Program-made: the position numbers and the translations under genes
Origin: Chiloscyllium plagiosum
Lineage: Eukaryota
DNA length: 64,000 bases
NCBI RefSeq assembly: GCF_004010195.1
Contig: NC_057718.1
Coordinates: 72,204,071-72,268,070 of the forward strand
Direction of reading: 5' to 3'
Shown: positions 1-64,000 of the stretch, in pieces
Layout of the letters: each line of letters starts with the position of its first letter
Numbering within the stretch: position 1 is the stretch's first letter
Notes under the pieces: generated by a model
Told to the model about the DNA's origin: nothing
Database searches by the model: none
What the model saw: only the letters and a program-made list of their open reading frames with translations

Positions 1-769
1 TGGCAAGTGTGTATAAGTTTCTCTCTCTCATGCTTGCTGTTGGATTAAACAGTGGTAAATCAGAAAAGAGGGGAAATCAGGATCATTCCTCGAAAATGCT
101 CACATTTAAACCAAGCAAATCAGTTGTGGTGGAAACCAATTACTTGATTGGAACATTTTTCTCAAGCTTAGAGTCATAGAGATGTACAGCATGGAAACAG
201 ACCCTTCGGTCCAACCCGTCCATGCCGACCAGATATCCCAACCCAATCTAGTCCCACCTGCCAGCACCTGGCCCATATCCCTCCAAACCCTTCCTATTCA
301 TATACTCATCCAAATGCCTTTTACATGTTGCAATTGTACCAGCTTCCACCACTTCCTCTGGCAGCTCGTTCCATACACGTGCCACCCTCTGAGTGAAAAG
401 GTTGCCCCATAGGTCTCTTTTATATCTTTCCCCTCTTACCCTAACCCTATGCCCTCTCATTCTGGGCTCCCCAACCCCAGGGAAAAGACCTTGTCTACTT
501 ATTGTTTTCCATGCCCCTCATAATTTTGTAAACCAATATAAGGTCACCCTCAGCCTCCGATGCTCCAGGGAAAACAGCCCCACCCAGTTCAGCCTCTCCC
601 TACAGCTCAAATTCTCCAACTCTGGCAACATCCTTGTAAATCTTTTCTGAACCCTTTCAAGTTTCACAACGTCTTTCCGATAGGAAGGAGACCAGAATTG
701 CACGCAATATTCCAACAGTGGCTTAACCAATGTCCTGTACAGCTGCAACATGACCTCCCAACTCCTGTA

Positions 770-924
770 GGAGAAAGTCAGGACTGCAGATGCTGGAGAT
801 CAGAGCTGAAAATGTGTTGCTGGAAAAGCGCAGCAGGTCAGGCAGGCTCATGCCCAAAATGTCGATTCTCCTGCTCCTTGGATGCTGCCTTACCTGCTGC
901 GCTTTTCCAGCAATACATTTTCAG
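770..924. mobile_element. Penelope-derived palindromic mini-insertion (hammerhead core mostly deleted)
   Basis: Inverted arms, flanked by TSD ctcccaactcctgta at 755-769 and 925-939, inside CR1 ORF2. Confidence 0.8.
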
Positions 925-2222
925 CTCCCAACTCCTGTACTCAATACTCTGACCAATAAAAGAAAGCATACCAAATGCCTTCTTCACTATCCTATCTACC
1001 TGCGACTCCACTTTCAAGGAGCTATGAACCTGCATTCCAAGGTCTCTTTGTTCAGCAGCATTCCCTAGGACCTTACCATTAAGTGTATAAGTCCTGCTAA
1101 GATTTGCTTTCCCAAAATGTAGCACCTCGCATTTATCTGAATTAAACTCCATCTGCCACGTCTCAGCCCATTGACCCATCTGATCAAGATCCTGTTTTAA
1201 TCTGAGGTACCCTTCTTCGCTGTCCACTACACCTTCAATTTTGGTGTCATCTGCAAACTTACTAACTGTACCTGTTATGCTTGCATCCAAATCATTTATG
1301 TAAATGATAAAAGTACCCAGCACCAATCCTTGTGGCACTCCACTGGTCACAGGCCTCCACTCTGAAAAACAACCCCCCACCGCCACCCTTTGTCCTCTAC
1401 CTTTGAGCCAGTTCTGTTTCCAAATGGCTAGTTCTCCCTATATTCCATGAAATCTAACCTTGCTAACCAGTCTCCCATGGGTAACCTTGTCGAACGCCTT
1501 ACTGATGTCCACATAGATCACACCTACCACTCTGCCCTCATCAATTCTCTTTGTTACTTCTTCAAAAAACTCAATCAAGTTTGTGAGACATGATTTCCCA
1601 TGCTCAAAGCCATGTTGACTATCCCTAATCAGTCCTTGCCTTTCCAAATACATGTACATCCTGTCCCTCAGGAATCCCTCCAACAACTTGCCCACTACCG
1701 ACGTCAGGTTCTCTGGCCTATAATTCCCTGGTTTGTCTTTACTGCCCTTCTTAAACAGTGGCATCACGTTAGCCAACCTCCAGTCTCCCGGCACCTCACC
1801 TGTGACTATCGATGATACAAATATCTCAGCAAGAGGCCCAGCAATCACTTCTCTAACTTCCCACAGAGTTCTAGGGTACACCTGATCAGGTCCAGGGGAT
1901 TTATCCATCTTGATGCGTTTCAAGACACCCAGCACTTCCTCCTCTGAATTATGGACATTTTGCAATGTGTCACCATCTATTTCCCTACATTCTATATCTT
2001 CCATATCCTTTTCCACAGTAAATACTAATGCAAAATATTTGTTTAGTATCTCCCCCATTTTCTGTGGCTCCACACAAAGGCCGCCTTGCTGATCTTTGAG
2101 GGGTCCTATTTTCCCCCTAGTTACCCTTTTGTCAAAGAAAAGAGAACAAAGAACAAAGAAAATTTACAGCCCAGGAACAGGCCCTTAGCCCCTCCAAACC
2201 TAAGCCAATCCAAAACTACTGT

Positions 2223-2353
2223 GTATGCACATAGATAGCAGTGAGTTGAGGGGTGCGTCGGTTAAGTTACTATATTTGACATTAGGATTATATCTTAGCA
2301 CAACATAATGAGCCAAAGGGCCTGTTCTGTGCTGTACTTTTCTATGTTCTATG
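2223..2353 (+). mobile_element. Short CR1 3' end inserted in the inner CR1 3'UTR
   Basis: Close match to the 3' end of the CR1 at about 48920-49050, ending tctatgttctatg. Confidence 0.75.
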
Positions 2354-4137
2354 TAAACCTGTTGGTCAATTCCTAGGCATCTGTATCCCTCTGCTCCCTA
2401 CCTACTCATGCATCTGTCCAGACGCATCTTAAATGAATCTACCATGTCTGCCTCTACCACCTCTGCTGGCAACGCATTCCAAATGCCCACCACGCTCTGT
2501 GTGAAGTACTTGCCGTATCCCCCTTAAACTTTCCATCTCTCACCTTGAAAGCGTGACCTCTCGTTATTGAATCCTTCACCCTGGGAAAAAGCTGGTCTCT
2601 ATCCACCTTGTTTATACCCTTCATGATTTTGTAAACCTCAATCAGGTCCCCCCTCAATCTCCTTTTTTCGAATGAAAATAAACCTAACCTACTCAACCTC
2701 TCTTCGTAGCTAGTACCTTCCATACCAAGAAACATCCTCATAAACCTTCTCTGCACCCTCTCCAAAGCATCCACATCCTTTTGTTAATGTGGCGACCAGA
2801 ACTGTACACAATATTCTAAATGCGGTCGAATCAATGTCTTGTACAATTTTAACATGACTTGCCAGCTCTTATACTCAATACCTTGTCCAATGAAAGCAAG
2901 CATACGGTATGCGTTCTTGACCACTCTATCCACCTTGTAGCAACCTTCAGGGCACAATGGACCTGCACTCCCAGATCGCTCTGCCCATCAACTTTTCCCA
3001 AGGCTCTTCTGTTCATTGTATAATTCGCTGTAGAATTAGACTTGCCTAAATGCATCACCTCACATTTGTCTGGATTGAAAACCGTCTGCCACGTTTCTGC
3101 CCAACTCTTCAGTCTATCTATATCCTTCTGTATTCTCTGACAGTCCCTTGTGCTTTCTGCTACTCCACCAATCTTTGTGTCATCTGCAAACTTGCTGATC
3201 ATACCAATAGTGCCCTTTTCCAGAGCATTTATGTATATTACAAACAATAGTGGCCCCAACACTGACCCCTGTGGAATACCACTGGTCACCTTTCTCCATT
3301 TCGAGAAACTCCCTTCAACTACCAGTTCTTTATCCACCTCGCTAGAACACCCTGCACACCATGTGACTTCACCTTCTCCATTAGTCTACAATGGGGAACC
3401 TTATCAAAAGCCTTACTAAAGTCCATGTATATGACACCAACAGCCCTTTCTTCATCTATCAACTTGGTCACTTCCTCAAAGAAGGTAAGTTGGTAAGGCA
3501 CAATCTCCCCCGCACTAAACCATGTTGCCTATCACTGATAAGCCCATTCTTTTCTAAATATAAATAGATCCTATCCCTCAATACCCTCTCCAGCAACTTC
3601 CCCACCACCGATGTCAGGCTCACTGGTCTGTAGTTTCCCAAAATATCCTTACTACCTTTCTTGTACAGGGGGACAACATGAGCAACCTTCCAGTCCTCTG
3701 GCACCTCACCTGTGTTTAAGGATGCGACAAAGATATCTGATATGGCCCCAGCTATTTCCTCTCTCACTTCCCTCAGCAAATAGATCCCATCTGGTCCTGG
3801 GGATTTATCCACCTTAATAACCTCTAGCTTACCCAACACATCTTCCCTACTTATACCAACGTGATCCAGAGTAATTAAACTTCTATCTCTAATCTTAAGA
3901 TTCATCATGTTCTTCTCCTCAGTGAACACAATGCCAAGTAATCATTCAGAATCTCACCCATTCTCTCAGGTTTGACACATAGCCTTCCTTCATTATCCTT
4001 TAGTGGACCAATCCTTTCTCTAGTTACCTGCTTGCTTCTTCTATAAGAATAGAATGCTTTGGGGATTCTCCTTAATTCTGCTTGCTAAAGCTATTTCATG
4101 ACCCCTTTTAGCCTGCTTGATTCCTCGTTTAAGACTT

Positions 4138-4510
4138 AAGCGGGGTGGCACATTGGTAGGGGCGGCACGGTGGCAGTGGTGAGGGGTGGCAAGGTGGCAA
4201 AATGGTCAGCACTGCTGCCTCACAGCGCCAGAGACCCAGGTTCAATTCCTGCCTCAGGCGACTGACTGTGGGGAGTTTGCACATTCTCCCCGTGTCTGCG
4301 TGGGTTTCCTCCGGGTGCTTCGGTTTCCTCCCACAGTCCAAAAAATGTGCAGTTAGGTGATTTGGCCATGCTAAATTGCCCATAGTGTTAGGTGAAGGGG
4401 TAAATGTAAGGGAATGGGTCTGGATGGGTTGCGCTTCGGCGAGTCGGTGTGGACTTGTTGGGCTGAACGGCCTGTTTCCACACTGTAAGTAATCTAATCT
4501 AACACTTAGA
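4138..4510 (+). mobile_element. HE1-type tRNA-derived V-SINE
   Basis: Box B ggttcaattcc, V-domain gtgtctgcgtgggtttcctccgggtgct, CR1-like 3' end, (taatc)n tail. TSD aagactt at 4131-4137 and 4511-4517. Confidence 0.9.
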
Positions 4511-7467
4511 AAGACTTGTCCTACTCTCCTGATATTCTGTTCTTAGCTGCCTAGACCTTACATACGCCTCCCTTTTCCTCTTGGCTAGTCGTACAATTTC
4601 TTCTGTCATCCACGGTTCACGAATCTTGCCCTTCCTATGCTTTGCCTTCAACGGGACATGCCTATCCTGTACTATCTTTAACGTGTCTTTGAAAGCCTCC
4701 CACATCTCAAATGTGGACTTCCCTTCAAATAGCTGTGTGCAATCCACATTTCCGAGCTCCTGCCTAATTTTGATATAATTGGCCTTGGCCCAGTTTAGTA
4801 CTCTTCCCTTAGGACCACTCTCTTCTTTATCTACAAGTATTTTAAAACTTACAGAATTGTGGTCATTGTTCTCAAAGAAATCCCCCACTGCAACTTCTAC
4901 CACCTGTCCTGGCTCATTCCCCAGTACCAGGTCCAATATGGCCCATTCCATCGTTGGACTATTGACATACTGCTCCAGAAAACTCTCCTGGACGCTTCTT
5001 ACAAATTCTACCCCATCCAGACCTCTGATGCTAAGTGTATCCCAGTCAATGTTGGGAAAATTAAAATCTCCCATCACCACTACCCTATTGCCACTACATC
5101 TTTCCATAATCTGTTTACCTATTTGTTCTTCTACCTCACGGTCGCTGTTGGGAGGCTTGTAATACAGCCCCAAGAATGTAACTGCACCCTTCTTATTTCT
5201 CAGCTCCACCCATAATGCCTCACTACCAAGGAGTGTCCTCCTTCAGCACAGCCCTGACCAGTAATGCAATTCCACCCCCCTTTTACTTCCCTCCCTGTCC
5301 TGTCTGAAGCATCTATATCCTGGAACATTTAGTTGCCAATCATCATGCCCTTCCTTCAACCAAGTCTCTGTGATTGCAATAACGTCATACCCCCAGGCAC
5401 CAATCCAAGCCCTAAGTTAATCTATCTTACACGCTATACTCCTTGCATTAAAGTAGATGCATTTCAGGCTACCAATTTTTTTGCGCTCATCTGCTCTCTG
5501 CCTACTCTTCCCTTTATTAATGCTATCTTCATAATTCTCCAGTCTCTAGTCTCCACCTTGCTGCCTACTTGTTTTCTCTTCTGGTTCCCAGTCCCCTGCC
5601 ACATTAGTTTAAAATGTCCCCAACTGCAGTAGCAAAAACTCCCCCAAGGACATAGGTTTCGGTCTGGTTCAGATGTAGACCATCCATTTTCTAATAGTCC
5701 CACCTTCCCCAGAACCGGTCCCAATATCCAACAAATCTGAACCCCTCCCTCCTACACCATCTCTCAAGCCACGTGTTCATCCTACCTATTTTTTCATTTC
5801 TATGCTGGCTAGCATGTGGCACTGGTAGTAATCCCGAGATCACTACCTTTTGAAGTCCTCCTCTTTAACTTCTCTCCTAGCTCCCTGAATTCTTCTTTCA
5901 GAACCTCATCTCATTTTTTACTTATATCATTGGTGCCTATATGCACCAAGACAACTGGCTGTTCACCCTCCCCTTTTAGAATGCTCTGCAGCCGATCAGT
6001 GACATCCCTGACCCAAGCACCTGGGAGGCAACATACCATCCGGGAGTCCTGTTTTCGGCCACAGAACCACCTATCTACTCCCCTCACAATAGAACCCCCT
6101 ATGACTATAGCCCTATGAGTCTTTTTCCCGCCCTTCTGAATAGCAGTGCCGGCCATGGTGCTATGATCTTGACAGCTGCTGCCCTCTCCTGGTGAGCCAT
6201 CTCCCCCAACAATATCCAAAACGGTATACCTGTTTTGGAGGGAGATGACCGCAGGGGACACCTGCACTGCCTTCCTGCTCTTTTTTCTGTCTTTTGGTCA
6301 CCGATTCACTGTCTCCCTCAGCAATTCTAACCTGTGGTGTGACCAGTTCACTAAACGTGCTATCCACAACCTCCCCAGCATCACGGAAGCTCCACAGTGA
6401 ATCCGTCTGCAGCTCCAGAGCCGTCATGCGGTCAAACAAGAACCGCAGCTGGACACACTTCTTGCAAGTGTAAGAGTCATGAATTTCAGACACGTTGCTA
6501 ACTCCCACATCAAGCAAGAGGCACATGCCACAGGTCTGAGGTCCCCTGCCATTGTAAGCTTAGCTTTATGTGAACTAACTAAAACCAAACAATGCACTTA
6601 AATATATGAAAAAGAAAGATAAGAAAGAAATAAAAGCCTTACCTTACAGAGTCTTTTTCTTCCGGTTAGAGGAGAGGGTCCGGAGGGAGATACTACATGT
6701 GCAGTATCTTGGGTTTAGCCACTATCCAAATATAAATTAAGCCTTTACCTTCCCGGCAGCCCTCGCTTCACCTCACCTTCTCTCCTCGCTGCTCTGGCAA
6801 ATTGTCCTTAATGTATTTGTAAAAACTCTTTGGATTCTCCTTCATTCTATTTGCCAAAGCTATCTCATGTCCCCTTTTTTGCCATCCTGATTTCCCTCTT
6901 AACTATATTCCTACTTCCTTTATACGCCTCTAAGGATTCACTCAATCTACCCTGTCTATACCTTACATATGCTTCCTTCTTTTTCTCAACCAAAGAGTCA
7001 TCCAGCATTCCCTGCACCTATGAGCCTTTCCTTTCACCCTAACAGGAACATACTTCCTCTGGATTCTCGTTATCTCATTTCCCATTTTCCAGCCATCCAT
7101 TTACGTGCGAACATCTGCCCCCAATTAGCTTTTGAAAGTTCTTGCCTTATACCATTAAAATTGGCCTTTCTTCAATTTAGAATTTCAACTTTTAGATCTT
7201 GTCTATCCTTTTCTATCACTATTTTAAATCTAATAGAATTATGATCGCTGGCCCCAAAGTGTTCCCCCACTGGCACCTCAGTCACCTGCCCTACCTTATT
7301 TCCCAAGAGTAGTTCAAGTTTTGCACTTTCTCTAGTGGGTACATCCACATACTGCATCAGAAGATTTTCTAGTACACACTGAACAAATTCCTCTCCATCT
7401 AAACCATTAACACTATGGCAGTTCCAGTCTGTGTTTGTAAAGTTAAAATCCCCTACCATAACCGTTT

Positions 7468-7770
7468 AGGGCGACACGGTGGCTCAGTGGTTAGCACTGT
7501 TGTCCCACAGCACCAGGGTTCCTGGTTCGATTCCAGCCTCAGGTGACTGTCTGTGTGGAGTTTGCATATTCTCCCCGTGTCTGTGTAGGTTTCCTCCCAT
7601 AGTCCAAAGATGTGCAGGTCAGGTGAATTGGCCATGCTAAATTGCCCATAGTGTTAGGTACATTACTCAGAGAGAAATGGGTCTCTGGGTGGGCTATTCT
7701 TTGGAGCGTTGGTGTGGACTTGTTGGCCTGAAGGGCCTGTTTCCACACTGTAGGGAATCTAATCTAAAAA
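7468..7770 (+). mobile_element. HE1-type SINE
   Basis: Box A tggctcagtgg, box B ggttcgattcc, V-domain and tail. Short TSD ataacc. Confidence 0.88.
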
Positions 7771-10225
7771 ATATAACCACCGTATTATTCTTACAGATAG
7801 CTGAGGTCTCCTTACAAGTTTGTTTCTCAATTTCCCACTGACTATTAGGGGGTCTATAATACAATCCCAATAAAGTGATCATCCCTTTCTTATTTCTCAG
7901 TTCCACCCAAATAACTTGCCTGGATGTATCCCAGGAATATTCTCCCTCAGCACAGCTGTAATACTATGCCTTATCAAAAATGCCACTCCTTCTCCTCTCT
8001 TGCCTCCCTTTCTATCCTTCCTGTAGCATTTGTATCCTGGATCATTAGGCTGCCCATCCCTGAGCCATGTTTCTGTAATTGCTATGATATCCCAGTCCCA
8101 CATTCCTAACCATGCCCTGAGTTCATCTGCCTTCCCTGTTAGGCCCCTTGCATTGAAATAAATGCAGTACCTTGTCCCTGCCTGCCCTGACTGTTTCACT
8201 CGCTTCTGTTCTCAGCTGTATCAGTTTCAGATTGATCTCTTTCCTCACTATCCTTCCTAGGTCCCAACCCCACCCACCTTACTAGTTTAAATCCTCCTGA
8301 GCAGCTTGAGCAAATCTCTCTGCCAGTATATTAGTCCCCTTCCAATTCACGTGCAATCTGTCCTTCTTGTACAGATCCTTCTCCCATACACCAGCTCCTC
8401 AGTCATGCATTCATCTTCTCTATCCTCCTATTCCTGTCCCCACTAGCTCATAGCACCGGGAGTAATCCAGATATTACTACTCTCGAGGACCTCCTTTTTA
8501 AATCCCTGCCAAACTCTCTGTAATCTCCCTTCAGAATCTCAACCTTTTCCCTTCCTATGTTGTTGGTTGCAATGTGGACAATGACCTCTTGCTGGCCCTT
8601 CTCCCCCTTGAGAACATTCTGCACCCTCTCTGAGATATCCTTGATCCTGGCACCAGGGAAGCAACACACCATTCTGATTTTTCACTGCTGGCCACAGAAA
8701 CGTCTGTCTGTACCTTGGACTGTAGATTCCCTAACACAATTGATCTCTCGGACCCTGAAAATCTACAGACCCTGAAAATAACACCATCTTATTCCTCTAC
8801 AAAATACTGCCCCAGGTTAGATTAATAGTTATGGTTTATATTTTAAGCTTAATCAAGGGACATATCTCAAAAAACATATAATCAAGCAAGAACCCACTCT
8901 ACTCACTACTGCAGACTTACTGTAAGCCACTTAAAACAATTAACTTATCTGATTCTGTGCTGTGAACTTCGCCCAAACAGTTCCTCCAAGATCAGTTGTG
9001 AATTTCACTTTTTGTTAATTTTCCCAGCCGCACTCCGATGTCCAGCAATACATGAATTCATACAGCGAAGGCCGTGACTGTGCAGGTAACCTGTGGTGTC
9101 AGCATTTCTCTCTCTCTCTCACTCTCCTGCACTGACTTCACCATGTGCTTCCTTTGCCTGTTCTTCTCCCTTTTAAAACTGCTTTTGGTTTGACTTTTTT
9201 TTCTCAATATTCCAAAACAATGCAACAATTATAAAACAGTAATTGCTTCTGATGGAATTCGAGGAAATCACCTCCAGCACCTAAAATACCTCAAAAAAGG
9301 AGCATTTGTTACAGCCAGAAATTTTTCCCGTTCTCCAACGTGCCTGTTTAGTCTCAGTGTCTATGTGTGAAACCTCTTTCTCACTGTCACAAACAAAAGC
9401 ACAAATAGCTGGAAAAAACTCGGTAGTAGGGAAAAGCTGTTCCTTCAAATGAAAGTAAAAATGAATGAGGGGGCATAGATTTATATTGATATACAAATGA
9501 TGCAAGAATGATGTGAGAAAACATTTTTTCAAACAGCAGTTAATTAGGATATGGAACGCTGGTGGAGGCACAATTGACACATTCAAGACAGCATTGTGTG
9601 ATTATTTGGGTAGAAGTAGTATACAGGGACATGAGGAAAAAGTAGGAGATTGACACTTGGTAATTGAACCTGTGTAAACATGATGGGGCTGAATAGCCTC
9701 CTCCTGTTCCGTAATCTGTGAACTTGACAGCCTTCAGCTCCATCAGTTTGCTCAGGACTGCTTCCCTGGTGATCGTAACTTTACCAAGTTCCTCTCTTCC
9801 TTAGGTTATGATTCCAGCTGGTATTATTATTGAACAAGTCAGAACCCAGTCAGGAGCATTGCGCATAGATCATATTCCTTTGTTGTGATTTTAACAGATG
9901 GGGTCTCTCACTGAAATATAAGCATACAATGCTGCAGATTTTGCTTTAATAAAATATATAACAAATGTAAATTTTAGAAATACAAGTAGAAGTATAATCC
10001 AATTAATCCTAACATATTATTTTATAAATTGAAAAGACACAAAATAACTGCTGTATATCACTAAAACATACCCCTGCTAAGGGTTCCAAACATGTACCTA
10101 GATTTAAGTCACGCACGACTTCAATTTTTCTGGAATAAGCAATAGCTTCTTTCTGGAGTTCCTAGATACCTGAGTTTGACTGTACTCATTTTAAGTAACC
10201 TCATCAGAGTTTTTATCCTAACATT

Positions 10226-10523
10226 TTGACGTATTAGGCAAGAACTTTCGAAAGCAGATTGGTGGCAGATGTTCGCAGGTAAATGGACAGCTGGAAAATG
10301 GGAAGCCTTCAGAAATGAGATAACGAGAATCCAGAGAAAGTATATTCTTGTTAGAGTGAAAGGAAAGGCTGGTAGGTCTAGGGAATGCTGGATGACTAAA
10401 GAAATTGAGGGTTTGGTTAAGAAAAAGAAGGAAGCATATGTAAGGTTGTACAGGATAGATCGAGTGAATCCTTAGAAGAGTATAAAGGAAGTAGGAGGGA
10501 AATCAGGAGGGCAAAAAGGGGAC
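10226..10523 (+). mobile_element. CR1 ORF2 fragment
   Basis: ORF 10269-10475 (KWEAFRNEI...WMTKEIEGLVKKKKEAY). Runs into the gap. Confidence 0.8.
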
Positions 10524-11023
10524 NNNNNNNNNNNNNNNNNNNNNNNNNNNNNNNNNNNNNNNNNNNNNNNNNNNNNNNNNNNNNNNNNNNNNNNNNNNNN
10601 NNNNNNNNNNNNNNNNNNNNNNNNNNNNNNNNNNNNNNNNNNNNNNNNNNNNNNNNNNNNNNNNNNNNNNNNNNNNNNNNNNNNNNNNNNNNNNNNNNNN
10701 NNNNNNNNNNNNNNNNNNNNNNNNNNNNNNNNNNNNNNNNNNNNNNNNNNNNNNNNNNNNNNNNNNNNNNNNNNNNNNNNNNNNNNNNNNNNNNNNNNNN
10801 NNNNNNNNNNNNNNNNNNNNNNNNNNNNNNNNNNNNNNNNNNNNNNNNNNNNNNNNNNNNNNNNNNNNNNNNNNNNNNNNNNNNNNNNNNNNNNNNNNNN
10901 NNNNNNNNNNNNNNNNNNNNNNNNNNNNNNNNNNNNNNNNNNNNNNNNNNNNNNNNNNNNNNNNNNNNNNNNNNNNNNNNNNNNNNNNNNNNNNNNNNNN
11001 NNNNNNNNNNNNNNNNNNNNNNN
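10524..11023. other. Assembly gap (500 N)
   Basis: Run of n. The round length suggests a placeholder of unknown true size. Confidence 0.99.
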
Positions 11024-11655
11024 CAGCTTCTAACTCCAGTGAAAATGGCACCAACCTAGTCAGCCTCTCCCTCTAGCTCAAACTCTCCAGCCCAGGCAAC
11101 CTTCTTGCAAATCTTTTCTGAACCCTTTCAAGTTTCACAACATCTTTCCTCAAGCAAGACTATAGGAACACAGCATTCCAAAAGTAACCTAACCAATCTC
11201 CCATACAGCTCAACATGACCTCGCAACTCCGATACTCAATGCATCGACCAATAAAGGCAAGTGTACCAAATGCCTTTATCACTATCCTGTCTACCTGCAA
11301 GTCTACTTTCAAGGAACTATAACCTGCACTCAAAGGTCTCTTTGTTTGGCAAAGTTGGAGTGTTGTTTGGCAACACTCCCCAGTGCCCTGATTTGCCCCA
11401 CTAAAATGTAGTATCTCACATTTATTTAGATTAAACTCCATCTGCCAATTAGATCAAGGACCTGCTGTATTGAGGCAACCTTCAATATTGTCCACCATAC
11501 TACCAAATTTGGTGTCATCTGTAAATTTATAAACCAGGCCTCCTATATTCACATCCAAAATTGTTTATATAAATGAAAAAAAGTGGACCCAGCATTGATC
11601 ACTGCAGCGCTTCACTGGTCACTGACCTCCAGTCCAAAAAGCAACCCTTCACTCT
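11024..11655 (-). mobile_element. Decayed CR1 RT fragment
   Basis: ORF 11160-11441 (MEFNLNKCEILHF...QVDRIVIKAFGTLAFI). Confidence 0.8.
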
Positions 11656-11964
11656 TAAATGAAAAGGTATAAACAGAAAAAACCAAGACACCCCAAAATT
11701 GCCCCCACCAGAATTTCCCCCGACTGGGACAGAATAAAAACGCACTCTGCTCTTTCAAAAACAAAAAATAAATCTGCCTTGACTGTTGAACAAAATAAAG
11801 ACCCTATTACTCTGGGAGCAGAGGAAAGAGAAATAAATACAAAATAGCTCTCCTCTGACTGACCTCACCAACTTTATTTTGGGCAGGGACAAAGGGCCAA
11901 AGTAAAAATAAACTCAAGCAAAATCAAAGAAAACAAATAAACAACTAAATAAATAAATCCCCTC

Positions 11965-12277
11965 TGCGGCACGGTGGCACAGTGGTTAGCACTGCTGCCT
12001 CACAGCGCCAGAGACCTGGGTTCAATTCCCGCCTCAGGCGACTGACTGTGTGGAGTTTGCACGTTCTCCCCGTGTCTGCGTGGGTTTCCTCCGGGTGCTC
12101 CGGTTTCCTCCCACAGTCCAAAGATGTGCAGGTCAGGTGAATTGGCCATACTAAATTGCCCGTAGAGTTAGGTAAGGGGTAAATGTAGAGGTATGGGTGG
12201 GTTTCGCTTCGGCGGGTCGGTGTGGACTTGTTGGGCCGAAGGGCCTGTTTCCACACTGTAATCTAATCTAATCTAAT
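11965..12277 (+). mobile_element. HE1-type SINE (young copy)
   Basis: Intact box A tggcacagtgg and box B ggttcaattcc, V-domain, (taatc)n tail. Confidence 0.92.
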
Positions 12278-13695
12278 CATATAATTCTGCTCCATTTCCA
12301 TCAAATACTCCTGGGACATGGACAAAAATGGTTTACGATCCAGAGCAAGTTCCCCTGCTCATTTCAACTAAAGATAAAATTGCCTTCACACCACTCCAAC
12401 AAGCACATCTGAGACAGGGGCAGTACAGGGCTAAAGTAGAAGCCCCCCACCCTGGCTCTTCCAAGGGATACTAATCAGAACAAAGAAAATAAGGCAGACT
12501 TCTTCCTGGGTCAAAAAGACAAAATGGAAATTTACACTAGAGACAATTAACTAAATCAGAACATCATTTTCCAGCTGAAAATGCAGGTCAGTTCCTGCAA
12601 TACTGAGTGATCACAAAAGGTCTGGACCATGCCAATGAGCACTGAGTGCTCCCTCTCCAGGGACATTGGACCATGGATGTAACTGCAAAAAAAAGGGAGA
12701 GACAGCATGAAACAATGAGTCCACTTTGGCCCTCTGCCTGGACCCGTTAATCATCATCTTGACATGAGAAGGTTTGTAAATTTGTCCACTCCTCCCTGCG
12801 CTGCAGGCCTGTTGATCAGGCGTGTGGAGCTGAAATGCAACCAAAGCGTTTAACAGCAGCCAATTCAAAAAACAACTAAAAAAAGGGTTTGCAGACAAAT
12901 GCACTTCACACAAAGTAGAAGACAGTCTCCTCCAGGCCACAAACCTTCCTGGATGGCAGTTCAGAAATCTCCTTCATTCCCAAGATATATCTAGGAAAAG
13001 ATCCCCAGCAAGGACGGAGGTCCCCAACATCAGAAAGACGAGAGAGGCAGCAAGGAGGCTTGCTCCTTCAACACTGCCATCCAGGGTGCTTCTGGGTAAC
13101 TGTCACCAGTCTAGTCCACAACCAGCGCAGGCAGCATCTAAAGGCATTCCAGTGTTTGTGGCATGAGCAAGACCTCAGTGAACACATCCACCTCAGCCAC
13201 TGAGGTGCCTGCTCCAGTTGTGGTGGACTGCAGGGATGAGTATGTTTTTAGTTTGGTGACCCAGGAAGAAGTCTGCCATCAGGGAGGGAGAGGGGTTTCC
13301 TGGGGATGCTACTCCCTCATCCCTGGTATGTAGGACAGACCAGGGGATATTGGGGCACCACATGCTCACTCACACAGGCCACAGGCTGAGCTCCAAATCC
13401 CGTGCCTTCCTGACAGACCTGGGACTGTTTTACTTTGCGAGAGATCCCTCACCAGGCTGGGGTCCAGTGGCCTCAGGGTCACCCGGGAATCCTCCAGGGA
13501 GGCCAACCCTAAATGCTTAGTCGTCTTCCCTGGCTTTCCTCCCCTGCAGACACTCTCTTCTACCCCACTGGTGTCTGAAAGCGAGGTAGTTCCCTCCTGT
13601 GGGGGGGAGGAGGTGGGTTGCGAGGGAGGTGATGATGCAAGCCACAGCTGTTCTGGTGTTGGCAGCAACCTTAGAAGCAATTCCTCCAGAGGTAT

Positions 13696-14058
13696 CTTCT
13701 CCCCCACTTTCGCCAGCTTGGGGAGATGACGTTTGGAATGGTGCTGCTACTGCTCAGTCTGAAAGACTTCCACCTGAAACATGTTCACTTCTGGTGACAG
13801 ATATTCATCTGCCTGTCCTGGCTGGAAGTCGAGCATGAGTGCTGCTTACTGGGTGTTCTGGTCAGTGAAGGGTGTGCAGTGTCATGCCCAAAAGGATGTG
13901 GGGCACCTCTGGAGGAAATGCTCGACTTCCAGCCAGGCCAGGCAGATGAATATCTGTCACCAGAAGTGGACATGTTTCAGGTGGAAGTCTTTCAGACTGA
14001 GCAGTAGCAGCACCATTCCAAACGTCATCTCCCCAAGCTGGCGAAAGTGGGGGAGAAG
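13696..14058. repeat. 141-bp inverted repeat (13696-13836 / 13918-14058, 2 mismatches) with an 81-bp spacer
   Basis: Direct reverse-complement comparison of the two arms. Confidence 0.95.
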
Positions 14059-14203
14059 GAGTCCAAAAAGAGTAGGACATTCATTAAAATGACCCTCTGA
14101 GAAACTATTTCCAGAGGGTATAAAGGCAAGAACTTCTCAACCGACAGTAAGCCCCTTCTCCAGGGAGAGGTGCACTGCCCACTCAGTCTTCAGGAAGAAT
14201 ATA

Positions 14204-14439
14204 GACAAAAGTGAGGACTGCAGATGCTGCAAACCAGAGTTAGATCAGAGTGGTGTTGGAAAAGCACAGCAGGTCAGGCAGCATTCGAGGAGCAGGAAAA
14301 TCAACATTTCGGGCAAAAGCCCTTCATCAGGATTAGAGGTTCTATTCCTGATAAAGGGTTTTTGCCCGAAATGTCAATTTTCCTGCTCTTCGGATGCTGC
14401 CAGGCCTGTTGTGCTTTTCCAGCACCACTCTGATCTAAA
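14204..14439. mobile_element. Penelope-derived palindromic insertion with two back-to-back hammerhead motifs
   Basis: Inverted arms of about 100 bp. TSD cttcaggaagaa(t/c)ata at 14188-14203 and 14440-14455. Confidence 0.85.
14299..14334 (-). ncRNA. Minimal type I hammerhead ribozyme motif
   Basis: AAUC-CUGAUGA-A-GGGC(UUUU)GCCC-GAAA-UG-UU/GAUU. Canonical core, 4-bp stem I and 4-bp stem II. Helix III is probably CpG-decayed from ACGU. Confidence 0.7.
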
Positions 14440-14859
14440 CTTCAGGAAGAACATAACCTTCCTGTACATCTTCAATGCAGTGACAATGGTGGGGGCACTG
14501 ACCACCCCTGCCGAGCCTTCATCAGGCTCCTGTCCGAAATGTCAATTTTCCTGCTCCTTGGATGCTGCCTGATCTGCTGTGCTTTTCCAGCACCACCCTA
14601 ATCTTGACTCTCAATCAGCTTCAGCTGCTCTCAGCTACAAACAGGTGTTGCCACTCCAGCTTTCCAGTTTCAATTACAGCAGCAGAGTGCAGACTCCAAA
14701 TGCACTACCCTCCACAAGGAAAGTAACCCTCCTCTACTACACTTTATATCCACTCTTCTAGCCACTTTTGTATCCAAATGGTTAGTTTTCTCACCTTGCA
14801 TGTGATCTAAACTTGTTAACCACAAGGTATGCATGCTTGATAAATCTTCTGGAATTTTT

Positions 14860-15870
14860 TCAGGATGTGATGAAGAGAGAAGACAAGGGTGAATTAGTGG
14901 GTGATGTGTATCTAGACATCCAAAAGGCTTTTGAATAAGCTCCCACACAAGAGATTAGTAAGCAAAGTTAAAGCTCTTGTATTGGAGGCAATGTATTGAC
15001 ATGGATAGAGAACTGGTTGGCAGACAGTTGAAATAAATGGGTCCTTTTCAGAATGGCAGGCTAGATACTACAAGGTTCAGTGCTTGGACCCCAGCTGTTC
15101 ACAATATATAATACAGGTTTGGATAAAGGAAGTGAATGTAATATCTCCTAATTTGCATATTGGGAGTTGAGTGGTAGTGTGTGCTGTGAAGAGGATACTC
15201 AAGAGGCTGCAGAGTGACTTGGAAGGCTGGCTGAATGGGCAAATATGCAGCAAATCCAAAATATTTGGTCACAAAAACAAGGTGGCAGATTATGATTTGA
15301 ATGATGGTAGCTTAGGAGAAACTGAGATGCAATGAGGCCTGCGTGTTATGTTCTAGTCTTCATAGTGAGAGGATTTGAGTATGAGTAGGGACTCAGTTGT
15401 ACTGGGCCTTAGTGAGGCTACTCCTTGAGAACCATGTGCAAGTTTGATCTCCAAGTCTGGAGGCTTGGACATTCATGCTATTGAGGGAGTCCAGTGAAAG
15501 TTCACCAGACTGATTTCTGGGATGGCAGGACTGACTTATAAAGTAAGAATGGATCAACTGGGCTTGTACTTGCTGGAATTTAGAAGAATGAGGCAGGATG
15601 TGAAAGGAACATGTAAAATCCTGATGACAGGCTAGGTGTGGGAGGAGTATTCCTGATGTTGGGGAAGTCAGGAACTAGGGGTCACAATCTAAGAATAAGA
15701 AGTAAGATGAGGAAGAATCTTTTCACTCTGCGAATTTTGAACCTGTAGAATTCTCTACTGCAGAAAGCTATTGAGGGCCAGTTCATTCATTTATCCAAGA
15801 CAGAGCTGGATGTGACCCTTGCAGTTAAAAGGATCAAGGGGTATGGACAGAAAGTGGGAGTGAGATACTT
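14860..15870 (+). mobile_element. Old decayed CR1 3' half
   Basis: Degenerate DIQKAF / VLGPQLF / NLWNSL-type RT and 3' motifs. Confidence 0.7.
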
Positions 15871-15924
15871 ACCCAGAACCAGAATTTTGTTTTCAGCGGT
15901 TGTTGCTGGTGCCTCAGCAGGATT

Positions 15925-16014
15925 CCTGAAGAAGGGCTTGTGCCCGAAATGTCGATTGTCTTGCTCCTTGGATGCTGCCTGACCTGCTGCGCTTTTCCAG
16001 CAACACATTTTTCA
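15925..16014 (+). mobile_element. Penelope-derived mini-insertion with hammerhead core (CUGAAGA 15926-15932, GAAAUGUC 15946-15953)
   Basis: TSD gcctcagcaggatt at 15911-15924 and 16015-16028. Confidence 0.8.
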
Positions 16015-17079
16015 GCCTCAGCAGGATTGGAAGGTGCAGTAAAACTGTCCCAGCTGCTTCACACTCTCTCAATTTTATCTTTTCTTTCCTCTTGGGCTGC
16101 TGAATTTGCATGTTTTCTGAATTTGGCCAAGGGTGAATTTATGGGATGTTACTATATTGGAACAGTTAATAGATAAAGTAACTATTATGAATTATTTAAG
16201 TTTTCCAGTAGAGTTGTTATTCCAATTCCTCCTTTCTTTGTTGTTTTAACTATAATGAATGAATAAAGTATGCTTTGCTTTAAATCTAGTTTATTGGCCA
16301 ATCAAATTGCATCTGGAATACAACAGCTTACATTTACCTTTTACCTTTTTTAAAATAAGAAACAGTTTGGGTCTAGACTACCTTCTGTAGGTGGGTTTGT
16401 CTGGTACATAACACTAGATACCAAGTTGTCACAGTTCTTATTTAATTATAGGACTGTGTGCATGTTTGGTCTCCAAGTCTGGAGGCTTGGACATTCATGC
16501 AACTACAGGGGTAGTACTGGCAGAGTTGCTAATGGGTAGAAGACCTCACACCAGGCTGAGTCTGATCTTCCTGCATCTGGGGAGAGGGTGAAATGGTATT
16601 GGGAGCTCTGATGCCAAATCCAGAACCCAAGCTGACGCTTAACAGGTCTAGGCAGTGGGCCGTAGAGGGGCTTGTTTTGGCCGACTATCATCCCTTCTCT
16701 GTGGCTACATTCATGCTTGGACGTATCTGGAGCAGAAGCACATGGTATCCACCACCACTCTCGAGGTCTTTACGGATGGGAGGGCACCACTGGATGTGCA
16801 ACGCTTTGCTTCCCCTTCCAATCTATTTTGATTTAATCTGTACCTTGACCTTCACTTTTTCATTTACGTAGGCATTGCATGACAGGGGTCTGCGAGTTAT
16901 TGTTTTCCTGGCCACATGGGTGTTTTTCTTGGAGGTGAAGTATTAATCCTAGTGTTTTCACTGTCTCGCATGTACATGGGCAAAAGTAAGCACGACTGCT
17001 GTATGGCAGTAGTGTAGGGGCATAAAAAAACATAAATAGTAGATTTCCCTCCTCCTGGTTTTGTCATAAACATACAAAG

Positions 17080-20000
17080 AACACTGATTCACCTCTGGGG
17101 CAAATAGATGCACTGGGTCATGACACTGGTTCTGAATCTCTGGATTGAGGAGGTTGCTGGCAGTGCATCGGCATTTTCCATCAGACCTTGCAGTGATTAT
17201 CTTTATGATGAACCTCCTCCTAGGTATTGCATCCTGGCAACATATTTTTTCTACCAGGTGTGTAACCTCAACAGTGACAGACAGCTCCTGTTTATTGGCT
17301 GCGATGGTTTGGAGGTCGCCTTCAGGATGCTGCCTGACATTTACCAGGACCTAATCACTTCTGGGACATGGTTGACTTGAGCCAGGCCTACACTCTGGCA
17401 GGAGTAGAGGCTATTGTCAGAGAGCCATCGCTCAGGAACCTGCACTTCCACAATCACAGGTTCGAGTGGCTGGTAGAGGACCCCAGCAGTGGGGGTGAGC
17501 ATGGTTTGGGATATACTGGATGGTGGGGGCCTGGTCTGAATGCTGCAGCAGGAATTGGCATCTAGGGCGATGGTAGACATCCAGCTTGTTACCACTGGCA
17601 TCCAACGCCTTAAAACAGCACTGCTTGGATCTGACATTGTATACCAGTCGGAGGATGCTCAGGTGTGCAGTGAAATCCAGTCTGTGCATAACCCCTGCAT
17701 GAATGAACTTTCACAATGGTCCCAGGCTCCTGTACTTCCCCTCGATGCCTGTGCCCAACAGCCTGAAATTTACGTTGTATGTCTTTTAAGGAAGCAAAAC
17801 AGTGGGCCCTTTATAAACTGCAGTTGCACACCATCATTGATTAGAAATGTTATAGCTCTAGTACGTCAGATGGATCAGTTTTTGTCCAATGTGTACAGGC
17901 GTGTTTCTGACACAGTATGTCGAAGGGTTGACAAGAGGGGAGGCCACACTGGATCTCCTGCTGGGAATGAACCAGGCCAGGTGTTTGATTTAGTTATAAG
18001 TGAGCACTTTGGAGAGAGTGACCATAATTCAGTTGCGTTTAGTTTAGTAATGGAAAGGGATCGGTACATGCCACAGGTCAAGAGTTATCGATGGGGCAAG
18101 GACAATTATAATGCGATAAGGCAAGAATTAGGATGCATAGAATGGGGTAGCAAAATGCAGGGGATGCAGACAATTGAAATGAGGAGCTGGTTTAAGGAAC
18201 AGATATTAGGTGTCCTTGATAGGTATGTCCTTGTCAACAGGGAGGAAGTGATAAGGGAAGGGAACCATAGTTTACTACAGAAATTGCATCTCTTGTTAAG
18301 AAAAAAGTGGCTTACGTGTTGATGAGGCACCATGATACAGATGAAGTGATGGAGAGTTACAGATCAGCTAGGAAGGATTTAAAGAGAGAGTTAAGAAGAG
18401 CAAAGAGAGGATGAGCAGTCTTTAGCAAATAGAATAAAGGAGAACACTAAAGCTTTCTATATAGGTATGTGAGGAATAAAAGGATGATTAGGGTAGGAAT
18501 AGGGCCAGTCAAAGACAGAAGCAGGAAGTTGAGAAGTGAACCCTGTAAAGATCGGAGAGGTGCTAAATGAATATTTCTCATCGGTGTTTACTCAGGAAAA
18601 GGAGAATATTGTAGAGGAGAAGAATGAGGTATGAGATATTAGACGAGAAAGGATTTAGGTTAGTTATGCACAGGTGTTATCAATTCTAGAAGGAGTGAAA
18701 ATAGACAAGTCCTCTGGGCCAGATGGGATTTATCCGAGGATTCTCAGGGAAGCTAAGGAGGAGATAGCAGAGCCTTTGGCTTTGATATTTGAATTGTCAT
18801 TGTCTGCGGGTTTAGTACCTGAGAACTGGAGGATTGCAAATGTTGTGCCCTTGTTCAAGAAGGGCAGCGGAGATGACCCAGGTAATTATAGACCAGTGAG
18901 CCTTACTTCTGTTGTAGGAAAAGTTTTGGAAAGGATTATAAGAGATAAGACTTTTAATCATCTAGCAAGTAACAGTTTGATTTCAGGTAGTCAACATGGT
19001 TTCATCAAGGGCAGGTCGTGTTTCTCAAACTTCATTGAGTTTTTTGAGATGGTGACCAAGCATGTAGATGAGGTAGGGCAGTTGACGTGGTACACTTGGA
19101 CTTCAGTAAAGCCTTTGATAAGGTTCCACATGGTAAGCTGATGGAGAAAATGCAGAGGCATGGAATTGAGGGTGATTTAGCAGTTTGGATTAGAAACTGG
19201 CTTTCTGGAAGAAGACAGCGAGTGGTGGTTGATGGAAAATATTCAGTTAGGAGTCCAGTTACTAGTGGTGTTCCACAAGGATCTGTTTTGGGACCACTGC
19301 TGTTTGTCATTTTTATAAATGACTTAGACGCAGGCATAGATGGATGGATTAGTAAATTTGCAGACGACACTAAAGTCTGTGGAGTAGTGGACAGTTTGGA
19401 AGAATGTTACAGGTTGCACGGGGAATTGGATAAACTGCAGAATTAGGCTGAGAGGTGGCAAATGGAGTTCAATGCAGCTAAATGTGAGGTGGCAAATGGA
19501 GTTCAATGCAGCTAAATGTGAATTGATGCACTTTGGGAAGAATAACAGGATTACAGAGTACATCATCAATGGAAAGATTCTTGGTAGTGTGGATGTGCAG
19601 AGGGATCTTGGAGTCCATGTGCATTGATCCCTGAAAGTTGCCACCCAGGTAGATAGTGCTGTTAAGAAGGCATACGGTGTGTTAGGTTTCATTGGTAGAG
19701 GGATTGAGTTCCGGCACCTCAATATCATGTTGCACCTATACAAAATGCTGGTGCGGCCACACTTGGAATATTGTGTACAGTTCTGGTTGCCCCATTACAA
19801 AAAGGAAGCATTGGAAAAGGTGCACAGGAAATTTGCCAGGATGTTGCCTGGTCTGGAGCAAAGGTCTTATGAGGAAAGGCTGAGAGACTTGGGTCTTTTC
19901 TCATTGGAAAGAAGAAGGCTAAGGGGGGATTTGATAGAGACATATAAGATGATTAGAGGATTAGATAGGGTAGACAGAGAAAGACTTTTTCCTAGGATGA

Positions 20001-20965
20001 TGACGTCAGCTTGTACGAGAGGACATAACTACAAATTGAGGGGTGATAGATTTAAGACTGATGTCAAAGGCAAGTTCTTTACACAGAGAGTGGTAAGGGT
20101 GTGGAATGCCCTACCTGCTAAGGTAGTCAACTCAACCAGATTAGGGAGATTTAAACAATCCTTAGATAAGCTCATGGATGATTTTGGGATAATGTAGGGG
20201 GAACGAGCTGAGAAAAGTCCACAGGTCGGCGCAACATTGAGGTCCGAAGGGCCTGTTCTGCGCTGTAATGTTCTATATTTTATCCACCTCTTCTCCCTCA
20301 TCCACCATTTGGATACACCTTGGCATGCCCATTTACCACCAGGCTGTGGGGATTCCCACTGAAGGGGTCTCTACATGGGGGCTCTCTCTCTTTTGCCTTA
20401 GGGATCTGGGATGGAGGATGTTGCATGCAGCAATCCCTTGCAACCACAGATTGCAATGGTTCATGGACTCCCAGCCCAATTATTTCTTTTGCAGTGCTGT
20501 GTAGTTCGTGGACCATGTGTATACTGATTGTGGGTATTTGCACTCCCTTTTCAGTTAATTACCTTTTGCTCTCTTTTTGGTTGCTTTTCAGTCCCATGCT
20601 CCTGCTATTTGAGTACTTGGTGCCAAGGAGTGCGGAGGATCTTCTTGTGGGTCTGCTCCTGGCCATGGCATTTCAGCTGACTGCGTGCCTCTCTTCCATG
20701 GTTGCGTTCAAGCCTGGGTGTCCTTGGAGAGGGAGTATGTGGTGTCCACCAATGCCCTAGATGCCTTTAAGGAGAGGTGGGCACTACAGGGGGTGGAGTG
20801 CCTTATTTGCCCCTCTAATTCCACTTTAATTTTGATTCAATCCCTACTCTCCCCTTCACTTTTTTCACGTAAGCATTATCGGGCTTTGCTTGGTACTGGT
20901 TCTGTGGCCACATTGGTGTTTTCCTGTTGGTGTAAATATTGAATAAAGTTTTTTGCACATGATGT
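17080..20965 (+). mobile_element. Tx1-clade LINE ORF2 3' portion, interrupted by a CR1
   Basis: YLYDEPPPRYCILATYFFYQV...LPDIYQDLI (17108-17380) and the C-terminal DLGWRMLHAAIPCNHRLQWFMDSQPNYFFC (20268-20504). 3'UTR ends tgaataaag. Confidence 0.7.
17840..20280 (+). mobile_element. 5'-truncated CR1 LINE (APE C-terminus to 3'UTR)
   Basis: ORFs 18674-20197 carry PGNYRPVSLTS, DFSKAFDKVPH, GVPQGSVLGP, SKFADDTK and RPHLEYCVQFW. Confidence 0.92.
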
Positions 20966-20979
20966 CTTCTCTGAGTCTC

Positions 20980-21735
20980 TGTACATACAAATCAACACAG
21001 GTGCTGTGGGAAAAGAAATATATATATAGACAGCAAATTCAGAGTCTCCTTGCTTCAGGGATAGAATCCAAGCCAAGGTACATGTACACATGTAAATAAA
21101 GGGTGATGTGGTGACATGATACTGGTCTGTTTGCAATTATTTCATTTGGGTTGGTCCAACTGTCCTGAATAAGTACACAGACCATTTGAAAGCTGCAAAT
21201 TTGCAGATTACATGGATGCAAAATCCGCCCTGCACCTTAAAGCCTTCACAAATACTTCAAGGTCTCATTAATTCATCCTTTCTCTCAAACATTGTGAAGT
21301 CCTCTGAATCAGAGATAGACATGTCGGAAATACGCCTCAATGCTTCTGCCTTCAGAAGAAGGGACTGGAAGTCTATCAAGGCATTCCAGGTGCAAGAAGC
21401 AAACTCCGGTTTGTTACATGCTTCCTCTGTTGGTTTCCATGTTAGAGGACCTGGTGTTACATGCCGGAGGAAGCGCTCAAAGGAATCAGACCACCCCTTG
21501 TCTGTGGACTCAGAGTCAGAGGAATGTCGTGATTGGAATGAGGTTAGCACATTGGACGTCTTAGAATATGAGCTGTTAATATGGTTACATCAGGGACACC
21601 TGGCTGGTAAGAAGGATGAATGTCGGGCCCCAAATGCTTGACTCAGTGATAGGCAATGCTGTTTTCATAGTTCATGCATTTATAGATAAAGGGTGATTGA
21701 TGTTGGGATGCTGGCCTCTGATGAGTTATTCCAGT
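20980..21735 (+). mobile_element. Probable Gypsy-type LTR retrotransposon remnant
   Basis: Two related LTR-like pieces (ataaagggtga...tggcctctg-like) at about 21080-21135 and 21670-21735 flank an integrase-tail-like VLNKYTDHLK stretch. A similar LTR-like piece lies at about 37110-37230 (-). Confidence 0.4.
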
Positions 21736-21939
21736 TCTGTGTTTAATTCTATAGAGAAGTTGTTGGCCAGAGACTGTAGCATTCAGGTCAGGATGGTCCA
21801 CTGCTTTTATTCTGCCAGGAAGTAAATGCAGGGTGCTCTTGAGAACACAAACATATAAACAAGGAACAAGATTATTCCTTTAGGGTCATCAATAAAATCA
21901 GATGTTAATCTGAAATCTAGTCCTGCATATCCCAACTCA

Positions 21940-22360
21940 CTTCACCTGACGAAGGAGCAGCACTCTAAAAGCTTGTGGTTTCAAATAAACCTGTTGAACC
22001 ACTGTGCCACCGTGGGGGCGGCACGGTGGTTAGCACTGCTGCCTCACAGCACCAGAGACCCGGGTTCAATTCCCGCCTCAGGCGACTGACTGTGTGGAGT
22101 TTGCACGTTCCCCCCGTGTCTGCGTGGATTTCCTCCGGGTGCTCTGGTTTCCTCCCACAGTCCAAAGATGTGCAGGTCAGGTGAATTGGCCATACTAAAT
22201 TGCCTGTAGTGTTAGGTAAGGGGTAAATGTAGGGGTATGGGTGGGTTGCACTTCGGCGGGTCGGTGTGGACTTGTTGGGCCAAAGGGCCTGTTTCCACAC
22301 TGTAATGTAATGTAATCTAATCTAATGAACTATAAGCTGGTGTTGTGTGACTTCTGACCT
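21940..22360 (+). mobile_element. Penelope 3' tail (second family) with degenerate hammerhead, split by a SINE
   Basis: cac-CTGACGA-aggagcagcactct-AAAA-gctt-gtg...aaataaacctgttg, continuing after the SINE as tataagctggtgttgtgtga. Same tail as at 56700-56795 (-). Confidence 0.65.
22000..22326 (+). mobile_element. HE1-type SINE with an inverted 5' head
   Basis: Full SINE body from 22016, preceded by cactgtgccaccgtg, the reverse complement of the SINE head. Short TSD tgaac. Confidence 0.88.
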
Positions 22361-22479
22361 GGTTTTAAATGGGCATCCCCTTATCTTTAAACTAGTTCTA
22401 GAATCTCCCACCAGAAGAAACATTCTTTCGACATTCACCTGGACATGTTTCCTCAGAATCTTATAAGTTTGGACTTTTT

Positions 22480-22880
22480 TTCTTCTTTATGTCATGTGTG
22501 TGCAGGTGTACGACACAGTGAAGAACAACAAGTGTGTAAATCTTTATTTATATTTCACCATCACCAGGAAGAAAACACCCAGGTGGCCAGTGACAAGCAA
22601 TGCCCTTCTCATCAAAGGGCAATGCTGTGTGATCAAAAAAAGAGAGGGGGAGGGCAGGGATAAAATCAAAATAGAGTTGAAGGGGAAATAAAACACTCCA
22701 CTCCCTGCGGTGCCCACTTCTCCCTGAAAATCTCAAGAGTGTTGATAGACACCGCGTGCTCCTTCTCCAGGGACACATGGCCTTGAACATAACCACAGAA
22801 GAGGGGCAGGCAATTGGCCATAACCACCTCCTCCACAGCCCGCTGCCTGGACCCATTTATGGCCAGTTTGGCCTCTTATA
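22480..22880 (-). mobile_element. Tx1-type LINE 3' end
   Basis: Homologous to 20660-20960 (tgcctgccc...gtgtccctggagaaggagcacgcggtgtc) with the same 3'UTR. Confidence 0.65.
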
Positions 22881-23499
22881 TGTATGGGATTGTGTCTCTT
22901 AAATAATTAATAGCTAATAATTACTTAATTGATCTAAGTTAATTAACACTTTTCTAAACACCAGAGGATACAGACATAATCCTCTAGCCTTACCTCATAA
23001 GGCAATCTATTCATGCCAGGTATTATGCTTCCAATGCTTCTGTAAGTAGTGACCAGCACTTTTCCACGGTACTTCAGATGTGCTCTCACCAATTCCCTAA
23101 TTGAAACAAAACTTTCGTATTCTTGCATTTATTATACTACACTTGCCAGATCTTTGCCCACTCATTTAACTTCTCTAGATCTCTTTGTTGGCTCCTTTTG
23201 TCCTCGTTACAGCTCACTTTCCCACCTATCTTTGTGGCATCAGTAAATCTAGCTATATTCTTTCGGTCCCCTTCAGCCAAATCATTACAAAGCGTTGAGG
23301 TCCAGGGCTGACCCCTACTTTAATATGTCATTCTAAACAGTTCAAAGTCACAGAACCACAGTTCAAAAGTCAGTTTTCACTCAACTTTTTTTTTAAAATT
23401 TGACTCCTTGCCACATCTAATTGTCTAAGTTTAGTGCAACCAGGAGATTGGAATTTGGAGAAACCCTAGCCAAGCTGAACAACTTGACAGCTGTGGACC

Positions 23500-24560
23500 T
23501 TTTTCTATTCATTTTGTGGGTTGTGGGAGTCGCTGATTGGCCAGTAGTTATTGCCCATCCCTAGTTGCCCTTGAGAAAGTGGTGGTGAACTGCCTTCTTA
23601 GCCACTGCAGTGGGTTGACCCACAATGCCATTAGGGAGGGAATTCCAAGATTTTGACCCAGGAACAGTGAAGAAACTGTGACATATTTCCAAGTCAGGAT
23701 GGTGAGAGGCTTGGAAGGGAATTTGAAAGTGCTGGTGTTCCCATTTATCTGCTGCCCTTGTCCTTCCAGATAGAAGTAATCATGGATTTGGAATGTGCTG
23801 TCTGAAGATCTTTGGTGAATTTCTGAAGTACATCCTGTAGATAGTATATACTGTTGTTGCTGAACTTCGGGGTGGAGGGTTTGAATGTCATGCTAATCAA
23901 GCAGGCTGCTCAGTCCTGGATGGTGTCAAGCTTCTTAAGTGTTGTTGGGGCTGCATCCATCTAGGCAAGTGGGGAGTATTCCATCACACTCTTGACTTGT
24001 GCCTTGTCGGTAGTGGATAGGCTTTTGGGAGTCAGGAAGTGAGTTACTCATTGCAGTATTCCTAGCCTCTAACCTGTTCTTATAGCCTATATGTAGTGAG
24101 TCCAGTTGAGTTTCTGATCAATGAATACTCCCAGGATGTTGATAGTAGGGGATTCAGTGTTGGCAACACCATTGAATGGCAAGAGACAGTGGTTAGATTG
24201 TCTCTTGTTGGTGATGGTCATAGCCTAGCATTATTGTGGGTGATTGTTACTTGCCACTTGTCAGCCCAAGCCTGGATATTGTCCAGATCTTGTTGCATTT
24301 GGACACGGAATGCTTCTGTGTCTGAGGAGTTGCGAATAGTGCTGAACATTGTGCATTCATCGGTGAACATCCCCACTTCTGACCTTATGATGGTCATTGA
24401 TGAAGCAGCTGAAGATGACTGAGCCAAGGTCACTACCCTGAGGAACTCCTGTAGGGACGTTCTGAAGGTGAGATGATTGACCTCCAACAACCATGACCAT
24501 CTTCCTATGTATCAGGTATGACTAACCACTGGATAGTTTGTCCCCTGATAGCCATTGATT
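23500..24560 (-). mobile_element. Non-LTR LINE (CR1/L2-group) RT and 3'UTR fragment, a different family
   Basis: ORF 24218-24490 (GMFTDECTMF...QQDLDNIQAWADKWQVT). The same 3' end recurs at about 43680-44015. Confidence 0.75.
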
Positions 24561-25122
24561 CCAGTTGTGTGCAAGTTAGTGTGTTGCTGTTTCTAAAGGA
24601 AAGTTGCTACTGCATGGAGAGCAGTCACTGGGACATTCTAAATTAAGTCATTTGCCTGAAAAGTATTTGAAGGCTAGATCATAACATAAAAATTTAGTAT
24701 GACATAATAACAATCCACAAATATGACTTTTTTTACTATTTCATCTAACTTTGCATTTCTCTCTTAAAAGAATCTTCAAAAACATGCCCTAGTTTTTGAA
24801 TGTCTTTAATTACTTTTCTTTGAAAGTCAATGTTGTCAAGGCATCATCCACTGGGAACAAAAACATTTACAATGGCTTCCTGTATTCAGATGTTTGTTCA
24901 AGATTATCATATAGTGAACTTTTGTTTGTTTCCTCTTGGTATCACAACTATATAAACACACATTAACTGTTACTAATGAATAACATTAGTTCTATTAAAC
25001 ATGTCAATTTAAGTACAGTTTTGCATACAATCATTTAAAACTATCCTTTTCATAAAATAGATATGTAAGCACATCTAGTCTGTCTTTAATCAATCCACGA
25101 TAATATAATGGTATAGGTCTCA

Positions 25123-25128
25123 TTTATT
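25123..25128 (-). promoter_or_regulatory. Candidate SERAC1 polyadenylation signal (AATAAA)
   Basis: Plus-strand tttatt about 125 nt past the stop, in an AT-rich non-repeat stretch (about 24560-25253, the likely 3'UTR). ATTAAA alternatives at 25085-25090 and 24805-24810. Confidence 0.45.
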
Positions 25129-25253
25129 AAATACGAAAATGTTTAAGATAATCTTTAAATATACATGTACTTAGCTTTTTCAAAATTTTGTTTGGATAAG
25201 GAATAGAATGCAATAAAGCACCCTGTAAAGCCAAAGCTTGGTGAGACTAAGAT

Positions 25254-25390
25254 TCACCTTTTGAATTCAATTTCCAGAGAATCTTTTATAAATTTCAGAC
25301 TCCGCTGGTAAAGAAAGGAATTTCTGCTTCCAGGTTTGCAAATGTTTAGATGATTAACATCCAAGGGAATAAAATCCCCAATTCCCAAGT
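25254..25390 (-). CDS. SERAC1: SERAC1 terminal coding exon (137 nt to TGA), (D)[44 protein letters not shown]
   Basis: Matches recalled SERAC1 C-terminus [20 protein letters not shown]...FLYQRTLQFIREAL. Acceptor atttttcag|AC. Stop TGA at 25256-25254. Confidence 0.95.
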
Positions 25391-25729
25391 CTGAAAAATA
25401 ATTAAAAACTCAATGAATAATACGCAGCATAAAATTATGTAGATTCTATTAAACTAACAGAAAAGATACAGGTATGTATGGTGACAAATAAGATATTCAA
25501 CAAAGACCACATCACCAGCTTCAGTAAGCACATGAGCTAGATACCCAATACTGAGTCAATTAGGTCAGGAAGGTGTATAGTAGCCAGTTCTCTCTCCTCC
25601 CAATGCCATCCTAAAGCTGGTTCCAACAGGTTCACACATGAGTATTTTAGTATGGTTGTTTCCCATTTTTTTCACCTTTTCCAATGAATAAGCACTTGGT
25701 ATCAGTTTATAGGTCCTCAAGAGTGTTAG

Positions 25730-26080
25730 AATACAAGAGTTATACTGCTGAGACTGTATCAGACTGCATGTGGAACACTAAGCAAATTTGGGCCTTGTAT
25801 CAAAAGAAAGATGTGCTGTCATTGGATAGTTTCAGAGGAGGATTAAAAGAATGATCCTGGGGATGAAGGGCTTGTCATATGAGATGCAGTTGAAGACTCT
25901 GGGTCTGTATTCAATGGAGTTTAAAAGCATGAAAGGGTCTTGATTGAAATTTACAGAATACTGATAGGTCTGGATAGAGTGGATGTAGAAAAGATGTTTC
26001 CACTAGTGGAAGAGATTAGGGCTGACGGCACAGCCTCAGAGGGAAGATAAAGATAGATAGGTTTGTGACTGGTAAGGGGA
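25730..26080 (+). mobile_element. Decayed CR1 3' fragment
   Basis: MIPGMKGLSYE / LIEIYRIL / DRVDVEKMFP-like motifs. Confidence 0.7.
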
Positions 26081-27409
26081 TCCACAAAATACCAACTGCC
26101 TGAGAAAATAACTCTTATGAGGGCCTTTGCATATCAAAATTGATTACCACTGCATGACCCTATTCCTACTTGATATTATGGAGAACTGGTAATTTATCAT
26201 TGGTAACATTACCCAACAGCAGGGTGTGGTTAGGCAGCAGATCTTCTTGACCACCCTAGCCTGTTCCCGCTTTGTGTTACCATTAAAATTCTGTCATATT
26301 GTTATTAAAGTGGAAAGAGGTAGCCTTGGCAATAATTAGTCCAGATATTTAGATGGAGAGTCTAAGAAGAGGCTGGTTTTGTCTCAGCTTAGAAAAGCAA
26401 AATACCATAAATTTATAGGGCTAGATCTTTGGATAACATGGCCTTTTGCTGTGCTGTCCAAAGAGTCAATGGAGAAGGTGTTCCTGGCAACCATAGCAGT
26501 CCATAGCCATTTACTTTTCCAATAAGTGTTAACTGGTTCAAGATAGGACTTCTTCACTTTACTCCAGTTGCAGTCATCTGGACCTCGAACTGCAAGTGAT
26601 CCACAGATTCAAAATCCTCAAATTCAGGATTGATAAGCGTTGGGGGCCGTATGGTGAGGGATGGGGGAGATAACTGGGGATGGGAATATGAGGGAGGAGC
26701 ACCCATTACAAGGGCAGAACTTAGTGGAGGGCAGTTCTTTCACAGAGGTAGTCCCCAGAACATTCCCATCCAAGATCTAAGGTCTGAGGAAGAGAACCTC
26801 TTGGCTTCTCCTTTGGCCTGAGCCCCTACTGCCATTCTCAAAATTGTATGCAGGTAAAAAGTAAACATAGTTGCCAATAACTGGCCACATATGGGCTTTG
26901 ACTGACAATGGCGGGTTTCCATGGACCTCACCTGCCCTACATAAAATCTAGGGTGGGTTGGGATTTAGCAGGAGAGGAAGTCTACTCAGGGAAGTTTTAA
27001 GTGATTTCACTCATACACCTGCCAGTGAAAGCCTGTTAAAAATTCTTCCATTGAGTCATAACACCACAGAAAGAAGCCATTTGGCCCACTGAGAACCATT
27101 TCAGTATGAAGGATGGAAACATGTTTGAAGGGATTCGAATATGGAATTTGGGAAAGCTTTGGAGGCAATGGCACATTCAAAACTTCTGGAGTGGAATAGC
27201 ATTTGATGTAGTTTGCAACAAACGAGGGATCGAGTTTTTTTTGTTGACAGAAGATTTGAACAGGACAGGACAGTTCCTTGGACAATGAAATAATTCAAAA
27301 AATCAACAGCATGAAGGCCAGGAATCACAGTTGAGTGATCAGCAGTTTAGTCAGAATATGTTCAAGGAGGAGGAAGTGGATTCTTGTTATTTGTCTCACT
27401 ATACTGTAC

Positions 27410-27553
27410 CTGCTGAATTTGGAGGCACCACATGCAGTTTGATCATGCTGCCGATGTATGTTGGTAACATTTCTCCAAAGCTCAATAAGTTGACTTTATG
27501 TTCCTCTACCAATCTGGTGAAATTATCATTCAGTTCTCTCAAAGCAGGTGAAT
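27410..27553 (-). CDS. SERAC1: SERAC1 penultimate coding exon (144 nt), (D)[47 protein letters not shown]
   Basis: Hand translation matches recalled SERAC1 DSPALKTLQDDF...[21 protein letters not shown]. Acceptor ttccgtag|AT, donor GCAG|gtacag. In frame with both neighbouring exons. Confidence 0.95.
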
Positions 27554-28989
27554 CTACGGAAGATATTTGTGAATAAATGTTATCAAAAAGTTGATAATTA
27601 ATACTTGCAAAGTTTTAGTTTTAAGAGAGAACAATAATAGGCTCATTAAAATTCAATAACTACTACAAAAAAGGAAGTCTGGAGCAGTGGGTCTTCCATG
27701 TTTTAAGATTTCATGAGATAAGTACCGCAATCAATTAAGATGCCAATAATTATACTTATGACCTGTCAGAGGCAATAGTATAACTACAATATTTATATAA
27801 TTTTTATGAAAGGCAGGACTGAAACCAAATAAATAAATAAATTCTAAAACTTTCTGGTTTGTACAGGAACCCTTCTTTTTTCAATATTCTCTATTAGTAT
27901 TCTGCAAGTCATTACATTATTAAGATGAACAGAGGCAGTCTTGGAAAAGTCGGGTGGGGAGGAGTAGCAGAATGAGGCAGGGAGGCAAAGGCTAGAGAAT
28001 CCATGCCCTATTTATACCCCCAGCGAATGGCAGGAAGGAGTTCAGGTGGAAAGTACCTGAAATGGTGAATGCTTGGCCATGTATAGACTTTTCTGCTGGA
28101 GGGACACAAATGCTTTGTCCTGCTGCTACTGGTATTCAAACATGAATATGATGACATGGGAAGTCACCAGTAATTTGCCACAGCCAATTGGTAGAAACAC
28201 TGTCTCCAATGGAGGAACCTGGCAGCAAGTGAGGCTGGGAAACAACCTTGTAACCAAACAGCGATCCACTAGCCAAGGCCTCTTTTACTGGCCCTGATAA
28301 TTGTTTTCACTGACCTGCAATCCATGGCATCATCGAATGCTCTCAGTCCAGCGTTCGCTATTGCTCCTAGTGATGCTGCTGAAATTGCACAGAAATTTTA
28401 TGGCAGCCAGGAGACTGGCTGATTGGGATGTAATTTCAATAAGGTTATGCAAACATCTGTAGCAGGACTGCTCTGTTCTCCAACTAGTAGATGGGTTCAC
28501 AACTATGAACACTAAATTCTATTTATGGTACAGAAGGCAGCTGATTTGACTACTGAATTTACACCACAGTGAAAGCTGATATTCCAGTCAGTCCTATTCC
28601 CCCACTCTACTTCCACAGACCTGCAACACTATTTCCTACAGGCATCCATCCACCTTTCTTTGATCATTCTCACTTGCAGTATCCTGATGGAAAGCAAGTT
28701 TCAGGTCATTACCACTTGCTGCATAAAAACAAGTTCTTGATATTCCCATACACCTCTTACCCAAAATCTTAAACAGCCTAGTCCAGTGTCATTAAGTATG
28801 TTATGTCTCTCCCTAACCCATCTGCCAAAAAGATTATTTCACTTCTCCTATAAAATCACCTCTTCTATAAAATTCTATCAGCCCTTTTTTCTTTCTCAAT
28901 CTATGAGTCAATCTACATCCTGCTGTAATTGATTAGCACCAACTTCACTGTTTGCCACTACAAGTTTATTATGGGTATATGAAAGGGAT

Positions 28990-30060
28990 ATCATGTTAGA
29001 CTAATCTACTAGGGTTTATTGAGGGTGTAACTAAAAAAAAAACAGATAAAGGAGAACCAGTTGAGATTGTGTATTTGAATGTCAAGAAGGCTTTCAATAA
29101 GGTCTCACATAAGAGGCTAGTGAGAAAAATTACAGCACAGGATTGGGGCATTAAACTGGCTTGGTTCACGAATTCATTGACAGACAAGAAACTGAGAATA
29201 CATGAGCCTTTTTCCAAGTTCCAGGTGGTGACAAGTGATGTATCTCAGTGATCAGTGTTTGACCTCCAAACATTCAGAATAGATGTAAATATCCTGGATG
29301 AGGAACCTCATATTTCTAAGTTAGCTGATGACACAAAGCTAGGTGTTTTTTTTTAGATTCCCTACAGTGTGGAAGCAGGTCCTTCGGCCCAACAAGTCCA
29401 CACTGACCCTCTGAAGAGTAACCCACCCAGACCCCTTTCCCGCTGACTAATGCACCTAACACTACGGGCAATTTAGCATGGCCTGCACATCTTTAGACTG
29501 TGGGAGGAAATCGGACTCCCGGTGGAAACCCACGCAGACACGGAGAAAACGTGCAAACTCACACAGGCAGTCGCCTGAAGCTGCAATCGAACCTGGGTCT
29601 CTGGCGCTGTGAGGCAGCAGTGCTAACTACTGAGCCACCATGCTTCCCCATTCACCAGTGTTTAGAAGAATGAGAGGGGCATTAGATTGAAATGTATAAA
29701 ATTCTAAAAGGGCCAGATAGACTAGCTCCAGGGAGGATGTTTTCCATGGTTGAGAATTCAAGAATGAAGAAACACAGTCTCAGGTTAAGCCATTTAGGAC
29801 TGAAATGCGGAAATACTTCTTCAGTCAGAGTGTGGTCAACCTATGAAATTTGCTACCACAGAAGGCTGTGGAGGATGGGTCATTGAATATATTCAAGAAA
29901 GAAATGGATATACTTTTAGATATTAAAGACAACAACGGGTATAGAAAGGAAGTAGGAATATGGCATCGAGATACAGAATCAATCATGAGCACATCAAATG
30001 GTAGGGCAGGCTCTGATGGCTAAGAAGATTTCTCCTGCTCCAAATTTTTATGCTATCTAA
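28990..30060 (+). mobile_element. Decayed CR1 RT/3' fragment containing a SINE
   Basis: ORFs 29069-29251 (KAFNKVSHKRL) and 29692-29886. Confidence 0.75.
29353..29645 (-). mobile_element. HE1-type SINE
   Basis: Reverse-complement SINE with box B (ggttcgattgc) and V-domain. Confidence 0.85.
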
Positions 30061-30568
30061 ATTTCAGATGGTCAAGATGCCATTTGTTATCTTCAGTTCT
30101 ACTTCATCAAAACATTCAATCAGATTTTCATAGGATTATATATACAGAAGAGGATCTTCAGCCATAAAGTCTGTTGTTATAACATTTCAAGTGCTCATCC
30201 TAGTAATTTTTAAAGGTTATGAGGGTACCACCTCAAATACCCTCACAGGCAGTGCAATCTAGACCCCCAACACTCTCTTGATAAAAACATCTTTTCTGAA
30301 ATCCTCTCTCAACCTCTTACCTTTCACCTTAAAATTACACCACCTCATTATTGACCCTACGACCAAGGGGAACAGCTGCCTTCTATTCATCCTGTCCATG
30401 CCTCTCAATCCCTTACACTGCTGTCAGGTAACCCATCAACATTCTGTGCTCCAAAGAAAATAACTCAGGCTTAGTCAGTTTCTCTTCATAGCTGAAATAC
30501 TCCATCCCAGGGAAAGTTTAGTGAATTTCCACTGCAGCCTTCCAATGCAAGTAATCCTTCCTATAGTG

Positions 30569-30770
30569 ATGGAAATGTGTTGCTGGAAAAGCGCAGCAGG
30601 TCAGGCAGCATCTAGGGAACAGGAGAATCGACGTTTCGGGCATTAGCCCTTCTTCAGGAATGCCCGAAACGTCGATTCTCCTGTTCCCCAGATGCTGCCT
30701 GACCTGCTGCGCTTTTCCAGCAACACATTTCCATCTCTGATCTCCAGCATCTGCAGACCTCACTTTCTCC
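30569..30770. mobile_element. Penelope-derived near-perfect palindromic insertion with hammerhead
   Basis: About 77-bp arms with 1 mismatch. TSD atccttcctatagtg at 30554-30568 and 30771-30785. Confidence 0.9.
30626..30661 (-). ncRNA. Minimal type I hammerhead ribozyme motif, sense to the SERAC1 pre-mRNA
   Basis: AUUC-CUGAAGA-A-GGGC(UAAU)GCCC-GAAA-CG-UC/GAUU. Intact core with palindromic helix III (ACGU). Confidence 0.75.
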
Positions 30771-31172
30771 ATCCTTCCTATAGTGTAGACACTAAATCTG
30801 CACAGTGCACCTACTGTGGCCTAAAAGTCCTGTACAACTCCAATATTATCCCCCTGCTCTTATGATCTATGCCTCAACTGATAGTAGTATGTCTTCTGAT
30901 GAAGGTATATCTTCTTAACTATACTATTAACCTGCCCTGTCACCATTAGGAATTTGTAGGCAAATACACAAAAATTCCCATTCCTTTGAGGTTCCTATTA
31001 TCCTCCCATAAACATCTTATATTCTCCTGTAACGTAAGACCTTTTTCCTCAGTTAACCTGGCCAATCTTTGTGTCGTCCATGAACTTATCATCGAAGCCA
31101 AAGTGTGGAAACAGGCCATTTGACCCACCAACCCTCTGAAGAGTAACCCACCCAGACCCATTCTCCTACCCT

Positions 31173-31208
31173 ATTCCTGAAGAAGGGCTCATGCCCGAAA
31201 CGTCGATT
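31173..31208 (+). ncRNA. Minimal type I hammerhead ribozyme motif
   Basis: AUUC-CUGAAGA(31177-31183)-A-GGGC(UCAU)GCCC-GAAA-CG-UC/GAUU. Predicted cleavage after 31204. Confidence 0.75.
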
Positions 31209-31295
31209 CTCCTGCTCCTTGGATGCTGCCTGACCTGCTGCGCTTTTCCAGCGACACATTTTCAGCTCCGATCTCCAGCATCTGCAGTCCTCACT
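31176..31295 (+). mobile_element. Penelope-derived mini-insertion inside a SINE 3' fragment (about 31103-31345, -)
   Basis: TSD ttctcctaccctatt at 31161-31175 and 31296-31310, overlapping the element ends. Confidence 0.85.
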
Positions 31296-32309
31296 TTCTC
31301 CTACCCTATTACCCTACATTTCCCATGACTATTGCATCTAACCTATGGCTTATGTGCCAACTCCCCCAAGATCCCATCTAAATAATGAGATCATCTGGAG
31401 AAACCAGCAATTAACCATCTGCTCAGTATACTGCTGTTGAGAGTGCACACAGACATGAGTGGCATTGATGGGGCGACATGGAGTTAATGGCGAGAGGGCT
31501 TAACAACCATGAACATAACTGGACCACTGTCTTAGCAAATGGGCCACTGTCTTAGCACTGTCTAATCTGCCTACCTCCATTACCAACTTGGGAAATGGCA
31601 GCTATAACCTAATACCTGACTCCTAGAGATCAAGATATAAAGTTAACATTCACATCTAGTTCAACAGGGTTAGAAGGTGCTTTCAAACTGTAGATTGGCA
31701 GAACCGAATAGTCTGGTGAACATTAGCACCCAGATGCCAGGTGCAATATGGGGAACTATCAAGTCATGTTGCTGCTGAATAGATATTTTGAAAATGAAGG
31801 GCAATTGTCATACTGCAGATCTAGCACCTCTTCACTGATATTTTAGCCACACATCCACACCATATGGCTGTTGCCCCTCGAATCTTCTGTCTTTTTTTTG
31901 CAAGGCAGTGGGAAGAAGTCATGGTTGCTATGTGCCTTTATGTATCATATACTGGAATCAGTCTGCTTCCTGACACCATTCAATGCCACTAATTAGACAC
32001 AAAGTTGCCCAATCTGCATTTAAAGATAGCATAGTTGTAGGAATGCACATGCAGTGAGAAGTCTGGACCCAGAAATTATACAGGCACTGGGTTTCCAAAC
32101 TCAGATTGCAAACTGAAATTCCATATGCAACCCTCAGAAATATTTATATACAGGTGAAAGTGAGGACTGCTTTTTTTGGTCAAGCACAATCTGCCTTTGA
32201 CAAATCCATGTTGGCTACCCTTTAAAGAGACTTTTCCAAGTAACTGTTGATTTTATTTCTGAATATTGCATATGAAACCTTATCCAACGCTGATGCTGGA
32301 CCATCTAGA

Positions 32310-32530
32310 GTTAAGAATCATTCAGCTGGAAACAGACTCTTCGGTCTAACCATTCCATGCTGACCATTTTCCCAAAAAAAAAGTCCCTCCAGCTTGTGCT
32401 TGGCCCATATCCCTCTAAACCTTTCCTATTCATGAACTTATCAAAATGTCTTTTAAACATTGTAACTGTAATTGCATCCATCACTTTCTCTGACTGTTCA
32501 TTCCACACATAAACCACTCACTGTGAAATA
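32310..32530 (-). mobile_element. CR1 3' end fragment
   Basis: ORF 32311-32517 (VWNEQSEKVM...FKRHFDKFMNRKGLEGYG). Confidence 0.8.
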
Positions 32531-32561
32531 AAGCTGCCTCTGCACATCTAAACACACATTA

Positions 32562-32718
32562 AAATGTTATAAAGGTTTCGAAGTTTTAGTTACTAGAAAT
32601 GTCATTACGTCATCTTCTGAATAAGTGTTTGTCACTTGTCAATCCTTTGGCTTTCTCCCCTTATTCAGGGAAAGCTGGAAAATTATGGGAAGTTCTTTGC
32701 TATTTCAAGCTTTGTCTT
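32562..32718. repeat. 157-bp segment duplicated at 33833-33989 (1 mismatch)
   Basis: Direct comparison of the two copies. Confidence 0.95.
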
Positions 32719-33541
32719 CCTTCAGCAAGCCACATGGACCAGATAATGTGTCCACTTTAAAAACACCCAACCTTTCCGAAACATGTGCCTCTTAAATTTC
32801 ACCCAATCCTCATTTTTATTGAGTTAATTTAGTTGATTTAACAATTAACTGTCAGATGTCTCTTCTAAGCACTGATCAAAGTACTCATTAAGTATTCCAG
32901 CCTTGTCCTCCAATCATCTTTTGTTACTATTAGGATCCACTCCACCTTTTACTAGCTACATGATTGTCAAGGTCATTTGAGTTTACTTTTATATTGTTTG
33001 CCATTTCATTCTCATATTTTCTCTTCACCAATGTTATTCTCTTCCTTATTTCCCCTTTCAATCAACTGAGTGTGTCCTATTCTTGCTAGACAGATTCACC
33101 TGGCATGCATCCAGCATCCTCCTCTGCTGGTTTCACCATATCTTCAATTTCCTTTGCTATTTAAGGAATCCTAGTTAGGTATTCACTACTTTTTCCTGTG
33201 GATTGAATATACTTAGTTTGTACCGAAATGTCTTTTGAAACATTATTCTAGTTTGATATTTTTCGGAGAGTTCCATTTTAGAGTCATATTGATGTTAAAA
33301 CATTAACTCTGGTTCTCTCTCCACAGATGCTGCCAGATTTCTCCAGTATTTTATGTTTTTATTTCAAATTTCCAGTATCTGCAGCATTTTGCTTTTCTTT
33401 GGTTCCATTTTACCTTGCTTACACTATTTCACAGCCTATTAAAATTAGTTTTCTTCCACTTTGGAAGTTAGATAGATTATACATCACTGCCTAAACCCAA
33501 GGTCACTCTTACTCAAAAACAAGTGTCCGTGGGAAAATAAA

Positions 33542-33832
33542 GATTAGATTAGATTACTTACAGTGTGGAAACAGGCCCTTCGGCCCAACAAGTCCACACC
33601 AACCCGCCGAAGCGCAACCCACCCATACCCTTACCTAACACTACGGGCAATTTAGCATGGCCAATTCACCTAACCTGCACATCTTTGGACTGTGGGAGGA
33701 AACCGGAGCACCCGGAGGAAACCCACGCAGACACGGGGAGAACGTGCAAACTCCACACAGACAGTTGCCTGAGGCGGGAATTGAACCCGGGTCTCTGGTG
33801 CTGTGAGACAGCAGTGCTAACCACTGTGCCAC
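33542..33832 (-). mobile_element. HE1-type SINE fused at its 5' end to the duplicated 157-bp segment
   Basis: SINE body and (gatta)n tail. TSD aaataaa at 33535-33541 and 33991-33997 encloses both the SINE and the duplicate. Confidence 0.9.
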
Positions 33833-34932
33833 AAATGTTATAAAGGTTTTGAAGTTTTAGTTACTAGAAATGTCATTACGTCATCTTCTGAATAAGTGTT
33901 TGTCACTTGTCAATCCTTTGGCTTTCTCCCCTTATTCAGGGAAAGCTGGAAAATTATGGGAAGTTCTTTGCTATTTCAAGCTTTGTCTTGAAATAAATAT
34001 TTAAGTGTCACTTGCAAAGGTAGCCAAAATTCACCTTTTGTGCCTGTCATATTTGAAATAAATTTCTCCAAGGCTGTTGAAACCACTTCTTCCTCTGGAT
34101 AAACCTCTCTCTTTCACAATCAGTTGTTTCTGTGTTTTGAAATACCAGAGGTCTATACATTTTCAGGTTTTATGTACAGAAAGTAAGGACACACAGAGTT
34201 AATCCAAGTTACTAATCTATTAGTTTAGTAGATTCAGATGTTAAGAGTTGGATGTGATTCTTTTCACTAAGATGTTTAAAAAATAAAATAAAATTCAAAT
34301 AGAATACCCTATATTTTCTTGCTTTTATGATCAGAGCACACATGCAACTCAAAAAAAGTGTTTGTTCCTGTTTGACTTCCAAGGTCAAAGGTAACTGAAA
34401 ATTTGGACAGAATCTCACCGAGTGAAGCTACAGGCTATCAGTGGTAGACATACCACTTATCCAGGCCTGGATACGGATTTCAAAACTGGTCAGCCATTTA
34501 AAACTTGAGTACTCCTTTCAATAAACGTGGTTTCTTATTTTCACCATTATATTTTGCCTAGGTTTCCTCTACTGTATTTTTCAATAGGTCTGTCAGGTGC
34601 ATTACTGTTGTTATTTTCTTAGCTGTTGAATTTTATCTCCAATTCCCTTATATTCTGTACCTGAATTCTCAAAGTCCTTCGATTCTCAACCCGATAATTT
34701 AGATTTTGACCAGAAATGGAGAAGTGCACCAAATAACCTTGGAATAGATGTCAAATCGATTGCATTGAAAAGTCATCACAGTATTAAGAATTTTAGAGAG
34801 AAACAAAACCAGTAATGTTACATATGCCACAAATCAGCTATGTGCTCCCATACAAAATTCAAATATAAAGTGATACGAAGTATGAATGCTCGAAAAACAG
34901 AACATCGAGTTGACCAGAGAAACCAATCTTAC

Positions 34933-35115
34933 CCTTACTAAGTTCCTTGACTTCAACAGAGGGAAACAGCAGAAAACGAGCATTGACAGAGTATTCTGCT
35001 AAGCGTGATCCACAATGAGGTACACTGTAAAATACAATCCCTTGGGTATTCTGAACCACTGACCTCAATTCAGGATCCTCTGAAGCATCTAAAAGCATCT
35101 TTTTGACTAGCAAGC
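34933..35115 (-). CDS. SERAC1: SERAC1 internal coding exon (183 nt), [60 protein letters not shown]
   Basis: Part of ORF 34859-35113. Matches recalled SERAC1 [11 protein letters not shown]...[35 protein letters not shown]. Acceptor tgttacag|GC, donor AAGG|gtaaga. Confidence 0.96.
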
Positions 35116-35217
35116 CTGTAACAGAAAGGCAATGTTAACTAAATGCAAGGACATAAGCCCTGATAAGAGATTAATATAAAAGTAATAGTAATTAAGCACA
35201 AATATAATCAACCCAGA

Positions 35218-35610
35218 CCATCTTCCGCCTTGGGACCCTCCAACCACATGGCATCAACGTTGACTTCTCCAGTTTCCTCATCTCCCCTCTCCCCACCTTA
35301 TCCCAGATCCAACCCTCCAACTCGGCACTGACCTCTTGAGATATCCTACCTGTCCATCCTCCTTCCCATCAATCCTCTCCAACCTATCACCATCACTCCC
35401 CCACCTTCAGCTACTTATGACATTCCCAGCTACCTTACCACCACTCCCACACCCCTCCCCATTTATCTCTCAGCCCCCTTGGGCCCCCTCACATTCAAGA
35501 TGAAGAGCCAATGCTCAACATATCGACTCTCCTGCTTCTGACCAGCTGTGCATTTCCAGTACAACACTTTGTGACTCTGATTGCCAGCATCTGCAGTCTT
35601 CACTTTCTCA
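35218..35610 (+). mobile_element. Penelope-like element 3' end (GIY-YIG C-terminus, pyrimidine-rich 3'UTR, degenerate hammerhead, terminal tail)
   Basis: IFRLGTLQPHGINVDFSSF followed by the same ...gcatctgcagtcttcactttctc tail as the mini-insertions. Confidence 0.75.
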
Positions 35611-36203
35611 ATGGGACAAAGGCAGCATATTAAGTTAGAGCACAAATCAGCCATAATGTCAGTTACATTGGAAATGGCTTGAGGGAATAAATGGTCTACT
35701 TCTGTTCCCAAGTCATGTGGAAGGACTAGAGAAGTTGTGGTTCTTTTCCTTAAAGCAGAAAAGTTAAGAGGAGGTTTGAAAAGGTGAAGAAAAATTTTTC
35801 TTGATCTTGAACACTTAGTCTCTCAAAACTGTTTTCAATGACAGAAGAGCTCGTAACTGAAGACATTGATTTCAGATGAATGGCAAAAGAACCTGAAGTA
35901 GTGAAGTAACACAGCAAGGGTTGTGATCTGGAAAGTACTGCCTGACAATGTGTTAGAAGCATGTACAAGAATAACACTCAGAAGATAATTTTGTAACTAA
36001 TTAAATGGAAAAAATACAAGGCCAAGGGGAAAGAGGGCAAGGGGAGTAATTGACAAGTTCCAACAAAGAACAGTATGATATGCCAAATGGTTTCCTTATG
36101 TGATTTATTACTTCAGATGTAATTCAGTCAGAGGTCCATTACAGGTACAGAAATATTTCTCCAAGTGGTATAGAATAGGATAATGCTTTTGTGAAGTTCT
36201 TAC

Positions 36204-36301
36204 CTCCCATACTATGTGCTACCCACACCATTGGCTTATCCCCAACACCTGCAGCTTTCAATTTAGTCAACAGTTCCCGACCCCTGTAAGCCATGGATTT
36301 C
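36204..36301 (-). CDS. SERAC1: SERAC1 internal coding exon (98 nt), (R)[32 protein letters not shown](G), contains the lipase nucleophile motif HSMGG
   Basis: Hand translation matches recalled vertebrate SERAC1 [33 protein letters not shown]. Acceptor ttttcatccag|G and donor G|gtaaga are canonical, and the phase fits the next exon. Confidence 0.95.
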
Positions 36302-36449
36302 CTGGATGAAAAAAAAGTGAGTTAAGTCCAGTTTCACTACAGCTATCATTTGATATTTGTTTTAAGCATGAGTGTGATTTGAAATTTTGAAAAGCATAAA
36401 ATATGTAGAACAGAGAGACAAGTCAACAGTAAAACAACTTCTGTTAAAA

Positions 36450-36670
36450 AATAGAAATTGCCAGAGAAACTCAGCAGGTCCATCAACATCTGTGGAGAGA
36501 AAACAGAATTAACGTTGAATCTGTTGACTCTTCTTCAGAATGAGAAGCAGCGAAAAAAAAATGGAAACTGGACTCAGCAGTAACTCTGCTTTCTTTCCAC
36601 AGATGCTGCCAGACCTGCTGAATTTTTCCAGCAATTTCTTTGTTTCACATCTTTGGCATCTGTACGTCTT
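36450..36670. mobile_element. Older palindromic Penelope-derived insertion (third family) with degenerate hammerhead
   Basis: Inverted arms cagcaggtc...tctgtgga / tccacagatgctgccagacctgctg. Minus strand reads CUGAAGA-A-GAGUC(AACA)GAUUC-AACGUU. Related pieces at about 33290-33400 and 53860-53985. Confidence 0.6.
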
Positions 36671-37289
36671 TATTTCAACTTTTGTTCAATTCACTAACAA
36701 ATTAGGGAATCTTAGAAAATAAAAAAATCAGCATTTTGAAGGACCAGTAAACCTACAGCTATTAATAACAGCAACAACTTGTATTGATGTAGCATCTTGA
36801 ACATAATAAGACATCCTAGACACTTTACAGACGCATTAAAAAGGAGCTGTTATAGCAGATGATGAAAAGCTTAGTTAAAAAACAGAGCTTCAGTAGTGTT
36901 TGAAAGAACCAAAGCATGGTAGAGAGGGTGAGAAAGGAAATTCAAGTGCATAGGTCTTCACAAAGTGAAGCAGAGTGATTAAGCAAGGAATGATTAAATG
37001 CATTAAATTAGAGGAGTATACATATTTCAGGGGGTTGTCGGGCTGGAGGATACTACAGAGATAGGGCTAATACGAAGAGAGTTTTGAGACACAAAGGATG
37101 ATGAGAAAACAGCACAGAGGCCAGTATCCTGTCAGCTCTTTATTTACATGTGGACATTACATATACTCTGACCAGCTAGCTCCAAACCAGTCCCTTAAAT
37201 AAGACGACCGTCTGAACCTCCTACTTATTTTTCTTTTTTTTAGAAAATCAAAAAGGGAGAGAATCCCGGTTCTTTTTTTTAATCTTTTT

Positions 37290-37512
37290 TTTCCCCCTTT
37301 TTTTAACCCCCACACTGCCGCCTAAGTGCGGTAGTGCTTATTTTATCCCCAGCACCCATGGTGTGTGTGTATACGTGTGAAACACAGTGAAAGACACAAA
37401 GTGCACGAATTTTTTTATTCAATTTCCACCACCAGGAAGATAGGAAAACACCCGGGTGGCCAGTGACAAACGCTGCCCTTCACATCAAAGGGCAGTGCTG
37501 TGTGATCAAAAT
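37290..37512 (-). mobile_element. Tx1-type LINE 3'UTR
   Basis: Homologous to 22490-22640. Confidence 0.6.
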
Positions 37513-39829
37513 GAGTTAGTACACTGGATTGCTGAGTTATGGACGACATCAAGGTAGAATGTGGAATGTCAGCCTGTCAGCGTTAGCATAATCACGCTTG
37601 TAGGAAACACAGGTAAGAATTTCAAAAGGCAAGAGCTAAGAGAAGATTGGGATAATTATTAGGTTTATCCCATTTGAAATCCAAGCATACTACTTGTTAG
37701 TTCCACTATATTCTACAAATCCACATCTTCAAAAAACTAACAGATTTGTTGGAAAAGGCATTTCTTCAAATAAAACCACGTTAACTTGTGGTTTTATTTG
37801 AAGACTATGCTTTTCTAAGTGCATTGTTGAGACTTCTTAATCATTGATCTCAATTGATTCAACTTCGCTATCGACTGATGTCAGGATAACTGGTTCATAA
37901 TTCTCTCTGTCCTCTTTATCTCTTTTCTTAGATGCAGTTTTATATTTGCTAACTTCAATCTAGAATCTACCAGAATTTTGCAGGATTTACTGAATTTTGA
38001 AAAATCACAGCCAGGGCTTTGACTATCTCTTTTAGAACTGTATGATGTAGTCCAGCAGGTTCTGGGAATTTGTTGGATTTTAGTCCTTTGAGTTTCTTTA
38101 GTGCTTCTTTTCTGCTGATAGGAACAACCTTAACTTCCTCACTCTTAATAACCTTTGGGATATCATCTACCTCTGCTATGTAATTTGTATCTTCTACAGT
38201 GACAACAGATATAAAATATTTGTAAACATACAAATATTGCAAATGTCTTTCGTAAACGACAACCGACGTCACTGAGTCTTTGGACTGAATCTTCTGTTTA
38301 TTTTGGCTAAGTGATAATTTTTGGAGGGATCCTTGCTGCAAGGTCCAACGAGATCACTCTCCACATCTTATCAATAATGCCTCATTAAATGCTTCATTGC
38401 GATCCTCGATGTGATCAATTCTATCTACCTTTTACTATGTGTCATTCTGGGAATAACTCATCACTCACCAGATATCTGTCTAAAGATGGATGGAGGTGTG
38501 CCAAACATTTGACTCCTCAGTTCCTACAATTAGAAAACTCTGACCCTTGCAAGTGAAGACCAAGATAACATCTGCAGGGTTGCAGAGAGATCTATTTCCC
38601 AACGATCAAATAAGTAGCATTCTTAATCCACGACATCCCTCACAGTAACTGTGCGGTCAGTCTCATTCATTACATACCACTTCTAACCATTGGCTATGAA
38701 GCATTCTGTCTTATCTTGCAATTACCAGCAGGACATACACCACCTCACGGATAAACAGCTAGATCCTTGAATTGTACCGAGACCTCAATTGTACTGAGGA
38801 AACATCAAAAAGGCAGTCTCCTTCCCACCTCCCAGCCACTCAAAAAAATAGATGTAGAGGTAAATAATGCTTTTTTTATACAGATGTGAGAACTGACGTA
38901 CAGTGCTATATTACTCTTGCTGCCAATGTGCCCTCAATAGGTTTCCTTCTTTCTCTCTCTGTCCCTCTGACTACCGATCTCGGTGTAATCCCTGTTTCTA
39001 CAGCCAGTATGAAGGAAGCCTGTTCAGCAATTAGCCCTGGAAGTGTTGACAAGCAACCGCAAGGGTATTTGTGTCTGGATATCCTGAACATACTAAGTAT
39101 TTGGCCCCTGGCTTGAACTTCCAAGAGTCAGAAGGGCAGGCAAGGTCAAAAGGTGGATAGCATATCGCCTGGGAATTGTCAAGAATATAGACATCTGAGG
39201 AGCCATTGTGTAGTTCCAGCTGCAGCTGGGTGCCTCCTGGCACTGTCCTGCCTCCTTGTGAGGAAGGGACAGATAGAAGACTTGCCTGGTTTCTCTATTC
39301 CCCTGTCTCTACGCTTTTAGTCCTGAGGTCCAATGTTTGGAGCAATAGAGTTCAGGTATATGCCTCTCTCCAGCAGTACCCACTTACCACCATCACCACC
39401 AGCAGCTCAGATACTAACACTTCTGGTGTTCACAGTCTGGTGACCACCACACTACGACATCTCTGGAGCTGATTGAGGAAGAAATGCCTCATACCACTGC
39501 TGGAGAGATGCACACATCTGCACTCTATTTCTCTAAGCATTGGACTCAGGACTAAAGGTACAGAGACATTATATAATTCAATAGCTAAAACAGCATGTCT
39601 TCCTCAACATATTGTTCTAGAAAACCATTCCTAAGACATTCCAAAAACTTGTCCTCTGCGGCTTTAGTGCCCAATTGATTTTCCCAATCTTTATGAAGAC
39701 TGAAGTCACTTATAATAAGTGTTGCCTATGCTACATGTTTCTTTCATTTTCTGAATCATACCATGTTCCACATTACCACTACTATTTGATGGCCTAGAAT
39801 CAAACAGCTGACCCTTTCTGTTTCTCAGT

Positions 39830-39957
39830 TCTTCTTCAGGAATCTAAGCCCGAAACGTCAATTCTCCTTCTCCTTGGATGCTGCCTGACCTGCTGCGCTT
39901 TTCCAGCAACACATTTTTAAGCTCTGATCCCCAGCATCTGCAGTCCTCACTTTCTCC
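39830..39957 (+). mobile_element. Penelope-derived mini-insertion with a short 5' fold-back
   Basis: cttcttcaggaat (inverted hammerhead start) followed by gcccgaaacgtca...cagtcctcactttctcc. Confidence 0.75.
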
Positions 39958-40189
39958 TTTTTGCCCTTCATAAATGTCAAAAATCATGAATTTCAGTACC
40001 CTGTCCTAGTCACCATGCAGCCATGTTTCTGGAATGGCAAATCAATCATACCCATGTGTCTCTATTTGTGTTTTTAGAGTGTCAATCATGATGCAAATGC
40101 TGGGTGAATGCAGGCAGATATTCCATAGTCTTATGAAGTTGAAGGCATGTACTGTACCTTTAAGAGAATGAATGCTGTTCTGAACAGAG

Positions 40190-40865
40190 AGTTTACAAGC
40201 ACCTGTGTATATGATTAGTTGGCAGTCCCAGAGGGTACTGGAAAATTGAAAATATGTAACATTTGGCTGTGAAATGGAAATCTGAGTTGGTTGCTGTTTT
40301 GACAACAATTTGAATTTAATCAGTTTAAATTATGCCCCAGCATACTAAAACCCAATCGAGTTTGAATTTATTGTTTTGCCAACATCAAACCAATGAGATG
40401 ATCCGATGTTGGGGGTATAAAAATACAGACATTTTCAAAACTGGAGAGAAAGCAATTGCCATTGAAACAGATCCAATAAATTAGGAAAAACTACCTTTTC
40501 ACATCAAACGTACACTCAGTACTCAGAAAGAAGACAACCCAGGGAATTTGGCAACTGGAAGAGTGAAATTACAGAAGATGAGAGCAGTTGTGTGGTTTTG
40601 AAATTGAGTTGAGGTGATTTTAATAAGTGTCTTATTGGAACAACATATTTTTGGAGGCAAGTAATAAGCAATTAAGAGAAAAGGGGGGCTTAGACTTATG
40701 AATAGTTGTTGTTTAATGTTCATTTATAGAATTTTTAAAAAATTGATGTTATTTTCTTTAAACAGTGGAATTTGGAAGTTCTCTGTCACTCTTTTTAATA
40801 ATCACTAGGCGAGGTGAGCTTTTCTGGGTGTTTGGTTTAATTAACAGAGGGGTTCACTGCGTTTT
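40190..40865 (+). mobile_element. Possible solo LTR
   Basis: Non-coding block between decayed CR1 pieces, with ccaat (40391) and tataaaa (40417) at promoter-like spacing. Termini not confirmed. Confidence 0.35.
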
Positions 40866-42096
40866 TGAGGCATATGTCATTGTTGGCTTTGTTCTTCCTG
40901 TCCTCTAGTCACCCTGGTGCCTTTTTGAGTTCCAGTTACCAACTTTACTTCCTTCCAATTTTGGTTACCTCTTAGGTTCCCATCGCTCTACCAAGCTAAT
41001 TTAAACCCACCCCAATAGTACTAGCAAATTTCTCCATGAGGGGACAGCCTGTTAAGCTGTAACCTGCCCAGCTTGTACTAGTCCCACCTACCCCAGAACC
41101 AGCTGCAAATCCCCAGAAAACCCTAACACTCCCTCCTACACCAGTTCTCTAGCCACATATTCAACCAATCAATCACTCATTGTGCCTGTTCTTCTGCTCA
41201 CTCTCATGTGGCATTATGCGTAATCTTGAGGTTACTGCCATTAAGGTCCTGCTTTTCAATTTCTTCCCTCAATCCCTTAAGTGTACCTACAGGATCTCAA
41301 CCCTCTTCCTACTTACGTCATTGGTACCCAAGTGATTGATGACCTTTGTATGAATATGCCCTAAAGCTGGGCTGTGACATTGTTGATTCTGGAATTGAGT
41401 TAAGACACCAACTCGAAGTCATATTTAATACCACAGAAACAACAGCTTGAGCCTCAAACATGTTGAAACTCCAATAACTACTGCTCTTCTGTTCTTCCCT
41501 TATACAACTGAGTCACCCGAGGAACAATCACCTTCATTAATTTTGAAAATGGAATATTGATCAGCAAGCACAGAGCCTCTTGCACTTGCAGCCTGGTTTT
41601 TTGAAACTGCCTGATAGTCACTCATTCCTTTCTGCCTATGTTTCTAATGTACAACGTGACCATCTTTCTTAATGCACTTTCCACAAATTCCTCTAGCATC
41701 CATCATGCTCTGAAATATGTAGCTCAAGCTTGTGTAGTTGGTTACACTTCCCGCACACTTCCTTATCTGGTTCATTTATGACTTTTCTCACATACGACAA
41801 ATTGGATACTCTACCATGTAACATGACCTTCTAACATGTAAATCTGAAAAGTATGTTAACATTAGAATAAGTATGAACACAGTATGAAATTGTAACAAGC
41901 TATTTCTCAGTAAAAGAGAGGAAAGAAGTCTACTGACTTAAATGCAAGCAAAATACTCAACTTTACTTTTAAGAATGGAAATACCAGCCAAACCTACTCA
42001 GCTGCTTTCCATGTAGTGGTGACATTATGTAACCATTGGTCTCCTTATAGGTAGCCTCTTGATCTGTGTCTTGTTTCCTCTCCCGTTTAACCTCCT

Positions 42097-42625
42097 AGTC
42101 ATAGAGCCATAGAGATGTACAGCAGGGAAACAGATCCTTCAGTCCAACTCATCCATGCCGACCAGATATCTCAACCCAATTTAGTTCCACCTGCCAGCAC
42201 TTGACCCATATCCTCCAAACCCTTCCTATTCAGATGAATTTTAAATGTTGCAATTGTACTAGCCTCCATCACTTCCTCCGGCACCCATTCCATACACGTA
42301 CCACCCTCGGTGTGAAAAAGTTGCCCCTTAGGTCTCTTTTATATCTTTCCCCTCTCACCCTGACCCTATGCCCTCTAGTTCTGGACTCCCCCACCCCAGG
42401 GAAAAGACATTGTCTATTTATCCTATCCATGCCCCTCGTAATTTTATAAACCTCTACAAAGTCACCCCTCAGCCTCTGACACTCCAGGGAAAACAGCAAT
42501 GGCCTCGTTAATCTCTCCCTATAGCTCAAATCTAACCCTGGCAACATCCTTGTAAATCTTTTCTGAACCTTTCAAGTTTCACAACATCCTTCCAATAGGA
42601 AGGAGACCAGATTTGACACAATATT
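42097..42625 (-). mobile_element. CR1 (HER1-like) 3' end
   Basis: ORF 42269-42547, closely similar to 168-720. Confidence 0.88.
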
Positions 42626-44018
42626 CCTGGAGACTTTATTAGTGCTAAGGATGTAGAGGACAATTTCTTGGAATGTATGAAAGATGGTTAAGAGCAACTG
42701 AGGAACCAGTTAGTGAATACTTCTGATCTAGTACGTTTTGTGCAATGAAAAAGAGCTAACTAAGCCTTTACTAAACAGTCACCATAATAGAATACGATTT
42801 TATATTAACTTTGAACGTGATGCCATTCAGTCAGAAACTATGGTTTTAAATCGATAAAACAAAAACTTTGAAGGTTACATTTGAATCAGAAACTGCTTTA
42901 AAATTATCATAGTAGACAGACTGCATTTAGCAATTAAAGAACTCAGTTAATAAAGAGTATATTTCTCTAATGCACCAAAACCATGAAGGAAAGTGTTATA
43001 ACTATGGCTAATAAAGTAGTGTGTGAATATGCCAAAGGAGGAGATATATCATGTTGCCAAAAACTATTAAGCCTAAGGATTGGGAATATTTTAGATTTGT
43101 GCAAAGCAAGACCACCCACCTCAGTTTCTATGGTTATCTATGGTGGACTTTCCATACTGGCCTCCCACTAGCAGGTTCTAACAGCCTTATCATCAGATGG
43201 TTACCCTCACCCTGCACTCCCTTGTTCTCCACCTCTTGTACAGCCATACACCATTTGAAGACCGAATGGCAAAAATAGTTGGCAATTTTAGCTGCCATCA
43301 CCACTATCCACATCTTCAACATGAACATGAGCTCCAGAACAATTGAATTGTACTCCTGCTTCTATGGCCTTGAAATTTGAGACAGCAACTGCTATCCGTT
43401 ATTGGGCTTTTAGGTTCTTAATCACCCTGATCCATAGAATTAGGGAATTTGGAACTGGTGTTAGAATGCAACAATATAGCTTCATACTCTTGAAGTCGCA
43501 ATGTTGGGGTGCACAAGGCAGCTGTGTGTCATAATAATATTTTTTCCTTTACTTCAGTTAATGAATTTTGTCAATTTCCTCAATCAATATGTCAAAAGTC
43601 CTAGGTCACCTAGCTGCTTTTGTTAACTTTGTACTGTGTGTGTAGTGTCTTGACCTTTGAAAAGCATCATTTTTAAAAATTCTTTTGTGGGATGTGAGTG
43701 TGGCTAGCTAGCAAGCACTTATTGTCTATCCCTACTTGCACTTGAGAAGGTGGTGGTGAGTTGCCTTCTTCAATTGTTGCAGTCCATCTGCTGTGGGCTG
43801 GCCCACAATACCGTTAGGGAAGGAATTCTAGGATTTTGACCCAGTGACAGTGAAAGAACAGCAATACATTTCCAATCAGGATGGTGAGTGGCTTGGAGGG
43901 GAAATTGCATGCAATGGTGTTCCCATGTATCTGCTGCTTTTGTTCTTCAAGATGGAAGTGATTGGGGGTTTGGAAAGTGCTGTCTGTAGAACTTATGCAA
44001 TGCATCTTGTTGATGGGT

Positions 44019-44042
44019 GGGGGGGGGGGGGGGGGGGGGGGG
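44019..44042. repeat. G24 homopolymer
   Basis: Seen directly. Confidence 0.9.
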
Positions 44043-44259
44043 AAAAAGAGGGCTTCACTTTCTACCATTAACAGTCCAGTTTCATCTGTGTTAAATACAC
44101 CTCTTGGTACATACTCATTCAGGACATGGATGGATCACTATTAGAAACTGGGATTCCCTTAAAAAATGAATTATTTTAGTAATTCCTATATTTTCGGTAT
44201 AGCATAAAACCTCATTTAACAATGTTGCTGTTTATCAGTTGAGTAGAGTAGCTTTTTAT

Positions 44260-45205
44260 TTGTCATTTTACCATATACAACTGATACAGTAAAAACGAGA
44301 CAGCCTTCCTCCAAGGCAGAGGGTCTACATGGACAGCACAAACTACACAATGGCATAAAGTGAATAAGTGCAAAACACACAAGTTACAGTGTAATAGAAG
44401 AATGATAAATAATAGGTATTTTTCTAGCAGCAATTTGAAGTCGTGCAAAGAATTTCAGATGGGAAAGAGTCTGATCATACTGTGTTAAGGAGCCTGATAG
44501 CTTGGGGGAAGAAACTGTTACAGTTTGGCCATGGTTGGTATCTTCTGCCAGATGGCAGGAGGGCCAAGAGTTTGAGTGAGGGGTGTGTGGGTTCTTCCAC
44601 AATGCTCTTAGCCTTTCAGATACAGCTTGTGGTGTAAATATCTATAATGGAAGGAAGAGAGAGCCTGATGATCCTCTCAACTGTCCTCACTATCCGTTGC
44701 AGGGTCTTATGATCTGAGATGGTGCAATTCCCAAACCTAGCAGTGATGCTGCAGCTCAGGGTACTCTCAATGAACCCTCTATAGAATGTGGTGAGCGTGG
44801 GAGGTGGGCTTTCCTCAGCCTGTGCATAGAGATGCTGCTGGGCTTTCTAGGAATTGGAGCTGTGATGAGGGTCCAGGTGAGATTCTCCGAGGTGTACTCC
44901 AAGAAATTTGGTGCTCTTCACAATCTACATGGGGGAACTATGATGTTCAGCAGAGAGTGATCGCTCCGTGCCCTCCTGAAGTCAACAACCATCTCTTTCA
45001 ACTTGTCCCCGTTCAGAGACAGGTTGTTGGCTCTGCACCAGTCGCTTAACAGCTGTACCTCACCTCTGTATGCTGATTTGTCAATCGTGCTGATGAGACC
45101 CACTATAGTCGTATCATCAGCGAACTTGATGATGTGATTTGATCTGTGCATAACTGCACAGTTGTGTGTCAGCAGGGTGAACAGCAGTGGACTGAACACA
45201 TACAT
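44260..45205 (-). mobile_element. Rex1/Babar-type LINE, 5'-truncated
   Basis: SPLLFTLLTHNC...IIKFADDTTIVGLIS...AYRGEVQLLSDWCRANNLSLN...EMVVDFRR is typical of Rex1 RT. Confidence 0.75.
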
Positions 45206-45849
45206 TTATTAATAGATGTATTGCGCACCACTCTATAATCAAGGCTGTATTTCAGAAAATAGGGTGTTTTGGACTTAGAAGGAATGACAGCTAACCTTTA
45301 AATGAGGATGAGCAAGGGAACAACAGTCACCCTGTCATCATGAGTAGCTGCTTCATGGTAAATGGCCAAAAGGAGTCAGAAAATTGAATGACATAACATA
45401 AGCCATCAGCCCTAGAATTAGATACTTCAACAATTGCTCAGCTTCAGAGGAGAGCCCTCATGGGTGGCAGTCCGCAAACGGGAGTGATTTTCTCCAAATG
45501 GAAGATGGACTAGAAGAGGAGGTGGGAGACTAAAGGAAAAGCAGGAATAGTTCCCTAATATTCTGACAAAACAGGATGCTCTTGACAGCACTGTTGAGAT
45601 AATGCATTCCATGCAAACAGCCTTCTGGTATCAATGAAACCACCTCATTTGTCATAATTGTATATTTTCTTTGTCTAATTAACTAGTGTGCCACATCTAA
45701 AGTGCTGCTGCTTAACAAATTCAAATTATTTGAAAATTGCTTAGACATGGTCAACTGCCTATGGTAATGGAATTACTGTGATCATAAACTCAAAATCTAA
45801 CACAGGTGTCAGGAGCCAAATGTCACAGAATTCGATGTTTAATTGGCTA

Positions 45850-48800
45850 TAAATTTGAGAATCTAAGAAGCAGCAGTCTTAGATTGTACCGAGAGGTGCG
45901 AGGGAGGAGCAAAGGACTTCTGGGAAGGTGAGTCTAACTGTTTAAAACACTTATTTCAGGCATCAGGGCCTCCATTTGCCGAGAGGTGCGAGGGAGGAGC
46001 AAAGGACTGCCAGGAAGTTTTTAAGTGGGTGAGATCTAGACCATTGGGATACCTTCTGGGGAAGGTGGAACCTGTACATGACGGACAGGTTGCACTTGAA
46101 CTGGAGGGGCACAAATGTCCTGGGTGGGAGATTTGCTTGTGTAATTGGAGGGTTTAAACTAGTTTGGCAGGGGGGTGGGAATCAGAGCCACATGTCTGAG
46201 ATGGGGACAGTTACAGATGGGACAGTGACAGGACGTACTGAATCTATCAGGAAGGTTTCTCACACGATGAAATAAAGAGATCGGTTAAAGTGTGTCAGCT
46301 TTAATGCAAGGAGTGTCTGAAATAAGAGTGATAAACTTAGAGTATTGACTTGGGGCTGCGATGTTGTGGTCATAATGGAGACGTGGGTTTCACTGGGGCA
46401 GGAATGGTTGCTTGATGTTCCATGGTTTAGAATGTTTAAAAAGAACAGGGAGGGTGGAAAAAGAGGAGAGGGTGTACCATTGCTAATCAGAGAGTGCATC
46501 ACAGCTACAGAAACAAAGATTGTTGAGGAAGGTTTGTCTACTGAGTCAGTATGGGTGGAAGTTAGGAACAGCAAGGGAACAGCCACTTCATTGGGGGTTT
46601 TCTACAGACCACCTAATACCAATAGAGAGATTGAAGAACTCATAGGCGAGCAGATTCTGGAAAAATGCAGAAGTAGCAGGGTTGTTGTTATGGGCGATTT
46701 CAACTTTCCCAATATCGACTAGAACCTCCTAAGTGCAGATCTTTTGGATGGAGCTGTTTTTGTCAGGTGCGTTCAGGAGGGTTTCCTTACTCAGTATGTC
46801 GACAGACCGATGAGGGGAGAGGCCATTTTGGATTTAGTGCTTGGCAACGAGCCAGGACAGGTGTCAGACCTCCCGGTGGGAGAGCACTTTGGTGACAGTG
46901 ATCACAACTGCCTCACATTTAGCACAGACTTAGAGAGTGAAAGGAGCAGTTACCAAGGGAAGATATTTAATTGGGGAAAAGGAAATTATGACGCTATCGG
47001 ACAGGAGTTGGGAAGTACAGACTGGGAGCATTTATTCCGCAGAAAGGGCACAGCAGATATGTGGAGACTATTTAAGGAGCAGTTGTTGTTCTTCTGAGAC
47101 AGGTAAGAAGGGATTAAGGAACCTTGGATGATGAGACCAGAGGAGCTTCTTGTCAAAACGAAGTAGGCAGCTTACGTAAGGTGGCAGAAGCAAGGATCTA
47201 GCACAGCTTTAGAGGCTTACTGGAAAGGAGCACAGAAATGCAAAGAGATGAACCAGAAGGGGGCATGAAAAAGGCTTGGCAAGAAGGATTAGGAAGAACC
47301 CAAATGCATTTTACTCATACGTGAGGAATAAGACAATAATCAGGGAGAAGGTAGGGCCGACCAGGGATAGCGGAGGGAACTTGTGCTTGGAGTCTGAGCA
47401 GATAGGGGAAGCCCTAAGTGAGTTTTTTGCTTAGGCTTTCACTAAGGAAAGGGAACTTGTTGTGAATGACAACTTTGAGGAGCTGGGATGCAGTCTTGAC
47501 CAGATCAAGATTGATGAAGTTGATGTGCTAGAAATTTAGGAAAATATTAAGATTGATAAGTCCCCAGGACCAGAACAGATTTATCCTAAGCTGCTCTGGG
47601 AAGTGAGAAAGGAGGTTGCTAAGCCACTGGTGAGGATATTTGCCTCCTGGCTATCTGAATTCAGAATTGGCTGGCTGACAAGGCAGAGTGGTTGAGGATG
47701 GAAAGCAATCTGCCTGGAGGTCAGTGTTGAGTGGGGTCCCGCAGGGCTCTGTTCTTCGGCCTCTGCTCTTTGTAGTTTTTATAAATGACTTGGATGAGGA
47801 AGTTGAGGGGTGGGTTAGTAAATTTGCAGATGACACAAAGGTTGGCGGTGTCGCCGATAGTATAGAGGGCTGCTGCAGCGTGGCATAGACAGGATGCAGA
47901 ACTGGGCTGAGAAATGGCAGATGGAGTCCAACCTGGATAAATGCGAAGTTATGCATTTTGGAAGGTCGAACTCGAATGCTGAATATAGGATTAAAGACAG
48001 AATTCTTGGCAGTGTGGAGGAACAGAGGGATTTGGGTGTGCAAGTACATAGATCCATCAAAGTTGCCACCCAAGTGGACAGGGTTGTTAAGAAAGCATAT
48101 GGTGTTTTGGCTTTCATTTATTAGATTCCCTACAGTGTGGAAACAGGATCTTCAGCCCAACCAGTCCACACTGACCCTCCGAAGAGTAACCCACCCAGAC
48201 CCCCATTTCCCCTCTGACTAAAGCACCTAACACTATGGACAATTTAGCATGGCCAATTAACCTGACTTGCACATCTTTGGACTGTGTGAGGAAACCGGAG
48301 CACCCGGAGGAAACCCACGTAGACACAGGGAGAATGTGCAAACTCCACACAGTCGCCAGAGACTGGAATCCAACCTGGGACCCTGGTGCTGTGAGGCAGC
48401 ATTGCTAACAACTGAGCCACTGTGCCACCCAAATATACAAGTTCATTAACATGGGGATCGATTTTAAGAGCCACGAGGTTTTGCTACAGCTCTACAAGTC
48501 CCTGGTGAGATCACACTTGGAATATTGTCCAGTTCTGGTCACCCTACTATAGGAAAGATACAGAGGCTTTGGAGAGGGTGCAAACAAGGTATACCAGGAT
48601 TCTACCTGGACTAGAGGGCTTGCCTTATGAAGAAAGGTTGTGTAAGCTCGGACCTTTCTCTCTGGAGAGGAGGAGCAACAGAGGAGACCTGACTGAGGTA
48701 AGCAAGATAATGAGTGGAATAGATAGAGTTAATAGCCAGAGACTTTTCCCCAGGGCAGGATTGACTAGTACGAGGAGTCATAGTTTGAAGATATTAGGAG

Positions 48801-49050
48801 GAAGGTATAAAGGAGACATCAGAGGTAAATTCTTTACACAGAGAGTTGTGAATGCATGGAATGCGTTGCCAGCTGTAGTGGTGGAAGCAGGGTTACTGGG
48901 GACATTTAAGCGACTGCTGGACATGCACATGGATAGCAGTGAGTTAAAGGATGCGCAGGTTAAGTTATTATATTTTACATTAGGATTAAACCTTGACACA
49001 AAATCGTGGGCCAAAGGACCTGTTCTGTGCTGTACTTTTCAATGTTCTAT
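45850..49050 (+). mobile_element. CR1 LINE with 5'UTR, internal deletions in ORF1 and RT, and an inserted SINE
   Basis: SGNH tail DRLHLNWRGTNVL (46078), APE (46345-47097), RT (47688-48124, 48569-49072). Confidence 0.88.
48119..48441 (-). mobile_element. HE1-type SINE
   Basis: TSD ttcatt at 48113-48118 and 48442-48447, V-domain. Confidence 0.88.
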
Positions 49051-49174
49051 GCATGCGTGGAGAAATTCTTAAGTGAAACACAAAGATACAATGGCATTGG
49101 ATTATTTTCAAATAATTCATAGACTGTTTAGATTTATCAAAATATTGGAAGAATTCTTTCACAAGAAAGATTTC

Positions 49175-49452
49175 ACTGTGCCAGGGACCCGGGCTCGATT
49201 CCCACCTCGGGCAACTGGTGGAGTTTGCACATTCTCCTGTGTCTGCGTGGGTTTTCTGCGGGCACTCTGGTTTTCTCCCACAGTCCACAAATGAGAAAGT
49301 TAGGTGAATTGGCCATGCTAAATTGCCCATAATGTTCAGGAATGGGTAGGATAGGTGCATTACTCTGGGGTAAATGTGGGGGAGGGGCTCTTCAGAGGGT
49401 CAGTGTGGACTTGTTGGGCCAAAGGGCCCGTTTCCACACTGGAGGGGTTCTA
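49175..49452 (+). mobile_element. 5'-truncated HE1-type SINE
   Basis: V-domain and 3' end ggacttgttgggccaaagggcccgtttccacac. Confidence 0.8.
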
Positions 49453-49899
49453 TAAAAAAAATTAAGTAATATCAACATGTGTCAGCCCAATAATATTGCA
49501 CATTACACCCTAGAATATTGCTGTCATATTTAAAGTGGGGGTAAAGGAAAGAAATGTCAAACATATTCTAGCATGTTACTGTTGTCAAAACTGCATGTCT
49601 TTTAAGAATGAAGGAACAAGCAGAGTTTAATAATGTCTGCAACCAGACAGTAATGATGGATTTCTGTTTTAGAGATACTATGAAATTATACAATGTTAAA
49701 TGGTAATAATTCATTTGGATGGAATATATCAAGTGAAAGGCAAGTGTGAATGAAATTAATTGTGTATAGCCTTCTCAGAGAAATGTGTGCTCAGTTGATG
49801 AAACTTTTAAATGTTTAAGAATGATTAAGACTATTTATCCATCCTCTGAAAAATTGGGATTAAGCAGGACTTCCCTCTCTCTTTCTTCCCCTCTCATAT

Positions 49900-52800
49900 G
49901 AGTGCTAAAGGAAGGGGTCCCAAAAACATTTGATGCATCGGTGGTCACCTTCCAAAATTCAACACACCCTGGAGCAGTTCCTACAGATTGGAGGGTGCCA
50001 AATGTAATCCCACTATGTAAAAGGGAGGGAGAATAAAAACAGAAATGCAGACCAGTTTGTCTAACATCAGTAGTGGGGAGAATGTGTATCATGATGACAG
50101 AACATTTTGAAAACATTGGCGAAACTGAACAACAAAAATTAACAAATATACTGGGGTTTTGAGGCTGTAACCAGTGGAATAGATAAGGAAGAACCAGTAG
50201 GTATGGTGGATTTGGATTTCAAGAGGGCATTTGATAAGGTTACTCACAATTGGTTAGTGAGCAAAGTTAAAACATTGAGATGGGGTAATATATTGGTATG
50301 GATTGAGAATTGGTTAACAGACAGGAAACAGCGGGTCTAAATGGATCTTTTCCTGAATGGCAGGTAGTGACTACCGGGATACTGCATGGACTAGTGCTTG
50401 TGCCCCAGTTATAGAACATAGAACAATACAGGGCAAAACAGACCTTTCGGCCCTCGATGTTGCGCCGACCTGTGAACTATTCTCAGCTCGTCCCCCTTAC
50501 ACTATCCCAAAATCATCCGTGCGCTTATCTAAGGATTGTTTAAATCTTCCTAAGGTGCCTGAGTTGACTACATTAGCAGGTAGGGCATTCCATGCCCTTA
50601 CCACTCTCTGTGTAAAGAACTTGCCTCTGACATTATCTTAAATCTATCACCCCTCAATTTGTAGTTATGTCCTCTTGTACAAGCTGACGTCATCATCCTA
50701 GGAAAAGGTCTTTCTCTGTCTACCCTACCTAATCCTCTGATCATCTTGTATGTCTCTATCAAATCACCTCTCATCCTCCTTCTTTCCAATGAGAAAAGAC
50801 CCAAGTCTCTCAGCCTTTCCTCATAAGACCTTCCCTCCAGACCAGGCAACATCCTGATAAATCTCCTCTGCACCTTTTCCAATGCTTCCACGTCCTTCCT
50901 GTAATGGGTCGACCAGAACTGTACACAATATTCCAAGTGTGGCCGCAACAGCATTTTGTATAGTTGCAACATGATATTGCGGTTCCGGAATTCAATCCCT
51001 CTCCAAATGAAACCTAACACACCGTATGCCTTCTTAACATCACTATCCACCTGGGTGGCAACTTTCAAAGATCTATGCACATGGACTCCAAGATCCCTCT
51101 GCACATCCACACTACCAAGAATCTTTCTATTGACCAAGTACTCTGCCTTCCTGTTATTCTTCCCAAAGTGCATCACCTCACATTTAGCTGCATTCAACTC
51201 CATTTGCCACCTTCAGCCCAATTCTGCAGTTTATCCAAATCCCCCTGCAACCTGTAACATTCTTCCAAACTGTCTACTACTCCACCGACTTTAGTATCGT
51301 CTGTAAATTTACCAATCCATCCACCTATGCCTGCGTCTAAGTCATTTATAAAAATGACAAACAGCGGTGGTCCCAAAACAGATCCTTGTGGAACACCACT
51401 AGTAACCGGACTCCAGGCTGAATATTTTCCATCAACCACCACTCGCTGCCTTCTTCCAGAAAGCCAGTTTCTAATCCAAACTGCTAAGTCACCCTCAATT
51501 CCATGCCTCAGCAATTTCTCCAACAGCCTACCATGTGGAACCTTACCAAAGGCTTTACTGAAGTCCAGGTATATGTCAACTGCCCTGCCCTCATCTACAT
51601 GCTTAGTCACCTTCTCAAAAAACTCAGAGGTTTGTGAGACACGACTTCCCCGTGACGAAACCATGTTGACTATCTGAAATCAAATTGTTGCTCGCTAGCT
51701 GATTAAAAATCTTCTCTCTTATAATCCTTTCCAAAACCTTTCCTACAACAGAATAAGGCTCACTGGTCTATAATTACCTGGGTCATCCCTGCTGCCCTTC
51801 TTGAACAAGGGCACAACATTTGCAATCCTCCAGTCCTCAGGTACTAAACCCGCAGACAATGACGACTCAAATATCAAAGCCAAAGGCTCTGCTATCTTCT
51901 CCTTAGCTTCCCAGAGAATCCTCGGATAAAACTCATTCGGCCCAGGGGACTTGTCTATTTTCATTCCTTCTAGAATTGATAACACCTGTGCGTAACTAAC
52001 GTCAATCCTTTCTAGTCTAATATCTCGTACCTCATTCTTCTCCTCTACAATATTCTCCCTTTCCTGAGAGAACACCGATGAGAAATGTTCATTTAGCATC
52101 TCTCCGATCTCTACAGGGTCCACACTCAACTTCCCACTTCTGTCTTTGACTGGCCCTATTCCTACCCTAATCATCCTTTTATTCCTCACATACCAATAGA
52201 AAGCTTTAGGGTTCTCCTTTATTCTATTTGCTAAAGACTGCTCATGTCCTCTCTTTGCTCTTCTTAACTCTCTCTTTAAATCCTTCCTAGCTGATCTGTA
52301 ACTCTCCATCGCCTCATCAGCACATAAGCCTCTTTCTTCTTCTTAACAAGAGATGCAATTTCTGTCGTAAACCACGGTTCCCTTACCTTATCACTTCCTC
52401 CCTGCCTGACAGGGATATATCTATCAAGGACACGCAATATCTGTTCCTTAAACCAGCTCCACATTTCGATTGTCTGCATCCCTTGCATTTTGCTACCCCA
52501 TTCTATGCATCCTAATTCTTGCCTAATCGCATTATAATTACCCTTGCCCCATTGATAACGCTTGACCTGTGGCATGTACCGATCCCTTTCCATCGCTAAA
52601 CTAAAAGTAACTGAATTATGAGTTATTCGTGATTTTTTTTAATGTATAACCTGGATGAGGGAACCAAATGTAATATTACTAAAACAACACAAAACTGGGC
52701 AGGATTAAGAGCTCTGAAGAGGTTTCAAGCAGGTTTCATGGTGATTTAGGCAAGTTGAATGAATGGGCAAACACGTGGCAGATACGGTATGACATGGGTA

Positions 52801-53565
52801 AATGTGAACTTATATACCTTGATGTGAAAAACGAAAAGGAAGAGTATTATCTAAATGGTGATATTTTGATTAAATATGGTTGTACAAAGGAATGTGTTGA
52901 CCAGTCAATGAAAGTAGACAGGCAAGTGCAGCAAACAATTAGGAAACCAAATGGCATATTGGCCTTCATTTCAAGAGGATCAGAGCTCAAAAGGAGAGAT
53001 GTCTTACTGCAGGTATAAAGGGCTTTGACAAGACCATATCTGGAATATTACATACAGTTTTGATCTCCCTACTTAAGAAAGGATAAACTTACCAGAGAGG
53101 GAGTGCAGCAAAGGTTTGCTAGACTGTTACAAAGGATGACTATTCAATGGCTAGACTGGACCTGTATTTATTAGGGTTGAGAAGGATGAGTGGAGATCTA
53201 ATTGAAATGTATAACATTTGAACAGGGATGGTTGCAGAACAGGGGTAAATGCAGAATGTTTTCCCTGATTGGGGAAATCTAGAACCAAGAGTCACAGTCT
53301 CAGGAAACAGGGTATATCATTTAGGAGTGAGATGAGGAAAAGTTTATTCACTTAAAGGGTTGTGAACCCATGGAATTTTCTACCACAGAAGGTTTGGAGG
53401 CCAAGTCACTGTATACATTCAAGAAAGGGAAACTTTATTTTAACAGCACCAAGGGAATGGGGATAAAATGGGAATAGAGCATTACATAGAGGATCAGCCA
53501 TGATTAAACTGGCAGAGCTGGTTTGAAGGGTCAAATGGTCAATCTATGCTCCTAATTTCTATGAA
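49900..53565 (+). mobile_element. Old CR1 RT/3' fragment split by a younger CR1
   Basis: DWRVPNVIPL and DFKRAFDKV motifs before 50412, continuing as NEWANTWQ...KC after 52621. Confidence 0.75.
50413..52620 (-). mobile_element. 5'-truncated CR1, same subfamily as 17840-20280
   Basis: TSD agttat at 50407-50412 and 52621-52626. ORFs 50598-52593 share MMTSACTRGHNYKLRGDRFK and MQGMQTIEM with the other copy. Confidence 0.92.
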
Positions 53566-53989
53566 AGTGGAGATCACTTAAGGTGAGAGAAGAGGGAGCA
53601 TGACAAAACATTGGCAGGTATCATTACAGAACAACCTCGGTTATCCGAATTTTGGATTATCCAAAAAAGATCTCAAGGTCCCAGCACGGCTTCCTTTGTT
53701 TACGACCAGATTATTTATCTGAATAAAATACTCCCCACCCATTTAATTCAGATAATCCAGGTTGTTCTGTATATCATTTTACTTGTATATCTGGAGCAAC
53801 TGAGTAACGAGGGAAAGTAGAGCCCATTAAGGACTAAAGCATGTGGAGCTGGAAAACATAGCTGAGTTCTAAAGAAGAGCCTTACTGGATTCAGTGGTAA
53901 CTCAATGTCTTTATCCACAGATCCCATCAGACATTGAGTTTCTTTAGTATTCTGTGTTTGTTCCAGATTTCCAGCATCTATAGCATCGT

Positions 53990-54284
53990 GGGCGGCACAG
54001 TGGTTAGCACTGCTGCCTCACAGTGCCTGAGACCTGGGTTCAATTCCCGCCTCAGGCGACTGACTGTGTGGAGTTTGCACGTTCTCCCCGTGTCTGCGTG
54101 GGTTTGCTCTGGTTTCCTCCCACAGTCCAAAGATGTGCAGGTCAGATGAATTGGCCATGCTAAATTGCCCGTAGTGTTAGGTAAGGGGTAAATGTAGGGG
54201 TATGGGTGGGTTGCGCTTCGGTGGGTCGGTGTGGACTTGTTGGGCCGAAGGGCCTGTTTCCACACTGTAATGTAATCTAATCTA
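53990..54284 (+). mobile_element. HE1-type SINE
   Basis: Boxes A and B, V-domain, tail. Confidence 0.9.
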
Positions 54285-54530
54285 GATTTATAGTATTTTG
54301 GTTTTAGACATTGCTGAGTACTTATAGTACTTACTATAAACATTAAAGGAGCACTTCACATTGTCCTTTTCTATAGTGAATCCAATGTCAATATAAAAAA
54401 ATCAAAGAGGGTAACTGTGATATACATGAAATAATCAGCATGGGGGTGGGGGGTAAGGTATTAGTGGTTTCACATGCTTGAAAGTATATATACCACTAGC
54501 CCCACATTAGATGTATCACAAGCTGAGGGA

Positions 54531-54733
54531 TGAAAATGTGTTGCTGGAGAAGCGCAGCAGGTCAGGCAGCATCCAGGGAACAGGAGAATCGACGTTTCGG
54601 GCATAAGCCCTTCTTCAGGGCTTATGCCCGAAACGTCGATTCTCCTGTTCCCTGGATGCTGCCTGACCTGCTGCGCTTCTCCAGTAACACATTTTCAGCT
54701 CTGATCTCCAGCATCTGCAGACCTCACTTTCTC
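54531..54733. mobile_element. Penelope-derived near-perfect palindromic insertion with hammerhead core (54591-54618, minus strand)
   Basis: About 80-bp arms with 1 mismatch. TSD cacaagctgaggga at 54517-54530 and 54734-54747. Confidence 0.9.
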
Positions 54734-55539
54734 CACAAGCTGAGGGAGCCAAGGGAGGAGATTGTAAGGGATCTGATATTGATTTTCCAATCTTCTCTGG
54801 TCACGCGGATATCAACAGACTGGTGGTCTGATAATTCAAGGAAGGAAGGTAGGAATAAACCAGGAAACTACAGGCCAATGAATCTAATATCAATTGAAGG
54901 GAAACTGCTGGAAAAAATACTGAGGGACAGAATTAATCTCGACACAAGAATTAACTCATGACAGTCAGGGCGACTGTATCGAGGGAAATCATGCCCAACA
55001 AATTTGACTGACTTTTCTATGAAATGTACACATGGACAGTGCAGTTGTTGGAGTCTATCTAGACTTCAGAGAGAATCTTAACTGGCGTGCATTGCAAGAC
55101 CTAATTAAGAAGCTAAGGGCAATTTGCAAAATTAGATTCAAAATTAGCTTAATGGCAGGAAGCAAAGGGCAGCCTGTGACCAGTGGTGTACCACGTTTGG
55201 TGCTGAGTCCCTTGCTAATGCTATATATATATTAATGATCTAGAGATGAACTTCGAAAGTATGATCAATAAGTTTGCAGATTACATGAAGACTGGTAGTG
55301 TGGTAAAAGGCGAGGAGGAAAGCCTTAGGGTACAGGGCAAAATAGATGGGTTTATCTAGTCAGATGGGCTGAACGTGGCAAATGGAATTTCATCCTGAAA
55401 GTGAGAGGCGATTTGGAGGACCAACAAGGCAAGGGAGTAAGTACATGTTGAATGGTAGGGCCCCCGAGGAAGTGCAAAGGATTGGAGGAAAATTTGTGTG
55501 CCTGTCCATTGATCCTTGAAGGAAGCAGGGCAGTTGTAG

Positions 55540-56650
55540 AGTATTACAGCATGGAAACAGGCCCCTTAGTCCAAATTGTACATGCTGACTAAGTTTTTTA
55601 AACTGAACAAGTCCCATTTACTTGCATTTGGCCTTTATCTTTCTAAACCTTTCCTATCCATATATCTACTCACATTTTTTTAAATATTGCAATAGCACCT
55701 ACCTCTACCACTTCCTCCAGCAGCTTGTTCCATACGTGTGAAAAAGGTGCCCCTCAGGTCTGTTTTAAATCCTTCCCCTCTCACCTTAAACGTATGCCCT
55801 CCAGTTGTGGACTTCCATACCCTGCAGAAAACAGCTTGGCTATTCACCTTATCTAAAATTTTATAAACTTCAATAAGGCCACCGCTCAGTCTCCTAGGCT
55901 CCAGGGAAAAACGAATCCTCGTCCATACTGCTTCTCCTTATAACTCAAACTTTCTAGTCTTGGTAATATCCTTAAATCATTTTTCTCACCCTTTCCAGTT
56001 TAGATTTTTAGATTTTTTTTTAGATTAGATTAGATTACAGTGTGGAAACAGGCCCTTCGGCCCAACAAGTCCACACCGACCCGCCGAAGCGAAACCCACC
56101 CATACCCCTACATTTACCCCTTACCTAACACTACGGGCAATTTAGTATGGCCAATTCACCTAACCTGCACATCTTTGGACTGTGGGAGGAAACCGGAGCA
56201 CCCGGAGGAAACCCACGCAGACACGGGGAGAACGTGCAAACTCCACACAGTCGGTCGCCTGAGTCGGGAATTGAACCCGGATCTCTGGCGCTGCGAGGCA
56301 GCAGTGCTAACCACTGTGCCACCGTGCCGCCCACCAGTTTAGTAACATGATTCCCATAGCAGGGCGACCAGAATTCTATATAGTACTCCAAATGTAGCCT
56401 TAAATAGAGAAAACATGAAATTCTGATTCCGTACTCAATGCTCTGACAGATGAAGACAAGCATGCCACTTTCAAGGAACTATGTACTTGCACCCCTAGGT
56501 TTCTCTGTTCAATAACACTCCCCAGAGTCCTATAAGTCCTACTGTGGTTTGTCTTATCAAAATGCAACACCTCACATTTATCTGAATTAATAACCATTTG
56601 CCTACTGGTCCATTCGTTCAAGATTCCATTGCACTCTTAGATGGCTTCCT
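55540..56650 (-). mobile_element. Decayed CR1 3' half
   Basis: NSDKCEVLHF and HLEYYIEFWSP motifs plus the 3'UTR. Confidence 0.78.
56004..56333 (-). mobile_element. HE1-type SINE (young copy)
   Basis: TSD ccagtttag at 55995-56003 and 56334-56342. Very similar to the 11965 copy. Confidence 0.92.
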
Positions 56651-56689
56651 TCAATGTCCACTATACCACAGTGTGGACCTGCCGGTATT

Positions 56690-57565
56690 GAACCTGGGTG
56701 GAAAAGGTCAGATGTCATATGACACTGTTATAATCCAACAGGTTTATTTGAAATCACAAGCTTTCCAAGTGCTGCTCCTTTGTCAGATGAAGTGAAGAAC
56801 AGTTCACAGGCACAGCATTTATAATCAGGGAGATTGAAAGATCACACAAATGGTGTAAGCGAAGTGTCGACAGGCTGAATAGTAAGTCTCTGCCAGTGAT
56901 CAAGAGTGTCAGATGGTGCAAGTAAAGTGTCGACAGCTGAGTAGCAAGTGAAGAGATGACCTATTGTTTGCTTAACTTAAGGCAGAGAGATAATTACAAA
57001 AAATAAAAAAAAAATGAGGTGGTGCTGGAGCCAAACCAAACGATTGGAATAACATGGGTATAAGAGTCACATGCCAAAAGTCTAACCAAAGTAACAAGTA
57101 ATCCAAAACTATAAAAACTAATGTAGAGAGACCATAACAAGTTATCTAGGTGTTGGTATCAAAACAGATTGGTAAGGAAGACTTCACACACAGAATAGTA
57201 TGGTGGTGTCACCTGTCGTGTGACATGAACCCAAGATCACGATTGACACTGTCTCTGTGGGTACAGAGCTTGGCTATCACTTTATGCTCAGTGATTCTGC
57301 ATTGTTGTGCAACTTGAGTACTACCTTGGAGAATCCTTGTGAAGATTGGAGGCTGAACGTCCTTGACGCATGAATGTTCCCCGATTGGGAGGGAACATTC
57401 CTGTCTGGCTATTGTTGCGCAGTGTCCATTCATCTATTGTTGTAGCATCTGCATGGTCTCGCCAATATACCATGCCTTGGGGAATCCTTGCCTGCAGCAC
57501 ATGAGGTAGACAACCCTGGCTGAGTGACATGAGTATCTGCTGTGTATGTGGTGGGTGGTGTTTCA
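56690..57565 (-). mobile_element. Penelope-like element 3' part: GIY-YIG endonuclease, 3'UTR and degenerate hammerhead
   Basis: Minus strand reads RYSCHSARVVYLMCCRQGFPKAWYIGETMQMLQQ*MNGH...LPIGEH (VVY...YIG motif). Tail reads CUGACAA-AGGAGCAGCACUUG-GAAAGCUU-GUG at about 56755-56790. Confidence 0.85.
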
Positions 57566-57569
57566 ACAT

Positions 57570-58040
57570 ATAATGCGCCAGCACCTAACCTATCTACAGT
57601 CAGCCCTGCCTCAGCTGAGGGTCACACTCTCTCAGAATTGCAAAGGACCCACTCTGTACTACATCCTCAGGAGAATTCATACTCTCAACAAACAGTATTT
57701 CAAGTCCGTCTCAAACATCAAAAACTGGAAGTACAACAAACTTTTATCTACCCACCTCCATAACCAGCGCTCCTCAAACATTCCAGTAGATTCCCCCGGC
57801 CTCTGGAACAGCTCGGACGCCATTAGCCATGCGGCTGGTGCAGCTGCCACCCCCACGCTGACTGATGATGCCACTTCTGCCCCAATCATGGCCGCTCCCA
57901 CAGCCACTTCCGCCCCTCAAAATTCCTCATGCACCACACGTGACATCACTTCTGCCCCTCACATCATCGCTGATGTCACACGCTCAGTGACTTCCGCCCC
58001 CCACTGCCATGTTTGTCACCACTTCCGCCACCAACGCCAC
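57570..58040 (+). mobile_element. Probable N-terminal ORF piece of a Penelope-like element, inverted relative to the GIY-YIG part
   Basis: MRQHLTYLQSALPQLRVTLSQNCKGPTLYYILRRIH followed by Ala/Thr/Pro low-complexity repeats (acttccgcccc units). Assignment is from recollection only. Confidence 0.45.
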
Positions 58041-59763
58041 TCACGTACAGCACACCACAGGCCCTTTCGCCCTCTATGTTTTGAGGGCCTTCTATCCAAC
58101 TCTAAGGTCAGACTAACCTATATAGCCTTCATTGTACTAACTTCCATGTGCCTATCCAAGACCTTAAATGTACCTAATGCACCTGACTATACTACCACCG
58201 CTGGCAGTGCATTCCATGCAATCCATCGCTCTCTGGGTAAAGAACCTATTTCTGACATCTCCCCTAAACCTTCCTCCAATTATCTTAAAATTATGCCTCC
58301 AAATGATAGACATTTTCGCCATGGGAAAAAGTCTTTGGCTATTCATTCTGTGCAAGCCTCTCAATATCTTGTACACCTCTAACAAGTCACCTCTCTTCCT
58401 TCTTCACTCCAATGAGAAAAATCCTTGCTCCCTCAAACGTTCTTCATAAGCCATCTAGTCCAGGCAGCATCCTGGTAAATCTCCTCTGCACCCTCTCTCA
58501 AGCTTCCACATCTTTCCTATAATGAGGTGACCAGAACTGAACACAATATTCCAAGTGTGTGGTCTAACCAGGACTCTGAACAGCTGCAGCATAACCTCAC
58601 GGCTCTCAAACTCAATCCCCCTACTAATGAAAGCCAACACGCCACGTACCTTCTTAATATATACCTGATGACCCTGGGTGGCAATTTTGAGGGATCTATG
58701 GACGTGGACCCCAAAATCCCTCTGTTCTTCCACACTGCCAAGAAATCTGCTTTAAAACCTGTATTCTGCATTCAAATTTGACTTTCCAAAGTGAATGACT
58801 TCACATTTTTCCTAGTTGAACTCCATCTGCCACTTAGCAGCCCAGTTCTGCATGTCAATGTCTTGTTGCAACCTACAACAGCCCTCCACTCTATCCATAA
58901 CTTCACCAACCTTTGTGTCACTGACAAACTTACTAACCCACTCTTCCACTTCCTCAGCCAAGTCATTCGTAAAAATCACAAACAGCAGATGTCCCAGAAC
59001 CGATCCCTACGAAACACCACTCATCACCGAACTCCAGGCTGAATACTTTCCGTATGTCTTCTAAAGGGCCAGCCAATTCTGTATCCAGACAAACATTTTT
59101 CCCTGCATCCCATACCTACTTACTGTCTGAATGAGCCTATAATGGGAAACCTAATCAAACACCTTGCTAAAATCCATGTACATCACATCCATTGCTCTAC
59201 TATCATCAACCTGTTTTGTCACATCCTCAAAGAATTCAGTAAGATTTGAGAGGCATAACCTGCCCCTCTTAAAGCTATGCTGACTATCTCTAATAAAACT
59301 ATGGTTTTCCAAGTAATCATAAATCCTGTCTCTCAATATCCTCTCCAATACTTTGCACACCACAGCCCTAAGACTGACTGGTCTGTAATTTCCAGGATTA
59401 TTCCTATTCCCTTTCTTGAACAAGGGAATAACATTTGCCACCTTCAAAGCATCCGGCACTTTCCAATGGTCAGTGAGGACACAAAGATCATTGGCAAAGG
59501 TGCAGCAATCTCTTTCCTCGTTTCCTGTAATAACCTAGGGCACATCCCGTCTGGCCAAGCGGATTTATTTATCCTTATGTTTTTCATCATTTTCGGCACA
59601 TCCTCCTTCCTAACATCAAACTATGAGCATATCAGTCTATTTCACACTGTCCCTCTCAGTAGTAAATACAGAAGCAAAATATTCATTGAGGACTTCTCCT
59701 ACATTGTCCAACTACAGGCGTTAAGTTCCCTCCACTATCCCTGATCGGCCATACTCTCACTTC

Positions 59764-59896
59764 CTCATTCCTGAAGAAGGGCTTATGCCCTAAACGTCGA
59801 TTCTCCTGTTCCCTGGATGCTGCCTGACCTACTGCGCTTTTCCAGCAACACATTTTCAGCTCTGATCTCCAGCATCTGCAGACCTCACTTTCTCCT
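59764..59896 (+). mobile_element. Penelope-derived mini-insertion, hammerhead with GAAA>UAAA core mutation
   Basis: TSD catactctcacttc at 59750-59763 and 59897-59910. Confidence 0.85.
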
Positions 59897-61063
59897 CATA
59901 CTCTCACTTCGGCCATCCACTTGATCCTCACTTAAGTGTAGAACGACTTTGGGTTTTCCTTAATCCTAGCTGCTAAAACTTTTCCATGCCCCATTCTACC
60001 TCCAAGTTCATTGTTCAGTTCCTTCCTGGGTGCCTTGTAACCACCTAAAGCCCTATTTGATCCTTGCCTCTTGAACCTTAAGTAAGCTTCCTTCTTCCTT
60101 TTGACTAGATGTCCCACATCCTTTGTCACCCAAGGTTCTGTCAACCTATCTCTTCCTTACCTCAGTGGGACAAATCTTCCCAGCACTATCAGCAGGTGCT
60201 TTCTAACCAACCTCCACATTTCTGCTGTGCATTTCCCCGAGAACAACTGTTCCCAATCAAGGCACACAGTTCCTACCTAATAGCACTGTAATGTCCCTTC
60301 CCCCAATTAAGTACTTTCCCATACCATCCGCTCCTATTGCTCTCCATGAATACAGTAAAGGTCAAGGAGTTGTGATCACTATTACTGAAATGCTCTCCCA
60401 CCGAAAGATCTGACACCTGGCATGGTTCGTTGCCAAGCACCAAATACAATATGGCCTCCCCTCTAATCGGCCTATCTATCTATTGAATCAGGAACCTTTC
60501 CTAGACACAACTGACAAAAATTGCTCCATCCAAACTATTTGAACTAAGTACTAAAAAAAAGTAGGTTCCAATCAATGTTAGGAAAATTAAAGTCACCATG
60601 ACAACAACCCTAACTATTACTTCTACACATTTCCAAAATCAGCCTGCCAATCTGCTCCTCAATGTCTCTGTTGCTACTGGGGGCAGGCAGAAATCTCCCA
60701 CAAAAGTGATTGCTCCTTTCCTGTTTCTTCCACCCATACTGACACTGTAGACAAATCCTCTTTGACGTTCTCCCTTTCTGCAGCTGTGATACTATCCCTC
60801 CACCTCCTTTACCTCCTGCCGCCAATTCCTTTTGAAACATCTAACCCTGGAACATGCAACAACCATTCCTGCTCCTGTGATATCTAAGTCTCCGTAACGG
60901 CCGCAACATCATTGTTCCAACTATGCTCGAAGTTCATCAGCCTTACTCTTGATACTAGTTGCATGAAAATAGACACACTTCAATCTCACATTAACTACAA
61001 CTTTGCCCTATCAAGTGCTTATTGCTCCTCACAGACTCTCTGCACACTGTATCTGGCTGTTCA

Positions 61064-61360
61064 CTGGTGGTTAGCACTGCTGTCTCAGTGCCAGAGACCC
61101 GGATTCAATTCCCGCCTCAGGCAACTGTCTGTGTGGAGTTTGCACATTCTCCCTTGTGTCTGCGTGGATTTCCTCCGGGTGCTCTGGTTTCCTCCCACAG
61201 TCCAGAAATGTGCAAGTTAAGTGAATTGGCCATGCTAAATTGCCCGTAGTGTTAGGTGAAGTGGTAAATGTAGGGGAATGGGTCTGGGTGGGTTGCTCTT
61301 CAGAGGGTTGGTGTGGACTTTTTGGGCCGAAGGGCCTGTTTCCACACTGTAAGTAATGTA
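61064..61360 (+). mobile_element. HE1-type SINE
   Basis: V-domain and 3' end. Confidence 0.85.
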
Positions 61361-62239
61361 ACCTACTCCATCACCTGATCCATAGCTCAGGTTCCCACCC
61401 CCCCCTTGCCAATCTAGTTTAAATCCTCCTGAACAGCTCGAGCAAACCTCCCGCCCAGGATATTGGTGCTGCTCCAGTTCACGTACAACCGTCCTTCTTG
61501 TTCAGGTCCTACCTTCCCCAGAAGGCATCCCAATGATCCATATATCTGAACCCCTCTCTCCTGCAGCCATGTGTTCAGCTACACTCGCGCTCTCTACTCC
61601 TCGCCTCATTAGCCCGTGGCGCCAGTAGCAATCTTGAGATTACTACTCTGTTCATCCTGCTTTCCAGCTTCCAACCTAATTCCCGCTATTCTCTTTTCAG
61701 GTCTTCCTCCCTTTCCCTGCCTGTACCACAACTTCTGGCTGCTCTCCCTCATCCTGAAGAATCCTGTAGATGCAATCAATCAGAGACATCCCTGACCATG
61801 GCAGCCAGGAGGCAAATCACCATCTGGAGTCTCGCTTGCAACCACAGAACCTCCTGTCTGTTCCTCCCACAATTAAATCTCCAATCACTATTGATCTCCT
61901 GTTCTCCCTGCTTCCCTTCTGAGCCACAGAGCCAGGTTCAGTGCCAAAACATGGCCGCTGTGGCTTTCCCCTGATCGATACTAACCCCACCCCCACCAAC
62001 AATATTGACTTTAAAGCCATCTCTACAGTCCTAGTTATACAACTTACAAGGACAATGCTCCAGTCACTGATCTCAGAACATTTGGGCGAAGACTGCCACA
62101 AGGGTACAGTTCCCTTTCCTTAGTATTGGTCTCAAAGATTAAGTCTGTTTCCGAGTACATTACATTCAATGGAAATACAATACACTGAATACAAATACGT
62201 GGAGGCACTGAAGAAGTGAGACTTTTCCTGGTATCTCAG

Positions 62240-63260
62240 CAATGGAAACAGACTCTTCGGTCCAACTAGTCCATGCTGACCATGTTCCCAAACTAAATTA
62301 GTCCCACCTGCCTGAGCTTGGCCCACATCCATCCACATCTTTCCTGTGCATGAACTTATCCAAATGTCTTTTAAACACTGTAAACGTACCTGCATCCACC
62401 ACTTTCTCTGGTTGCTCATTTTACACACAAAAAGAAGTTGCCCCTTATGTCCTTTTTAAATCTTTCTCCTCTCACCTTTTTAACAAATGCCCCCCAGTTT
62501 TGAACTCTTCCACCACAGGGAAAAAAAACATGTCGTTCACCTTATCTATTCCCATCACGATTTTATAATCTCGAAGTCACCCCTCAACCTTTTAGAATTC
62601 CAGTGAAAAAAGTCTCAGTCTTTTAAGTCTATTTGTACATTTCAAACCCTCCGTTCCTGGCATCATTTTGGTAAAATTTTCCTGAACCCTCTCCCGTTTA
62701 ATAATATCTTAGAACAGAGTTGAGGAGAAACTTCTTCATCCAGAGAGTGGTGAGTGTGTGGAATGCTCTGCCCCAGAAGGCTGTGGAGGCCAAGTCTCTG
62801 GATACTTTCAAGAAAGAGTTGGATAGAGCTCTTAAGGTTAGTGGAATCAAGGGTTATGGGGATAAGGCACGAACAGGATACTGATTGAGGATGATCACCC
62901 ATGATCACAATGAATGGTGGTGCTGGCTCGAAGGGCAGAATGGCCTACTCCTGCATCTATTGTCTATCTTTCCTATAACAGGGTGACCAGAAATGCACAC
63001 AGTACTCTGGAATAGGCCTCACCAATGTTCTGCACAACCTTAACATGATGTCTCAACTCCTATACTCAAAGGTCTGAGTAATGAAGGCAAGCATGCTAAA
63101 TGATGCAAATTTCAAAAAATTATGTACATTAGCCCCTTAGGTCTCTCTGTTTCACAACATTACCCAGAGCCCTAGCATTAATTGCATAAGTCCTGTCCTT
63201 GTTTGTATTACCAAAATGCAATACCTCATGTTTATCCAAATTAAACTCCATCTGCCATAT
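62240..63260 (-). mobile_element. Decayed CR1 3' half containing an opposite-strand CR1 3' end (62711-62964)
   Basis: CR1 3' motifs. The inner fragment is flanked by TSD tatctt at 62705-62710 and 62965-62970. Confidence 0.78.
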
Positions 63261-64000
63261 CTGAATACTTTCTTTCCATCATCTCATTCAATTGTAGAAG
63301 TTAAGGCAAATGACTCACATTCCAATGACTAAAGGCACAAGCTCATGACTGCCTGAAATATAAATGCAATTCTTTCCTTTCCCTCATTTGTGTCCCATTA
63401 ATGGTCTACAAGGAAATGCTACAAATCTGTGTTTATATAGATAGTTTACTAAGTGCTAGAAAATATAAAATAATAGGATGGATTTCCTCAACTCGTTAGT
63501 GCCTCATTTCTAATGAGCATCACCCAACAGATGACATAATGCAGTGTTGGGAAACTGCCAGATTTCATAAAAAGTGCAGGATATAATCACATTCTACTGA
63601 TATTGAACTTATGACAACACACTGCCTCACCATCTTCAACAACTTAAAGCTTTTTTTTTGAAGGGAGATCTAAACACAGAATGCACATTTTGCATTTCAA
63701 AAGAAATAATTTAATTCCATCAAATCAACTGACATTCAACATGCAGTCACAGATCTACTGCACAGAAAATTGCCATTCAGGCATTGTGTTTGTGCTGGTC
63801 AAAAACAATCAAACTATTTCTATCCCACGTCCTAGCACGTGGTCTTGTGTGCCTTGGTAATGCAATTAATGTTACGTGGATTCGAGAAGTGCACAAATAT
63901 TCAAGTTGTGGCCAAACCAAAATATTTTATACAGTTCCAGTATAATTGCCCTGCTTTTAAACTCTATGCCTTGGCTACTAAAGGCAAGAATATCAGTACT

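What the first reader, a model, noticed from the sequence alone, without database searches (positions are those of the whole stretch)
14299..59800. Family of tiny hammerhead-ribozyme-bearing Penelope-derived insertions
Seen: at least eight related 90-240 bp insertions (770, 14204, 15925, 30569, 31176, 39830, 54531, 59764). Most carry (A)UUC-CUGAnGA-A-GGGC-N4-GCCC-GAAA-CG-UC-GAUU. The stem II loop varies (UUUU, UUGU, UAAU, UCAU, UUAU) while GGGC/GCCC and the catalytic boxes are mostly kept. Established: this is the minimal type I hammerhead known from Penelope-like elements, whose palindromic helix III (here ACGU) is thought to need dimer formation (Cervera and de la Pena 2014). Seen: the solo copies (15925, 31176, 59764) all begin at or within a few nt of the 5' strand of stem I, and several palindromic copies fold back at the same point. 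Inference: the ribozyme structure sets the insert boundary, and this is a high-copy non-autonomous ribozyme-carrying unit in sharks that is probably not catalogued as an RNA family.
Basis: partly seen in the sequence, partly recalled or inferred. Interest (0 to 1): 0.75.

Follow-up and report, generated by a model that had tools for sequence, protein, structure and literature searches.

The report
Capped-leader stubs of shark Penelope retrotransposon
These tiny repeats are real and very abundant end-pieces of a known kind of jumping gene (a Penelope-like retrotransposon with a minimal hammerhead motif), and their sharp start point likely marks where the element's RNA begins rather than anything the ribozyme does, which would give a testable clue to how this poorly understood class copies itself.

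Summary
The eight insertions are real; 5 of 8 keep the full hammerhead pattern. They are not a separate non-autonomous family. The same unit is the 3' end and the 5' leader of a protein-coding Penelope-like element (RT + GIY-YIG), extrapolated to about 5x10^5 insertions. 5' ends pile up 8.7-fold at the hammerhead's front, but about 31 nt upstream of the predicted cut. That spot is an initiator-like TCATTC about 31 nt below a TATA-like motif and carries an excess G in front (1064 vs 287 and 273), the signature expected of a copied cap. The boundary is therefore likely the transcription start, not the ribozyme. Mirror-image copies pair one long-tailed with one short-tailed arm (54 of 59), which suggests both cut DNA strands prime at the two known RT start sites. 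Minimal hammerheads, pLTRs, tails and inverted arms are published for this class; I found the cap/run-off and twin-priming reading in none of the papers I read. This scan noted the same thing before in other shark genomes. New member of a known kind, with a testable mechanistic by-product.

The parts
770..925 (.). Tail-out palindrome: long arm on - (to +126), short arm on + (from about +10); no CUGAnGA; 14-bp TSD; inserted in a LINE RT fragment
14204..14439 (.). Older-subfamily palindrome, long arm on -, short arm on +, about 10-nt spacer; full core pattern on - at 14307-14330; about 16-bp TSD with one mismatch
14525..14604 (+).
15922..16014 (+). Solo short-tail copy starting at -4 to -1; core 15926-15949; 11-14-bp TSD
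30569..30770 (.). Palindrome, short arm on - reaching -4/-5, long arm on +; 15-bp TSD; same haplotype as ORF-linked copies
31173..31301 (+). Solo long-tail copy; 31173 is the A of TCATTC (inferred capped +1); same haplotype as copies linked to the ORF or 3' UTR
31177..31208 (+). Minimal type I hammerhead motif: CUGAAGA, bulged A, stem II GGGC/GCCC, GAAA, ACGU zero-loop helix III, predicted cut after 31204; stem I of 2-3 bp
   Evidence: numbering as in PMC4209133
35224..35609 (+). Older 5'-truncated relative: GIY-YIG C-terminus, 3' UTR with the TTTATCT motif, decayed hammerhead and tail
39830..39957 (+). Long-tail copy from about +15 with a short inverted stub reaching -4; core broken; no TSD seen
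54531..54734 (.). Palindrome, short arm on - reaching -1, long arm on +; 13-bp TSD; both arms share a CTTCTCC variant
59764..59895 (+). Solo long-tail copy from about -7; GAAA box mutated to TAAA; about 14-bp TSD

Best explanation
The insertions are the terminal segment (hammerhead plus tail) of a protein-coding Penelope-like retrotransposon, and they are likely made when the element's enzyme primes inside the leader of a capped RNA that starts at the A of TCATTC, 4 nt before the hammerhead core, and runs off that RNA's 5' end. Shown: the unit is both the 3' end (after RT, GIY-YIG and 3' UTR) and the 5' leader (before the ORF); copies carry TSDs of mostly 13-17 bp; there are two 3' ends about 35-40 nt apart; 5' ends pile up at -10 to +9; palindromes pair one long with one short arm. 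Inferred: the -4 end is the Pol II start (initiator, TATA-like motif, cap-derived G). The endonuclease makes a staggered cut of about 15 nt; each DNA end primes at one of the two internal RT start sites; the two cDNAs are joined head to head (palindrome), or one cDNA is joined to the target (solo), or RT jumps from the RNA 5' end to an RNA 3' end (tandem). The hammerhead was uncut in the copied RNA and rides along as a passenger.
For: Coding link: GIY-YIG above Pfam's cut-off in L055 and L090, RVT_1 E=4e-9 in L116; DKG motif and CxxxxCxxC linker; the unit runs straight into the ORF N-terminus in L135. Fixed-position 1.2-Mb sample: 112 of 225 arms end at -10..+9, hazard 0.049 vs 0.0057 per nt, 8.7-fold, p about 1e-63, mode -3/-4. 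In 33 of 38 tight TSD-flanked palindromes the furthest 5' end is at -10..+5. Of 30 ORF-N-terminus loci, the 16 whose leader reaches +7 or further never pass about -10, whereas 52 of 161 such arms do in the sample (p=0.002). 20 of these 30 loci have an ORF fragment (ending +300 to +680) joined head to tail to a second unit, which starts at -3..-6 in 17 of 20; one TSD is seen around the whole in several. Initiator-like hexamer in 31 of 39 and TTAT[CT][CT] at -40..-28 in 33 of 39 diverged arms. Base before A(-4): TG 1064, TT 287, TA 273, against a background of 33.5% TG. Still in excess after discounting 10 of 30 (56%) or 16 of 30 (47%) of the G class as otherwise templated. An untemplated G has been attributed to copying the cap (PMC3287187, passages). 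Second family: TATAAA at -40/-38, and 4 of 4 arms ending at -8 have G in place of the reference C. Palindromes: long+short in 54 of 59 (p=9e-12) and 41 of 41 with a TSD; the short arm reaches further 5' in 21 and the long arm in 15. Arms share subfamily alleles (54% vs 12% null) but 0 of 59 private alleles. PAc in vitro extends both strands, has two internal start sites that define the tail, uses uncleaved RNA and is a predicted dimer (PMC11167929, main text).
Against: No direct RNA 5' end was seen: single-cell reads cover the unit on both strands with no start pile-up, and contigs cannot show a start. The G excess is confounded: of 30 inspected G-class loci, by eye 5 could take the G from the inverted arm's -5 C, about 5 from short re-copied snippets and 3-5 from the TSD; only 1 had a clean TSD+G+element junction by script. 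At ORF-fragment junctions the base before A(-4) is mostly C, and the script count of untemplated non-C bases was 4 G of 10 (not significant), against 21 of 25 by eye in the first 100 of 343 rows. The upstream motif (TTTATCT) is only TATA-like. There is a small excess of 5' ends at +26..+30 (10 vs 5.3 expected, p=0.04, uncorrected). Family-2 ends are spread over -12..+2 (50 of 99 arms). Ends are BLAST-defined to within a few nt. 'Same RNA molecule' cannot be told from 'two RNAs of one source locus'. No uninterrupted full-length ORF and no promoter-bearing full-length copy was recovered; many loci have N runs.
Confidence: 0.7

Rival explanations
1. The ribozyme structure (or the protein bound to it) sets the 5' boundary by stalling RT or by marking a processing site.
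For: The boundary coincides with the 5' strand of stem I in family 1, and many family-2 ends lie at -5..-2. The core is kept across subfamilies while N7 and loop II vary. PAc protein assists hammerhead folding (PMC11167929).
Against: RT meets the structure from its 3' side (+31, +19), yet the ends lie beyond its 5' edge. The cut site is +27, with at most a weak excess of ends there and about 3 of the first 100 tandem junctions compatible with it (by eye). Stem I is predicted unpaired. In the GTTACC-stem families, 27 of 46 arms run past -60 and 9 of the 10 that stop at -2 merely share a different upstream sequence. The G excess is unexplained by this model.
Confidence: 0.1
2. The tiny unit also spreads as a non-autonomous, SINE-like parasite: truncated copies that keep the TATA-like motif and initiator, or short leader transcripts, are copied in trans by the element's protein.
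For: About a fifth of arms (41 of 225) keep 45 nt or more upstream and so the putative promoter. Short RNAs ending at +300..+680 were evidently copied. Trans-mobilisation by pLTR sequences alone is described in Adineta (PMC3846280, passages). Tandem hammerhead arrays exist (L331).
Against: No tiny-only subfamily: all 8 haplotypes with 3 or more copies have linked counterparts. Copies starting at -4 lack the upstream motif. PAc needs RNA beyond the last start site (first 172 nt of the ORF; PMC11167929), which tail-ending copies lack if the same holds here. This rival can coexist with the best explanation; it changes the source RNA, not the boundary.
Confidence: 0.2
3. The inverted arm is made by self-priming (snap-back) of the first cDNA or on an antisense template, and the tail asymmetry comes from endonuclease resolution, as proposed in PMC3846280 and PMC8557442.
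For: Arms share subfamily alleles; junctions often overlap by 1-3 nt; published proposal.
Against: A snap-back copy cannot reach further 5' than its template, nor gain a tail that its template lacks, yet the short arm reaches further in 21 of 36 informative palindromes. Both 3' ends also occur alone (58 long, 49 short of 107 solos), and both are RT start sites in PAc. An antisense-template variant was not tested directly.
Confidence: 0.12

Closest known systems
EN+ Penelope-like elements, Neptune/Nematis type (PMC8557442; PMC3846280)
   Same: Single ORF with RT (DKG motif), CX4CxxC linker and C-terminal GIY-YIG; hammerhead in the pLTR; heavy 5' truncation; inverted 5' arm; optional 30-40-nt tail on one end; TSD; TATA and initiator-like motifs in the pLTR were noted in Adineta.
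   Different: Extreme excess of leader-sized stubs (about 5x10^5, extrapolated) with a sharp 5' end at the initiator and a G in front; TSD mode 14-16 bp (8-10 bp in the Adineta examples); strict one-long-one-short pairing is counted here, whereas the papers say the tail is often at one end. Clade not fixed by a tree.
PAc, Poseidon of Anolis carolinensis (PMC11167929)
   Same: Two internal RT start sites about 110-130 nt past the hammerhead define the tail; hammerhead at the pLTR/ORF junction; uncleaved RNA is the template; both DNA strands are extended.
   Different: In PAc the ORF starts in stem II; here the first ATG in the long frame appears about 30 nt past the tail end (one copy). The paper does not describe paired use of the two sites in one insertion, or run-off at a capped start.
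Minimal type I hammerheads of PLEs (PMC4209133)
   Same: CUGAnGA, bulged nucleotide before stem II, G10.1-C11.1, palindromic 15.2-16.2 with no loop 3; mostly single scattered motifs 'probably related to truncated PLEs'; variable families with covariation.
   Different: Stem II is 4 bp (7-8 bp in Schistosoma) and stem I only 2-3 bp with a U-U pair (4-5 bp there). No shark example in the parts of the paper that I read.
Non-LTR retrozymes (bioRxiv 10.64898/2026.07.22.740005)
   Same: Non-coding, type I hammerhead, derived from the PLE pLTR; found in one chondrichthyan.
   Different: Retrozymes are tandem arrays with a hammerhead in each unit. The window's copies are solo or head to head with TSDs. 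Only rare tandem arrays were seen elsewhere (L331).

Membership tests
EN+ Penelope-like element | Linked ORF with PLE-type RT (DKG motif, RT core) | tested here: met
   RVT_1 E=4e-9; KPADKGG, TMDI, GPSYA and YIDD motifs in copies that end in the unit
EN+ Penelope-like element | C-terminal GIY-YIG endonuclease with CCHH | tested here: met
   PF01541 above cut-off in L055 and L090; CIRCTRC..H..H in the translations
EN+ Penelope-like element | pLTR segment with hammerhead at both ends of the ORF; inverted arm; tail; TSD | tested here: met
EN+ Penelope-like element | An intact, currently active full-length copy | tested here: inconclusive
   Only broken or gapped copies among the loci seen; young copies are 97-100% alike
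Neptune clade | CX2-5CxxC linker before the endonuclease | tested here: met
   CNRKKCKTC; shared with Nematis according to PMC8557442
Neptune clade | RT phylogeny groups with named Neptune elements | not tested
   No named reference PLE sequences were available from the tools
Minimal type I hammerhead | Core boxes, bulge, stem II, palindromic helix III, NUH | tested here: met
   5 core matches vs 0 in shuffles, 3 with ACGU intact; 103 descriptor hits in 1.2 Mb vs 0-2 in 5 shuffles
Minimal type I hammerhead | Core conserved above neighbours; stems covary | tested here: inconclusive
   Within the family: core 0.96 vs 0.86 and 0.93 downstream, p=0.058; loop II 0.76; stem II does not covary. Between families in the genome: GGGC/GCCC, GGAGC/GCTCC and GTTACC/GGTGAC stems, and ACGT vs AGCT helix III
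Minimal type I hammerhead | Self-cleavage (monomer, dimer or protein-assisted) | not testable with these tools
   Bench assay needed; stem I predicted unpaired
Non-LTR retrozyme | Tandem array with a hammerhead in at least two consecutive units | tested here: not met
   No such array in the window; one 40-nt array elsewhere
Non-autonomous SINE-like unit | Own subfamilies without coding counterparts | tested here: not met
   8 of 8 haplotypes with 3 or more tiny copies, and 83 of 100 tiny arms, have a linked counterpart within one mismatch

The most novel reading that the evidence does not exclude
Shark genomes hold a mass fossil record of the Penelope cycle. A dimeric RT-endonuclease grips one capped leader RNA at both internal start sites, primes each cut DNA strand at a different site, and makes 'strong-stop'-like cDNAs that end at the cap. 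These are joined head to head, or jump to an RNA 3' end, a step that would rebuild the upstream promoter and so explain pLTRs, inverted arms and one-sided tails by one mechanism in which the hammerhead is not cut.
Probability: 0.35. Interest if true: 0.65.

Novelty: new member of a known kind. Interest (0 to 1): 0.4.

Why it matters
The element class and its minimal hammerheads are known, so the repeat itself is ordinary. What is useful is the number of copies. How Penelope-like elements make inverted arms, one-sided tails and pseudo-LTRs is still open: PMC3846280 proposes self-priming, PMC8557442 endonuclease resolution, and PMC11167929 leaves later steps unvalidated. These copies give exact, testable predictions: RNA +1 at the A of TCATTC, one long and one short start site per insertion, and end-to-end template jumps. 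They also argue that the hammerhead is uncut in the RNA that gets copied. At about 3% of sampled bases, the family matters for shark repeat annotation; its palindromes also draw weak, below-threshold microRNA-family hits.

Tried and rejected
Rfam 15 scan: no hammerhead family at E<=1, only below-threshold miRNA-precursor hits on the palindromes. Folding of monomers: only stem II is stable, z -0.15 to -1.9. PDB sequence search with the RT fragment: nothing at E<0.03. Cleavage footprint: at most a weak excess of 5' ends at +26..+30; tandem junctions are spread over +19..+49 with clusters near +29/30 and +35-38, not +27 (first 100 of 343 rows, by eye). Splice acceptor at -4, as in D. virilis: no AG at that point and no shared leader exon seen in front of copies. 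Gene conversion between arms: 0 of 59 private alleles shared. Sequencing runs: no RNA holder listed among indexed runs. Laid single-cell RNA reads cover the unit on both strands, the ORF start thinly, and show no start pile-up, so they are uninformative about a start site; run X20 laid nothing. The TT and TA control classes were counted but their loci were not inspected. The script test of untemplated G on 35 junctions was not significant. Literature: 8 answered searches listed no paper describing this shark family, cap-G run-off in PLEs, or twin priming in PLEs; I judged most hits from titles and abstract starts only. Repbase, Dfam and subscription papers (such as Lunse et al. 2017, recalled, not read) could not be checked. 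The supplements of PMC11167929 held as text had no hits, and its figures (S2) are not held; bioRxiv supplements are closed and may list the chondrichthyan retrozyme.
Full report
Numbering: position 0 is the first C of CUGAnGA; the predicted scissile bond follows +27 (31204 in the copy at 31173).

Observation. The eight insertions are present. The full core pattern occurs 5 times against 0 in 100 shuffles. Three named copies lack a complete core (770, 39830, 59764), and only three keep the ACGU palindrome. Seven show TSDs by eye. Copies end at one of two 3' points, about +85-90 ('short') or +121-128 ('long'). Rfam 15 has no matching hammerhead model. Monomers are predicted to form only stem II.

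What the unit belongs to. Genome searches from the unit led upstream through about 250 nt of 3' UTR into a GIY-YIG endonuclease, a CxxxxCxxC linker and a reverse transcriptase with the PLE DKG motif. Pfam confirms GIY-YIG and RVT_1. The first look found 1551-2438 candidates for each of four coding stretches, a lower bound. In L135 the same unit runs directly into the ORF N-terminus, so it is both the 3' end and the 5' leader. The closest named protein is from Chiloscyllium punctatum (84%), so the host is likely a shark. No unbroken full-length ORF was among the loci seen.

Fixed-position sample. 120 stretches of 10 kb at round coordinates of the 20 largest contigs gave 278 arms. I kept 225 that reach +59..+140, score 50 bits or more and do not touch a stretch edge; 53 were dropped. 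They form 166 insertions: 59 tail-out palindromes and 107 solos, one per 6.9 kb, about 4.9x10^5 by extrapolation; all 278 arms cover 3.4% of non-N bases. TSDs scoring 10 or more were found in 54 of 166 against 0 of 150 mismatched controls, mode 14-16 bp; most solos had none at the alignment edge.

The 5' boundary. 112 of 225 arms end at -10..+9 (hazard 0.049 vs 0.0057 per nt; 8.7-fold), with the mode at -3/-4. The cause is probably not the ribozyme. The cut site is 31 nt downstream, with only a weak excess of ends there (10 vs 5.3, p=0.04 uncorrected). RT would meet the structure from the other side. Stem I is predicted unpaired. In the GTTACC-stem families of the same genome almost no arm ends at the hammerhead. 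Four lines point to a transcription start at A(-4). (i) The sequence is TCATTC, initiator-like in 31 of 39 diverged arms, with TTAT[CT][CT] at -40..-28 in 33 of 39 (39 of 41 arms could be anchored; the YYANWYY consensus and TATA spacing are recalled). (ii) Of 30 best hits to the ORF N-terminus, the 16 leaders that reach +7 or further never pass about -10, against 52 of 161 arms in the sample (p=0.002). (iii) In 20 of these 30 loci an ORF fragment ending at +300..+680 (the lower limit is set by my query) is joined head to tail to a second unit, starting at -3..-6 in 17 of 20, with one TSD around the whole in several. This reads as RT running off an RNA 5' end and jumping to an RNA 3' end. (iv) Genome-wide, T-G precedes A(-4) 1064 times, T-T 287 and T-A 273, against 33.5% expected. 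In 30 inspected G-class loci, up to about half could take the G from the inverted arm, re-copied snippets or the TSD; the excess survives either discount. By eye, 21 of 25 untemplated non-C bases in the first 100 of 343 tandem junctions are G, but a script on 35 junctions gave 4 of 10, with C dominant at ORF-fragment junctions. An untemplated G has been attributed to copying the cap in L1 and SVA insertions (PMC3287187, passages). A second family, with TATAAA at -40/-38, has G before A(-8) in 4 of 4 arms that end there, though its ends are spread over -12..+2. RNA reads did not show a start.

The palindromes. 54 of 59, and 41 of 41 with a TSD, pair one long with one short arm (p=9e-12). The short arm reaches further 5' in 21 cases and the long arm in 15, which simple snap-back cannot give. 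Arms share subfamily alleles (54% vs 12%) but no private ones (0 of 59), so they come from one source and were not converted later. PAc extends both cut strands, starts at two internal sites that define the tail, is a predicted dimer, and uses uncleaved RNA (PMC11167929, main text parts 1-2). The simplest reading is twin priming, one start site per DNA end. Whether one RNA molecule or two are used is not resolved.

Autonomy. All 8 haplotypes with 3 or more tiny copies, and 83 of 100 tiny arms, have a coding- or UTR-linked counterpart within one mismatch (58 exactly). A separate non-autonomous lineage is therefore not supported. Trans-copying of short transcripts from promoter-bearing truncated copies remains possible.

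The hammerhead. The motif is real at the level of element lineages: 103 descriptor hits vs 0-2 in shuffles; N7 and loop II vary while the boxes do not; other families carry different paired stems and a different helix-III palindrome. Excess conservation within the family is marginal (p=0.058). Activity is untested. The anatomy matches the minimal hammerheads of PMC4209133 (main text parts 1-2), which already calls most such motifs single and probably related to truncated PLEs, and found low in vitro activity even in dimers.

Prior knowledge. Inverted arms, a tail on one end and heavy truncation are described (PMC8557442 passages; PMC3846280 passages, which also notes TATA and initiator-like motifs in a pLTR). 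D. virilis Penelope starts transcription in the pLTR from an internal promoter (PMC2377424 passages). Penelope-like expansion is reported in whale shark introns (10.1101/443036 passages). Retrozymes derive from pLTRs but are tandem (10.64898/2026.07.22.740005, part 1 and passages). PMC6155905 was seen as passages. After I had recorded my reading, the scan's own notes showed 135 findings with these words in at least 15 genomes; several of the 8 shown reach the same twin-priming or leader reading. These notes are unchecked and are not counted as support.

Verdict. A real, very abundant family and a new member of a known kind. Interest 0.4, carried by the testable mechanism: capped start at -4, paired start sites and end-to-end jumps.

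Noticed in passing
L331 (G000:C7:77281029-77281363): Tandem array of a 40-nt unit (-4 to +35) holding the whole hammerhead, at least 7 copies, behind an inverted arm; most units have GAAG for GAAA. A miniature retrozyme-like array in which dimers could form.
   Followed up: partly
L273, L275, L281, L285, L286, L292-L295, L298, L300: Leader plus ORF N-terminal fragment joined head to tail to a second leader: evidence of short element RNAs with varied 3' ends and of end-to-end template jumps or circles; one such join also appears in contigs of another organism (run X2).
   Followed up: partly
L155, L157, L164, L170, L207, L233 and two copies in the window: A second hammerhead-bearing repeat family (stem II GGAGC/GCTCC, AGCT helix III, TATAAA at -40/-38) with the same two 3' ends (about +80 and +120) and palindromes; its coding partner was not sought.
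   Followed up: partly
L164, L179, L194, L204, L227, L247; L170, L186, L195, L205, L221, L275: Third and fourth families (stem II GTTACC or GTCACC type, TATAAA at -47/-50 in the third) whose copies mostly extend far upstream of the hammerhead.
   Followed up: partly
window 31177-31270 and L135: Two short upstream reading frames in the leader (an ATG in loop II/stem II, 26 codons; an ATG at +46 that runs past the tail) lie before the first ATG of the long frame and could limit translation.
   Followed up: no
L135:oriented 1000-1480; L126, L138, L139: The ORF has a low-complexity Pro/Thr/Ala repeat linker between the N-terminal domain and the RT, where many copies are truncated.
   Followed up: no
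window 838-2163(-), 4499-5242(-) and many repeats: The window is mostly LINE fragments (RVT_1 and apurinic-endonuclease hits) and about ten copies of a ~310-bp repeat (7466, 11966, 22016, 49173, 53990, 56009, 61066 and others), probably a SINE; no tRNA gene was called.
   Followed up: no
window 36602-36634: Short match to the most conserved block of the unit (+45..+78) in a different context; this block recurs in more distant families.
   Followed up: no
window 10524-11023: A 500-base run of N.
   Followed up: no
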